From the NCBI RefSeq assembly GCF_030684315.1, contig NC_081370.1, positions 34,242,728 through 34,306,727 of the forward strand: 64,000 nt of DNA, read 5' to 3'. Positions 1 to 64,000 of this stretch are shown here, in pieces. Made by a program: the position numbers and the translations under genes. Under the pieces are notes generated by a model. That model worked only from the letters and a program-made list of their open reading frames with translations. It ran no database searches and was not told where the DNA came from. The number at the start of each line of letters is the position of its first letter. Positions within the stretch are counted from its first letter, which is position 1. This DNA is from Stegostoma tigrinum (taxonomy: Eukaryota).

Positions 1-276
1 ATCAGGCAAGATGACATTTCCGATTTGTCAACATCAAGAACTGCTTACTTTTTAACCTGAGTTCTGTCCCTCCAGAAAACAACATGGGTTGTACAATGAT
101 TTGACCACTTTCCAATATTGTGCAAGTTCATTCCAGGTTATTTGAATCACCAAACTATTGCATTCATTGTACTGATCTCAAGGTAACATGTGTGAATGTC
201 ATTCTTGCACAAAAGCACTACTCTCTTATATTACTGGGCTTACTCTGCACATCTTGTATTTTTTATTATGATGTAG

Positions 277-354
277 AATCACCAGTAACAACTGAATCTC
301 ATCAAAATGCTGCTACGAATAAAGAAGGTGCAGAGGATCAATCAAAACAGAACG
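277..354 (+). CDS. Repeat micro-exon type A, copy 1 (78 nt, phase 1-1): (E/Q)SPVTTESHQNAATNKEGAEDQSKQN
   Basis: T-rich tract + TAG acceptor (274-276), open frame, donor G|GTGCGT, length divisible by 3. Confidence 0.72.
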
Positions 355-1126
355 GTGCGTTATCATGATATAAAAATGTGACTAATTAATAAGTAATTAT
401 TTGGGTGCAAGGCCAGAACTAATGCAAAACTCTGACAAAGGAATTTGACAAAGCCCTTTTAAACTAAGTAAATCGAGTTGACTGTACATATTTAATGGTG
501 CATTATGCATTTTCGGTACCTGCTACATCATTTAACTTCAGTGAGCTTTAACGACATCCAACTTGTACATTGGCTTCTTGCATGAGTAGGTCCTTATATT
601 GTGAGTAGCACAAGTTACTCAAAGACAACATCCAGCTCCTAAACTGACTTACATTGTTACCTCAAAATGGGGTACACACACACATTCCGAAAATAAACTT
701 TTGCTCTGACATTTCAACCAATGGTTAACATGTGTGAGATATAAAGCACTAAGCTTTTCACTAGGTGCAAAATTAGAGATCCAGGTGGAAAAATTAAAAA
801 GGAGCATTGTGCTGTGTTCTGAGGGGAGCACGACGTATTCATGCAGGTATTCAGAAGCTAATAGAAAGAGAGCAGGTGAATTTCAGAATGTTGCTCCAAG
901 CCCATGGATGCTGTTCAGGAAGAACTTTAAAAATCTGACTCAATTTGACCATATGAATGAGTTCATATAGAGAGGGCATCCATGCCAACTACACCATTCA
1001 GCCCATTCACCACATCTCCAACATCTAATTCCCAACAGCCAGCCTTCAAATACAAACTAATGTCATGAACTCCTGAATCACTCACTGAACACAATTTGCA
1101 CACACAACATTAAGCCGTTAAAAGAA

Positions 1127-1262
1127 AAGAGAAATTGCTGGAGAAGCTCACCAGATCTGGTAGCATCGATGAAGAGAAATCAGAGTTAACGTTTTAGGTC
1201 TGGTGGCCAATCCGAGCATCCTCTGTTTTTGTTTCTGCTTTGAAGCACCTGCAGTGCTTTCA
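1127..1262. mobile_element. Old Penelope-type terminal-repeat fragment carried inside the cassette (also ~7374, 13743, 16165, 18883, 21601, 24320, 27243)
   Basis: GAAATTGCTGGAGAAGCTCACCAGATCTGGTAGCATC...CAGAGTTAACGTTT resembles the Penelope terminus at 43915-43985. Confidence 0.55.
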
Positions 1263-1756
1263 ATAGTTTTATTTCATGGCACGTTGTGGCTTTTCACTAC
1301 CTGCTGCATTATTTGACTTCAGTGTGCTTCAACAAAATCCAAATTGTTCATTAGGTCCTTGCAGGAATAGGTCATAAAATTTGAGAAGCACAAATTTTTT
1401 AAGACAATCTCCATCTCCTAGATGGCCTTACATTGTTCCTCTAAAAGGTTGGTGCACACATTTTTGAAATAATCTTGTGCTCTGACTTTTCGACCAGTGG
1501 TTAAAATGTATGACGTAGAATGTACTAACCTTTTCACTCGACACAGAATTAAAGGTCCAGGTAGAGAAATTGAAAAGGAGCAATGTACTGGTATTATAAA
1601 TATTTATCTGAGTGAAGTACCTGATCTAGTACAAAACGATAACGATTGAATTTGATCAAGCCCTGAAGACATTAAAATTCTAACTTGATACCACAATGCC
1701 CAACTCAACCCCTCATCTATCCTAATCTCTTTTCCACATACCTGCCAGCCTACCAT

Positions 1757-2170
1757 TTCACCCACCAGCACTCTATCTCCTCATACACCTCCCATCATCA
1801 CCCCATGCACACCAGTTTCCCATCTCCTCACACACCTACCATCATCACCCTACACCGACCAGCACCCTATCCCCTCACACACCTCCCATCATCACCCTAC
1901 ACCCACCAGCACCCTATCCCCTCACACACCTCCCATCATCACCCTACACCCACCAGCACCCTATCTCCTCACACGCCTCCCATCATCACCCTACATCCAC
2001 CAGCACCCTATCCCCTCACACGCCTCCCATCATCACCCTACACCCACCAGCACCCATATCCCCTCACACGCCTCCCATCATCACCCTACATCCACCAGCA
2101 CCCTATCCCCTCACACACCTCCCATCTTCACCCTACACCCACCAGCACACTATCTCCTCACACACCTCAT
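1757..2170. repeat. 47-bp C-rich minisatellite (~9 copies); also 8004-8417 and truncated 14373-14490
   Basis: Unit CCCTCACACACCTCCCATCATCACCCTACACCCACCAGCACCCTATC. It explains the spurious Pro/His/Thr-rich 168-aa ORFs. Confidence 0.95.
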
Positions 2171-2442
2171 GCCCTAACCCTCAACTTCTGACACTGTAAA
2201 CCCTATACCACTCTGCCCTCAAGAAACACCTTAATTCTGACACAGTAACTGTCCCTGTATTGATCTCCACCCTTCATTCGTATCCTCCAAACATCTGCCA
2301 AACTTCTGCAACTCTCTCCAACTCATTCCTGTACATACTTTGAGCACCTACACTTCCACGCAATGTGTCAGACTGGCTGCTGGATATTTACACCACAGCA
2401 TATAGCACTGACTGCTGTCAATGGAGGCTTGCGTGGAGACTG

Positions 2443-2535
2443 TCTGATGAAGGGTGTAGGCCTGAAACGTCAGCTTTTGTGCTCCTGAGATGCTGCTGGG
2501 CCTGCTGTGTTCGTCCAGCCTCACACTTTATTATA
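2443..2535 (+). mobile_element. Penelope pseudo-LTR fragment with hammerhead core (also 8690-8782)
   Basis: CTGATGAAGGGTGTAGGCCTGAAACGTCAGCTTTTGTGCTCCTGAGATGCTGC, the same family as many other copies in the window. Confidence 0.85.
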
Positions 2536-4208
2536 CTGGCTTGCAACTCATAATGCTTTTCCCCAGTGCAGCCTCCGGTGTTTCCTGGACAGGCTTTTTT
2601 GTGACGGTATGTTTCTGTCCAGGGAAATCCAGTTGAGAAGCTTGAAAAGTGTCAGTGATTAATTTGTTTTTGATCTTTTTGGCAATGGTATCCCCCGCCC
2701 CGATCACAAATTTTAGACCTGCCTGTTAAATTTCCAATCTAGAAATTGAGCAAGTACTTTGACAAATACAGAGAACACTTTTGATGGAATGATGTATTCC
2801 TACATTTGGAGGAAGCAAAACAGGTGAATTTCAGAATTTTGCGCCAAGACCATGAATGCTGTTCTGGAAGACCTTTAATAACCTGATTGTGCCTGAGTTC
2901 ATTTACAAAAGGCATTTCCTGCCAACTGCACCACAAACCATATTTACTACATCTCCATCATCTAACTGCCAATAATCAGTTCTCAAATCTCAATTTACCT
3001 GCTGAACTCATTAATCTCACATTGAACGCTGTGTCAAAACTTACATCCATAACTCAACGCACAAATAGTGGCAGCTTTTCAATGATGTAGAATTCAATGA
3101 TTGTACACTTTTCCAAAATCTTTTATCATCTAAGATGATTGCACAAGAAACAGAGATTTCCCAGAGCTGTGCTTACCTGTGAAAGATGAAAGCAGTTGGT
3201 CATGAATACAGTGCCATTCAACATGCATGACCTTCAATGAAATGTGTACATACCTGACCCGAACCATGACCAGGTTCCTGACAACAATAGCTGTCCTTCT
3301 GGTAGTGACAGCATCAGCACTTAGGAAACTCTGCCCACCAAGATCACTGGGGTCTGTCTGCCTATCTTCTTGCCCCAAACCTACTGACCTCAGGCATAAG
3401 CATAGATACTTCCTGCAGGTGCAGGTTCAGCAATAGTTACCACTGATGATGGGACTGCTGAGACTGCCAATATTGATGGCTGTCTAATAGGACACATGGA
3501 TCTAGATGGACAGGTCATTCTATTTGCAAGATGGCAGCCTCAGCCATCAGCAACCTGGGTGAGAAATTACACCAAAGCTGATTGGTTACTGAATTGTACC
3601 TGTGGGGGACCTCCTTATTCTCTGGAATATCAACCATAAACACACTTCAGCAAGCATTACCCTTTTTGTCCTTGGCACTATTGGTGCCATTCTAGTATCC
3701 ATCATTCAGCACATTCTCATTATGTCAGATTGTTGTGTCGTGAATGTCCCATCCCAGTGCTTGAGCAAATTCCATCTTGGAAACTCCAGAACATCATTAT
3801 TGGAAAGACACATTTTCATAGTTGACATCATTTGGGTAAGTTATAATTCCTGGTAACTCAAATTCAAGAATTGATGACATTTTCATCTGAGAACTCCAGT
3901 AATCTATCTTGTAGAAAAACATTTGATTTGTTCAATGATTTGATCACTTTGAGACATTTTGCAACTGCAGTACAGGACTATTTGAATCACCAAGTTATCG
4001 AGTTCTTCAAAAAATAGCTACTTTGCATTGACTGAGGTAAAAGAAGAATGGGGTGTATATGCACAGTGAGTAGCAGCTCTGCAAAGATAGAGACAATATT
4101 AATGCAGCATTAATCTGAAAACTGGTATAATATATCTTGAGGTAAATTTGTAAAGATCTTATGTTACTAGGTTTACCCTGACTATCTTGTATCTTTATGA
4201 TGATGTAG

Positions 4209-4289
4209 AATCACAAGAGGTCTCTGAAAGTCAACAAAGTCATACTTGGGATACAAAACAAGATACAGAGAATCAGTCATTAGAGAAAC
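4209..4289 (+). CDS. Repeat micro-exon type B, copy 1 (81 nt, phase 1-1): ESQEVSESQQSHTWDTKQDTENQSLEK
   Basis: TGATGATGTAG acceptor, open frame, consensus donor C|GTAAGT, homologous to exon A. Confidence 0.75.
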
Positions 4290-5565
4290 GTAAGTTGCTA
4301 CAATTTAAAAGTGTGACCGATTAAGAAATTGTCTGGGTGCAATACCTGATCTAATGCAATACTCTCACACTGGAATTGAATCATTGCCTGCTAAATTGGT
4401 ACAGGTCTGACAGTATGTGTTTAATTCTTGTCTCTGGATCACAGGCTGTGCTGTACCATTTGCTACCTGCTGACTTACTTGATTTCAGGATGCTGCCAAT
4501 GATATCCATGTTGTTCATTGGATGCATGCATTAGCAGAACCTTTTATTGTGCGAGGCTAAAGTTACTTAAAGACAATCTCCAGCTCTGATAGGAGGAGTT
4601 GTTATTGCAAAAATTAGTGCACTCAGTTGCAAAATAAACTTATGCTCTGATGCTTTGACCAAAAGTTAACTGTGTGAGGTAGCATCCAGTGAAGTCTTTC
4701 AGGAGGCTCAGAACTAGAGAACTAGGGTCAGCTATGAAAGAAGAAAGCCCTTCGGCCAGAAGTCAGTGCCATTGAACATACGTGAACTCAGTTGGATATA
4801 TGAATAGATTCTATCTAGCCCATGAACAGGCTGTTTAGTAGCTAAAGGCATCCCGAAGGCAGTGACAGCATCAGCATTCTGGGCAACCTCAGCCCTTTAA
4901 GATCACCACGGTCAAATGGGAGAAAGGTTGTCTCCTTGCGAAATGATGGCCTCGACCATGAGCAACACTGGGTCCTACATTGCACCAAAGTAGATTTATT
5001 TATAACGTTGCAGCTGGGGGATGACCTCCCTACTCATCAGAATATTCAAACCCAAATATCCTTTGGAAAGGATCTCCTATTTGATTTGTTTGCACTACTG
5101 ATGCGAATCTAATGTCCACCATTCAGCACTTGTCCTATGTGTCAGATCATTCTGTGCTGATCTCCATTCTCAGTTCTAAGGCAACAAATGCAATGATCAA
5201 TCCTTGCAACTAACTGTATGATTTGTACAATGATTTGACCACTTCAAGACATTTCACATGTGCACACCAGGACCATTTGAATCACTGATACATAGAATTC
5301 TTCAAAGAATAATTGTCCGAGGTAAATGTATAGCATCAACAGAAGCACAGGACAAATGACACACAGTGAGCAGCAGCTCTGCAATACTTCAGAGAAAATT
5401 AACGCAGCACTCATAAGAAGATTTGCCTCATCTGTGCATAGATGTATTTGGACTGAGCTCAAATGAACGTGCGAACTACGTGAACGCACAAAATCATTTT
5501 CACTGCGGTTTCTACTTGCTTATGTAGCTGAGTTTATGCTATCTTGTATTTTTGTGATGATATAG

Positions 5566-5647
5566 AAACACTGATCATTGCTGAGCATGAACAAAGCATT
5601 GCTACAAATACAAAAAAAAGACACAGAGGATCACTCAAAAGGGAAAG
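5566..5647 (+). pseudogene. Decayed micro-exon type C, copy 1 (82 nt)
   Basis: Acceptor TAG intact, but +1 A in an A-run shifts the frame and the donor position reads AAAG|ATAGAT (GT lost). Confidence 0.65.
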
Positions 5648-6523
5648 ATAGATGCAATTATTTAAAACTAAGTGCAATTAAAAATAATTATCTGAATGAA
5701 ACAGGTGATCTAATACAAAACTGTAATGATTGAATCTGTTGAAGCCCTGGAAAATTTGGATGGAGATGACAGTGTGATTTAATTCCTGACTTTGCATGAC
5801 AGACACACTGCACATTTTTCTTGGCTGCTAACTTCACTTTTCTGCCAATGAAATGCATTCTGTTAATTGAATTCAAGTATCAGCAGGGCCTTATATTGCC
5901 AGAAGGAGAAGTTACCAAAACCAAATCTCCATTTCATACAGTGGCCTCGTATAGTTACTGCACAGACTGGAGAAATCCTTTTGAAAATAAAATTCTGCTC
6001 TGGCCTGATTAACATCCGCCACGTTATTCAAAACATGCAGGATACAAGTACAGTTCAGAGAATATTTCCCCTTTTGATCCTTTGCACAATTGGTACAACT
6101 GTTACGGACATCATTCCACTCGTTTCTCTCTGTGGCAGAGTCAAATTGTTGGGTGATGCACTTGCATTCCAGTGCTTGAGCAAATTTGGTTTAGTAACCT
6201 CCAGAACATCAATGTTGAAAAGATACATTTTCATAGATAACATCACAATCAGGCAAGATGACATTTCCGATTTGTCAACATCAAGAACTGCTTACTTTTT
6301 AACCTGAGTTCTGTCCCTCCAGAAAACAACATGGGTTGTACAATGATTTGACCACTTTCCAATATTGTGCAAGTTCATTCCAGGTTATTTGAATCACCAA
6401 ACTATTGCATTCATTGTACTGATCTCAAGGTAACATGTGTGAATGTCATTCTTGCACAAAAGCACTACTCTCTTATATTACTGGGCTTACTCTGCACATC
6501 TTGTATTTTTTATTATGATGTAG

Positions 6524-6601
6524 AATCACCAGTAACAACTGAATCTCATCAAAATGCTGCTACGAATAAAGAAGGTGCAGAGGATCAATCAAAACAGAAC
6601 G
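6524..6601 (+). CDS. Repeat micro-exon type A, copy 2
   Basis: Identical to 277-354 including splice sites. Confidence 0.72.
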
Positions 6602-9600
6602 GTGCGTTATCATGATATAAAAATGTGACTAATTAATAAGTAATTATTTGGGTGCAAGGCCAGAACTAATGCAAAACTCTGACAAAGGAATTTGACAAAG
6701 CCCTTTTAAACTAAGTAAATCGAGTTGACTGTACATATTTAATGGTGCATTATGCATTTTCGGTACCTGCTACATCATTTAACTTCAGTGAGCTTTAACG
6801 ACATCCAACTTGTACATTGGCTTCTTGCATGAGTAGGTCCTTATATTGTGAGTAGCACAAGTTACTCAAAGACAACATCCAGCTCCTAAACTGACTTACA
6901 TTGTTACCTCAAAATGGGGTACACACACACATTCCGAAAATAAACTTTTGCTCTGACATTTCAACCAATGGTTAACATGTGTGAGATATAAAGCACTAAG
7001 CTTTTCACTAGGTGCAAAATTAGAGATCCAGGTGGAAAAATTAAAAAGGAGCATTGTGCTGTGTTCTGAGGGGAGCACGACGTATTCATGCAGGTATTCA
7101 GAAGCTAATAGAAAGAGAGCAGGTGAATTTCAGAATGTTGCTCCAAGCCCATGGATGCTGTTCAGGAAGAACTTTAAAAATCTGACTCAATTTGACCATA
7201 TGAATGAGTTCATATAGAGAGGGCATCCATGCCAACTACACCATTCAGCCCATTCACCACATCTCCAACATCTAATTCCCAACAGCCAGCCTTCAAATAC
7301 AAACTAATGTCATGAACTCCTGAATCACTCACTGAACACAATTTGCACACACAACATTAAGCCGTTAAAAGAAAAGAGAAATTGCTGGAGAAGCTCACCA
7401 GATCTGGTAGCATCGATGAAGAGAAATCAGAGTTAACGTTTTAGGTCTGGTGGCCAATCCGAGCATCCTCTGTTTTTGTTTCTGCTTTGAAGCACCTGCA
7501 GTGCTTTCAATAGTTTTATTTCATGGCACGTTGTGGCTTTTCACTACCTGCTGCATTATTTGACTTCAGTGTGCTTCAACAAAATCCAAATTGTTCATTA
7601 GGTCCTTGCAGGAACAGGTCATAAAATTTGAGAAGCACAAATTTTTTAAGACAATCTCCATCTCCTAGATGGCCTTACATTGTTCCTCTAAAAGGTTGGT
7701 GCACACATTTTTGAAATAATCTTGTGCTCTGACTTTTCGACCAGTGGTTAAAATATATGACGTAGAATGTACTAACCTTTTCACTCGACACAGAATTAAA
7801 GGTCCAGGTAGAGAAATTGAAAAGGAGCAATGTACTGGTATTATAAATATTTATCTGAGTGAAGTACCTGATCTAGTACAAAACGATAACGATTGAATTT
7901 GATCAAGCCCTGAAGACATTAAAATTCTAACTTGATACCACAATGCCCAACTCAACCCCTCATCTATCCTAATCTCTTTTCCACATACCTGCCAGCCTAC
8001 CATTTCACCCACCAGCACTCTATCTCCTCATACACCTCCCATCATCACCCCATGCACACCAGTTTCCCATCTCCTCACACACCTACCATCATCACCCTAC
8101 ACCGACCAGCACCCTATCCCCTCACACACCTCCCATCATCACCCTACACCCACCAGCACCCTATCCCCTCACACACCTCCCATCTTCACCCTACACCCAC
8201 CAGCACCCTATCCCCTCACACGCCTCCCATCATCACCCTACATCCACCAGCACCCTATCCCCTCACACGCCTCCCATCATCACCCTACACCCACCAGCAC
8301 CCATATCCCCTCACACGCCTCCCATCATCACCCTACATCCACCAGCACCCTATCCCCTCACACACCTCCCATCTTCACCCTACACCCACCAGCACACTAT
8401 CTCCTCACACACATCATGCCCTAACCCTCAACTTCTGACACTGTAAACCCTATACCACTCTGCCCTCAAGAAACACCTTAATTCTGACACGGTAACTGTC
8501 CCCGTATTGATCTCCACCCTTCATTCGTATCCTCCAAACATCTGCCAAACTTCTGCAACTCTCTCCAACTCATTCCTGTACATACTTTGAGCACTTACAC
8601 TTCCACGCAATGTGTCAGACTGGCTGCTGGATATTTACACCACAGCATATAGCACTGACTGCTGTCAATGGAGGCTTGCGTGGAGACTGTCTGATGAAGG
8701 GTGTAGGCCTGAAACGTCAGCTTTTGTGCTCCTGAGATGCTGCTGGGCCTGCTGTGTTCGTCCAGCCTCACACTTTATTATACTGGCTTGCAACTCATAA
8801 TGCTTTTCCCCAGTGCAGCCTCCGGTGTTTCCTGGACAGGCTTTTTTGTGACGGTATGTTTCTGTCCAGGGAAATCCAGTTGAGAAGCTTGAAAAGTGTC
8901 AGTGATTAATTTGTTTTTGATCTTTTTGGCAATGGTATCCCCCGCCCCGATCACAAATTTTAGACCTGCCTGTTAAATTTCCAATCTAGAAATTGAGCAA
9001 GTACTTTGACAAATACAGAGAACACTTTTGATGGAATGATGTATTCCTACATTTGGAGGAAGCAAAACAGGTGAATTTCAGAATTTTGCGCCAAGACCAT
9101 GAATGCTGTTCTGGAAGACCTTTAATAACCTGATTGTGCCTGAGTTCATTTACAAAAGGCATTTCCTGCCAACTGCACCACAAACCATATTTACTACATC
9201 TCCATCATCTAACTGCCAATAATCAGTTCTCAAATCTCAATTTACCTGCTGAACTCATTAATCTCACATTGAACGCTGTGTCAAAACTTACATCCATAAC
9301 TCAACGCACAAATAGTGGCAGCTTTTCAATGATGTAGAATTCAATGATTGTACACTTTTCCAAAATCTTTTATCATCTAAGATGATTGCACAAGAAACAG
9401 AGATTTCCCAGAGCTGTGCTTACCTGTGAAAGATGAAAGCAGTTGGTCATGAATACAGTGCCATTCAACATGCATGACCTTCAATGAAATGTGTACATAC
9501 CTGACCCGAACCATGACCAGGTTCCTGACAACAATAGCTGTCCTTCTGGTAGTGACAGCATCAGCACTTAGGAAACTCTGCCCACCAAGATCACTGGGGT

Positions 9601-10455
9601 CTGTCTGCCTATCTTCTTGCCCCAAACCTACTGACCTCAGGCATAAGCATAGATACTTCCTGCAGGTGCAGGTTCAGCAATAGTTACCACTGATGATGGG
9701 ACTGCTGAGACTGCCAATATTGATGGCTGTCTAATAGGACACATGGATCTAGATGGACAGGTCATTCTATTTGCAAGATGGCAGCCTCAGCCATCAGCAA
9801 CCTGGGTGAGAAATTACACCAAAGCTGATTGGTTACTGAATTGTACCTGTGGGGGACCTCCTTATTCTCTGGAATATCAACCATAAACACACTTCAGCAA
9901 GCATTACCCTTTTTGTCCTTGGCACTATTGGTGCCATTCTAGTATCCATCATTCAGCACATTCTCATTATGTCAGATTGTTGTGTCGTGAATGTCCCATC
10001 CCAGTGCTTGAGCAAATTCCATCTTGGAAACTCCAGAACATCATTATTGGAAAGACACATTTTCATAGTTGACATCATTTGGGTAAGTTATAATTCCTGG
10101 TAACTCAAATTCAAGAATTGATGACATTTTCATCTGAGAACTCCAGTAATCTATCTTGTAGAAAAACATTTGATTTGTTCAATGATTTGATCACTTTGAG
10201 ACATTTTGCAACTGCAGTACAGGACTATTTGAATCACCAAGTTATCGAGTTCTTCAAAAAATAGCTACTTTGCATTGACTGAGGTAAAAGAAGAATGGGG
10301 TGTATATGCACAGTGAGTAGCAGCTCTGCAAAGATAGAGACAATATTAATGCAGCATTAATCTGAAAACTGGTATAATATATCTTGAGGTAAATTTGTAA
10401 AGATCTTATGTTACTAGGTTTACCCTGACTATCTTGTATCTTTATGATGATGTAG

Positions 10456-10536
10456 AATCACAAGAGGTCTCTGAAAGTCAACAAAGTCATACTTGGGATA
10501 CAAAACAAGATACAGAGAATCAGTCATTAGAGAAAC
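10456..10536 (+). CDS. Repeat micro-exon type B, copy 2
   Basis: Identical to 4209-4289; AG/GTAAGT. Confidence 0.75.
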
Positions 10537-11934
10537 GTAAGTTGCTACAATTTAAAAGTGTGACCGATTAAGAAATTGTCTGGGTGCAATACCTGATCTA
10601 ATGCAATACTCTCACACTGGAATTGAATCATTGCCTGCTAAATTGGTACAGGTCTGACAGTATGTGTTTAATTCTTGTCTCTGGATCACAGGCTGTGCTG
10701 TACCATTTGCTACCTGCTGACTTACTTGATTTCAGGATGCTGCCAATGATATCCATGTTGTTCATTGGATGCATGCATTAGCAGAACCTTTTATTGTGCG
10801 AGGCTAAAGTTACTTAAAGACAATCTCCAGCTCTGATAGGAGGAGTTGTTATTGCAAAAATTAGTGCACTCAGTTGCAAAATAAACTTATGCTCTGATGC
10901 TTTGACCAAAAGTTAACTGTGTGAGGTAGCATCCAGTGAAGTCTTTCAGGAGGCTCAGAACTAGAGAACTAGGGTCAGCTATGAAAGAAGAAAGCCCTTC
11001 GGCCAGAAGTCAGTGCCATTGAACATACGTGAACTCAATTGGATATATGAATAGATTCTATCTAGCCCATGAACAGGCTGTTTAGTAGCTAAAGGCATCC
11101 CGAAGGCAGTGACAGCATCAGCATTCTGGGCAACCTCAGCCCTTTAAGATCACCACGGTCAAATGGGAGAAAGGTTGTCTCCTTGCGAAATGATGGCCTC
11201 GACCATGAGCAACACTGGGTCCTACATTGCACCAAAGTAGATTTATTTATAACGTTGCAGCTGGGGGATGACCTCCCTACTCATCAGAATATTCAAACCC
11301 AAATATCCTTTGGAAAGGATCTCCTATTTGATTCGTTTGCACTACTGATGCGAATCTAATGTCCACCATTCAGCACTTGTCCTATGTGTCAGATCATTCT
11401 GTGCTGATCTCCATTCTCAGTTCTAAGGCAAATTCCATCATGGAACCTCCAGTACACCATGATTGAAAAGATACAGTTTGGCAGTTGAAATCACTTGGGG
11501 AAAGTAAAATTTCTGTCTTCTCAAATTCAAGACTTGATTGGCGTTTTCTGACAAAAATGCAATGATCAATCCTTGCAACTAACTGTATGATTTGTACAAT
11601 GATTTGACCACTTCAAGACATTTCACATGTGCACACCAGGACCATTTGAATCACTGATACATAGAATTCTTCAAAGAATAATTGTCCGAGGTAAATGTAT
11701 AGCATCAACAGAAGCACAGGACAAATGACACACAGTGAGCAGCAGCTCTGCAATACTTCAGAGAAAATTAACGCAGCACTCATAAGAAGATTTGCCTCAT
11801 CTGTGCATAGATGTATTTGGACTGAGCTCAAATGAACGTGCGAACTACGTGAACGCACAAAATCATTTTCACTGCGGTTTCTACTTGCTTATGTAGCTGA
11901 GTTTATGCTATCTTGTATTTTTGTGATGATATAG

Positions 11935-12016
11935 AAACACTGATCATTGCTGAGCATGAACAAAGCATTGCTACAAATACAAAAAAAAGACACAGAGGAT
12001 CACTCAAAAGGGAAAG
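11935..12016 (+). pseudogene. Decayed micro-exon type C, copy 2
   Basis: Same lesions as 5566-5647. Confidence 0.65.
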
Positions 12017-12892
12017 ATAGATGCAATTATTTAAAACTAAGTGCAATTAAAAATAATTATCTGAATGAAACAGGTGATCTAATACAAAACTGTAATGATT
12101 GAATCTGTTGAAGCCCTGGAAAATTTGGATGGAGATGACAGTGTGATTTAATTCCTGACTTTGCATGACAGACACACTGCACATTTTTCTTGGCTGCTAA
12201 CTTCACTTTTCTGCCAATGAAATGCATTCTGTTAATTGAATTCAAGTATCAGCAGGGCCTTATATTGCCAGAAGGAGAAGTTACCAAAACCAAATCTCCA
12301 TTTCATACAGTGGCCTCGTATAGTTACTGCACAGACTGGAGAAATCCTTTTGAAAATAAAATTCTGCTCTGGCCTGATTAACATCCGCCACGTTATTCAA
12401 AACATGCAGGATACAAGTACAGTTCAGAGAATATTTCCCCTTTTGATCCTTTGCACAATTGGTACAACTGTTACGGACATCATTCCACTCGTTTCTCTCT
12501 GTGGCAGAGTCAAATTGTTGGGTGATGCACTTGCATTCCAGTGCTTGAGCAAATTTGGTTTAGTAACCTCCAGAACATCAATGTTGAAAAGATACATTTT
12601 CATAGATAACATCACAATCAGGCAAGATGACATTTCCGATTTGTCAACATCAAGAACTGCTTACTTTTTAACCTGAGTTCTGTCCCTCCAGAAAACAACA
12701 TGGGTTGTACAATGATTTGACCACTTTCCAATATTGTGCAAGTTCATTCCAGGTTATTTGAATCACCAAACTATTGCATTCATTGTACTGATCTCAAGGT
12801 AACATGTGTGAATGTCATTCTTGCACAAAAGCACTACTCTCTTATATTACTGGGCTTACTCTGCACATCTTGTATTTTTTATTATGATGTAG

Positions 12893-12970
12893 AATCACCA
12901 GTAACAACTGAATCTCATCAAAATGCTGCTACGAATAAAGAAGGTGCAGAGGATCAATCAAAACAGAACG
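12893..12970 (+). CDS. Repeat micro-exon type A, copy 3
   Basis: Identical to 277-354. Confidence 0.72.
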
Positions 12971-15318
12971 GTGCGTTATCATGATATAAAAATGTGACTA
13001 ATTAATAAGTAATTATTTGGGTGCAAGGCCAGAACTAATGCAAAACTCTGACAATGGAATTTGACAAAGCCCTTTTAAACTAAGTAAATCGAGTTGACTG
13101 TACATATTTAATGGTGCATTATGCATTTTCGGTACCTGCTACATCATTTAACTTCAGTGAGCTTTAACGACATCCAACTTGTACATTGGCTTCTTGCATG
13201 AGTAGGTCCTTATATTGTGAGTAGCACAAGTTACTCAAAGACAACATCCAGCTCCTAAACTGACTTACATTGTTACCTCAAAATGGGGTACACACACACA
13301 TTCCGAAAATAAACTTTTGCTCTGACATTTCAACCAATGGTTAACATGTGTGAGATATAAAGCACTAAGCTTTTCACTAGGTGCAAAATTAGAGATCCAG
13401 GTGGAAAAATTAAAAAGGAGCATTGTGCTGTGTTCTGAGGGGAGCACGACGTATTCATGCAGGTATTCAGAAGCTAATAGAAAGAGAGCAGGTGAATTTC
13501 AGAATGTTGCTCCAAGCCCATGGATGCTGTTCAGGAAGAACTTTAAAAATCTGACTCAATTTGACCATATGAATGAGTTCATATAGAGAGGGCATCCATG
13601 CCAACTACACCATTCAGCCCATTCACCACATCTCCAACATCTAATTCCCAACAGCCAGCCTTCAAATACAAACTAATGTCATGAACTCCTGAATCACTCA
13701 CTGAACACAATTTGCACACACAACATTAAGCCGTTAAAAGAAAAGAGAAATTGCTGGAGAAGCTCACCAGATCTGGTAGCATCGATGAAGAGAAATCAGA
13801 GTTAACGTTTTAGGTCTGGTGGCCAATCCGAGCATCCTCTGTTTTTGTTTCTGCTTTGAAGCACCTGCAGTGCTTTCAATAGTTTTATTTCATGGCACGT
13901 TGTGGCTTTTCACTACCTGCTGCATTATTTGACTTCAGTGTGCTTCAACAAAATCCAAATTGTTCATTAGGTCCTTGCAGGAATAGGTCATAAAATTTGA
14001 GAAGCACAAATTTTTTAAGACAATCTCCATCTCCTAGATGGCCTTACATTGTTCCTCTAAAAGGTTGGTGCACACATTTTTGAAATAATCTTGTGCTCTG
14101 ACTTTTCGACCAGTGGTTAAAATGTATGACGTAGAATGTACTAACCTTTTCACTCGACACAGAATTAAAGGTCCAGGTAGAGAAATTGAAAAGGAGCAAT
14201 GTACTGGTATTATAAATATTTATCTGAGTGAAGTACCTGATCTAGTACAAAACGATAACGATTGAATTTGATCAAGCCCTGAAGACATTAAAATTCTAAC
14301 TTGATACCACAATGCCCAACTCAACCCCTCATCTATCCTAATCTCTTTTCCACATACCTGCCAGCCTACCATTTCACCCACCAGCACTCTATCTCCTCAT
14401 ACACCTCCCATCATCACCCCATGCACACCAGTTTCCCATCCCCTCACACACCTACCATCATCACCCTACACCCACCAGCACCCTATCCCTTTAATCGTTG
14501 CTTTTTCATGGTAAGACACACTGCATTTTTGCTCCCTGCTGACACACAGCAGACCACAGTTTTCTGTCAATGAAATGCATTCTGTTCATTGGCTTCATGA
14601 AGCAGCAGGACCTTATATTGCAAGGAGTAAAAGTTAGCAAAACACAATCCCCAACTGGTACGGTGGCATCATATTGTTACTGCTAAGTTATCCACAGCTC
14701 TGGGAAATCACTGTACTTTGACCAATGATGTCAAATTGTGGAGAAATTCTTTTGAAATTGAAATTCTACTCTGACCTGTTGACGACCATCCTGTTTTTCA
14801 CAAAATGCAAGACATAAGTACAGTTCAGAGAATATTACCTCTTTTGGTGCTTTGCACAATTGCGACAAGTATTATAGACATCATTCCGCACTTTTCTCTG
14901 TGTGTCAGAGATAGATTGTTGGTTGTGTGATGACGTTGCATTCCCGTCCTTGAGCAAATTTGGTTTTGGAAACTTCAGAACATCACTGTTGAAAAGATGT
15001 ATTTTCATCGATCACACACAGTCAGGCAAGACGTCATTTCACGTTTGTGAACATCAAGAACTGGTTGCAATTTAACCTGAGAAATCCACTGTCCCTTATA
15101 TCCAGAAAACAGCATGAATTGTACAATGATTTGACTACGATACGATATGCAGCAAGTTCATTCCGGGACACTTGAATCACCAAATGATTGCATTCATTGT
15201 ACTGAGCTCAAGTTAACATGTGAAGTTCATTCTTGCACAAAATTGCTGTTCGGGCTGTTTTTACTCCCATATATTACGGAGCTTACTCTGCACATCTTTT
15301 ATTTTTGTTATGATGTAG

Positions 15319-15399
15319 AACCACCGGCGCCGACTGAAAATCATCAAAATTCTGCTCCGCATACAGAAGAAAGTGAACAGCTTGAATCGGAACAGAACG
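15319..15399 (+). CDS. Repeat micro-exon type D, copy 1 (81 nt, phase 1-1): EPPAPTENHQNSAPHTEESEQLESEQN
   Basis: TTTTATTTTTGTTATGATGTAG acceptor, open frame, donor G|GTGCGT, homologous to exon A. Confidence 0.72.
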
Positions 15400-17028
15400 G
15401 TGCGTTATCATTATTTAAAAATGCGGCCAATTAATCGGTAATTTTTGTGTGCAAGACCAGAACCAAAGCAAAGCTCTGACAACGCAATTCGGCAAAGCCC
15501 CTTTAATTTGATGTAAATTGAGATGACCGTATGTATTTCATGTCATGTTGTGGCTTTTCACTACCTGCTGCATTATTTGACTTCAGTGTGCTTCAACAAA
15601 ATCCAAATTGTTCATTCGGTCCTTGCAGGAATAGGTCGTAAAACTAGAGAAGCACAAGTTACTTAAAGGCAATCTCCAGCTCCTAAATGGCCTTACATTG
15701 TTCCTGCAAAAATTGGTGCACACGTTCCTGAAATAATCTTGTGCTCTGAGTTTTCGACCAGTGGTTAAAATGTAAGACATAGAATGTACTCACCTTTTCA
15801 CTCGACACAGATTTAAAGGTCCAGGTAGAGAAATTGAAAAGGAGCAATGTACTGTGTTGTGAGTGGAGCGCGAAGTATTCACACAGGTGTTTAGAAGCTA
15901 ATAGAAAACGAGCAGATGAATTTCAGAAGGTTGTACCAAGGCCATGAATAATGTTCAGGGACAACATTGAGTGAGATTGTTCATCTGTCCATGTGACAGT
16001 ATTCATGTCGAGAGTTCATCGATGCCAACTACACCATTCATCTCATTCACCGCATCCACATCATCTGATGCGCAGCAATCAGCCATCAAATACAAACTTG
16101 TATCATGAACTCCTGAATCATCACTGAACAGAATTTGCACACACAACATCCAGCCCGTAAACGAAAAGAGATGTTGCTGGACAAGATCACCAGATCTGGT
16201 AACATCGGTGAAGAGACATCAGAGTTAAGATTTCAGATCCGGCGGGCATTTCAAGCATCTTCTGATTTAGTTTCTGCTTTGATGCAGCTGCAGTGCTTTT
16301 GAATTTTGTCATGTGATTAAACACTACGTTTTTCATCCATGTATGAATATTTGATGATTTGATACAATTGGTCAAAGTAGAGAGATTTCCCAGAGCTGTG
16401 GCTAACTCGGAAAAGATCAATGCGTTTGGTCCAGAAATCAGTGCCGTTCAAGATCAACGGAGACAACAGGAGATGATATAGAATACCTCCCTGAGCAACG
16501 ACCAGATTCCCAGTGTAAAAACCATCCTGATGCCACTCATGAACAGAGTCGATTGGGTGACAGGTTGGTGTCCTTGCAAAATGACAGCATTAGCCATCAG
16601 CAATAATGGTTCCTACGTTACACCAAGGCAGGTTTACTTACCACTTTGGAGCTGGTGGATTTCCTCCCTATTCTCCAGAACATTCAAAGCGAAACGCGCT
16701 TCAGACAGCATTTCTCCTTTATGTCCTTTGCGCAACTGGTGAAAATCTTACGTCCATCATCAGCACATTCTCTCTCAGTCGGATGGTTGTATGGTGTTTT
16801 CTTATCCCAGAGCAAATTTCACCTTTGAAATACCGGAACATCATGATTAAACAGATGCAGTTTCACAGTTGAAATCATTTGGGAAGGTAAAATTCCTTAT
16901 TTTGTAAATTGAAGAACTGCTTTCATTTTCACCTGAGAATTCCACTGATCAATCTTGACACGCAACTACATGGTTTGTACAATGAGTCAAACACATTAAG
17001 ATATTTTACAAATGCGTGCCAGGACCAA

Positions 17029-17065
17029 ACAAACCAATCTGAAGAGGATGATTCAAACAAGCAAG
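17029..17065 (+). pseudogene. 3' half of an E-type exon whose acceptor was deleted (also 19747-19783, 22465-22501)
   Basis: ACAAACCAATCTGAAGAGGATGATTCAAACAAGCAAG|GTTAGA matches the 3' part of 25452-25532. About 345 bp including the acceptor is missing relative to that cassette. Confidence 0.6.
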
Positions 17066-18037
17066 GTTAGATGCTCTGATTTAAAAGTGTGAATAATTAT
17101 AAGCTGGTATTATAAATATTTATCTGAGTGAAGCAGCTGATCTAGTGCAAAACGATAACGATTGAATTTGATCAAGCCCTGGAAAATTATTGACACGGCT
17201 GTATGTTTTAATCGTTGCTTTTTCATGGTAAGACACACTGTGCATTTTTGCTCCCTGCTGACACACAGCAGACCACAGTTTTCTGTCAATGAAATGCATT
17301 CTGTTCATTGGCTTCATGAAGCAGCAGGACCTTATATTGCAAGGAGTAAAAGTTAGCAAAACACAATCCCCAACTGGTACAGTGGCATCATATTGTTACT
17401 GCTAAGTTATCCACAGCTCTGGGAAATCACTGTACTTTGACCAATGATGTCAAATTGTGGAGAAATTCTTTTGAAATTGAAATTCTACTCTGACCTGTTG
17501 ACGACCATCCTGTTTTTCACAAAATGCAAGACATAAGTACAGTTCAGAGAATATTACCTCTTTTGGTGCTTTGCACAATTGCGACAAGTATTATAGACAT
17601 CATTCCGCACTTTTCTCTGTGTGTCAGAGATAGATTGTTGGTTGTGTGATGACGTTGCATTCCCGTCCTTGAGCAAATTTGGTTTTGGAAACTTCAGAAC
17701 ATCACTGTTGAAAAGATGTATTTTCATCGATCACACACAGTCAGGCAAGACGTCATTTCACGTTTGTGAACATCAAGAACTGGTTGCAATTTAACCTGAG
17801 AAATCCACTGTCCCTTATATCCAGAAAACAGCATGAATTGTACAATGATTTGACTACGATACGATATGCAGCAAGTTCATTCCGGGACACTTGAATCACC
17901 AAATGATTGCATTCATTGTACTGAGCTCAAGTTAACATGTGAAGTTCATTCTTGCACAAAATTGCTGTTCGGGCTGTTTTTACTCCCATATATTACGGAG
18001 CTTACTCTGCACATCTTTTATTTTTGTTATGATGTAG

Positions 18038-18118
18038 AACCACCGGCGCCGACTGAAAATCATCAAAATTCTGCTCCGCATACAGGAGAAAGTGAACAGC
18101 TTGAATCGGAACAGAACG
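18038..18118 (+). CDS. Repeat micro-exon type D, copy 2 (E>G variant)
   Basis: AG...G|GTGCAT, open frame, GAA>GGA. Confidence 0.66.
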
Positions 18119-20755
18119 GTGCATTACCATTATTTAAAAATGCGGCCAATTAATCGGTAATTTTTGTGTGCAAGACCAGAACCAAAGCAAAGCTCTGACA
18201 ACGCAATTCGGCAAAGCTCTTTTAAATTGATGTAAATTGAGATGACCGTATGTGTTTCATGTCATGTTGTGGCTTTTCACTACCTGCTGCATTATTTGAC
18301 TTCAGTGTGCTTCAACAAAATCCAAATTGTTCATTAGGTCCTTGCAGGAATAGGTCGTAAAATTAGAGAAGCACAAGTTACTTAAAGGCAATCTCCAGCT
18401 CCTAAATGGCCTTACATTGTTCCTGCAAAAATTGGTGAACAAGTTCCTGAAATAATCTTGTGCTCTGAGTTTTCGACCAGTGGTTAAAATGTATGACGTA
18501 GAATGTACTAAGCTTTTCACGCGACACAGATTTAAAGATCAGGTAGAGAAATTGAAAAGGAGCAATGTACTGTGTTGTGAGTGGAGCGCGAAGTATTCAC
18601 ACAGGTGTTTAGAAGCTAATAGAAAGAGAGCAGATGAATTTCAGAAGGTTGTACCAAGGCCATGAATAATGTTCAGAGACAACATTGAGTGAGATTGTTC
18701 ATCTGTCCATGTGACTGGATTCATGTCGAGAGTTCATCGATGCCAACTACACCATTCATCTCATTCACCACATCCACATCATCTGATGCGCAGCAATCAG
18801 CCATCAAATACAAACTTGTATCATGAACTCCTGAATCATCACTGAACAGAATTTGCACACACAACATCCAGCCCGTAAACGAAAAGAGATGTTGCTGGAC
18901 AAGATCACCAGATCTGGTAACATCGGTGAAGAGACATCAGAGTTAAGATTTCAGATCCGGCGGGCATTTCAAGCATCTTCTGATTTAGTTTCTGCTTTGA
19001 TGCAGCTGCAGTGCTTTTGAATTTTGTCATGTGATTAAACACTACGTTTTTCATCCATGTATGAATATTTGATGATTTGATACAATTGGTCAAAGTAGAG
19101 AGATTTCCCAGAGCTGTGGCTAACTCGGAAAAGATCAATGCGTTTGGTCCAGAAATCAGTGCCGTTCAAGATCAACGGAGACAACAGGAGATGATATAGA
19201 GTACCTCCCTGAGCAACGACCAGATTCCCAGTGTAAAAACCATCCTGATGCCACTCATGAACAGAGTCGATTGGGTGACAGGTTGGTCTCCTTGCAAAAT
19301 GACAGCATTAGCCATCAGCAATAATGGTTCCTACGTTACACCAAGGCAGGTTTACTTACCACTTTGGAGCTGGTGGATTTCCTCCCTATTCTCCAGAACA
19401 TTCAAAGCGGAACGCGCTTCAGACAGCATTTCTCCTTTATGTCCTTTGCGCAACTGGTGAAAATCTTACGTCCATCATCAGCACATTCTCTCTCAGTCGG
19501 ATGGTTGTATGGTGTTTTCTTATCCCAGAGCAAATTTCACCTTTGAAATACCGGAACATCATGATTAAACGGATGCAGTTTCACAGTTGAAATCATTTGG
19601 GAAGGTAAAATTCCTTATTTTGTAAATTGAAGAACTGCTTTCATTTTCACCTGAGAATTCCACTGATCAATCTTGACACGCAACTACATGGTTTGTACAA
19701 TGAGTCAAACACATTAAGATATTTTACAAATGCGTGCCAGGACCAAACAAACCAATCTGAAGAGGATGATTCAAACAAGCAAGGTTAGATGCTCTGATTT
19801 AAAAGTGTGAATAATTATAAGCTGGTATTATAAATATTTATCTGAGTGAAGCAGCTGATCTAGTGCAAAATGATAACGATTGAATTTGATCAAGCCCTGG
19901 AAAATTATTGACACGGCTGTATGTTTTAATCGTTGCTTTTTCATGGTAAGACACACTGTGCATTTTTGCTCCCTGCTGACACACAGCAGACCACAGTTTT
20001 CTGTCAATGAAATGCATTCTGTTCATTGGCTTCATGAAGCAGCAGGACCTTATATTGCAAGGAGTAAAAGTTAGCAAAACACAATCCCCAACTGGTACGG
20101 TGGCATCATATTGTTACTGCTAAGTTATCCACAGCTCTGGGAAATCACTGTACTTTGACCAATGATGTCAAATTGTGGAGAAATTCTTTTGAAATTGAAA
20201 TTCTACTCTGACCTGTTGACGACCATCCTGTTTTTCACAAAATGCAAGACATAAGTACAGTTCAGAGAATATTACCTCTTTTGGTGCTTTGCACAATTGC
20301 GACAAGTATTATAGACATCATTCCGCACTTTTCTCTGTGTGTCAGAGATAGATTGTTGGTTGTGTGATGACGTTGCATTCCCGTCCTTGAGCAAATTTGG
20401 TTTTGGAAACTTCAGAACATCACTGTTGAAAAGATGTATTTTCATCGATCACACACAGTCAGGCAAGACGTCATTTCACGTTTGTGAACATCAAGAACTG
20501 GTTGCAATTTAACCTGAGAAATCCACTGTCCCTTATATCCAGAAAACAGCATGAATTGTACAATGATTTGACTACGATACGATATGCAGCAAGTTCATTC
20601 CGGGACACTTGAATCACCAAATGATTGCATTCATTGTACTGAGCTCAAGTTAACATGTGAAGTTCATTCTTGCACAAAATTGCTGTTCGGGCTGTTTTTA
20701 CTCCCATATATTACGGAGCTTACTCTGCACATCTTTTATTTTTGTTATGATGTAG

Positions 20756-20836
20756 AACCACCGGCGCCGACTGAAAATCATCAAAATTCTGCTCCGCATA
20801 CAGAAGAAAGTGAACAGCTTGAATCGGAACAGAACG
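20756..20836 (+). CDS. Repeat micro-exon type D, copy 3
   Basis: Same as 15319-15399. Confidence 0.72.
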
Positions 20837-23473
20837 GTGCGTTATCATTATTTAAAAATGCGGCCAATTAATCGGTAATTTTTGTGTGCAAGACCAGAAC
20901 CAAAGCAAAGCTCTGACAACGCAATTCGGCAAAGCTCTTTTAAATTGATGTAAATTGAGATGACCGTATGTATTTCATGTCATGTTGTGGCTTTTCACTA
21001 CCTGCTGCATTATTTGACTTCAGTGTGCTTCAACAAAATCCAAATTGTTCATTCGGTCCTTGCAGGAATAGGTCGTAAAACTAGAGAAGCACAAGTTATT
21101 AAAGGCAATCTCCAGCTCCTAAATGGTCTTACATTGTTCCTGCAAAAATTGGTGCACACGTTCCTGAAATAATCTTGTGCTCTGAGTTTTCGACCAGTGG
21201 TTAAAATGTATGACGTAGAATGTACTAACCTTTTCACTCGACACAGAATTAAAGGTCCAGGTAGAGAAATTGAAAAGGAGCAATGTATTGTGTTGTGAGT
21301 GGAGCGCGAAGTATTCACACAGGTGTTTAGAAGTTAATAGAAAACGAGCAGATGAATTTCAGAAGGTTGTACCAAGGCCATGAATAATGTTCAGGGAGAA
21401 CATTGAGTGAGATTGTTCATCTGTCCATGTGACTGGATTCATGTCGAGAGTTCATCGATGCCAACTACACCATTCATCTCATTCACCACATCCACATCAT
21501 CTGATGCGCAGCAATCAGCCATCAAATACAAACTTGTATCATGAACTCCTGAATCATTACTGAACAGAATTTGCACACACAACATCCAGCCCGTAAACGA
21601 AAAGAGATGTTGCTGGACAAGATCACCAGATCTGGTAACATCGGTGAAGAGACATCAGAGTTAAGATTTCAGATCCGGCGGGCATTTCAAGCATCTTCTG
21701 ATTTAGTTTCTGCTTTGATGCAGCTGCAGTGCTTTTGAATTTTGTCATGTGATTAAACACTACGTTTTTCATCCATGTATGAATATTTGATGATTTGATA
21801 CAATTGGTCAAAGTAGAGAGATTTCCCAGAGCTGTGGCTAACTCGGAAAAGATCAATGCGTTTGGTCCGGAAATCAGTGCCGTTCAAGATCAACGGAGAC
21901 AACAGGAGATGATATAGAATACCTCCCTGAGCAACGACCAGATTCCCAGTGTAAAAACCATCCTGATGCCACTCATGAACAGAGTCGATTGGGTGACAGG
22001 TTGGTGTCCTTGCTAAATGACAGCATTAGCCATCAGCAATAATGGTTCCTACGTTACACCAAGGCAGGTTTACTTACCACTTTGGAGCTGGTGGATTTCC
22101 TCCCTATTCTCCAGAACATTCAAAGCGAAACGCGCTTCAGACGGCATTTCTCCTTTATGTCCTTTGCGCAACTGGTGAAAATCTTACGTCCATCATCAGC
22201 ACATTCTCTCTCAGTCGGATGGTTGTATGGTGTTTTCTTATCCCAGAGCAAATTTCACCTTTGACATACCGGAACATCATGATTAAACAGATGCAGTTTC
22301 ACAGTTGAAATCATTTGGGAAGGTAAAATTCCTTATTTTGTAAATTGAAGAACTGCTTTCATTTTCACCTGAGAATTCCACTGATCAATCTTGACACGCA
22401 ACTACATGGTTTGTACAATGAGTCAAACACATTAAGATATTTTACAAATGCGTGCCAGGACCAAACAAACCACTCTGAAGAGGATGATTCAAACAAGCAA
22501 GGTTAGATGCTCTGATTTAAAAGTGTGAATAATTATAAGCTGGTATTATAAATATTTATCTGAGTGAAGCAGCTGATCTAGTGCAAAACGATAACGATTG
22601 AATTTGATCAAGCCCTGGAAAATTATTGACACGGCTGTATGTTTTAATCGTTGCTTTTTCATGGTAAGACACACTGTGCATTTTTGCCCCCTGCTGACAC
22701 ACAGCAGACCACAGTTTTCTGTCAATGAAATGCATTCTGTTCATTGGTTTCATGAAGCAGCAGGACCTTATATTGCAAGGAGTAAAAGTTAGCAAAACAC
22801 AATCCCCAACTGGTACAGTGGCATCATATTGTTACTGCTAAGTTATCCACAGCTCTGGGAAATCGCTGTACTTTGACCAATGATGTCAAATTGTGGAGAA
22901 ATTCTTTTGAAATTGAAATTCTACTCTGACCTGTTGACGACCATCCTGTTTTTCACAAAATGCAAGACATAAGTACAGTTCAGAGAATATTACCTTTTTT
23001 GGTGCTTTGCACAATTGCTACAAGTATTATAGACATCATTCCGCACTTTTCTCTGTGTGTCAGAGATAGATTGTTGGTTGTGTGATGACGTTGCATTCCC
23101 GTCCTTGAGCAAATTTGGTTTTGGAAACTTCAGAACATCACTGTTGAAAAGATGTATTTTCATCGATCACACACAGTCAGGCAAGACGTCATTTCACGTT
23201 TGTGAACATCAAGAACTGGTTGCAATTTAACCTGAAAAATCCACTGTCCCTTATATCCAGAAAACAGCATGAATTGTACAATGATTTGACTACGATACGA
23301 TATGCAGCAAGTTCATTCCGGGACACTTGAATCACCAAATGATTGCATTCATTGTACTGAGCTCAAGTTAACATGTGAAGTTCATTCTTGCACAAAATTG
23401 CTGTTCGGGCTGTTTTTACTCCCATATATTACGGAGCTTACTCTGCACATCTTTTATTTTTGTTATGATGTAG

Positions 23474-23554
23474 AACCACCGGCGCCGACTGAAAATCATC
23501 AATATTCTGCTCCACATACAGAAGAAAGTGAACAGCTTGAATCGGAACAGAACG
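23474..23554 (+). CDS. Repeat micro-exon type D, copy 4 (N>Y variant)
   Basis: AG...G|GTGCGT, AAT>TAT plus one synonymous change. Confidence 0.72.
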
Positions 23555-25451
23555 GTGCGTTATCATTATTTAAAAATGCGGCCAATTAATCGGTAATTTT
23601 TGTGTGCAAGACCAGAACCAAAGCAAAGCTCTGACAACGCAATTCGGCAAAGCTCTTTTAAATTGATGTAAATTGAGATGACCGTATGTATTTCATGTCA
23701 TGTTGTGGCTTTTCACTACCTGCTGCATTATTTGACTTCAGTGTGCTTCAACAAAATCCAAATTGTTCATTAGGTCATTGCAGGAATAGGTCGTAAAACT
23801 AGAGAAGCACAAGTTACTTAAAGGCAATCTCCAGCTCCTAAATGGCCTTACATTGTTCCTGCAAAAATTGGTGCACACGTTCCTGAAATAATCTTGTGCT
23901 CTGAGTTTTCGACCAGTGGTTAAAATGTATGACGTAGAATGTACTAACCTTTTCACTCGACACAGAATTAAAGGTCCAGGTAGAGAAATTGAAAAGGAGC
24001 AATGTACTGTGTTGTGAGTGGAGCGCGAAGTATTCACACAGGTGTTTAGAAGCTAATAGAAAGAGAGCAGATGAATTTCAGAAGGTTGTACCAAGGCCAT
24101 GAATAATGTTCAGGGAGAACATTGAGTGAGATTGTTCATCTGTCCATGTGACTGGATTCATGTCGAGAGTTCATCGATGCCAACTACACCATTCATCCCA
24201 TTCACCACATCCACATCATCTGATGCGCAGCAATCAGCCATCAAATACAAACTTGTATCATGAACTCCTGAATCATCATTGAACAGAATTTGCACACACA
24301 ACATCCAGCCCGTAAACGAAAAGAGATGTTGCTGGACAAGATCACCAGATCTGGTAACATCGGTGAAGAGACATCAGAGTTAAGATTTCAGATCCGGCGG
24401 GCATTTCAAGCATCTTCTGATTTAGTTTCTGCTTTGATGCAGCTGCAGTGCTTTTGAATTTTGTCATGTGATTAAACACTACGTTTTTCATCCATGTATG
24501 AATATTTGATGATTTGATACAATTGGTCAAAGTAGAGAGATTTCCCAGAGCTGTGGCTAACTCGGAAAAGATCAATGCGTTTGGTCCAGAAATCAGTGCC
24601 GTTCAAGATCAACGGAGACAACAGGAGATGATATAGAATACCTCCCTGAGCAACGACCAGATTCCCAGTGTAAAAACCATCCTGATGCCACTCATGAACA
24701 GAGTCGATTGGGTGACAGGTTGGTCTCCTTGCAAAATGACAGCATTAGCCATCAGCAATAATGGTTCCTACGTTACACCAAGGCAGGTTTACTTACCACT
24801 TTGGAGCTGGTGGATGACCTCCCTATTCTCCAGAACATTCAAAGCGAAACGCGCTTCAGACGGCATTTCTCCTTTATGTCCTTTGCGCAACTGGTGAAAA
24901 TCTTACGTCCATCATCAGCACATTCTCTCTCAGTCGGATGGTTGTATGCTGACTTCTCATCCCAGACCTCGAGCAAATTGCCGCTTGTAAGTGCCAGAAT
25001 ATTTCAATTAAACAGATGCAGTTTCACAGTTGAAATTCTTTCAGACAAGGTAAATTTCCATGTTTCACCAATTCAATCTTTACACCCAACTGCGTGGTTT
25101 GTAAAATGATTTGGCCACTTTAATATATTTTATAAATGCATGCCGGGACCATTTGAATCACCAAGTTGTTTGAATTGCTCAATGAATAGTTGCCACATTT
25201 AAATGCATGGTGTCCAATGAAGAATGGGACGTGATACACACAGTGAGCAGCAGCAGCTCTGCAATAACTGTGAGAACATTAATGCAGCACCTGTCTGAAA
25301 ATAGGTCTCACTGTTTCATAGATATTGTTGGCCTGAGCTTAACTGAACATGTGTGCAATTTATGGTCAAACAGAAGCATCATCACCGCAGTTTCTACTTT
25401 CTTATGCACCTGTGCTTTAGCTGTCCAACTTCTATTTTGGCGATGATATAG

Positions 25452-25532
25452 GCTCTGTGGATGATGCCATGAATACACAAAGTAATGCCATGAATACAAA
25501 CCAAGCTGAAGAGGATGATTTGAACAAGCTAC
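25452..25532 (+). pseudogene. Decayed micro-exon type E (xSVDDAMNTQSNAMNTNQAEEDDLNKL), donor lost
   Basis: TAG acceptor and open 81-nt frame, but followed by ACATTA rather than GT. Confidence 0.6.
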
Positions 25533-26449
25533 ACATTACGATTTTAAACTGTGACCAGTTATAAGCAACAAGTATGAATAATTATCTCAGTGATGCACCT
25601 GATCTGCTGCTGAACTATCACGTTTGAATTTGATCAACTCCTGGAAAGTTATTATTGACACAACTGTGTGTTTTAATCATTGCTTTTTCACGATAAGACA
25701 CACTGTGCAATTTTTCTTCCCCTGCTGACACACAGACCTCACATTTCTGTCAATGAGATGCATTCTGCTCATTGGCTTCTTGCATCAGTAGGACGTTATA
25801 TCGAATGAAGTAAATGTTACCAAAACACAATCCCTAACTCGTACAGTGCCATCATCTTGTTACTGCACAGATTGGAGAATTACGTTCAAAAATAAAATTC
25901 TGCTCTGACCTTATAAACAACAATTCTGTTAATCAAAATTGCAGGACATAAGTACAGTTCAGAGAATATTACCTCTTTTGGTCCTTTGCAGAATTGCTAC
26001 AACTATTATAGACATCATTCCGCACCTTTCTCTCTCTGTCAGTCAGATTCTTGTGTGATAAAGTTCCATTCCAGTGCTTGAGCAAATTCAGTTTTGAAAA
26101 CTCCACTGCATCAAATTTGAAAAGATATATTTTCGTAGATACCATCCCAGTCGGGCAAGATGACATTTCAGATTTGTCAAATTCACGAACTGATTGCATG
26201 TAATCTGAGAAATCCACTGTTCTGTTCCCCCCAGAAAATGATGTAGTTTGCACAATGATTTTGTCACCTTCAGGTATTGAGCACTTTCATTCCAGGACGT
26301 TTGAATCACCAAATTCTTTCATTCATTTTGTTGAGCTGAGATTAACATGTGTGAACTTCATTCTTGCACAAAAGCACTGTTCAGGCCGTTTCTACTCTTT
26401 TATTTTGCCGGGCTTAATCTGTACTTCTTGTATTTTTGTGATGATGCAG

Positions 26450-26530
26450 AATTACAGGAAGTCTGTGAAACTCATTAAGTTTCTTCTGGGGATAGAAAAG
26501 AAGGTGTAGATGAAGAATAAAAAGAGATAG
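26450..26530 (+). pseudogene. Micro-exon type F with two in-frame TAA stops (ELQEVCETH*VSSGDRKEGVDEE*KEI)
   Basis: CAG acceptor and G|GTATTT donor retained; 81 nt; two stops in the homologous frame. Confidence 0.68.
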
Positions 26531-28296
26531 GTATTTTGCGACGATTTAAAAATGTGACCAACTAAAATGTAGTTATTGGGGTGCCAGAACTGAACTCATG
26601 CAAATCTCTGATAATCGAATTTGGCGGAGACCTTAGTGAATTGAGGTAAATGAAATGGCAGAACTTGTTTGACTGCACATTGTGCATTCTTGCTACCTGC
26701 TACATTATTTGATTTCAGTGTGCTTCATTGACATACGACTTGTACATTGGCTCCTTGCAGGAGTAGGTCCTGACATTGTGAGTAGCACAAGTACTTGGTA
26801 CACACATTCCTAAAATAAATCTGTGCTCTGATATTTTGACCAATGGTTAAAATGTGTGAGGTAGAATGCACTAAGTTTTTCACGAGGCATGGAACTAGAG
26901 ATCCAGGTGGAAAAATTAAAAAGGAGCATTGTGCTGTGTTCTGAGAGGAGCACGTGGTATTGAGACAGGTGTTTAGAAGCTCATTGAAAGAGAGCAGTGA
27001 ATTTCAGAATGTTGTTCCAAGGCCATGGATGCTGTTCAGGAAGAACTTTAACATTCTCACTCAAGTTGTCTTTGTGAATGAGTTCATGTATAGAGGGCAT
27101 CCATGCCAACTACACCATTCAGCCCATTCACCACATCCCCATCATCTAATTCCCAACAATCAGTCTTCAAATACAAACTTGTGTCATTAACTCCTGAATC
27201 ACTCATTAAACAAAACTTGCACACACAACAAGTCCTTAAACGAAAAGAGAATTGCTGGAAAAGCTCAGCGGGTCCGGTGGCGTCGGTGAATTGAAATCAG
27301 AGTTATCGTTTCATGCTCCTAAACACTGCAAGCTGTTCAACCAAGTAATCCTCCCCTTTTAAACAACCGTTTATGATTTAATATAATTGGCTAAAGTACA
27401 GAGATTTCCCAGAGCTATAGTTAGCTTTGAAAGATGAATGCACTTGGTGTTGAAGTCTTTGCCATTCAAGATCTTTGGACTCATTCGGAAATATTGTAAT
27501 TTCTCCCTGACCCACTGCCTGATTCGTGATGCAAGAGCCATCCATGTTGCACTGATAGCATCATTACTCAGGGGAACCTCAGCCCACCAAAATCACTGAT
27601 GACACCTGGGCGACAGATTTGTCTACTTGTGAAGTGATAGATTCAGAAATTAGCATCACTGGGTCTGACATTGCACCAAGCAGGTTTCCTTACCATGTTG
27701 GAGCTGTTGGAGAACCTCTCTATTGCCCTGAATATTCAACCCGAAAAACACTTCAAAAATCATCTCACCTTCTGGCTCCTTTGTAGTACTGGAGGAAATC
27801 TTATGTAATTAGCCAGCATGTTTTCTCTCTGTCAGGTTGTTGAGGGTTGATCTCCCATTCCAGTTCTTGACAAAATTGCAAGTTTGGTGCAGACAGTATG
27901 GATGTCATTCCACACCTTTGTCTCTGAGCCATTCAGATTGTTGTGTGATGAACTCACATTTATTGAGCAAATTCCACCTTGAAACTGTAGAACATCATCA
28001 TTAAAAGGAGCCATTTTCATAGAATCCAACACATTCAGGCACGTTGACTGTTCAGATGTCTCAAATTCAAGAAATGATTGCATTTTAAGCTGAGAAGTCC
28101 ACTGATCTGTTCCAGTAGCAAACTGCATGATTTGTACAATGATTTGACCACTTTCAGATATTTAGCGAGTGTATTGCAAGATCATTTCCCCAATTTATCA
28201 AATTCATTACAGTGAGCTCCAATTAATGCCTGTGTATGTGATTTTTGCGTAAAAGCACTGTAATGGCAGTTTCTACTTCCTTATGGTGCTGGGTTT

Positions 28297-29483
28297 TGTA
28301 GGAGAGAGCAAAACTCCCTGTCATTTGGAATACTGGGTAAAAACCCCAGATTTTTAACAGATCTTTTAAAACAATGAAATGGCAGCTGGGCTATGCTCTG
28401 AAATACTTAATCATAGGGATAGCTGTCTGGAACCAGCTGTTGTTCATCACACAACAATCTTCAGAAAAGGGTCTAGGCCCAAAACATCAGTCTTCTTGCT
28501 CCTCTGATGCTGCTTGGCCCGCTGTGACATCCAGCTCTACACCTATCCAGAAGCCACTTCAGCACAAAGGGCATAACAAAAACACAATGGATAACACAAA
28601 TTTGCGAGATGGTAATGGAGCACTCAGTCCATATAACTGCTGGCCCCCGATCTGAGAGAAAGGAAGAATCGTTCCCACAGATACCAACAGAAGAGGGATC
28701 CCAGACAGCTACTCTTCCCGAGAACTATCTGCATAGTATCTCCCAGAAACCGACTGACACAGGGCTTCCCCAGACCAGGGGATCCAACGGCAACCAACCA
28801 TGGCCAGTAGATCTGGCGACCTATGAACTTTGAAAGCCACCGACATGACTGATAAGGCCTCAGACACATCGTGCGGTGAAAACCAGCTCATAAAGCCACC
28901 ACAAATTAAGAAAACCCAAGTTCTCAAACCAGACTGAATGCCGTCCAAAGTCTTCAGTGAAGCACCAGTTACCACAAGTGGGAATGGCCAGCTGTATTTC
29001 AAAATTGTGTTTATCCCTAGTGGTGAGCCTATTTCCTCAAGACCCAAATTGTCCAACTGACCTAGTAGGGAGGGGGAGGTGTGTTAGTGACAGTGCAGGG
29101 AACCCCGAGGCCAGGAAGTCTGATAAAAATGTCTGTGTTTCAAACTTCTACTCAGTTTCTTATAGTAATTAGCCTGTCAAGTTAATAACTGATAGCAAAA
29201 GTTTCACTGCTTTGAATTTGCCTTTTTTTAATGCTTGAATTTTATTCACCTTTTTTCTATTTCTCTGTGTGTTACTTCTGCCTTTTTTAAATTTCCTGGA
29301 TATGCTCACCTTTGCATTTAATTGATGCAGAGATTCTTTGCCTTGAAACACCTGGCTACTGCCTTCCTCACTTCACATTCCCTAAATTATGTCTGGTATC
29401 AGAACTAGGGATCTGGGGATGATTCGAACCACCTAAAAATCAGCAAATTACTGATCAAAACCAGAATCCCCACTGTTTTCACA
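28297..29483. mobile_element. ~1.19-kb insertion with TG...CA ends (possible solo LTR), containing a Penelope pLTR fragment at ~28465-28545
   Basis: Interrupts the cassette ~30 bp upstream of exon G, with colinear cassette sequence on both sides. No clean TSD. Confidence 0.4.
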
Positions 29484-29512
29484 ATCTATTTTGTTATTTT
29501 ATGATGATGCAG

Positions 29513-29593
29513 AATTACAGGAAGATTCTGAAAATCATCAAGATACTGTTGGGAACGGAAAAGAAAATGCAGTGGATCACTTGACAGAGAAAG
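29513..29593 (+). pseudogene. Micro-exon type G (ELQEDSENHQDTVGNGKENAVDHLTEK), donor GT>CT
   Basis: CAG acceptor, open 81-nt frame, donor position reads AAG|CTGAGT. Confidence 0.65.
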
Positions 29594-30406
29594 CTGAGTT
29601 GCCACAATGTAAAAATATGAAAAATTAAAATGTAATTGGGTGCAAAACCTGATCTAATGCAAAACTCTGACTGTGGAATTTGGTCAAGACCTGGTAACCT
29701 GGTATTGAAATAACAGTGCATATAATCCTTGCCTGTGCATCAGAGGGGCACAATATGTTTTTGCTACCAGCTACACTACTTGATTTCAGTGTGCTGAAAT
29801 TCATGTTGTTCATTTGCTGCATGCATCAGCAGGTCCTTATATTTTGAGAGGGAACAGCTACTTCAAGACATTGCCCAAATCCTGTAATGCCCTTATTTTG
29901 CCAGTGCCAAAATGGGGCACATATTTCGAAAATAAAGTTGTGTTCTGACACGTAGAACAATGATTGAAATATGTTAGCCACCGTACACCGCATTATTGAT
30001 TAGGCAGAGAATTTGAGGTCGAGGTAAATGACTTAAAAACGAGAAATCTGCTGTGTTTTGAGGGGTGAACATGGAATCCAAACAGATGTTTAGAAGCAGG
30101 TGGAAGCAGAGCAGGTGAATGTCAGAGTTTTGTTCCAAGATCATGAATGCTGTATAGGAAGACATTTAACAATCTCACTCATATCGTCAATGTGCCTGAG
30201 TTCAACTTCAACATAAATTATCTTCAAAGTCTGGCATATTTTCCTTTTAACACAAGTTGTTACCCGCAGTTCAAAAGACATAGTTCCCAGTTTTTACATC
30301 TCCGAACCAAAATCGAAGTGTGCCCTGCAGGCAGCATCACAGTGAAGCAGTTTGGGAGGAGTGTCCTACAGTGAAGAATCCTGGTAAGAGTGTCGATAAA
30401 AAGGGG

Positions 30407-30748
30407 TGTTATGGTGGCTCAGTGATTAGCATTGCTGCCTCATAGCACCAGGACTCAGGTTTAATTCTATCCTTGGGCGATGGCGTGGAGTTTGCATCTT
30501 CTCCGTGTGTCTGTAAGGGTTTCCACCAGTGCTTCACTTTCCTCCCACAGTCCAGAGATGTGCAAGTTAGGTGGATCAGACTTGCCCATAGTGTGCGGTG
30601 ACATGCTTGTTAGGTGGATCAACCATGGAAAATGCTGGGTTACAGGCCTAGAGTAGAGGTGTGGGTCTAGGTGGGATGCTATTCAGAGGATTGGTGCGGA
30701 CCTGATGGGCTGAACAGCCTGCTTCCACACTAGAGAATCTAAGATTGA
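30407..30748 (+). mobile_element. HE1-type tRNA-derived shark SINE
   Basis: A-box-like TGGCTCAGTGATTAGC, then GTGGAGTTTGCA..TTCTCC..GTGTCTG, CTCCCACAGTCCA..GATGTGC..GTTAGGTGGAT, and a CR1-derived 3' tail. Confidence 0.85.
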
Positions 30749-31417
30749 TAAAAGAATAAAACAAAAGTAATGAAAAATTAGTGATTGTTTTAGCATACCT
30801 CCACCATCAAAACGTGAAGTATCATTTCTTTAAAAATGTATTTCTCGCCCAGGTTAATCCCACTTAAACACTCAAACAAACACAAACTCTCAGCACTTCA
30901 TTCTTCCTCCCAACTTACTTTTCATCACTATTCAAAGTGCCTGGTCACAAACTCAAATTTGCAACAGTTTATATTCAGAATAAAGCATCAGCAATTACTT
31001 TTTCCTTCCTGGCAATATGTACACTTTTTTTTGTTAAATGGTTGTAGTTCCACACACCAGCTTAATGATCTTGCAGTCTTATTTTAAAGTCATTCCTCAA
31101 ACGTTAATAGATCATAATCTGTTCAGTTTTAAACTTCCAATGTTGAATATAAACTTTGAAAGTGACAGCAAAGGATGTTCTATTCTATTCTATTCTTTTC
31201 GATTCTACTGTCAGTGTTGAACAGCTAACACCACAAATACTCCTTTTTCATTAGCACGTTACTAACTTTGATGTCGATTCAGCTTTTTTGAAAAAAATAA
31301 AACAAGGGCTTCTTCATTCCAGCCTCATGATCTGACAGGAAATTTGTCAAATTCCCAAATTGCTACAGTCTCCTGTTAATTTAAATGTTCTGTTCAAATG
31401 AAGTGCCTTTAATACAG

Positions 31418-31645
31418 GATAACAAAGCATGGAGCTGGATGAACACAGCAGGCCAAGCTCTTAGGAGCACAAAAGCTGACGTTTCGGGCCTAGACCCTTC
31501 ATCAGACCCTTTTTCTGATGAAGGGTCTAGGCCCGAAACGTCAGCTTTTGTGCTCCTGAGATGCTGCTTGGCCTGCTGTGTTCATCCAGCTCCACACTTT
31601 GTTATCTTGGATTCTCCAGCATCTGCAGTTCCCATTATCACTGTT
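31418..31645. mobile_element. Short Penelope-derived element of two inverted pseudo-LTRs
   Basis: ~90-bp inverted arms around a 9-nt spacer; TSD TTTAATACAG(G) at 31408 and 31646. Confidence 0.88.
31515..31542 (+). ncRNA. Minimal hammerhead ribozyme motif (mirror copy at 31478-31505 on -; another intact copy at 63553-63580 on -)
   Basis: CUGAUGA, stem II GGGU/GCCC, GAAAC, GUC. This is the minimal hammerhead known from Penelope terminal repeats. Confidence 0.7.
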
Positions 31646-31837
31646 TTTAATACAGGTTCATTCATTAAAATTGTTTTTAGCTTTTCAAAGACTGCTCAGC
31701 ATTGTGTAAGCCATACCACTTCTGTTTAGTTTCGTAACAACTTAGTCAAAGATACTAAAATTAATTACAAACTTTCAATAAAATCTGTTCATGTTAAAAT
31801 TTGAGGATGCCTGTTCATATTTTGTTTCTCCATACAG

Positions 31838-31854
31838 GGAATGATTCAAGTTAA
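31838..31854 (+). CDS. Candidate terminal coding exon of the micro-exon gene: (G)GG AAT GAT TCA AGT TAA = GNDSS*
   Basis: Good acceptor TTTTGTTTCTCCATACAG; phase-1 entry gives a short frame ending in TAA; AT-rich UTR-like sequence follows. Confidence 0.5.
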
Positions 31855-31962
31855 GGTCAGATGTGCTGCAGAAGCAAGACACTTGAATATGAAGAAATGT
31901 GGTGGATAACATCCACAGACTGTATATTTTTATTTATGTTATTGCTTGCACTTCAATCATTT

Positions 31963-33077
31963 ATTTTATTATGAGTTTCTGCTGTGGCTATTGAGGAAGT
32001 TTTGGAATAATGGGGTTAATCACAGTGATCACTGAGTGGAGAATTATCTCAAACTTTGAAAAGAATTCAACTGGATGTTGATGTTTGGTTCATCCAGCCT
32101 ATCTGTACCAGGACCGTCAAACTAGAGTAATGCTTCCCAATTTTTTTTCCCCCATTGTAACACATTTCAAGTTCAAAAGTTGCCATGATCCTTCAATGAA
32201 ACTGAGAGCAAGGCCAGAGCCCTGACAGCGATGTTGGGTGAAAGAACCTGTGAAATGCAGGAGACAAATCGCTTTAACTTCAAGGATTTTTCTGATTCCT
32301 TTGGAGCAGAAATCATGGCTCAAAGGTCCATCAATGAGAGCACGTCCACCACTTTGGATACAGCCGTTTAAAGGGGCCTCACCTTTTAATACTCAGCCAG
32401 TGCTATCCGGTGGTCATTGCTGCCTTCACACATGTGACACCAGAATCTTGTGTCGTGACCCCTCAGAGGATTGTGACCTGCTCTTTGGAAAAGATTGAAC
32501 TTCAATCTTCTAGCATGGTAAACCTTGACAAACCTTTTTTTTTAATTGAAATGAAGCATTGAGAATCTGTGCATGCTGCTAAAGAAGAATTATGAGGCTA
32601 TTTTACTTTGTGTTCCTACTTGTTTTCATCTAAACAGAAATGTACATTTTTTGTACTGCAAAAACTAGGCACTCTCATGTGTCTATGTATTGACAATCTT
32701 TACAAGGAAAAGCATTGAATTTTGTGAAAAATAAATCATCTTATGAGTTGTGTATTTTAATGTATTAAAATAATAAATATCGGAAATTGTACATGCATTT
32801 TACAATAATGTTCATGATTGTATAATATTCCTTTTTAGAGATGAATTGTTCCACTTACATATGACTATAGCTAATTGTAAGCTTTGTGCTAAGATGTCAG
32901 TTTTGCTAACCTTAATATTGTATGTATCCGATCATAATTTTTAATTTTATTATGAGTTTCTGCTGTGGCTATTGAGGAAGTTTTGGAATAATGGGGTTAA
33001 TCACAGTGATCATTGAGTGCAGAATTTTCTCAAACTTTGAAAAGAATTCAACTGGATGTTGATGTTTGGTTCATCCA
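31963..33077. repeat. 134-bp direct repeat (31963-32096 and 32944-33077)
   Basis: ATTTTATTATGAGTTTCTGCTGTGG...GTTTGGTTCATCCA occurs twice with 3 mismatches, offset 981. Confidence 0.92.
32730..32777 (+). terminator. Candidate polyadenylation signals (AATAAA 32730 and 32772; ATTAAA 32764)
   Basis: Cluster of hexamers ~0.9 kb after the candidate stop, in AT-rich sequence where chance matches are common. Confidence 0.3.
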
Positions 33078-33419
33078 CGTAATCTCACTAGAATATACAA
33101 TCTGATAGAAATGATAACTCAGGGCATGATGTTTTGGGCAATGTCTGATTAAAAGGAATTTAAATGTGTTTTGCCGTAACTATTTTTCTAACTTCTGTTT
33201 TAGTGAATCATTGAAGGCAATTGTTCTGAACTTATAGCTGAATTCTTACATTTCTGCTCAGATTGCAATGATGGCTGGTTAGAAATATGGATTTGAAAAA
33301 AACAAATATATATAACTAATTAGTGGAGTCACACACAACTATTTTAAAAATTGGAAGAGAAGAATTAATGACATTCTTAAACATGAAAATCCCATTGTAT
33401 TTAGCAATAAAAGGATATT

Positions 33420-33997
33420 TCCCATTCATGAGGTGTGGGCTGTCCGGGCTAGCATTTATTTTCTATCTGCAGTTGTCCTTGAGAAGGTTGCGGCAAGTTA
33501 ATGTCTTAAACTGCTGTAGTCCATTTCGTGTAAGTATACCCACAATACTATGGGGCAGTGGGGGTGGGAATCCAAGCCGGCCTGAAGAAAGGTGATATAT
33601 TTCCAAGTCAGGATAGTGAATGGGGAGGGACTTGCAGATGATGGCATTTCTCTGTATCTGATTCCTTGATCTTTTAGATGGGAATTGTCATGGGCTTGGA
33701 AGATGCTGTCTCTGAGGCTGTGGTGAATTTGTGCGCTGTATCCACTGAGCACTGCTGCTACTGAGCTTCAGTAATGGCGGAAGTGAATGTTTCTCGATGT
33801 GATGCCAATAAAATGTGGTGCTTTGGCATGAATGGTGTCAAGCTTCTTGCGTGTTGTTGGAGTTGCACTCATCTAGGCAACTGGGGAGTATTCAATCACA
33901 CCACTGGGCTGGTCCTTGTAGATGGTCAGGAGGTGAGTTATTCATGACAATTTCCTCACACTAACCTGCCCTTGTCAGCACATTGTTTTATGTCTAA
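33420..33997 (-). mobile_element. 3' fragment of a shark CR1/L2-group LINE
   Basis: 3' tail similar to the 47517 SINE tail; minus-strand PSPFTILTWKYI segment. Confidence 0.6.
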
Positions 33998-34706
33998 TGT
34001 TGCCTAGTTCCTCCTGTAACAAATTATACAACTCTGACCAGAATGTATGAATGTATTTGACCAGATGTTCCACGATACCAAAAAGGTCAAATCAGGACAA
34101 ACACAAGCAGGTACCAATGTAAAGTAATCCCACCTTTATTAGGAAACAAGTTGCAATAACTTTTAACACTAAACATACTGTCTTTAATCCTAGTGGTCAC
34201 TTAAATTTTTGTAAATTAACATAGTTACCATCTCTCTGGCCCTGTCTCTGCAAAGCTGTTTTTAATCTTCCCTCCTTCCTCTCTCTCTCTTTCGATATCT
34301 CTCTCTGGGTAGTCAGCTGGTGTTTTGCCATGTTGATCTCCTCAGAAAGCATCCAGAAGTTTTAAGAGATCATTCTGTGGGTGAACCCTATTTTTCTACC
34401 TTTTTGGATGTTTTTCCAGAACTTCCTATAGTTCTGGCCAATAACAGTGACTCACTTGATAATTTCAATCATTTGGATGGCACACTATTGTTAGTTTCTC
34501 TGTGTAACAGGACCCAGTGCCTTTCTGTCTGGGACCTCCTTGCTTTGGTAGATAAATTGTTGGAGCTATGTGTCGAGGATAACTTTCCTTTTACATTATG
34601 CTAATATGATTAGCACCCAGCTGTGGTGTTTGACCAATATACCCAACATTCCTCACTGTTTGGCCAAGTTAGCAATCTGTGTTTTAGCAGCAAGGACCCT
34701 GCTACA

Positions 34707-34730
34707 ATTCCCCCTCCCCCACCACCACCA
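34707..34730 (-). promoter_or_regulatory. Polypurine tract
   Basis: Minus strand ...GGTGGGGGAGGGGGAAT directly before the TG start of the 3' LTR. Confidence 0.75.
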
Positions 34731-34859
34731 CTTCTGAACGGAAAGAAGCTCATGCAAATGAAGTTCAAACCTAGTTGTAAAAGTTGGTTATGTTTGTTGT
34801 CAGGGGACCTCACGTGTTGGTGTGAAAGCCATTGTATACTTTTGGTCAAGCCTATCATT

Positions 34860-36060
34860 TAAATATATGTATAGAAAGGAAAACTCCTGTCATGATAATC
34901 CATACAGGATTGTGGTGCATAGAAAACATTCAGTAAACAGAACACATAGAATTGACAATACTGATAACCCTGGGAATTCCATCTGTTTTATAGCCCCTGT
35001 GTGCATATACAGGATTATTCAGTTATCTTGGGATAACTTTCTTTCCCAGACTGCAATCTGAACCACCAATATCCTGAGGTATATCAAGGTAAGTGCAATT
35101 ACGACAGCAGCTAGATATGAGAGGAGTTGAATTCATGGATGATATGTTATAGGCGCGATGGTATGGCCTGTTTGTTCACATTTACTAAGAGTGGTCCCTG
35201 TCAATGTCCCCTGTCTCTCCACCGCATATGGGAAGGTTTCATGGTAATACCTCCAAATACCCTGTTTTTCATAATTCCAATATTTTCAACTTCAAAAGTC
35301 CTCAACCCAGCTTTGTCACCAGGAATAATTGGAATTCCTGGTACCAAGCCCAGCGCCTCACTGAGAATGTCCTTGCAGTTATCAATAAACCACACATTGG
35401 TGAGCAGCTGCAAATGAGACATTAGTGCAGATTCTGTTCTGGAACAAATATTCAAGCTGTTCATCACTGATCCAGGTTGGGACTTTTCCTTGGCTAGCTT
35501 GCCTGAGGTCCTCGCTCAGCTGTTCAATCATCCAGTTTCTGTAGCTGCACAGGGTATGGTTTTGCTGCTTACCGACATCCCTGATTTTGCTCTGGACAAT
35601 CTGGTTAATCAGCTTGGTGTGACCCTCTAGTAAGGTCACAAAGTGGTGGTTAGCCTTATTCTCCACTAGTTGTCCTGTGGTCTCCAGTTGATTGTCTAAT
35701 TTCAGTCTGTCTCAGGCTTGTTTGGCCTGTTGGGTCAAGCTCCTGAGTTTATTGTCTAAACTAGTCAAATGAAGGGCTAATCATTAAGGAGCTCCCATCT
35801 CTTCCATTGAGTAACTACTGGCCTGGGTTTCCTTTCATATTTCCTTGTCCCTCATCCCATTATTCTGCAGGTCAAGGGGAAGTATGATTGTTTTAATGTG
35901 GAAGGAGACTGCTCCATTAACTGAATCCCCGATACATCAATTATGACTGGCATCAGACTGTGGTGTGTCGAACAAGATGTTACCTGTGGGTCTAATTACT
36001 AATCCATTATGACAGCCTGGTATTTGTGTGGGAGAAGCTGTGGGAGGCACTTTCACTACT
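34860..36060 (-). pseudogene. env relic (class I fusion, F-like), frameshifted
   Basis: PGCHNGLVIRPTGNILFDT..PVIIDVSGIQL; heptad-rich TLLEGHTKLINQIVQSKI..LSEDLRQASQGKVPTWISDEQL; GIPII..FEVENIG; located just before the PPT. Confidence 0.6.
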
Positions 36061-36563
36061 GGTCTTAGGCTGTTTCTAAATTAGGACTCAAGGGATTCTC
36101 CCTGGTGGGGTTTACTGGGGCATTGCCGTCCTAACTCTGACCCCTTGACTGGCCTATATGCTCAGCAACACACTATCATGCACCCATTCTGAGAAACATT
36201 ACACTAATTATCTATAATCACCACGCTCACATAACACAATGCGAAACTCCCACCTAGTTTCCTGTACACCACCAACTAATGCTTCCACCCAAATACCACG
36301 GATTTTACAGGATGAACCTAGAGGATCCCATCTACACACTCCAGCTTCTGGTGTGTTGTACCACAGGTATCCTGAGTACATTGTTTTCCCGTCTGCATGC
36401 ACTACATTTTTCCATACTGTCATTATAATCATCCATAATACACAATTAATGCTTTATAAGCATTCTATCGTTGTCTTGGAGTGGCTACTCCAGTGCATTT
36501 TCTAGAAAACAACCAGGACAATTAGCTGTAAGTATCTAGGTTCAATGTCTGGCTACCATTATA

Positions 36564-36850
36564 TCATACCTTGGTGAACTGCCACAAGTGGCAGCAAGAG
36601 ACATTAGTGTTGGTTCTCTCCTGGAACAAATGTTCGAGCTGTTCATCTTTGACCCAGGATGGAACCTTCTCTTGGATAGCCTGCCTGAGGTCCTCCCTCA
36701 GCTGTTCAATCAACCAGTTACTGTAGATACTGCATAGGGTATGAGTTTGCTGCTCACTGATATCCTTGATTTTGCCCTGCATGACCTGGTTAATCATCTT
36801 GGTGTGAGCCTCTAGTATGGTCACTAATTGGTGGGTAGTCTGATTCCCTG
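36564..36850 (-). pseudogene. Second, diverged copy of the env heptad segment
   Basis: TILEAHTKMINQVMQGKIKDISEQQTHTLCSIYSNWLIEQLREDLRQAIQEKVPSWVKDEQL aligns with 35382-35666. Confidence 0.8.
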
Positions 36851-36899
36851 TGAGAGAAAAAGGAGAACACAAGAGGAGTGATAGAAAAAATGTGCCCTG

Positions 36900-38010
36900 A
36901 AGCAGGATGTAGTGTGGAGGAGTGTATTGTCACCCAGTGTGCAAATGGATTTTTGGCAGTGGAGGAAGGTGTTCCTGACTAGCTGCCACATGGCAGCTTG
37001 TGCACTCATGTGGCTGGAGAGCTTTAAAGCTATTTCCATTACGGGGTTGCTCCTGTCATTGTCATTGTATAAGCCACAGCCCGTTTTCACTCCAGTTGTT
37101 GCTGCCAGGATGGTACCCTGGTGTTGGCCCCTTTTTCCAAACTTCCAAATGAAATGGCTGGTTCTTCTGCAGTTGTAATGCAGATTGGGCTTGGAGTTTG
37201 TTTGTGGGAATTCGCTTCTTCTGGGCACAGGGGATTAATATGGAGGGGTGAGTCTGTCTGGGGCCCCTGAGTGTATTACTGGCCCTTCGTTCATCCTTCC
37301 CAGTTGGACTCCAGAGCGTGCATATGTGTGTGGGCTCTGGTTTCGGCTGTGGGCTGGGGATGCAGTTGAAGATGCCATCACCAGGGAGAAAGGTGGCAGG
37401 TTTATGGGGCGGAGGCAGATTGGGTGTGGATGCGTCAGTGAGGGTCTCCTCATTAACTCCCTGAGGAGGTACGACTGCAAAAGGGCACATTATCCCATTC
37501 TGGGCAGAGGCCTGGTTCACTAATGCTTGTATTTGTTCCTGGCACTTTGAATGCTCCATACTGGGAGGCGAGATGTGCATTGCTATGCATTGCGGGCTAA
37601 GAGAAACTGCACAGCTACTTGAAACTCTCATACTACTATTCTAGCCTGTCAATGTATGATGAGGCTGCTTCCTGTCACCCAATGACTCAAATGTCACTAG
37701 AACATGCTGTTTCAATTTGTGACTGGAACAATCCGATATGGATCGTGTTTTCCTGTTTTCTGGTATCCCGCTGTTTAACTACAAGTTTTCAATTCATCAG
37801 TAGTGATTTCTAAATGCTCCTGCAGTGATCTAATCTCAGGTGGTCAGCTGTGGGGAATCTTCTAGGCTACATACAATTGCTGTTGCTGTGGTTATCTTAG
37901 TCGCTTTCTTTCGTCATTTGTTACGTGTTTGTTGACATATGCCTTAAGCCACAGAGCCCATGGTCCAGGGCCAGTCCGGCTCCTACAAATTTCAGTCCAT
38001 TTGAGCCATT
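36900..38010 (-). pseudogene. gag relic with degenerate zinc knuckle
   Basis: LHYNCRRTSHFIWKF (decayed CX2CX4HX4C) at ~37140-37185, preceded by Pro-rich frames. Confidence 0.5.
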
Positions 38011-39225
38011 TTATAAAAAGACACTGTCTGAGTGAGTCAGATGGAGGTCGGGGGGGTGGGGTGGGGGGAGGTGGTCTACTCGTCCCATGTTGCTAGGAAG
38101 TGTGTTAGTGTCCTTTACTGGATTTCACTTTCATGGGAAACAGCTGTAGTTGGGGGTAAGGCTTCGGCTAAATTGTTATTGCAGCATCTCAAATTCGTAG
38201 ATGTACAGAACTAAAGCACAGTGACCTCTTCTAACACTATGCAAAACTAGGTCTTAACTCTTTCTCTTGTCCTGAAGTAGAATTCCTCACACCCGTGTTA
38301 CAGCTCTGACCCTGGGTCCTCAACTCAGTCTCTGGCTCCTTGCTGAGCTACAGGTCCCTGGTTCTCTACCCAACTTCTTTTACTCCGGACCCCAACCCAA
38401 TCTCAGGCTCCATGTTCCAGGTACTCTTTAAAACACCTAGCAGTCAGTTTGATTAGGGTAGTAGGCTATGTAAGGGTGCCAACAGCAGCCAACATCTCTT
38501 CTACTCTGAAACAGAAAAGTAACATTTCCTCAACTCTTTGGAACTCAAAGGTCCCTCAACTCTCTCGAAATCAAGTTCCTTTGACTCTGAAAACAAAGAA
38601 TGACTTTCCCTCAACTCTATCTCCACCAAACACTCTTGGGGAGGGGACAATTTGTTGTTGAAATACAGAACTACCTTTCTTCTACTCATTTGAACTCACA
38701 GTAAACTAAAAATCAAATCCCCTCAGCTCCAACGCCATTGAATGCTCCAGATACAGGGACAACAAGGATTTAAAATTAAAAAGAATATTTCTTCTACTTA
38801 TTGGAGCTGAAAATGAATAAAATAAAGCTCCCTTCACACTGATCCCTTAACCACATTGGGGACAAGGACAGGAGGTGGTTAAAATAAAAGCTGCCTTGGT
38901 TTTTTCAAGGTGTCCAAAAAGACCCCAGGGTTTCCACTCAAGAGGCAAACACCTGTCCCCCCTCAGGCTGACATCCTTACAGTCCCTCTACACTCTACTA
39001 CCCTTTTCCAGTTCCTGCTTTAGTCAGTCTGGCTAGAGAAAACTTGGCTGGTTGGTCAATTTCTGGTCGGCTACCTGTATCCTCAGATACTCACTTGAAT
39101 CCTGGTGTTCATGTGGGTTATTTACCCTCTTAATGCAGCTCATGCTAAATTCTGAGGATACAAGGATGGTATTGACTTCAAACATGAGTTCGACTTTGGA
39201 GGACCTGACAGTCACTTATCTAAAG

Positions 39226-39240
39226 CATCCAGGGATGCCA
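39226..39240 (-). promoter_or_regulatory. Primer-binding site, tRNA-Asn type
   Basis: Minus strand TGGCATCCCTGGATG, 2 nt inside the 5' LTR; 13/15 match to TGGCGTCCCTGGGTG, the complement of the vertebrate tRNA-Asn(GTT) 3' end. Confidence 0.7.
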
Positions 39241-41006
39241 AATGTTGTCAAGTTCCTCCTGAGATTAGACAATTCCAACCAGCACGTTGTGAATATATTC
39301 ACCTAGGTGCCTCACAATACCAAAGTGGTCAAATCACTACGAACACAAGCTGGTACCAATGTAAAACAGTCCAAACTCTATTAGCAAATGTTCCAATAGT
39401 CCATAACACTAAACATATGCACTCTAATCTTATTCACCCCCTTAATCTTACAATACTCCCCAAGTCTCTTGTGGATTTGCACAGTCACTTTCTCTCTGCC
39501 TCTGTACTGGGCCCATGAAAATGCTTCCTTTCTCCCCCTCTCTCTCTTTCTCTCTCTCTGAATGGTCAACTAGTCTCTGCTTCTTGCCATGTGGTCTCCT
39601 CAGATGGCCTCCAGAAGATTCAAGAATGTGGTCTTTGGATGAGCCTTTTATGACACCTTTTTACATGGTTTTCCTGGAACTTTCTATCATTGAGGACAAT
39701 CAGGGAGACTCAATAGTTTGAAATAATGTCAATCATTTGCATGGAATGCTACTGTTTATTTCATTATGTAGCAGGACCAACTGCCTTTGTCTGGGCTGTC
39801 CTTTGGTTAGCAGATAAGTTGTGGATATGTCAGTCCAGGATACTTTTCCTTTTACAATATGCTAATGACACTAGCAGCTGGCTGTGGTGTTTGTTCCGTG
39901 TCTGTTGTGTGGGTTTCATTGTTTCAGAGTTTTACTTGTCCAACGTGCCCAGCAACCCTTGCTGTTTGGTCAAGTTAGTATCTATCTGTGTTTTAGCAGC
40001 CGGGAAGCTGCCGGTTATGTTGTGTGGATCTATGAATGATGCTCACCCTCCTTCCCTCGCTATTTGTCTTTCTTATTGAAAAAAACAAGATAAAAATGCT
40101 GATCAAGGTAATGTGAAGCACCTTGAGTAATGAATGATTTCTTGATATATTCCCACATTTGGTTTGGTTTTATTTTCCCTGATACTCATGATCCTACTTT
40201 TATTAATTTTCTCTCTGCACTGGCCACAGCATTTCATTAACTCTGTCGTACCTTAGTGACCAAGAAATGTAGGTCTTCTCTGAACAGCAGACCATTAAAA
40301 ACCTCAGCTGATTTGTAGTCTTTCCTTAGCGAAGCCACCCAAATTAAAATATTCAGAGATAGTAAGAACTGCCGATCCCCCAGCTCCACCCCGTGTTATC
40401 CCAAATTGAAGTGTTACCCTGGCAATTCAAGTGGAGCAGAGCATTTCAATTAAGGTTCTACGAGAAGTGACCACACTGATTCCTGCCATGATTACAGCAT
40501 ATTCATCACCATCAACTGAGCAAGGAGATAGGGGTATACACGAGAAATAGCTACACGACTGTACGTACAAGGTGAAAATAAAACGTGGATTTAAATTGGA
40601 GTTATAGTTTTATTCACTAACACTGCAGTTTGAACAGTGTGGGGTACATTGCACAGCTCTCCGTGCAAAGTCTATGGAACCTGTGTGACTCTCCAAATAT
40701 ATGACCTCCTGGGCGAAAGTGGGCTGCTGTCGTTCGTTTAAGGCTGTATTTAGAAATCGATTTTTAAAACCCTGTTTACCGGCTAGTTGCTTATCGAATG
40801 AGTTCAAAATTTCGATTGGTTGTTCATGCGCAAAAAAAGTCGTGTAAAATTCTGAACAGTCTCTCCGCTTAGGTATAAACACCTTTTTTAAAAAAAAACC
40901 TCTGTTTTCGAATAAAATCTGTGTCAGTGTGTGGCGATCCAGTGTTTTAATCTGATATTGCTGGAAAGTTGTCCTTTGATTCCATAAAACTGGGCGTGAA
41001 TCGATT

Positions 41007-41021
41007 AAGCGAAAGTGAAAT
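41007..41021 (+). promoter_or_regulatory. ISRE/IRF-E element upstream of the IgSF gene
   Basis: AAGCGAAAGTGAAAT (GAAANNGAAA core) ~75 bp before the ATG, in a locally CpG-enriched region; inverted CCAAT at 40815. Confidence 0.62.
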
Positions 41022-41091
41022 TAATCGTCTAGTTTGGAAGTCTGAAGAATCTATTCCCTGGATTTAAAAGGAAACTTTCTAGTTTAAAAGG

Positions 41092-41143
41092 ATGGGAATA
41101 TCACTTTTCTGTGTCGTCATCGTACTTTTCACTTCATTAATAG
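41092..41143 (+). CDS. B7-H6/NCR3LG1- or tapasin-like IgSF gene, exon 1 (signal peptide MGISLFCVVIVLFTSLI)
   Basis: AGGATGG Kozak context, hydrophobic leader, phase-1 donor AG|GTAAGA. Confidence 0.85.
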
Positions 41144-41469
41144 GTAAGAATATGAGTTTTGGTGTCTCCTGGTCCTTAAGCGTTGGAAACCCTAAACACG
41201 TACATGTCAGGTCAAACCTCCAACTTTAATTCTGCTTCAGGCCAATAGGCGGGGAGGGTTTTTAAAAACATTCTGCTGTATTGCGTGGATTTAGCCTTTA
41301 ATGACGATGTTTTACAACGCTTTTCAAAATATTTGTAGTCGTGATATTTATTTGAATGCCAACTGTGAAAAGGTTGTGCAGCTTGATTCTTAACTGACCT
41401 TTCTGTATCAGAATAAATACTTGGCTGTGTGTGAGAGAAGTGATAAAACCAGTAACTGGTTTTGTTGGG

Positions 41470-41594
41470 TGAGTGATAATGGGAACTGCAGATGCTGGAG
41501 GCCCTCTGATGAAGGGTCTAGGCCCGAAATGTCAGCTTTTGTGCTCCTGAGATGCTGCTGGGCCTGCTGTGTTCATCCACCCTCACGTTTTATT
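41470..41594. mobile_element. Short Penelope pLTR insertion in intron 1
   Basis: TSD AACTGGTTTTTGTTGG on both sides; CTGATGA...GAAATGTC core. Confidence 0.85.
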
Positions 41595-42099
41595 AACTGG
41601 TTTTGTTGGTAAATCTCTTCAGAGGGGTGTATCTTCCTAGAAAAACGTATTGAGGTGAAGGCGGTTCAGCTTCCAAAACGGAAGTTTCAGCTTTGTGTGC
41701 GGTCACCTTGCTTTCAATGTGTCCATCTGTACATATCCCTGAAACAAACACAAAGCGCGCTGGTTAGCAGTGTAGCAGCATTTGTGAAGCGACAACCCCG
41801 AGTTCAAGTCAGGTGTGAGTCCTCAGAACTGATTTTCTTTCGAGGGACATCACTGCAGTGATTTATCCTAATATCCCGTTTGACAAACCGAAGACGCAAA
41901 TGCAATGATTCAAAGTCAGTTGAATTTTGGGGAAGAAACGATGTTAAATTGTTTATCTTATTTTTTGCATTGACTCTGTGGCTCCGTGATTTCCGGACGT
42001 GTTGTACTCGTTCTACAAATTTGAAAATGACCAGCTAGGAGCAGCCCTTTGAGACTTCTTCACCGTTTAATACCTTCAAGGTTGAACTGATTGCTGCTT

Positions 42100-43100
42100 T
42101 CTTGAAATATAATGAGAATATATCCAGGTTTTCTTCTATCTGCAGTAGAACTTCTTCACAGAAGCCCAATACATTTGTTAAACACGAATTCTCGTTCACG
42201 AAATCTTGTTGACTCCGAGATAACAAAGTGTAGAGCTGGATGAACGCAGCAGGCCAAGCAGCATCTCAGGAGCACAAAAGCTGACGCTTCGGGCCTAGAC
42301 CCTTCATCAGAAAAGAGGGATGGGGAGAGGGGGAGGCGGACCGAAGATGGATAGAGGAGAAGATAGGTGGAGAGGAGATGGACAAAAGAGTTGAAGTGGG
42401 AGAGAGATCCCCTGAGGTTTGTCTGGAGGAAGGAGGGTAACTTCTTAAGATTAGGCATCCCTGGAAGAGGCTTCGCAGTGAAGTTAAAATTGTATCAGAG
42501 ATAATGGAAACTGCAGATGCTGGAGAATCCGAGATAACAAAGCGTGGAGCTGGATGAACACAGCAGGCCAAGCAGCATCTTAGGAGCACCTACGTTCATC
42601 CAGCTCCACACTTTGTTATCTCGGATTCTCCAGCATCTGCAGTTCCTATTATCTCTCTCTCTTGTTGACCCTGTCTGATTGACTTGAACTTTCCTAAAGG
42701 ATCCTGCTGTAACTTCAGTAATACCTTATTATCTTCCCCATCATAGATGTTAAACCAATTGCCCGGTAATTTTCCGTCTTACTCTCTTTTAATAAAGGAG
42801 TTACATTTGCATTCCCAGTCTAATGGAATATATCCTTAAGTTAGGAAGTCTCAGCATTTCAATATATCATATCATATCATCAATATCACTAGCTGCTTAA
42901 GGCCAAAGTTTGACGTACTAAGGAGACCGGGGCATTTCAGCCCCCAGTTTCAACAATTTGCTGAGTACCATTTCCCTGGCAACTGTAGTTTTCTTGAGCA
43001 CCTTTGCTCCTTTCCATTTGCTGATCTGCAGATATTTCTGGGTGTTGCTCATGTGCTGTGCAATGAAGACCAATTGCAAAATAGCTCTTGGGTTAATCTA
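42100..43100 (-). mobile_element. Old CR1 RT fragment split by a Penelope pLTR cluster (~42218-42659)
   Basis: Minus-strand SQQDFVNENSCLTNVLGF; TCTTGTTGAC duplicated around the Penelope part. Confidence 0.7.
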
Positions 43101-43551
43101 TCATCTCTTTTATTATCCATTATTAATTCACCGGATTTACTTTATCTCAGATCAATGTTCACTTTGTTAACTTTTTACTTTTGAAAATATCTGTAAAGTA
43201 TTGGTATCTATCGTTAATTCTTGATCACTTTCTTTCCATTTCTAATTTTCTCTTGTATTGTAATGTTTAACCTAACTTTCTCATGGACTCTACTTTCCCC
43301 TTCCTTACTAACTTCTCAATCATTCTTTGCATTTTTTAAAATATTCTGCCTGTGCATCTGATTTGCCAATCAACTTTGAGCAGTTGTATGCTTTTACTTA
43401 ATGTTTGTTTTTTTTCAGTTAACCAAGGATGGTGTGTCTTCGTTTGAAATTTGTCCATCATGTTGAATGTAACTATCCTCTGGATGTATTCTCTTAAATG
43501 TTTGTCACTGCATTTCAATTGCCATATCGCTTAACCTATTTTGCCAGTTTA

Positions 43552-43800
43552 GGTTAGAATCACTCCAGTGAAGAAGCAGGCCGTTCAGCCCTTCAAAGAG
43601 GCTCCCACCCAAGCACATCCTAACCCCATCCCAGCAAACCCCATGGCTAATCCACCTAGTTGACTTTTTCCTGGACACTGAGGGCAATTTTGGATGGCCA
43701 ATTCACCTAACATGCACATCGTTAGACTGGGCTTGAATCAAACCCAGGTCCCTGATGCTGTGAGGCATCAGTGATAACCACTGAGCCTCCATGCCATCGT
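43552..43800 (-). mobile_element. HE1-type SINE, internally deleted
   Basis: Minus strand begins GGCATGGAGGCTCAGTGGTTATCACTGATGCCTCACAGC and ends in a CR1-like tail. Confidence 0.75.
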
Positions 43801-43914
43801 TATATTAACTACCTCTAATTTCATGCCCTCGTAGTTGCTCCTAACCATGTTTAACGTATTTGCCTTGGACCACCTCTTATCCCCTTCAAACTGAAAATAA
43901 CATTCAATCATATT

Positions 43915-45292
43915 ACAGGTCTGGCAGTACCTGTGAAGGAGAAAACAGAGTTAACGTTTCGGGTCCAGTGGCCCTTCCTCAGAACTGCGGACTGCATCTC
44001 TCATGTTTCCCGCAACTCATCCCTCACACCCCCTCCATGCAATAGCAACAAAAACAGAATCTCCCTCATCCCCACCAACCTCCGGATTCAACACATCATC
44101 CTCTGCCACTTCCGCCACCTGCAATCTGCCCCCACTACCAAGGACATTTTTCCCTACCCACCCTTATCTGCCTTCCAGAGGGACCGCTTCTCCCTGACTG
44201 CCTTGTCTGCTCCACACTCCCCACTACCCCCACCACCCCTGACACTTCTCCGTGCAACCGCAGGAAGTGCTACACCTGCCCCTACACCTCCCCCCCTCAC
44301 CCACATCCCAGGCCCCAAGAAAACCTTCCACATTAAACAGATGTTCATCTGCACATCTGCTAATGTTGTATATTGCATCCACTGTTCCCGATGTGGCCTT
44401 CTCTACACTGGGAAAACCAAGCAGGAGGCTTGGAGACTGTTTTGTGGAACATCCGGGTGCTCTGGTTTCCTCCCACAGTCCAAAAATGTGCAGGCTAGGT
44501 GGATCAGCCATGCTAAATTGCCCATAGTGTTCAGGGGTGTGTGGGTTATAGGGGCATGGGTCTGGGTGGGATGCTCCAAGGGGCGTTGTGGACTTGTTGG
44601 GCCAAAAGGCCTGTTTCCACGCTGTAGGGAATCTAATCTACGTTTGGTTCATGACAAACGACTGCACCTCCCAGTCGCGAGCCACTTCAACTTCCCCTCC
44701 CACTCCTTGGACAACATGTCCATCCTGGGCCTCCTCCAATGCCACAATGATGCCCACCCAACGGCTGCAGGAACAGCACCTCATATTCCGTTTTGGGAAC
44801 CCTGCAGCCCAATGGTCTCAATGTGGACTTCACAAGCTTCAAAATCTCCCCTTCCCCAAACTTATCCCAAAACCAGCCCAGCTCGTCCCCGCCTCCTTGA
44901 CCTGTCCGTCTTTTCTCCGACCTATCCACTCCTCCCAACTCACTGACCAACCCCCACCCCCACTTCCTACCTATTAGCCTCTTCCCAATCTCCTTGACCT
45001 GTCTGTCTTCCCTCAAATGACCAACCCCCAATCCAACTCCCTTCTTCCAATCACCTTTACTGGCTCCATCCCCACCTCCTAGACCTGCCAGTCTTCCCTC
45101 CACCTATCTATTCCTTTATCTATCTTCCATCTTCGCCACCCTCTCTCTCTATTTATTTGAGTCCCCTTCCCCTCCACCATTTCTGAAGAAGGGTCCCGAC
45201 CCAAAACGTCAGCTTTCCTGCTCCTCTGATGCTGCCTGGCCTGCTGTGTTCATCCAGCTCCACACCTTGTTCACTCAGATTCTCAGTTCCTA
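43915..45292 (+). mobile_element. 5'-truncated Penelope-like element (GIY-YIG endonuclease) with a 5'-truncated HE1 SINE inserted at ~44452-44640
   Basis: FICTSANVVYCIHCSRCGLLYTGKTK...PVASHFN; pLTR at ~45180-45290; inverted terminus at ~43915-43985. Confidence 0.88.
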
Positions 45293-45297
45293 CTATC

Positions 45298-45835
45298 TGG
45301 AAGTAGAGACGTTGTCGTCTTTTCTTGACTGTCGCATCAACGTGGACTATCCTGGACAGGTTATTGGTGATCATCACTCCTCGGAGCATAATGCTCTTGA
45401 CCATTTCCACCTCAGCACCATTGATGTAGACAGGCCGTGCCCTTCACTTTGCATCCTGAAGTCAATGACCAGCAGTTTTATTTTGCTGATGTTGCGGGAG
45501 AGATTGTTATTTTTACAATGCACCACCAAGCACTTAATCTCTTTCCTGTGTTCTGTCTCGTTGTTGTTTGTGATCTGGTCTGCAATGGTTGTGTCATCAC
45601 CAAACTTGTAGATGGAATCAAGATGAAATTTGGATAGACATTAATGAGCGTACAGGGAATATAGTATGGTGCTGAGTATGCAGCCTTGCAGGGAGCTGGT
45701 TCTGAGGATTATCATGGAGGAGGTGTTGTTGCCTATTTCTATGTGAATCAGGAGTTAAGGATCCAGTTGCAGAGGGCAAAACAGAGACCTAGCTCTGAGT
45801 TTGAATATTAGTCTGGTTGGAATTATAGTGTTGAA
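45298..45835 (-). mobile_element. Rex1/Babar-like LINE RT fragment
   Basis: GVMITNNLSRIVHVDATVKKRRQRLYF, the C-terminal RT signature. Confidence 0.62.
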
Positions 45836-46278
45836 AGCCTAGGAGGAGAATACCTGGAAATCTTGTGAGAAAGACATAGTTTCAAAAACGCTTGTTGATT
45901 GAAACTGATTAGACTTATGCTGAGTGGATTGCCAAACCAATTCCTAACTTCTGACACTGTCTTTAATATATAATTTATAGTTTATAACCAGCCATAAGTT
46001 GTCTGTTACTTCACATTGAACTGATACTGATTCTGGATATAGAGTGTAAGGGTTAATCAAAGGATTTGGTGTATACTTTGTTTGACTCCTGTATAGTAAA
46101 AATGCTTCTGTTTTAACCATGAACTCTCGTGAATCTGTGTGTTTTGAAAATTTCAGGGGTCTTTTTAGAAAATTGATACTGCTCCCTACTAAGATTGTAA
46201 CAATAATTCTCTATGTATTTGAGATACTGAGAAATGTTTATGCATATTACCGTTTTAAAATGCTAAATTATTTTGTAG

Positions 46279-46617
46279 GAGCTTTAGAAGTGGAGATATT
46301 TCCCTCACCACTGGAAGTTTTAGCAAATGAGGATGCTCTTTTAAAATGTGAATATAAAGAACCAGAACCTGACCTCTCACATGTAGCTGTTCGATGGGCT
46401 TTAACATCACAAACCATCCAGAAAGATGTGTATGTATTCAATGGAGGAAATCATCAACCAATCAGAAATGGAGCAAAGATTTTTGACAATGATTTACGGA
46501 AAGGAAATGCTTCCCTTTACCTTCCAAATGTGAAACTTTATGAAGAAGGAACATACACCTGCACTGTTTTTGTCACTCCCCATAGAGAAGAAAAGAGTTC
46601 AATGATGCGAGTATCAG
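46279..46617 (+). CDS. IgSF gene exon 2, V-set Ig domain
   Basis: LLKC...VRW...DLRKGNASLYLPNVKLYEEGTYTCTVFVTP, typical of B7-H6/tapasin V domains; TAG/GTAGG; 339 nt, phase 1-1. Confidence 0.93.
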
Positions 46618-47092
46618 GTAGGAGAGAGAACATCAATTTCAGCCCCATAACATGCAATTTTACTTACAGTGCTGGGTATTTACTGCTATATGCAAAAATG
46701 TTTATTTCAATCTTAACAACATCAGACTCCCAACTCTGCTGATGACTAAGTGAGCATACCAGTTAATAACAACCATCAAAATTGCAGTCTTCACAAAGCT
46801 AGCTGACCATGCTTGGGGCAGCAATAGTAAGAGGTATAAGAAAAAATGTGTGAAGAGAAACATTGCACATCAAAATCACACAAAAATCGCTCCACAACTA
46901 TGATAGGATCCTGTCATCTTCAACTTTCCATTCCACCAGTGTCCACATTCAACTGATCATCCTGCAGGTAAAAACAAATGAAAATAGCAAAGGGAGTAAA
47001 GAACTGAAGCAAAGCTACGTTCTCAGAGCAAGAATTAGTAAAATCCACAGTGATATATTAACAACTTTCATATTCTATTCTATTTTACACAG

Positions 47093-47407
47093 TCCAACCA
47101 AAAGTCAGCATGTCTAAACAAGAAATCAAAACTGAAAATGGTATAGAGCACTTCTTGGAGTGTGATGTTAAAGAATTTTATCCTAAACTGATCAATGTTA
47201 GTTGGTTCAAGTTATCAAATGGAAAAATGGAATATGTTTCAACAAACCATTCAACTAAGGATATCATTATGAACAGTGATGGAACATTCACTGTCTCCAC
47301 TAAAGTGAGAACTGAACCAATGTTGAATGAACAAACTGACTACAGATGTGTAGTGGAACATAAAACCATTTTCGACAATTTTACACTGGATGCTGACAGT
47401 GCTGCAG
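47093..47407 (+). CDS. IgSF gene exon 3, C1-set Ig domain
   Basis: LECDVKEFYPKLINVSW...NSDGTF...YRCVVEH; CAG/GTAAG; 315 nt, phase 1-1. Confidence 0.93.
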
Positions 47408-47514
47408 GTAAGACCTAGTGAGAGTACAGAGTTTGCTTATAATTTATAATTTTATAACCTTGTAGCATTGAGTTGTTTAGATGGCCTTTCCAGTTTTGTA
47501 ATTGCTCCCTTTCT

Positions 47515-47850
47515 TTTATTCACTCGTGGGATGTGGGCATTATTGACCAGGCCAGCATTCATTGCCAATCCCTAATTGCCCTGAGTGCAGTTAAGAGGCA
47601 ACATGTCACTGTGGGTCTGGAATCAAATGTAGGACAGACTGGGTAAGGATGGCAGATTTCCTCCTCTAGTGGACATTAGTGAACCAGAAGGGTTTTTTTT
47701 TGCAAAATTGGCAATGGTTGCCATTTGGTGACCTTTGGATTCCAGATTTTTATTAAGTTCAAATTTCACCATCCACATGGTAGGATTTGAATATATGTCC
47801 CCTCAACTTTAGTTTAAGGATCTGCAGTGAAATTATCACTTTGTCATTGC
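47515..47850 (-). mobile_element. SacSINE1/DeuSINE-like element
   Basis: GTGGGTCTGGAATCA...GGGTAAGGATGGCAGATTTCC...GGACATTAGTGAACCAGA (reverse complement of a Deu-like domain) plus a LINE-derived tail. Confidence 0.65.
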
Positions 47851-48519
47851 ATTCCCCTAAATTTGAATTTCTATCTTTCTACTTGCCATGCCCAGCTCTT
47901 CACAGATTAGTATCATCCCTATATAGGTCCCTGTTCTTTACATAGCAGAAGACGCCCGCATGCCACAGCACAATACACCAAAGCAAAGATAGGGAGTGTC
48001 GAGCAGACGTGCACCTATATTGTATCAACTTTGATCATTGATCAATGTTGTGTTTGGAATTCAAACTGCATTGATGCTACGCCTCATTTTATTGGAAAGT
48101 TTTCTTTGAAAATGTAAATTTTTATTGTTGGGGTTCCTGAAGAATTCTTAAGCAGGACATAGCTGCAACCTACTTCACTCATTTTCCAGTGTGGGCTCTT
48201 CCAGACAAGACTAGACCCTAAGCAACATACCCAAAAGCCCAGATTCCTGTTTTAGGTATCTGACTGGGATGACTGAAAAACAAGCCTCGTTAATTTAGCA
48301 TAAGGCTAAATGCATAAAAAATTAGTTTCAAGCTCTGCACAATGTTGAGCACATATCACATGTTTACATAAATTATTTCAGTTCAATCATATTTTCTTGA
48401 AAGTAAGTTGATCCGATTAACAGAACGGGACAATAAAGCTTCTAATGAATATGTACAAATGTTGCAATCTATTCGTTGTCAATTTTAGAAAGAGTTGTGC
48501 ATGTTTTCTACTTCAACAG

Positions 48520-48624
48520 ATAAAATACTGACTGTATACCAAATTATTGGAGGCATTGCTGGCTTCTGTGCACTATGTATAGGAGTTTGTGCAGGAATTT
48601 GTATCTGGTACAAAAAATCGAAAG
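48520..48624 (+). CDS. IgSF gene exon 4, transmembrane (DKILTVYQIIGGIAGFCALCIGVCAGICIWYKKSK)
   Basis: CAG/GTAAAG, 105 nt phase 1-1, hydrophobic run followed by a basic stop-transfer KKSK. Confidence 0.88.
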
Positions 48625-49116
48625 GTAAAGTCATTTTTATATTCATTGAGACTGACTGACTATATATTCTAAGAACTATTTTGTTATTAGAACGTTGCAT
48701 GGCACCTTGCCTGAAAATGCTGAATATTTGTCATAATGGTGGAAAGGGAATTGTTTTTTGACAAGTTACCATCTGTGGGCAGCTTTATTGTTCTGACAGT
48801 GGTTTTGACTAATATTGTTTGGTCCCGATTGTGATCATTATTGGTTTCACCGCAACGCTGTTTCATTACAAGTTACAGAGTCACACAGGTTACTTTGTAC
48901 ATGTGGAGCAATCCCGTTGGTCCCATTCACCTGCTAGATCCCTATAGATTTATTTCCCTGTACACATTATATTACTTGTTAAAATCATTGATTACCTCCA
49001 CTTCCATCAGACTGCTAGGGGTAAATTCCAGGCCATTTGTTACTCATTGCACAAAACAATTCCTTTCTTCATCTTCGCTGTATCTCCTACTGAAACCTGA
49101 AGTCTCTGTTATCTAG

Positions 49117-49308
49117 GATAACAAAGTGTGAAGCTGGATGAACACAGCAGGCCAAGCAGCATCTCAGGAGCACAAAAGCTGACATTTCGGTCCTGGACCC
49201 CCCTCTGATGAAGCTTTTGAGTTCCTGAGATGCTGCTTGGCCTGCTGTGTTCATCCAGTTTCACTCTTTGTTATCTTGGATTCTCCAGCATCTGCAGTTC
49301 CCATTATC
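49117..49308. mobile_element. Short inverted-pLTR Penelope derivative
   Basis: Inverted arms; TCTCTGTTATCTAG duplicated at 49103 and 49307. Confidence 0.85.
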
Positions 49309-49414
49309 TCTGTTATCTAGTCCTTGTGCAATCAAGTTTTCTTTATTCTATTGCAATTTCACAATTAAACATAACATTCTTAGTTTTCAACTCAAATCCG
49401 ATAATTATGATCTA

Positions 49415-52400
49415 AAGTGGAGGAGCACCAATATCTTTGCAGGGAGATTTGCTACTGTCACTTGGGTGAATTTAAACTACAGTGGCAGAGCAGTGGGAAA
49501 CTGAGCAGTCAGTCAGCATGTGGTGTAATTGAGGAAAAGGTCATTGTTAGGTTAAGTAAGTCTAATAGGAAGAACAGGCAGGGTGATGTTAATGAACACG
49601 GTGGGACTAGTTGTCCGAAGTGTATTTGTTTTAATGCAAGGAGTATAACAGGTAAGGCAAATGAGTTTAAAACCTAGGTTGTACGCAGGATTATGATGTG
49701 GTTGCCATTATAGAAACTTGGTTGAAAGAAGGGCAGAACTGGCAGCACCATGTTCCACGTTCAGATATTTCAGGTGAGATAAAGAGGAATGTAAAAGGGA
49801 TGGGGGAGTTTCAACACAGATTAAGGAGAATATCACAACTGGACTAAGAGGGGACATCTTGGAGGGTACATCCAGCAAGGCCACGTGGGTAGAACTCAGA
49901 ATTAAGAAAGGCACAATCACTGTGATGCAATAACGCCATCAGTCTCCCAATAGCCAATGGTAGATAATGGAACAGATAGGCCAGAAGACCATGGAATGAT
50001 ATAAAAGCAACGTGAAATTATAGGCTGGTGAGCTATATATTAGTGGTAGGGAAATTATTGGAGAAGATTTTTTTGCATTTGGAGAAGAATGGATTTATGA
50101 GGAAAAGTCAGCACGGTTTAACGCAGGGAGGTTTTGTCTCATGAATTTTAGAGATTTTTGAGAAAGTAACAAGTGGTTGATGAGTGTAAGGCAGAGGATG
50201 TTTTCTACATGGATTTTACTAAAGCACTTGATGATGTTTCCCTCATGGTGATTGATCCAGAAGGTTAAGTCACATGACATCCATGGTGTGTTTATAAGTT
50301 GGACACACAATTGCTTAGTTATGGAGGGGTGATTTTCTGACTGGAGGCCTGTGATCAGTGATGTTCTGTGAGGATCAGTACTGGGACCTCCTTTGGTTCT
50401 AAGATAGCCAAATGACTTGGATGAAAATGTCGGTGGTAGGTTTGCAGGCAACACGAAAATTGATAGACTTGTGGATAGTAAGGAAGGTTGTCAAAGGATG
50501 CAAAAGGACATAGGTCATAGAGTCACAGACACATACAACACGGAATATGGTACAACTCGACCATGCTGACCAGATATCCGAAATAAATCTAGTCCCACTT
50601 GCCAACATTTGGCCCATACCCCTCTAAACCTTCCTATTCATATACACATTCATATACACATTCAGATGTCTTTCAGATGTTGGAATTGTACCAGCCTCCA
50701 CCAGTTCCCCAGCAGCTCATTCCATACACACACCACCTGCTGCATGAAAAATTTGCCACTTAAATCCCTCTTAAATCTTTCCCCTCTCACTTTACACCTA
50801 TGCCCTCTCGTTTTGGACTCCCCTACGCTCGGCAAAGACCTTGTTTATTTACCCTAACCATGCCCCTCATGATTTTATAAACCTCTGAGGTCACCCCTCA
50901 GCCTCCAACGCTCCAGGGAAAATAGGCCCAGTCTAATCAGTGTCTCCATATTGGTCAAACCCTGCAACCTTAGCAACATCCTTGTAAATCTTTTCTGAAC
51001 CCTTTCAAGTTTCACAACATCGTTCCAACAGCAGGGGGAGCAACATTGCATGCAGTATTCCAATAGTGGCCTAATCAATGTCCTTTACAGCCACAACATG
51101 TCCTCCCAACTCGGATACTCGATGCACTGACCAATAAAAGGCAAGCATACCAAATGCCACCTTCACTGTTCTATCTACCTGCGACTCCACTTTCAAGATT
51201 GAAAAGTCAAGTGAAGAAATGGCAGGTGGAGCTTAATCTGAACAAGTGAGAAGTGATGCATTTTAGGAGGTCAAATAAAAGAGGAAGGTATACTGTAAAT
51301 GGCAGTACACCTGGGAATATGAATATACAGAAGGATCTTAGAGTGCAAGTCCATGACCCCTGAAAGTAGCAACACAAGTGGATAAAGTAGTAATGAGGGC
51401 ATATGACTGTTGCCTTCATCAATCAGGGCATTGAATACAGAAGTTGGCAAGTTAAGTTGCATCAGCATATAACTTTAGTTACGCCACATTTGGAGTACTG
51501 TATGTAGTTCTGTTTGCCACACCATAGGAAGGTTGTGGAGGCTTCTGAGGGGGTACAAAAGAGGTTTACTAAGATGTTAGACAACAAGGTGTAGAGCTGA
51601 ATGAACACAGCAGGCCAAGCAGCATCAGAGGAGCAGGAACGCTGATGTTTCGGGCCTAGACACTGCTTCAGAAATGGGGGAGGGGAAGGGGGTTCTGAAA
51701 TGAATAGGGAGGGGGAGTGGATAGAAGATGGATGGAGGAGAAAATAGGTGGAGAGGAGACAGACAGGTTGAAGTGGCGGGGATGGAGCCAGTAAAGGTAA
51801 GTGTAGGTGGGGAGTTAGGGAGGAGATAGGTCAGTCTAGGGAGGGCAGACAGCTCAAGGGGGTGGGATGAGGATAGTAGGTAGGAGACAGGGGTGGGGTT
51901 TGAGATGGGAGGAGGGGATCGGTGGGAGGAAGAACAGGTTAGGGAGGCGGGGACAAGCTGGGCTGGTTTTGGGATGCGGTAGGGGGAAGGGAGATTTTGA
52001 AGCTGGTGAAATCCACATGGATACCATTGGGCTGCAGGGTTCCCAAGCAAAATATGAGGTGCTGTTCCTGCCACCTTTGGGTGGCATCGCTGTGGCACTG
52101 CAGGAGGCCCAGGATGGACATGTTGTCTGAGGAGTGGGAGTGGGAGTTGAAATGGCTTGCGACTGGCGATGGTGGGGTCAGATTGCAGATGGTGGAAGTG
52201 TCGGAGGATGATGCTTTGGATCTGGCGGTTGGTGGGGTGGTACGTGAGGAGGAGAGGGATTCTGTTTTGGTTGCTGCGGGGAGGGGGTTTGAGGGATGAG
52301 TTGCAGGAAATGCAGGAGAAACTGTCGAGGTCGTTCTTGACCAATGAGGGGGGGAAGTTGCAGTCCTTGAAAAATGAGAGCATCTGAGATGTTACAGGAG

Positions 52401-53345
52401 TGGAATGCCTCATCCTGGGAGCAGAAACAGTTGAAGCAAAGGAATTGGGAATAGGGGATGGCATTTTTGCAGGAGGGTGGGTGGGAGGAGGTGTATTCTA
52501 GGTAGTTGTGGGAGTCAGTGGGCTTGAAATGGAAATCGGTTTCCAGGTGGTTGCCAGAGATGGAAACAGAGGTGTCCAGGAATGAGAGAGAGGTATCAGC
52601 AATGGTCCTGGTGAGCCTAAGGCGTTGGTGAAGTGGATGAACTGTTCAAGCTCCTCATGGGAGCACGAGGCGGCACCGATACAGTTGTTGACGTAACGGA
52701 GGAAGAGGTGGGGGATGGGGCCAGTGTAGCTATGGAAGAGGGATTGTTCCACGTAACCTACAAAGAGGTAGGCGTATCTTGGGCCCATGCGGGTACCCAT
52801 GGCCACTCTCTTTGTCTGTAGGAAGTGGGAGGAATTGAAAGAGAAGTTCTTGAGGTGAGGACGAGTTCCCTCTCCCTTTACTAGGATGTTGCCTGGATTG
52901 GAGTGTGTTAGCCATAAGGAGAGGTTGAACAAAGCTGGATTGTTTTTGCTCGAGTGTCAGAGACTGAGGGGCAGCCTGATAAAAGTATATAAAATTGAGA
53001 AGCATGGACAAGGCAGGTCATAAAATCCTTTTTCCAGGGTGAAAATGTCAAATAATAGGGGGCATTGATTTAAAGTAAGAGGGGAAAAGTTTGAAGGAAA
53101 TGTGCGAGGAAAGCCTTTTGTTTTACACAAAGTGTTTAGGTGCCTTGACTGTACTGCCAAGGGAAGTGGTAGAAACAGATATAGTAGCAATGTTTAAGTG
53201 GCATTCAGACAGTCACAAGAACAAGCAGGGAACAGAGGGATACAGAGCGTGTGCATGCACATGAGATTAGTTTAGATTGGCATCATGGTTGACGCAATCA
53301 TGGTGGGCTGAAGGGCCAGTTTCTGTGCTGTGCTGTTATGTGTTC
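49415..53345 (+). mobile_element. Degenerate CR1 LINE (+) interrupted by an antisense CR1 3' end (~50514-51195) and a Penelope element
   Basis: CICFNARSITGKANEF (APE start), RT pieces, 3' tail at ~53300-53345. Confidence 0.85.
51579..52876 (-). mobile_element. Penelope-like element (RT C-terminus + endonuclease + pLTR)
   Basis: AMGTRMGPRYAYLFVG...FLRYVNNCIG; 14-bp TSD TTTACTARGATGTT at 51565 and 52877. Confidence 0.9.
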
Positions 53346-53499
53346 TTTGTTCAGGCTCGTCTAGCTTGGACTGAGATGTGGCTGAGTCAGTGCTGTGTCT
53401 CAGGTGAAACAGGAGGCCCAGCAACGATTTCCTCCACTTCACAAGGATTAGTGCTACCACCTTCTGTATGCTACCTTACACATTCAAGGTCACCACTTA

Positions 53500-54432
53500 T
53501 TTGAACTCTACCACCATGCAGTCCTCTCATGACGATGTGTAGATTATTGTATAAAACATGTAGCTGCAGTCACCTTCTCAGCAAATTACTATTGGTTCCT
53601 ATTTACTCACTGGGGACACCTCACCTGCTGTCCTGCTCATGCATCATTGCTGGCTGCCCTTCCATCCACTTCCATTACACCCAACCCACCTTATGTCTTA
53701 TTGCATGAAAAAATGAACCTCAACGAGTCTGAGAGGGCGAAGACTAGGCAGCGGGTGATGGTGGACAAAAGGCTCCCACCTCAGAAACAAAGAAAAGGTT
53801 GCACTTGGCTGGAGAAGACCACAGCCACTCACTGGGGCTTCATGAGCAACCAACGCCATGCGCTTATTGTGCCATGTTGTAGTGCTGCCTGACTGCCACC
53901 AACATTACACTCCATCCTAGTCACTGTCCTGATCCTCATCATCTTCCTCTGAAGATTGCTGTTGACCACTAATTATCTCCACATTCAGGATTTTGTCATT
54001 TCCAGTTGTGAAGGGTGCAGTATGCCATAATCATGTAACATACCCTTTCTTGCCTACACTGTAAAACTTCTCCAGGCATTAAAACCTTATCATAACAAGC
54101 CTGTGGTCTGTTCCACTGTGACACTGTTGGAAGTATGGACTGTGCTGTATCTCCATTTGTATCACTCTGAGGGTTTTGTAAAGGTTTTATGAGCTGTATT
54201 TGAAAGGGGTTAGGTCTTGTCTCTCAGTAGCCATCCCTGCATAGCCCAAGGAACTTGGAAAGAAGTAGGAACCTTTGTGTTCTCCCAGCAACTCCCAGGA
54301 TATATCGCACTGAGCTCCAAGATCTGGCATCGATGATCACAGATAAGTTCAACATTAATGGATTGGTGGCCTTTTGCATTAACAAACTGTACAGGTTGGG
54401 GCTTGAGGCCTCTCACTGAAACTGGCACCACC
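53500..54432 (-). mobile_element. PIF/Harbinger DDE transposase relic
   Basis: FVNAKGHQSINVELICDH...YPGS...GWLLRD matches the Harbinger NRKGxHSxNVQxVCD/PGS/LLGD motifs. Confidence 0.78.
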
Positions 54433-54669
54433 TAGTTTCCTGGGAAAGGATTCGACAATTCAAAGCTGTATAGAAGTGAGTAAATCTACAAATGAAATGC
54501 AAATGTATGGAATAAAGTAGTCACCACTCATCAGTAAGATTCAGAACTGGTCAGTTAAAGTCCAATTGGAAAATTAAAATATTTAAAATGCAGCACACAT
54601 GATAATAAGTTGTCAATCCATCAGTTAACTTAGTGAATGGGTGAAAAACAGATCTGAATTTTCTGCTAA

Positions 54670-55043
54670 AGATAACAAAGTGTGAAGCTGGATGAACACA
54701 GCAGCCCAAGCAGTATCCCAGGAGCACAAAAGCCTCCATTTCCCACCTACCAACCTCATCCTGCCTCCTTGACCTGTCCATCCTCCCTGGACTGACCTAT
54801 CCACTCCCCACCTCCCCACCTATACTCTCCTCTCCACCTGTCTTCTCCTCTATCCATCTTCGGTCCGCCTCCCCCTCTCTCCCTATTTATTCCAGTTCCC
54901 TCTCCCCATCCCCCTCTCTGATGAAGGGTCTAGGCCCGATACGTCAGCTTTTGTGCTCCTGAAATGCTGCTTGACCTGCTGTGTTCATCGAGCCCCACAC
55001 TTTGTTATCTTGGATTCTCCAGCATCTGCAGTTCACATTATCT
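54670..55043. mobile_element. Inverted-pLTR Penelope derivative
   Basis: TCTGAATTTTCTGCT duplicated on both sides. Confidence 0.85.
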
Positions 55044-55529
55044 CTGAATTTTCTGCTGCTCTCCAGCTTCAGTTTACTGTTCACAAATGTGGAAATCACA
55101 TTTTAATGAGCGAACAAAATTCACAAGTGGACTTTCATTCTCCAGCAACAATTTTGCCCGCTATTTACTGGCATCGTAAGTGTGAATATTGCTGAAATCC
55201 TACTTTATCTAATTGTGACGGTTTTGTTTTGGTTGTTCACTATGACCAGACACTGGGCTCATTTGGCATATTGGTAGTGTTCTTATCTCCAAGCAAGGAG
55301 GCCTGATTTGACGCCCCACCTGCTGCAGAGTTTTGTATCTTTGAACAGATTCATTCGTAATAAATCCATAACCAGGTATTTGTTACTGCTATGTTCATCT
55401 TGGGCAGTGAAAGGATTGAGACAAATGTCTTGTTGAATTGGTTTCCAAATGTCTGAATAGAAGTCGGCTGAAGAACTGAGCTAATGGTGCACTTGTAATA
55501 CTGCCCCATTCAGGGTTCAAATGCCATTG

Positions 55530-55815
55530 ATATGACGGGTGAGTGGGGTGAGATTAATAAAGAACCCAAGAGGCAACTTTTTCATACAGAGCTGGAGCAT
55601 GTACAGAATGAGCTACTACAGAACATGGTGGAGGCTGTTAGAATTAAAACATTTAAAAGGCATCTGCGTTAGTACATGAACAGGAAGGGTTTAGAAGGTT
55701 ATGGCCCAAATGGTTGTAGATGGGACTAAATTAATTTGGGATATCTGGCGGGCATGGATGAGTTGAATCAAATGGTCTGTTTCTGTGCTGTACAACGCCA
55801 TGACTCTGACTCTAT
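55530..55815 (+). mobile_element. CR1 LINE 3' end
   Basis: GGCAACTTTTTCATACAGAG...TCTGTTTCTGTGCTGTA...ATGACTCTGACTCT tail. Confidence 0.75.
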
Positions 55816-55934
55816 TTCATGGCTAAGTATTTTGATGGCATTGATTTTAAGGGTGACAAGAAGCAAATACCATTGATACAAGTCAATGTATTTTGTACAC
55901 AAGGCTGATATATTTTGACTTCATTGTTTTTAAG

Positions 55935-55991
55935 GACAACAAGAAGCAGATGAAGCTAAACATGAATCTGAAAGGTCGTTACTTGCAAAAG
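55935..55991 (+). CDS. IgSF gene exon 5, cytoplasmic linker (GQQEADEAKHESERSLLAK)
   Basis: TTGTTTTTAAG acceptor, AAG|GTAAAT donor, 57 nt phase 1-1, open, in non-repeat sequence. Confidence 0.65.
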
Positions 55992-56395
55992 GTAAATACT
56001 ATGCCAAGTATATAATGTTGATTTTTGCTGCTTCACTGACAGCCCTGCATTGGAAGAGAACAGCCAGAATGGAAATAAGGCTCCACATTTCTGAGGGTGC
56101 CTCGAGTGAAATCTCCTCTCAGAAATGAGGAGCTTCTTTCTTATATAAAAGCAAAGGGCCATTGCCACTGCTCAGAAAATCCTGCCCATTAAAGCACGGC
56201 ACCTGGTGCGTATCCACACAGATTTCCATGGGGCTGACATTCAAGTAAACTTTAAGTTCACTAAACCTGCAAGGTCAAACTGCCTTAACTTTCAAAGTTT
56301 CCACCAACTGGGCACTGTTAAAGCGATCACTCAAAGAGCCTTTAACAGTGGTTGTTTAGCTTACATATGGAACATCATAACTTAAGTAAATTTGA

Positions 56396-59300
56396 TGTAG
56401 AGGTGCTGGTATCGGACTGGGGTGGACAAAGTCAGAAGTCTCATGTCACCAGATTGTAGTCCAACAGCTTTATTTGAAATCACAAGCTTTTGGAGCACAG
56501 CCCCAATGTCAGGTGAAGAGAGGGAGGAGCACATAGATATAGAATTTATAGGCAAAGAGATCAAATATCATACAAATGATGTGAGGGAAGTGTTGAATAA
56601 TAAGTCTCTGCTGGAGATCAAAGGTATCAGACGGTGAGAGTAAAGTGTTCACAGCTGAATAACAAGCGAAGGGATAACCTATAATCTGATTAAATGAGGT
56701 GGGGAGATAATTACAAAAAAAAAAGTTGGTGCTGGAGAAAAACTAAGTGACTGGAATAACATGACAGTTATGCTGAGGATCTAACCAAAGCAAAAAGAAG
56801 TCCAAAACTGCACAACATATTTAAGGTTGAGAAATCATAACAATTTATCCAAGTGATCGTGTCAAGTAGGACAGTAAGGAAAGTTTTACAGATACAGAAC
56901 AATGTGGTGGGGTCACATTTAGAGCAACATGAATCCAAGATCACGGTTGAGGCCGTCTTCATGGATACAGAACTTGACGATCAGTCCCTGCTCAGCAATT
57001 CTGTGTTGTGTATCTTGAAGGCTACCTTGGAGGACACTTACCCGAAGATTGGAGGCTGAATGCCCTTGACCGCTGAAGTGTTCCCTGACTGGGAAGGAAC
57101 ATTTGTATCTGGTGACTGTTGTGCACTGTTCATTCATCCCTTGTTGTAGCATCTGCATGGTCTCGCCAATGTACCATGCCTCAGGGCATCCTTGCCTGTG
57201 GTGTATGAGATAGACAACATTGGCCAAGTCACATGAATATCTGCCATACACGTGGTGGGTGGTGTTCCCATGTGTGATGGTAGTGGCCATGGCGAAGATC
57301 TGACCTATCTTGCTATAGCATGGTTGAGTGGCGTTGTGGTCGATGTAGTCCTAAAGGCTGGGTGGTTTCCTGTGAACGATGGTCTGTTTAAGGTTTGGTG
57401 GTTGTCTGAAGGTGAAAAGGGGAGGCATTAGTATGACCTTGGCGAGATGCTCAATTATCATCAATGACATGCTGAAGGCTGTGAAGAAGAACGTGGTGTA
57501 GTTGCTCTGCTCCAGGGAAGTGCTGGACGGTGGAGGAGTACTCTATTGGTTGCATCCTGTGTCTGTCTTCTGAGGAGGTCTTTGCGGTTTTTCACTGTGG
57601 CGCGTCGGAACTGGCAATTGATGAGTTGAGCATTGCATCCCAGTCTTAGGAGGGCATCCTTCAAAATGTTTGGGTGCCTGCTACATTTCTCCTCATCCGA
57701 GCAGATCCTGTGCATACACAGGCCTTGTCTGTAGGGGATGGCCTCTTTAACATGTTTAGGGTGGAAACGAGAGAAGAGCAGCATTGTGAGGTTATCCATA
57801 GGCTTTGCAATAGAGTGAGGGGTTAAGGTTTCCGTCCTTGATATGGATGTGTGTGCCCAAAAATGAGATTGATTCTGAAGTGTAGTCCATGGTAAGTCTG
57901 ACAGCAAGATGAAACTTGTTAATATTGCTATGTAGTAATTTGTGATTCCTCACCATGGGTCCAAAGGGAGAAAATGTCATTGATGTATCTGGTGTATAGC
58001 ATTGACTGGAGATCCTGCACAGCAAAGAGCTCTTGCGCAAGCTTGGGTATGAAAATGTTGCATACATAGAACATAGAACACAGAACATTACAGCACAGTA
58101 CAGGCCCTTCGGCCCTCAATGTTGTGCCGACCTGTCATACCGATCTCAAGCCCATCTAACCTACACTATTCCATGTACGTCCATATGCTTATCCAATGAC
58201 GACTTAAATGTACTTAAAGTTGGCGAATCTACTACCGTTGCAGGCAAAGCGTTCCATTCCCTTACTACTCTCTGAGTAAAGAAACTACCTCTGACCTCTG
58301 TCCTATATCTTTCACCCTTCAATTTAAAGCTATGCCCCCTCGTGCTCGCTGTCACCATCCTAGGAAAAAGGCTCTCCCTATCCACCCTATTTAACCCTCT
58401 GATTATTTTATATGTTTCAATTAAGTCACATCTCAACCTTCTTCTCTCTAATGAAAACAGCCTCAAGTCCCTCACCCTTTCCTCATAAGACCTTCCCTCC
58501 ATACCAGGCAACATCCTAGTAAATCTCCTCTGCACCCCTTCCAAAGCTTCCACATCCTTCTTATAATGCGGTGACCAGAACTGTACACAATACTCCAAGT
58601 GCGGCCGCACCAGAGTTTTGTACAGCTTCACCATAACCTCTTGGTTCCGGAACTCGATCCCTCTATTAATAAAAGCTAAAACACTGTATGCCTTCTTAAC
58701 AGCCCTGTCAACCTGGGTGGCAACTTTCAAGGATCTGTGTACATGGACACCGAGATCTCTCCGCTCATCTACACTGCTAAGAATCTTACCATTAGCCCTG
58801 TACTTTGCCTTCCGACTACTCCTACCAAAGTGCATCACCTCACACTTGTCTGCATTAGACTCCATTTGCCACCTCTCAGCCCAGCTCTGCAGCTTATCTA
58901 TGTCTCTCTGCAACCTACAGCATCCTTCGTCACTATCCACAACTCCACTGACCTTAGTGTCGTCTGCAAATTTACTAACCCATCCTTCTACGCCCTCATC
59001 CAGGTCATTTATAAAAATGACAAACAGCAGTGGACCCAACACTGACCCTTGCGGTACACCACTAGTAACTGGTCTCCAGGATGAACATTTCCCATCAACT
59101 ACCACCCTCTGTCTTCTTTCAGCAAGCCAATTTCCGATCCAAACTGCTATATCTCCCACAATTCCATTCCTCTGCATTTTTGTACAATAGCCTACTGTGG
59201 GGAACCTTATTGAACGCCTTGCTGAAATCCATATACACCACATCAACCGGTTTACTCTCATCTACCTGTTTGGTCACCTTCTCAAAGAACTCAGTAAGGT

Positions 59301-62300
59301 TTGTGAGGCACAACCTTCCATTCACAAAACCGTGCTGACTATCCCTAATCAATTTATTCTTTTCGAGATGATTATAAATCCTATCCCTTATAACCTTTTC
59401 CAACACTTTACCAACAACTGAAGTAAGGCTCACTGGTCTATAATTACCAGGGTTGTCTCTACTCCCCTTCTTGAACAGGGGAACCACATTTGCTATCCTC
59501 CAGTCATCTGGCACTATTCCTGTAGACAATGACGAGTTAAAGATCAATGCCAAAGGCTTGGCAATCTCCTCCCTGGCTTCCCAGAGAACACTAGGATAAA
59601 TCCCATCCGGCCCAAGGGACTTCTCTATCTTCACCTTGTGAAGGATTTCTAATACCTCTTCCTTGTGAACTTCAATCCCACCTAGTCTAGTAGCCTGTAT
59701 CTCAGTATTCTCCTCGACAACATTGTCGTTTTCTACAGTGAATACTGTTGAAAAATATTCATTTAGCGCTTCCCCTATCTCATCTGACTCCACTGATTGG
59801 GCCTAATCTTTCTTTAGTCATTCTTTTATTCCTTAAATACCTATAGAAAGCCTTAGGGTTTACCCTGATCCTATCTGCCAACAACTTCTCATGTCTCCTC
59901 CTGGCTCTTCTGAGCTCTCTCTTTAGGTCTTTCCTGGCTACCTCGTAACCCTCAAGTGCCCTAACTGAGCCTTCACATCTCATCCTAACATAAGCCTTCT
60001 CCTTCCTCTTGACCAGAGATTCCACCTCCTTCGTAAACCACGGCTCCTGCACTCTACAGCTTCCTCCCTGCCTGACAGGTACATACTTATCTAGGACACA
60101 CAGGAGCCTTTCCTTGAATAAGCTCCACATTTCTAACGTGCCCATCCCCTGCAGTTTCCTTCCCCATTCTATGCTCCCTAAATCTTGCCTAATCTCATCG
60201 TAATTGCCTTTTCCCCCAGCTATAACTCTTGCCCAGTGGTATACACTTATCCCTTTCCATCACTAAAGTAAACATAACAGAATTATGATCGCTATCACCA
60301 AAGTGCTCACCTACTTCCAAATCTAACACCTGGCTGGGCTCATTACCCGGTATGAAATCTAATGTGGCTTCACCCCTTGTTGGCCTATCTACATACTGTG
60401 TCAGGAAGCCCTCCTGCACAAACTGGACAAAAACTGACCCATCTGTAGTACTCGAACTATAGTGTTCCCAGTCAATATTTGGAAAGTTGAAGACCCCATG
60501 ACAACCACCCTGTCTCTCTCACTCCTATCGAGAATCATCTTTGCTATCCTTTCCTCTACATATCTGGAACTATTCGGAGGCCTATAGAAAACTCCCAACA
60601 GGGTGACCTCTCCTTTCCTGTTTCTAACCTCAGCCCATACTACCTCAGTTGACGAGTCCCCAAACATCCTTTCTGCAACTGTAATACTGTCCTTGACCAA
60701 CAATGCCACACCTCCGCCCCTTTTACCATCTTCTCTGTTCTTACTGAAACATCTAAATCCCGGAACCTGCAACAACCATTCCTGTCCCTGCTCTATCCAT
60801 GTCTCTGAAATGGCCACAACATCGAAGTCCCAGGTACTAACCCATGCTGCAAGTTCACCCACCTTATTCCGGACGCTCTTGGCATTGAAGTAGACACACT
60901 TCAATCCAACTTCTTGCTTGCCAGTGCCATCTTGCTTCCCTGAAACTTTATTTTGGACCACCCTACTCTCAATCTTTTCTATAGTCGAACTACAATTTTG
61001 GTGCCCATCCCCCTGCTGAATTAGTTTAAACCCACCCGAATAGCCTAAGCAAATTTCGCCCCCAGGATATCGGTACCCCTCTGGTTCAGGTGAAGACCAT
61101 CCTGCTTGTAGAGGTCCCACCTGCCCCAATTATCCAAGAATCCAAAACCCTCCCTCCTGCACCATCCCTGTAGCCACATGTTCAACTCCTCTCTCTCCCT
61201 ATTCCTCGCCTCACTAGCACGTAGCACGGGCAACAAACCAGAGACAACAACTCTGTTCGTCCTAGCTCTCAGCTTCCATCCTAGCTCCCTGAATTTCTGC
61301 CTTAAATCCCCATCTCTCTTCCTACCTATGTCGTTGGTGCTTATGTGGACCACGACTTGGGGCTGCTCCCCCTCCCCCTTAAGGATCCAAAAACACAATC
61401 AGAGACATCACGCACCCTGGCACCTAGAAGGCACCATACCAACCGTGAGTCTCTCTCATCCCCAAAGAACCTCCTATCTGTCCCCCTAACTATGGAGTCC
61501 CCAATGACTATTGCTCTGCTCCTCTTCCCCCTTCCCTTCTGAGCAGCAGGGACAGACTCTGTGCCAGAGACCTGTGCCCCACTGCTTTCCCCTGGTAAGT
61601 CATCCCCCCAACAGTATCCAAAACAGTATACTTATTGTTGAGGGGAATGGCCACAGGGGATCCCTGCACTGCCTGCCGGTTCCCTTTCCGTCCCCTGACT
61701 GTAACCCATCTGCCTTTATCCTGTACTTGAGGAGTGACTACCTCCCTGTAACTCCTCTCAATAACCCCCTCTGTCTCCCGAATGATCTGAAGTTCATCCA
61801 GCTCCAGCTCCAGTTCCCTAACACGGTTTTCAAGGAGCTGGAGTTGGGTGCACTTCCTGCAGATGTAGTCAGCAGGGACACTAGTGGTGACCCTTACCTC
61901 CCACATTCTGCAGGAGGAGCATTCAACTGCCCTGACCTCCGTTCCCATTATTCTAAACTCCCAAGACTTTAAAAAAAGCATAAAAAATACACTTGTTACC
62001 TTACCAATCAGGCACACAGAACCTTTTTTTTTGGTTAGAGGAGGAGGATGGGTGGGAGACACTACCTGGGTAGTGTTTCGGGTAACGCAACCACGCAAAT
62101 ATATTACCTCACTCACTCACCAGTCCCGTGTCGGCTCCTGCTCAGCGTACCTCCGCCTATTCACGAGGTAAGCTTTTTAAAGATTCAAAAACCGTGACTC
62201 ACCGGCTTCCCGACAGGCTCCTGCTCCAAGCTCCTGCTTGCACTGCTTCTCAGGGGAACAGGAGAATAATTACGGTCCACATGCAGTTCCTTGCGCCTGG

Positions 62301-62610
62301 AAAAAGAACTGGTTGTCGAAGGTAAAAATGGTCGAGGATGACGCAGATGAGCTGGAGGATTACGTCTGGAAATTGGCAGGTGTTGATATTGAGTATAGAG
62401 GCTGTTGCATTGAGGCCGTCATTGTTGGGGGTGCTGGTGTGTTATTCGACACTCCACTAAGGCTATTTGTATGATCTTTTGATCTCACTGCCTATAAATT
62501 CTATGTCTGTATATTTCACCCACACTTCACCTGACAAAGGGGCTATTCTCTGAAAGCTTGTGATTTCAAATAAACCTGTTAGACCATAACCTGGTGACTT
62601 GTGACTTCTG
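56396..62610 (-). mobile_element. Second-family Penelope element with inverted termini, split by a CR1
   Basis: GIY-YIG ANVVYLI...WYIGET (56919-57290); RT at 57461-58060 resuming at ~62262 (FTFDNQFF.QAQGTACGP); ACTTAAGTAAATTTGA duplicated at 56380 and 62611. Confidence 0.88.
58065..62255 (-). mobile_element. Near full-length CR1 LINE (ORF1 zinc finger/leucine zipper/SGNH esterase; ORF2 APE + RT), frameshifted
   Basis: ORF1 CSSC..CRKC..LELELDEL and VVVHISTNDIG; ORF2 CVYFNAKS, ISETW, SDHN, GVPQGSVLGP, KFADD; (TTCTATG)n tail. Confidence 0.95.
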
Positions 62611-62804
62611 ACTTAAGTAAATTTGAGCATAACTTGTGCACAGTGTAGAGAAGGTGAGATTGCACCTATTGAGAACAAATAATCTCTTTTAAATGATGCA
62701 ATTAATGGTGCTTTCAGTTCATAATTTGTGTCTAAACAAGAATGCACAGCAGAGAGTTGGGACAAATGTTTATATTGCATTTATGTTTTATTTTTATATC
62801 ATAG

Positions 62805-63227
62805 TTCCATGTATAATTAGTGATATCAAGACACCGTTTGAAATCAGAGATGGTGTGGAAAGCCGTCTGAATTGGAAAGTTGCTGTAGTCAGCCCAGGAG
62901 TGGTGACTATTGTTACATCGATCAAAAGGAAGCACGAAAAGGATGAAAAGAAATTATTTCACTGGCAATCTAAAGCGCCACAGTCAGGACCAAGGAGAGT
63001 AACTTTTCCCCTCAAAAGTCTATCAGGCTCATGTGAGAAAGATGATTCCTTCTGTGCAGAAGAGCCAGAATTACACCGCAGTTCTGACGGGACGTTCTTC
63101 ATTCCCTGCACAATTACAATGCATCCCAATGTATCCAAGGATGATGGTGCTGTGGTAACGATCAAAGTTGAACAGGATTCTATAGAGGAAACCTTGACTA
63201 AAAGCACGGTACTAAAAGTCACAGCAG
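62805..63227 (+). CDS. IgSF gene exon 6, post-TM C1-like Ig domain without canonical Cys; the gene continues beyond the window
   Basis: VPCIISDIKTP...SDGTF...HPNVSKDDGAVVTIKVEQ...LKVTA; TAG/GTAATT; 423 nt phase 1-1. Confidence 0.8.
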
Positions 63228-63454
63228 GTAATTTTGTACATTCCAAAAATATTTGTACACATGATGGTAAAAATGTGCTGCTAGATACTCTTGATACCAG
63301 CATAAAATGCTCTTAGAAGATGTTGTTTTCTATACCTACTGTGGGTAAATATGTTGACTCTTGTATGGATTTGAGGCATGGACTTGCACTGGATACAGGG
63401 TTTAAGTGAGAATGATTTGTGTTTTTAATCAGAACCATTCCATTTAACTGAAGA

Positions 63455-64000
63455 GAGATAATGGGAACTGCAGATGCTGGAGATCCAAGATAACAAAGTG
63501 TGAAGCTGGATGAACACAGCAGGCCAAGCAGCATCTCAGGAGCACAAAAGCTGACGTTTCGGGCCTAGACCCTTCATCAGAGAGGGTTCTGGAATAAATA
63601 GGGAGAGAGAGGGAGGCAGACCGAAGATGGAGAGAAAAGAAGATAGGTGGAGAGAGTATAGGTGGGGAGGTAGGGAGGGGATAGGTCAGTCCAGGGAGAT
63701 CGGACAGGTCAAGGAGGCGGGATGAGGTTAGTAGGTGGGAAATGGAGGTGTGGCTTGAGGTGGGTGGAGGGGATAGGTGAGAGGAAGAACAGGTTAGGGA
63801 GGTGGGAATAGCTGGGCTGGTTTTGAGATGCATTGGGGGGAAGGGACGAGCTGGGCTGGTTTTGGGATGCAGTGGGGGAAGGGGAGATTTTGAAGCTTGT
63901 GAAGTCCACATTGATACCATTGGGCTGCAGGGTTCCCAAGCGGAATATGAGTTGCTGTTCCTGTAACCTTCGGGTGGCATCATTGTGGCACTGCAGGAGG
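63455..64000 (-). mobile_element. Penelope-like element 3' part and pLTR, running off the window end
   Basis: Same family as 51579-52876; intact hammerhead core. Confidence 0.9.

What the first reader, a model, noticed from the sequence alone, without database searches (positions are those of the whole stretch)
277..31854. Hidden expanding array of symmetric micro-exons inside what looks like a macrosatellite
Seen: each cassette has a T-rich tract + (TGA)TGATRYAG followed by exactly 78 or 81 nt (82 in type C). Nine of them are open in phase 1 and closed by GT, in the order A-B-A-B-A-D-D-D-D, followed by a phase-1 stop exon (GNDSS*). The peptides share a rough consensus ExxxxxExHQ...E-D/N-Q-S...N/K. 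Splice sites, length modulo 3 and frame are kept across exon types whose flanking introns have diverged substantially. Established: phase 1-1 exons can be duplicated or skipped without frameshift. Inference: this is the 3' end of a gene with an acidic, probably disordered C-terminal region whose length is set by genomic copy number of intron-exon cassettes, and possibly by exon skipping. The ORF track misses it.
Basis: partly seen in the sequence, partly recalled or inferred. Interest (0 to 1): 0.88.

Follow-up and report, generated by a model that had tools for sequence, protein, structure and literature searches.

The report
Repeated tail exons, shark B7-H6-like gene
The "macrosatellite" is a tandem array of intron-exon cassettes that most likely encode the repetitive acidic C-terminal tail of a shark B7-H6-like (NK-cell-ligand-type) immune gene, so unit duplication changes tail length; splicing could not be checked with RNA here.

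Summary
Nine AG...GT-bounded segments of 78 or 81 nt sit at homologous positions in 6,247-bp units (99.8% identical) and 2,718-bp units (97-98%). All are open in phase 1-1, in the order A-B-A-B-A-D-D-D-D. Degenerate cassettes C, E, F and G also occur, and a 17-nt stop exon lies at 31838-31854.

The next gene in the window (41-64 kb, + strand) is B7-H6/NCR3LG1-like, and all six of its exons are phase 1-1 and end in G. The whale-shark orthologue ends in a 27-residue segment that aligns in register with cassette B (shuffle P<1e-5). Ray, skate and catshark relatives carry tandem acidic 25-30-residue repeats at the same C-terminal position. The array is therefore most likely the tail of the upstream paralogue.

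Caveats:
- No RNA run exists for this organism.
- The exons are no better conserved than the introns, and dN/dS is about 1 or higher.
- The bare AG-78/81-GT open pattern is common by chance.
- The 5' part of the gene lies outside the window.

The scan had already noted the same architecture on adjacent DNA (s1-882122, s1-881639, s1-881473).

The closest described analogue is the chicken BG gene tail, encoded by 21-nt exons.

The parts
1..14489 (+). 2.3 copies of a 6,247-bp unit (cassettes A, degenerate x, B, C), 99.8% identical. The window starts inside a unit.
   Evidence: self-BLAST
277..354 (+). cassette exon A1, 78 nt, phase 1-1, AG...GTGCGT
4209..4289 (+). cassette exon B1, 81 nt, phase 1-1, AG...GTAAGT. 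Homologous to the last 27-residue tail segment of whale-shark NCR3LG1-like P0001.
5566..5647 (+). cassette C1, dead: 82 nt (frameshift) and no GT donor
6524..6601 (+). cassette exon A2, identical to A1
10456..10536 (+). cassette exon B2, identical to B1
11935..12016 (+). cassette C2, dead, identical to C1
12893..12970 (+). cassette exon A3, identical to A1
14490..25151 (+). about 3.9 copies of a 2,718-bp unit (cassette D plus a weak 75-nt candidate), 97-98% identical
15319..15399 (+). cassette exon D1, 81 nt, phase 1-1, AG...GTGCGT
18038..18118 (+). cassette exon D2 (one Glu>Gly change, donor GTGCAT)
20756..20836 (+). cassette exon D3, identical to D1
23474..23554 (+). cassette exon D4 (one Asn>Tyr change and one silent change)
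25452..25532 (+). cassette E, positional homologue of C. Open, but the donor is lost.
26450..26530 (+). cassette F, dead: two in-frame stops. Its peptide still resembles the whale-shark tail segment (shuffle P=1e-4).
29513..29593 (+). cassette G: open, but the canonical donor is CT. A GTAAAA 15 nt further on would give a 96-nt phase 1-1 exon, so its status is uncertain.
31838..31854 (+). candidate terminal coding segment (GNDSS-stop in phase 1) behind a strong pyrimidine tract plus CAG
   Evidence: inferred, not verified
31855..32795 (+). candidate 3' UTR, with AATAAA at 32730 and 32772
   Evidence: inferred

Best explanation
The array is the 3' part of a B7-H6 (NCR3LG1)-like immunoglobulin-superfamily gene. 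Its leader, V, C1 and membrane exons lie upstream of the window.

In this elasmobranch family every exon is in phase 1-1 and ends in G. Behind the membrane exon, modules can therefore be added, lost or skipped without breaking the frame.

Here the modules are 78/81-nt exons that begin with AA, so the junction codon is G|AA = Glu, or C|AA = Gln after B. Each encodes 26-27 acidic, Ser/Thr/Gln-rich residues with few hydrophobic ones. These segments are presumably disordered.

Unequal crossing-over between kb-sized units has recently multiplied the cassettes: an A-x-B-C unit 2.3 times and a D unit 4 times. If all nine intact exons are spliced, this window alone contributes about 245 residues with a net charge of about -45, ending in GNDSS.

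Shown: the repeat structure, intact splice signals and frame, homology of cassette B/F to an annotated coding tail segment, and the family architecture.

Inferred: that the cassettes are spliced in this species, the link to an upstream Ig gene, the terminal exon, and the role of the tail.
For: Structure and frame.

The acceptor block is the best conserved part of the cassette, at 82% over all types against 60-68% in the flanks. The exon is almost free of indels. The acceptor motif is confined to the array: 9 hits against 0 expected.

Only the coding frame is open in A, B, G and E.

The downstream gene's exons were found by tblastn with P0001-P0003: leader 41092-41145, V 46275-46616, C1 47074-47412, TM 48510-48629, cytoplasmic exon ending at 55990, and a domain exon 62816-63226. 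All are phase 1-1 and end in G before GT.

P0001 residues 293-319 align with cassette B from the first to the last residue of the exon: 10/27 identical, BLASTP E=5e-5, tblastn. None of 100,000 composition-preserving shuffles reached the score, and F gave P=1e-4.

Relatives P0003-P0015 carry tandem acidic C-terminal repeats: 26 residues (Mobula x7, Hemitrygon x2), 30 (Rhinoraja x5) and 25 (Scyliorhinus torazame). Several isoforms exist per gene.

Scan note s1-882122 (unchecked lead) describes an Ig receptor in the preceding window whose tail macrosatellite runs into bases 1-2000 here.
Against: There is no transcript evidence. The only runs holding this DNA are DNA-like contigs.

There is no sign of purifying selection on the peptides. 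dN/dS is 0.8-3.2. A-D exon divergence is 24% against 20% in the intron, P=0.39. Three-way identity across units A, D and F (F being a dead cassette) is 0.55 for the exon against 0.70 for the rest.

Open-frame retention is only weakly improbable under neutrality, at 0.23-0.45 per lineage.

A profile of the exon peptides found nothing among 1.84 billion proteins.

There is no in-register similarity to the ray repeats.

Four of the seven cassette types are damaged.

The 5' part of the gene and the terminal exon could not be checked.
Confidence: 0.7

Rival explanations
1. Relic array. The cassettes descend from B7-H6-like tail exons but are no longer part of a mature mRNA. Either the tail belongs to a pseudogene, or most units are skipped. 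On this view the frame and splice sites survive only because the duplications are young.
For: - dN/dS is 1 or higher, and the exons are not better conserved than the introns.
- Neutral retention of an open frame is not very improbable.
- The amplified units carry dead cassettes (C) along with intact ones, so amplification is not exon-driven.
- No RNA data are available.
- No annotated protein matches the profile.
Against: - The three types with intact donors are exactly the three with intact frame and length, although they are 26-42% diverged from one another.
- The acceptor block is the most conserved segment.
- Relatives demonstrably use such repeats in annotated proteins.
Confidence: 0.2
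2. Chance. This would be a non-coding macrosatellite in which short AG...GT open stretches recur only because the unit is repeated.
For: AG-78/81-GT open segments are frequent: 47 on the + strand and 60 on the - strand in 32 kb. The copies within each type are near-identical, so nine copies amount to only three independent observations.
Against: - Cassette B matches an annotated coding tail segment in register (P<1e-5).
- The phase and junction base are identical to those of the neighbouring gene's exons.
- The same cassette position is kept in seven unit types.
Confidence: 0.05
3. Non-coding host-gene array (SNORD116/Bsr type). Short non-coding exons would alternate with introns that carry small RNAs. 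The TGATGA in the 'acceptor' would be a C box, and the conserved CTGA a D' or D box.
For: The introns are at least as conserved as the exons. TGATGA lies just upstream of the AG, and CTGA occurs at +15 and about +150 in several types.
Against: - No Rfam family reaches its gathering score anywhere in the window.
- The C-box-like hexamer is imperfect in the most amplified types, A and D.
- No terminal stem was seen by eye in the aligned flanks (no fold was run).
- The protein-level homology of the exon is unexplained under this reading.
Confidence: 0.02

Closest known systems
Annotated elasmobranch B7-H6/NCR3LG1-like proteins (whale shark P0001; Hemitrygon P0003; Mobula P0004-P0007, P0015; Scyliorhinus torazame P0008-P0013; Mustelus P0010; Rhinoraja P0014)
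   Same: - V-C1-TM ectodomain gene family, arranged in tandem.
- C-terminal region built from modules.
- Tandem acidic repeats of 25-30 residues (26 in rays), each starting with Glu.
- The whale-shark tail segment is homologous to cassette B.
- Many isoforms per gene.
   Different: - Only cassettes B and F show sequence similarity, and only to the whale-shark protein. The ray repeats are not alignable.
- No relative in the searched length range carries this A/B/D series.
- These entries are automatic predictions, mostly named 'uncharacterized'.
- No paper describing their tails was found.
Chicken BG genes (butyrophilin/B7 relatives), PMC5938342 and PMC4046983
   Same: An Ig-V membrane protein of the wider B7/BTN group whose long cytoplasmic tail is encoded by many small symmetric exons. 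The first codon of each exon is split 1+2 between exons. Exon number varies between genes and haplotypes, and tail variation appears selected.
   Different: - BG exons are 21 nt (one heptad) and form a coiled coil. Here the exons are 78/81 nt, contain proline, are acidic, and show no heptad pattern.
- BG introns are short, by my own recollection. Here the introns are 2-4 kb and form a macrosatellite of 97-99.8% identical units.
Exon-bearing intragenic macrosatellites such as LPA kringle IV-2, NBPF Olduvai triplets, DMBT1 and the titin PEVK segment (own knowledge, not tested here)
   Same: kb-sized head-to-tail units, each carrying complete symmetric exon(s), so that unit copy number sets protein length.
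   Different: The genes and protein modules differ. In those cases the modules are folded domains or PEVK motifs, and their expression is documented.

Membership tests
Elasmobranch B7-H6/NCR3LG1-like genes with a modular tail | Leader, V-set, C1-set and TM exons upstream of the tail modules in the same gene | not testable with these tools
   The 5' part lies upstream of base 1. The only pointer is an unchecked scan note (s1-882122). The next gene downstream has this layout.
Elasmobranch B7-H6/NCR3LG1-like genes with a modular tail | All exons in phase 1-1, with the last base (G) shared with the next codon | tested here: met
   Six exons of the downstream gene end in G before GT. Cassettes A and D end in G and B ends in C. 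All begin with two bases that complete a codon.
Elasmobranch B7-H6/NCR3LG1-like genes with a modular tail | Sequence homology of a cassette to an annotated tail segment | tested here: met
   B against P0001 residues 293-319: in register, E=5e-5, shuffle P<1e-5. F gives P=1e-4. A and D are tied to B only through DNA homology of the cassettes.
Elasmobranch B7-H6/NCR3LG1-like genes with a modular tail | Tandem acidic repeats of about 25-30 residues at the C-terminus | tested here: met
   The cassette peptides are 26-27 residues with net charge -3 to -7. Relatives have periods of 26, 30 and 25.
Elasmobranch B7-H6/NCR3LG1-like genes with a modular tail | The cassettes are spliced into mRNA | not testable with these tools
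   No RNA run is held for this organism. Read laying returned DNA contigs only.
Chicken BG-type tail | 21-nt exons encoding heptads of a coiled coil | tested here: not met
   The exons are 78/81 nt. The peptides have only 1-4 hydrophobic residues, up to 4 prolines, and no 7-residue period.
snoRNA/lncRNA host-gene tandem array | An intronic or exonic small-RNA module recognisable as a C/D, H/ACA or miRNA family | tested here: not met
   cmscan of the whole window against Rfam 15 at gathering score gave 0 matches.
Exon-bearing intragenic macrosatellite | Head-to-tail kb-sized units of high identity, each with a complete symmetric exon | tested here: met
   6,247-bp units at 99.8% identity and 2,718-bp units at 97-98%, each with 78/81-nt phase 1-1 exons.

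The most novel reading that the evidence does not exclude
In sharks the tail of an NK-ligand-type (B7-H6-like) membrane protein is a copy-number-variable string of acidic modules. Unequal crossing-over in an intragenic macrosatellite would give individuals tails of different length and module order. The modules themselves would be evolving at or above the neutral rate because the tail, not only the ectodomain, is under diversifying pressure, for example from pathogen factors that bind it. The two sequenced samples differ in the depth ratio of D to A-B-C units (about 1.6 against about 2.05). That is compatible with such variation but is far from proof.
Probability: 0.25. Interest if true: 0.7.

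Novelty: new variant of a known kind. Interest (0 to 1): 0.5.

Why it matters
B7-H6 is the ligand of NKp30, and the scan's notes on this genome report arrays of genes resembling both. If the tails of these ligands are built from freely duplicable phase 1-1 cassettes, then protein length and composition can change by simple unequal recombination and by exon choice.

That mode of variation has so far been described in detail only for chicken BG genes. An example in cartilaginous fish, with a different module, would suggest that modular tail-exon arrays may be an old or recurrent property of the B7/butyrophilin group.

It also gives annotators a concrete case of coding exons hidden inside a repeat that masking would remove. 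The finding does not open a new category of biology. The family already exists as automatic protein predictions in other elasmobranchs.

Tried and rejected
- **RNA evidence.** The look-up of sequencing runs on 23401-33400 returned only four DNA-like runs from one study. The joint 14281>14490 with 25 extra letters is simply the D-to-D unit junction (17182-17206), not a structural variant.
- **Profile search.** A profile of the exon peptides against 1.84 billion proteins gave 0 hits. Pfam found nothing on the cassette ORFs.
- **Local HMM.** An HMM of the cassette peptides against relatives P0001-P0015 gave nothing significant. In-register tests against the ray repeats gave P>0.07.
- **snoRNA-host idea.** Rejected.
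- **Conservation argument.** Rejected as evidence. The exons are not better conserved than the introns, and the AG-78/81-GT open pattern is common.
- **Papers not held.** PMC3709836 and PMC4594805, on B7H6/NKp30 evolution.
- **Joined model.** The joined spliced model was neither built nor searched.
Full report
**What is in the sequence**

The window has no N runs. Self-BLAST resolves 1-31.8 kb into three layers of one ancestral unit, all on the + strand:
- 2.3 copies of a 6,247-bp unit at 1-14489, 99.8% identical;
- about 3.9 copies of a 2,718-bp unit at 14490-25151, 97-98% identical;
- older single units up to about 31 kb, 65-78% identical to the others.

Every unit carries one or more cassettes at homologous positions. 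Each cassette is a T-rich tract, then TGATGTAG or a close variant, then a purine-rich segment.

- A (78 nt) at 277, 6524 and 12893;
- B (81 nt) at 4209 and 10456;
- D (81 nt) at 15319, 18038, 20756 and 23474.

Each is preceded by AG and followed by GT: GTGCGT for A and D, GTAAGT for B. Each is open when the first two bases complete a codon and the last base starts one.

The other types are damaged:
- C is 82 nt and has no GT.
- E has lost its donor.
- F has two stops.
- G has CT at the donor. A GTAAAA 15 nt further on would still give a 96-nt phase 1-1 exon.

At 31838 a strong pyrimidine tract plus CAG precedes a segment that reads GNDSS-stop in phase 1. AATAAA signals follow at 32730 and 32772.

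**Is it more than chance?**

The bare pattern is not. AG, then 78 or 81 nt open in that phase, then GT occurs 47 times on the + strand and 60 times on the - strand of the same 32 kb. Copies within a type are near-identical, so the nine exons are only three independent observations.

Three things are non-random:
- The same position is kept in seven unit types.
- The 20 nt before the AG are the best conserved block of the cassette: 82% over all pairs and 90% among A, B and D, against 60-72% in the flanks.
- The acceptor motif occurs nine times in the array and nowhere else, with none in shuffles.

The three types that keep a good donor are exactly the three that keep frame and length.

**What selection signatures say**

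The exons have diverged at least as much as the introns.
- Over all type pairs the exon is 59.5% identical, against 68% for the next 114 nt of intron.
- Three-way identity across units A, D and F is 0.55 for the exon and 0.70 for the rest. That places the exon in the lowest 3.6% of windows.
- Most of that excess comes from the dead F copy. For the two intact types A and D the exon is 24% diverged against 20% for the intron (P=0.39).
- Pairwise dN/dS is 0.8-3.2.
- Simulated neutral substitution leaves the frame open in 23-45% of trials per lineage.

Within this window, then, there is no evidence of purifying selection on the peptide. The only constraints seen are on length (few indels, all in threes among the intact types) and on the acceptor.

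**What gene it is**

A V-set ORF at 46.1-46.7 kb (Pfam V-set) led to a whale-shark protein annotated as natural cytotoxicity triggering receptor 3 ligand 1-like. This is P0001, 322 residues, 89% identical in the V domain.

tblastn with P0001 and two relatives places a complete gene head on the + strand of the window:
- leader, 41092-41145;
- V, 46275-46616;
- C1, 47074-47412;
- TM, 48510-48629;
- a 57-nt cytoplasmic exon ending at 55990;
- a 411-nt exon at 62816-63226, which matches a post-membrane domain of stingray protein P0003 (E=2e-33).

All six exons are in phase 1-1 and end in G before GT. That is exactly the junction rule of the cassettes.

The last 30 residues of P0001 are a 27-residue segment followed by three residues and the stop. 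The 27-residue segment aligns from first to last residue with cassette B:
- 10 of 27 residues are identical, and BLASTP gives E=5e-5;
- tblastn hits both B copies;
- none of 100,000 composition-preserving shuffles reaches the score;
- the dead cassette F gives P=1e-4.

A wider search with P0003 found relatives of 480-873 residues in Mobula, Hemitrygon, Rhinoraja, Mustelus and Scyliorhinus torazame. Their C-terminal parts consist of one or more copies of the about-140-residue domain, plus tandem acidic repeats with these periods:
- 26 residues (Mobula x7, Hemitrygon x2);
- 30 residues (Rhinoraja x5);
- 25 residues (S. torazame).

Several isoforms are listed per gene. The ray repeats are not alignable to A, B, D or G. 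That resemblance is one of architecture, not of sequence.

**Interpretation**

The array lies upstream of the leader of the gene at 41 kb and ends with its own stop exon and poly(A) signals. It therefore belongs to the preceding gene of a tandem cluster. The window starts inside a unit, so the gene head is outside it.

Scan notes, which are unchecked AI leads, report the following:
- The preceding window holds an Ig receptor whose tail is a 6.4-kb macrosatellite running into bases 1-2000 here (s1-882122).
- The following genes have the same modular tails (s1-881639, s1-881473, s1-882169).

I could confirm only the parts that lie in this window.

If all nine intact exons are used, the window contributes 240 codons plus five. 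The junction codon is Glu, or Gln after B. Net charge is about -45, and there are very few hydrophobic residues. The segment is probably disordered.

Because a TM exon precedes such tails in relatives, the tail is cytoplasmic by standard topology. Because every exon is phase 1-1, an isoform that skips the TM exon would be secreted. This is not decidable here.

**Rivals**

- Relic array, no longer spliced. This remains the main rival (0.2), given the lack of RNA and of purifying selection.
- snoRNA-host reading. The TGATGA in the acceptor and the conserved CTGA motifs prompted it. It found no support: no Rfam match, and the protein homology would be left unexplained.
- Pure chance. This is excluded by the in-register match to P0001.

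**Limits**

- No RNA run exists for this organism in the index. My one search used a 10-kb query, which can hide a small RNA.
- Read laying gave only DNA contigs. These showed no variants in the exons. The depth ratio of D to A-B-C units differed between the two samples (about 1.6 against about 2.05). The tool itself warns that this depth is not a copy number.

**Comparison and novelty**

The closest described system is the chicken BG gene tail. It has many 21-nt exons with the first codon split 1+2, variable exon number and selected tail variation (PMC5938342; PMC4046983).

The present array shares the logic but not the module. Its exons are 78/81 nt, acidic and without heptads, and its kb-sized introns form a macrosatellite.

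As a genomic object it resembles LPA KIV-2 or NBPF-type exon-bearing macrosatellites (my own knowledge).

The protein family is present in databases as uncharacterised predictions. I found no paper describing its tails.

Verdict: a real and probably coding feature, and a new variant of a known kind. Interest is moderate.

Noticed in passing
window 41092-63226 (+): The head of a B7-H6/NCR3LG1-like gene: leader 41092-41145, V 46275-46616, C1 47074-47412, TM 48510-48629, a 57-nt cytoplasmic exon ending at 55990, and a 411-nt exon at 62816-63226. All are phase 1-1. The V domain is 89% identical to whale-shark P0001. The gene's tail runs off the window.
   Followed up: partly
window 62816-63226 (+): This exon encodes an about-140-residue domain with no Pfam match. 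It is 45% identical to residues 297-435 of stingray P0003 (E=2e-33). In relatives the domain lies after the TM segment and is repeated up to four times in Scyliorhinus torazame proteins.
   Followed up: partly
window 16482-16556, 19200-19274, 21918-21992, 24637-24711 (+): Each D unit holds a second AG...GT segment of 75 nt, open in phase 1-1, behind GATGATATAG. It has almost no pyrimidine tract, so it is probably a decayed cassette rather than a used exon.
   Followed up: no
window 1759-2168 and 8006-8412; truncated copy ending at 14489: A C-rich 47-bp minisatellite (about 8.7 copies, 90% matches) sits inside the A-to-B intron of each 6.2-kb unit. The third copy is cut off where the D-unit array begins.
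   Followed up: no
window 29513-29608 (+): Cassette G lost its canonical donor (CT) but has GTAAAA 15 nt downstream. That gives a 96-nt open phase 1-1 segment whose last base T, joined to the terminal exon, would read Trp. This may be a rescued exon.
   Followed up: no
window 26450-26530 versus its flanks: Cassette F has flanks of the A/D type (about 80% identical), but an exon of the B/G type that is 33-41% diverged from A and D (P=0.003 and 0.0004 against the intron). This suggests a mosaic origin, or gene conversion that stopped at the exon.
   Followed up: partly
window 31960-32095 and 32948-33075 (+): About 130 nt at the start of the candidate 3' UTR is repeated about 1 kb downstream.
   Followed up: no
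window 58161-61129 (-) and 33998-40014: Reverse-transcriptase/LINE-like ORFs lie on the minus strand inside the long intron of the downstream gene. A scan note flags an ERV-like element between the array and the next gene.
   Followed up: no
window 10400-16399, runs X1 versus X2-X4: The contig depth ratio of D units to A-B-C units is about 1.6 in sample S1 and about 2.05 in sample S2. This is a weak hint of unit copy-number difference. The tool warns that this depth is not a copy number.
   Followed up: no

Follow-up and report, generated by a model that had tools for sequence, protein, structure and literature searches.

The zebra shark Stegostoma tigrinum carries a gene that its sequence places among the cartilaginous-fish paralogues of B7-H6 (NCR3LG1), with three copies of a C1-derived Ig-like domain (d1) behind its single transmembrane helix. 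This triple d1 tail lies most likely inside the cell, is predicted to be disulfide-free and probably acts as a trafficking and docking platform, which likely helps to set the amount of ligand at the cell surface. The window analysed, 64,000 nucleotides long (NC_081370.1, positions 34,242,728 to 34,306,727), contains the first six exons, all on the + strand.

Exon 1 (41092..41143) begins with ATG, encodes a signal peptide (hydropathy 2.5) and ends at a phase-1 donor. Exon 2 (46279..46617) encodes a V-set domain (Pfam V-set, 2.7e-11) which, in the alignment with human B7-H6, keeps the V-T-P of the FG loop, and exon 3 (47093..47407) an extracellular C1-set domain (Pfam C1-set, 1.9e-13) with both cysteines and three sequons. 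Exon 4 (48520..48624) encodes the transmembrane helix (hydropathy 2.33), followed by the basic cluster WYKKSK, exon 5 (55935..55991) an acidic linker with ESERSLL at its 3' end, and exon 6 (62805..63227) the first d1, which bears an insertion of about 30 residues. All junctions are of the AG...GT type and in phase 1, and the six exons form an open frame of 430 codons identical to the start of the zebra shark RefSeq model P0005, in agreement with the exon order proposed by the first-pass annotation. That annotation took exon 6 for the last domain. Since exon 6 ends in a donor (CAG/gtaatt) and further copies lie downstream, it is instead the first of three: acidic spacer exons and two more d1 copies (C20:34,324,150-34,324,572 and C20:34,335,756-34,336,178), 93-94% identical to exon 6, are located outside the window. 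Copies 2 and 3 sit in a 5.9-kb duplicate with 99.5% identity, so the exact copy number is uncertain. An assembly artefact was rejected as the source of the triple d1, as 11-12 codons of copy 1 are different and repeats are found in other sharks too. Exon 6 as a separate gene was also rejected, as it has no start or leader and the same order is present in four paralogues and 63 proteins.

The gene had been labelled B7-H6/tapasin-like, and the B7-H6 half of this label holds. The best single PDB match of the V+C unit was human B7-H6 (78.8 bits), with 57 for TAPBPR and 46 per unit for CD276. The tapasin-like half does not hold: the N-terminal tapasin domain before V is absent, the signal peptide joining V directly in P0005, and the TAPBPR match begins only at TAPBPR residue 171-178. 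Tapasin/TAPBPR and CD276 likewise have a V plus C-type Ig pair, although their scores per unit are lower, and we know of no post-membrane Ig domains in them. The zebra shark gene belongs to a tandem cluster of five paralogues, with a nucleobindin gene about 100 kb upstream on the same strand; the NUCB1_N family exons at C20:34,074,068-34,078,448 (+ strand) are the only matches in the genome. Human NCR3LG1 adjoins NUCB2 at 11p15.1. An eQTL row in PMC7071772 is consistent with this human neighbourhood. KCNJ11, a Kir gene, would be expected on the downstream side, but no Kir ORF or motif was found in about 200-280 kb beyond the cluster, so the synteny with human B7-H6 appears one-sided; among the matches listed (18 of 26 candidates), the Kir gene of C20 that comes nearest stands at 23.6 Mb. 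A PI3K search gave no match on C20.

Human B7-H6, the NKp30 ligand, thus resembles the zebra shark protein in its type I V-C ectodomain, its VTP FG loop and the nucleobindin gene upstream. The VTP aligns with the Thr127-Pro128 NKp30 contacts of human B7-H6, whereas Leu129/Lys130 are replaced by His/Arg in the shark. According to PMC3135353, the FG-loop Thr-Pro accounts for 44% of the NKp30 contacts. The V-C1 ectodomain of the shark protein is predicted as a likely partner of an NKp30-type receptor. Lizard and kiwi proteins named NCR3LG1 also have d1 after the transmembrane segment. The quick tree included such reptile and bird rows and left out mammalian rows and the outgroups CD276, HHLA2 and TAPBP; the V-only proteins P0105 and P0135 formed long branches in it.

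When exon 6 was aligned with L006, a paralogue keeping both cysteines, the B-strand Cys column read W and the F-strand Cys column I, as first reported, and the canonical C-strand Trp was replaced by T. Because of these three columns, the domain is C1-derived rather than canonical C1. Pfam found no domain in exon 6 alone, C1-set being below the cut-off, and matched C1-set in 2 of 8 aligned homologues (best 6e-10), while an 8-row profile, searched against the PDB sequences, returned weak C1 matches only (best E 0.015). The Ig assignment is thus based on the profile and the predicted structure, not on Pfam. The exon 6 model (pLDDT 93.4) is an Ig sandwich by structural match (Z 11.3, rmsd 2.5, 109 aligned) with the ABED/GFCC' arrangement, and it lacks both the B-F disulfide and the C-strand Trp of the C1-set. 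Its top structural matches are V-type because of the insertion. For a paralogous d1, the C domain of human B7-H6 ranks first (Z 13.0, rmsd 1.6, 98 aligned), followed by MHC II C1, and hhalign of exon 6 against the gene's own C1 exon gave a probability of 83%. Predicted structure, hhalign and residue columns together support the proposal that the membrane segment is followed by a domain with an Ig fold, derived from C1 and without the disulfide.

The V-C1-TM-then-Ig architecture had been considered an unusual one, but 63 proteins out of 157 share it, ranging from chimaera to lizard and typically carrying six domains past the membrane (d1 to d6). Removal of the isoform duplicates P0002-P0004 and P0006 left 59 proteins, and domains shorter than 70 residues were omitted from the per-domain alignments. 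The cysteine pair is kept in V (57/59), C (59/59), d2 (32/35) and d3 (33/35), and seldom in d1 (2/58), d4 (1/26), d5 (7/23) and d6 (4/21). By these comparisons, the V-C1-TM-d1 layout is ancestral for B7-H6 from sharks to lizards, and the usual number of post-membrane domains in it is six. The six- or seven-domain set, comprising the neighbouring paralogues g2-g4 and models from Latimeria, Protopterus, Polypterus, caecilian, salamander, frog and Lacerta, shares with the zebra shark gene the V-C1-TM-d1 order, the C'-strand Trp and the loss of the F-strand Cys. In contrast to this set, the zebra shark gene has the d1 type only, in triplicate, with Trp at the B-strand Cys and an extra linker exon, and lacks the dileucine motif in the d1 loop. 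A full-text literature search, covering the texts in part, returned no description of the post-membrane Ig domains of B7-H6, which does not establish their absence from print.

The suggested signalling role of the post-membrane domain found no support, as the zebra shark protein has no tyrosine after residue 271 and hence no tyrosine motif in its tail. The tail of human B7-H6 is, according to PMC2715080, homologous to Gag and carries ITIM, SH2 and SH3 motifs, whereas that of the zebra shark consists of three Ig-like repeats and acidic spacers. Among the 41 members that have further domains, 17 carry a strict [DE]xxxL[LI] motif in the d1 loop (pLDDT 58-63), compared with 1.9 in shuffles (maximum 7). 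An acidic residue with [LF][LI], a motif chosen after inspection, is present in the linker of all ten elasmobranch d1-only proteins, which are related sequences (10, compared with 0.7). The zebra shark linker ESERSLL is dileucine-like, one residue off the strict consensus, and the bamboo and epaulette shark orthologues, which have no Ig tail, keep a strict ENCPLI (3/3). The recurrence of acidic dileucine-like signals and the lack of tyrosine motifs suggest trafficking rather than signalling.

These motifs could alone be what matters, the d1 repeats being a decaying relic or an inert spacer of the ancestral tail. Consistent with this, d1 was lost in the three bamboo and epaulette orthologues, no Ig exon was found after the transmembrane segment of the upstream paralogue, copy number varies from 1 to 8 in the d1-only lineage, most codon differences among the zebra shark copies are non-synonymous (8-9 of 11-12), and recent tandem duplications abound in this part of the genome. 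However, d1 is 55-63% identical between shark orders with open frames, near the 61-69% of the C1 ectodomain, its model is well folded, and the Cys-to-Trp core change is fixed lineage-wide. A relic or inert spacer is considered unlikely.

As for the side of the membrane, the zebra shark protein has a signal peptide and one hydrophobic helix, the hydropathy maximum past residue 275 being 1.39. Three phase-1 candidates for a hidden second transmembrane exon between exons 4 and 6 were rejected, as all lie in a LINE remnant (hydropathy <=1.18). Among the 59 proteins, the 12 residues that follow the helix contain on average 2.7 lysines plus arginines, against 1.2 before it (higher after in 46/59), fewer than 17 residues separate the helix from d1 in most, and none has a later transmembrane segment (0/59); in the two multi-pass exceptions three helices are read, so that parity is kept. 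In V and C, but not in d1-d6, sequons are enriched at fixed columns, where they occupy 39-49% of rows as against <=17%, although an overall sequon excess of 1.2-1.6-fold in d1, d2 and d5 counts against a cytosolic tail. The single helix and the basic residues after it bear out the proposed type I topology. Disulfide loss, which had been taken as a sign of cytosolic location, is not diagnostic, since d2 and d3 keep both cysteines.

No read or contig joining the transmembrane exon to the linker, or the linker to exon 6, was found; the basis for these joins is the gene models and the exon order across species. The exon 5 region is covered from 55933 by an RNA-like contig of a relative, and in the RNA-like contig X1, record 1, of a relative (527 nt, depth 10) V is joined straight to the linker, in frame, skipping C1 and TM. 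With three V-C-d1 models lacking TM among the 157, this join indicates that secreted forms may exist. It is nevertheless improbable that d1 acts mainly in a secreted or luminal V-linker-d1n isoform, for example as a multivalent soluble NKp30 decoy. Phase 1 at every exon, the NVS sequon in each zebra shark d1 copy and the d2/d3 cysteines of relatives would fit such an isoform, but the join comes from one contig of one run, from a relative and with guessed RNA status, the TM exon stands directly before d1 in 59 jawed-vertebrate proteins, the sequon reads D instead of N in other sharks, and the disulfide is lost in d1, d4, d5 and d6. The earlier caveat that exon 6 might occur only in TM-skipped isoforms is partly borne out by this join in a relative, which need not be the sole form. 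Similarly doubtful is a reading in which the cytosolic Ig array itself senses or baits pathogen proteins that attack B7-H6 trafficking, with a coupling to inflammasome-type signalling in some lineages: copies are rapidly gained, lost and homogenised, related domains are fused to PYRIN in frogs, and human B7-H6 is targeted for degradation by herpesviruses (PMC6514059), but the zebra shark protein has no effector domain or known ligand, and the frog fusions resemble d2, absent from its gene.

For the favoured trafficking and docking platform, the six-domain tail would have arisen when, early in jawed-vertebrate evolution, a B7-H6-type C1 exon was duplicated behind the TM exon. The zebra shark paralogue lineage would then have discarded d2-d6 and either multiplied d1 in tandem, each species independently to 1-8 copies, or lost d1 as well. 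The tail would contain no phosphotyrosine signalling module. Its acidic dileucine-type signal, in the flexible d1 loop of six-domain members and in the linker exon of the zebra shark lineage, would be recognised by clathrin adaptors, so that the ligand stays inside the cell or recycles. The folded d1 repeats would offer a variable-length, multivalent scaffold to a putative cytosolic partner.

Cytosolic tandem Ig folds in which the disulfide is not obligatory are present in titin, filamin, obscurin and myosin-binding protein C. Those are soluble proteins with I-set or filamin folds, whereas d1 is a C1-set derivative on a membrane immune ligand. C1-set domains are extracellular or luminal in antibodies, T-cell receptors, MHC, tapasin and SIRPs, and to our knowledge none works on the cytosolic face of a membrane. 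The d2-like domains (70-74 bits) of frog PYRIN proteins without signal peptide or TM show that such domains occur in predicted cytosolic proteins. A wider proposal is possible but tentative: ancestral B7-H6 would have had C1 domains on the cytosolic face, the paralogue would have rebuilt d1 without Cys or core Trp as a multivalent platform of 0-8 copies, and frogs would have reused such domains with PYRIN, together making a new cytosolic C1 interaction or sensor class.

The zebra shark paralogue would be the simplest test case, with a single domain type, an NVS glycosylation reporter for topology and natural variants of 0-8 copies, and d1 may be a C1 fold that is disulfide-free by nature. A C1-set lineage behind the membrane through jawed-vertebrate history would point to a lost intracellular function of the NKp30 ligand, with a Gag-derived tail in its place in humans.

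The six exons read in the first-pass annotation as signal peptide, V, C1, transmembrane (TM), linker and Ig-like (window 41092..63227) were borne out by a splice-site and frame check: the ends are AG/GT and every junction is in phase 1. Their open frame of 430 codons reads exactly as the first part of RefSeq model P0005 (LOC125459499, labelled as Stegostoma tigrinum). Pfam assigned exon 2 to the V-set and exon 3 to the C1-set, and returned no match for exon 6 (window 62805-63227, + strand). Alignment of exon 6 with a paralogous domain that has both cysteines confirmed the Trp and Ile read at its B- and F-strand Cys positions, and placed a Thr at the C-strand Trp column. A splice donor closes exon 6, and the gene runs on past the window, adding acidic spacer exons and two more copies of the exon 6 domain, 94% and 93% identical. 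Intronic remnants of a LINE (endonuclease/reverse transcriptase) and Penelope/GIY-YIG-like retroelements (window 58164-62116 on the - strand, 51600-52950 and 43855-45100) are ordinary shark repeats.

The Ig fold suspected for the exon 6 peptide was recovered by prediction from a 55-row alignment, which gave a beta-sandwich (pLDDT 93.4) whose top structural matches, with Z as high as 11.3, were all Ig domains. An ordered insertion occupies the C'-D region, which is why V-type rows ranked highest. In the model of the corresponding domain of the paralogue g3 the insertion is, unlike in exon 6, of low confidence, and the best match was the human B7-H6 C domain (Z 13.0, rmsd 1.6, 98 residues), with MHC class II and SIRP C1 domains tied within 1 Z of it. 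As modelled, the exon 6-type domain (d1) is C1-derived.

The gene (g1) is one of five V-C1-TM genes in tandem on the same chromosome (G000:C20, 34.18-34.49 Mb). After the TM exon it carries d1 three times, g2 seven different domains, and g3 and g4 six each; no Ig exon was seen behind that of g0. Downstream of the g0 TM exon a 6.37-kb unit is repeated in tandem about nine times (window 1-14489 and G000:C20 about 34,199,900-34,257,200), the copies being 99.3-99.8% identical, and no Ig exon was found there; this is a recent segmental array or an assembly expansion, and may contain repeated tail exons. A 2.72-kb unit that occurs four times in tandem (window 14490-25059, 97-98.5%) is possibly the 3' end of g0; every copy contains a candidate acidic mini-exon that runs into a stop (EPPAPTENHQ... 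near 15318). A large V-set exon cluster at G000:C44:22.6-27.6 Mb, with about 19 of the 29 exon-2 matches (28-35% identity), is another Ig-superfamily locus.

Nucleobindin exons lie ~100 kb upstream of the V-C1-TM cluster on the same strand, NUCB2 being the human neighbour of NCR3LG1; no Kir gene was found in the ~280 kb covered downstream of the cluster. NUCB2 and NCR3LG1 share one row of a table in PMC7071772. Among solved structures, the best single V+C match was human B7-H6 (78.8 bits, against 46 per unit for CD276 and 57 for TAPBPR), and the gene keeps the FG-loop Thr-Pro, to which PMC3135353 attributes 44% of the NKp30 contacts of B7-H6. Because of the nucleobindin exons, this structure match and the Thr-Pro, we file the gene from its sequence as a B7-H6 paralogue with putative NKp30 binding; of the earlier label "B7-H6/tapasin-like", only the first half stands.

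A d1 profile of eight sequences gave 287 cluster representatives at E 0.001, and 63 of the 157 proteins then examined have the order V-C-TM-d1. The 30 family proteins with names checked come from chimaera, sharks, rays, bichirs, coelacanth, lungfish, caecilian, salamander, frogs and lizards; one from Lacerta carries the name NCR3LG1, and kiwi NCR3LG1 retains the start of d1. The usual tail is d1-d6, six successive C1-like domains, whereas the tail of human B7-H6 is described as Gag-homologous in PMC2715080. Given this spread and these tails, the layout first regarded as unusual is most likely the ancestral one. The gene is a variant within a known protein family, and RefSeq already lists the models as uncharacterised proteins; a full-text literature search, which did not reach the three most relevant papers, found no description of a post-TM Ig tail in B7-H6. 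A second, frog-expanded family (P0038, P0059, P0081 from Spea, P0083 and others) has about 10-12 C1-like domains behind a V-C-(C)-TM start. The Xenopus laevis model P0106 carries a tachylectin domain (Pfam 6e-30) after V-C-TM-d1, on the post-TM side, and P0212 and P0213 (Pristiophorus, Heterodontus) are another paralogue type, with a d4-like domain, not d1, four to five times in the tail.

The post-TM domains are very probably cytosolic in the main isoform. P0005 has a signal peptide and one TM, with later hydropathy never above 1.39, and none of 59 non-redundant V-C-TM-d1 proteins has a later TM. In these 59, basic residues average 2.7 after and 1.2 before the helix, and the TM-to-d1 gap is very short in most; the two frog-type exceptions, P0094 and P0151, read as crossing the membrane three times between C and d1, which still leaves d1 opposite the ectodomain. 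V (57/59) and C (59/59) retain the canonical Cys pair, which d1 (2/58), d4 (1/26), d5 (7/23) and d6 (4/21) have for the most part lost; conserved sequon columns occur only in V and C. The pair is also kept in d2 (32/35) and d3 (33/35), but kept cysteines need not mean a luminal domain, since frog proteins that have a PYRIN domain and lack both leader and TM contain d2-like domains in which the two cysteines are present. The frog models P0091, P0149 and P0185, which combine PYRIN with four to six C1-like domains and have no signal peptide or TM, are candidate cytosolic sensors or adaptors from the same domain stock. Against the cytosolic reading count the lack of transcript support found for the TM>linker and linker>exon 6 joins, three database models without TM, and one contig of a relative (~95% identical in V, from a run only guessed to be RNA) in which the V exon end runs straight into linker exon 5 (window 46617>55935; exon 5, 55935-55991). 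This in-frame skip of C1 and TM is a possible secreted isoform.

A strict acidic dileucine lies in a flexible d1 loop in 17 of the 41 members that have domains beyond d1 (1.9 in shuffles). In the d1-only clade of elasmobranchs that loop lacks the signal, and a new linker exon has acidic residues then LL/LI/FL in 10/10, a motif defined after inspection and counted in sequences that are related; strict ENCPLI occurs in three of three Ig-less orthologues. Beyond a juxtamembrane one, the tail in P0005 has no tyrosine. Acidic dileucine motifs bind AP adaptor complexes, and a signal of this type appears to be the element common to these tail types. The tail would set how much of an NK ligand stands on the cell surface, and the Ig repeats would serve a putative partner as a scaffold of variable length, a chain that we moderately favour as a whole. 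It is rather unlikely that the d1 repeats are a relic or spacer, although Ig-less orthologues do exist. Still less probable are a role mainly in a secreted isoform, to which the TM-skipping contig points, and a cytosolic sensor or bait made of the d1 repeats.

In a V+C tree (quick method, no bootstrap) the gene falls together with genes of Carcharodon, Mustelus, Heterodontus and rays (SH-aLRT 90), and every tail in that clade is d1-only with Trp at the B position. Copies number 1 to 8 in the lineage and are 73-100% alike within species and 50-76% between species, the mark of amplification or homogenisation that recurred independently. Chiloscyllium and Hemiscyllium gave the closest orthologues found (84% in V), whose tails consist of acidic repeats and lack an Ig domain. 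What the window adds to the family is a d1-only, Trp-core, copy-variable paralogue, together with its loss in bamboo sharks.
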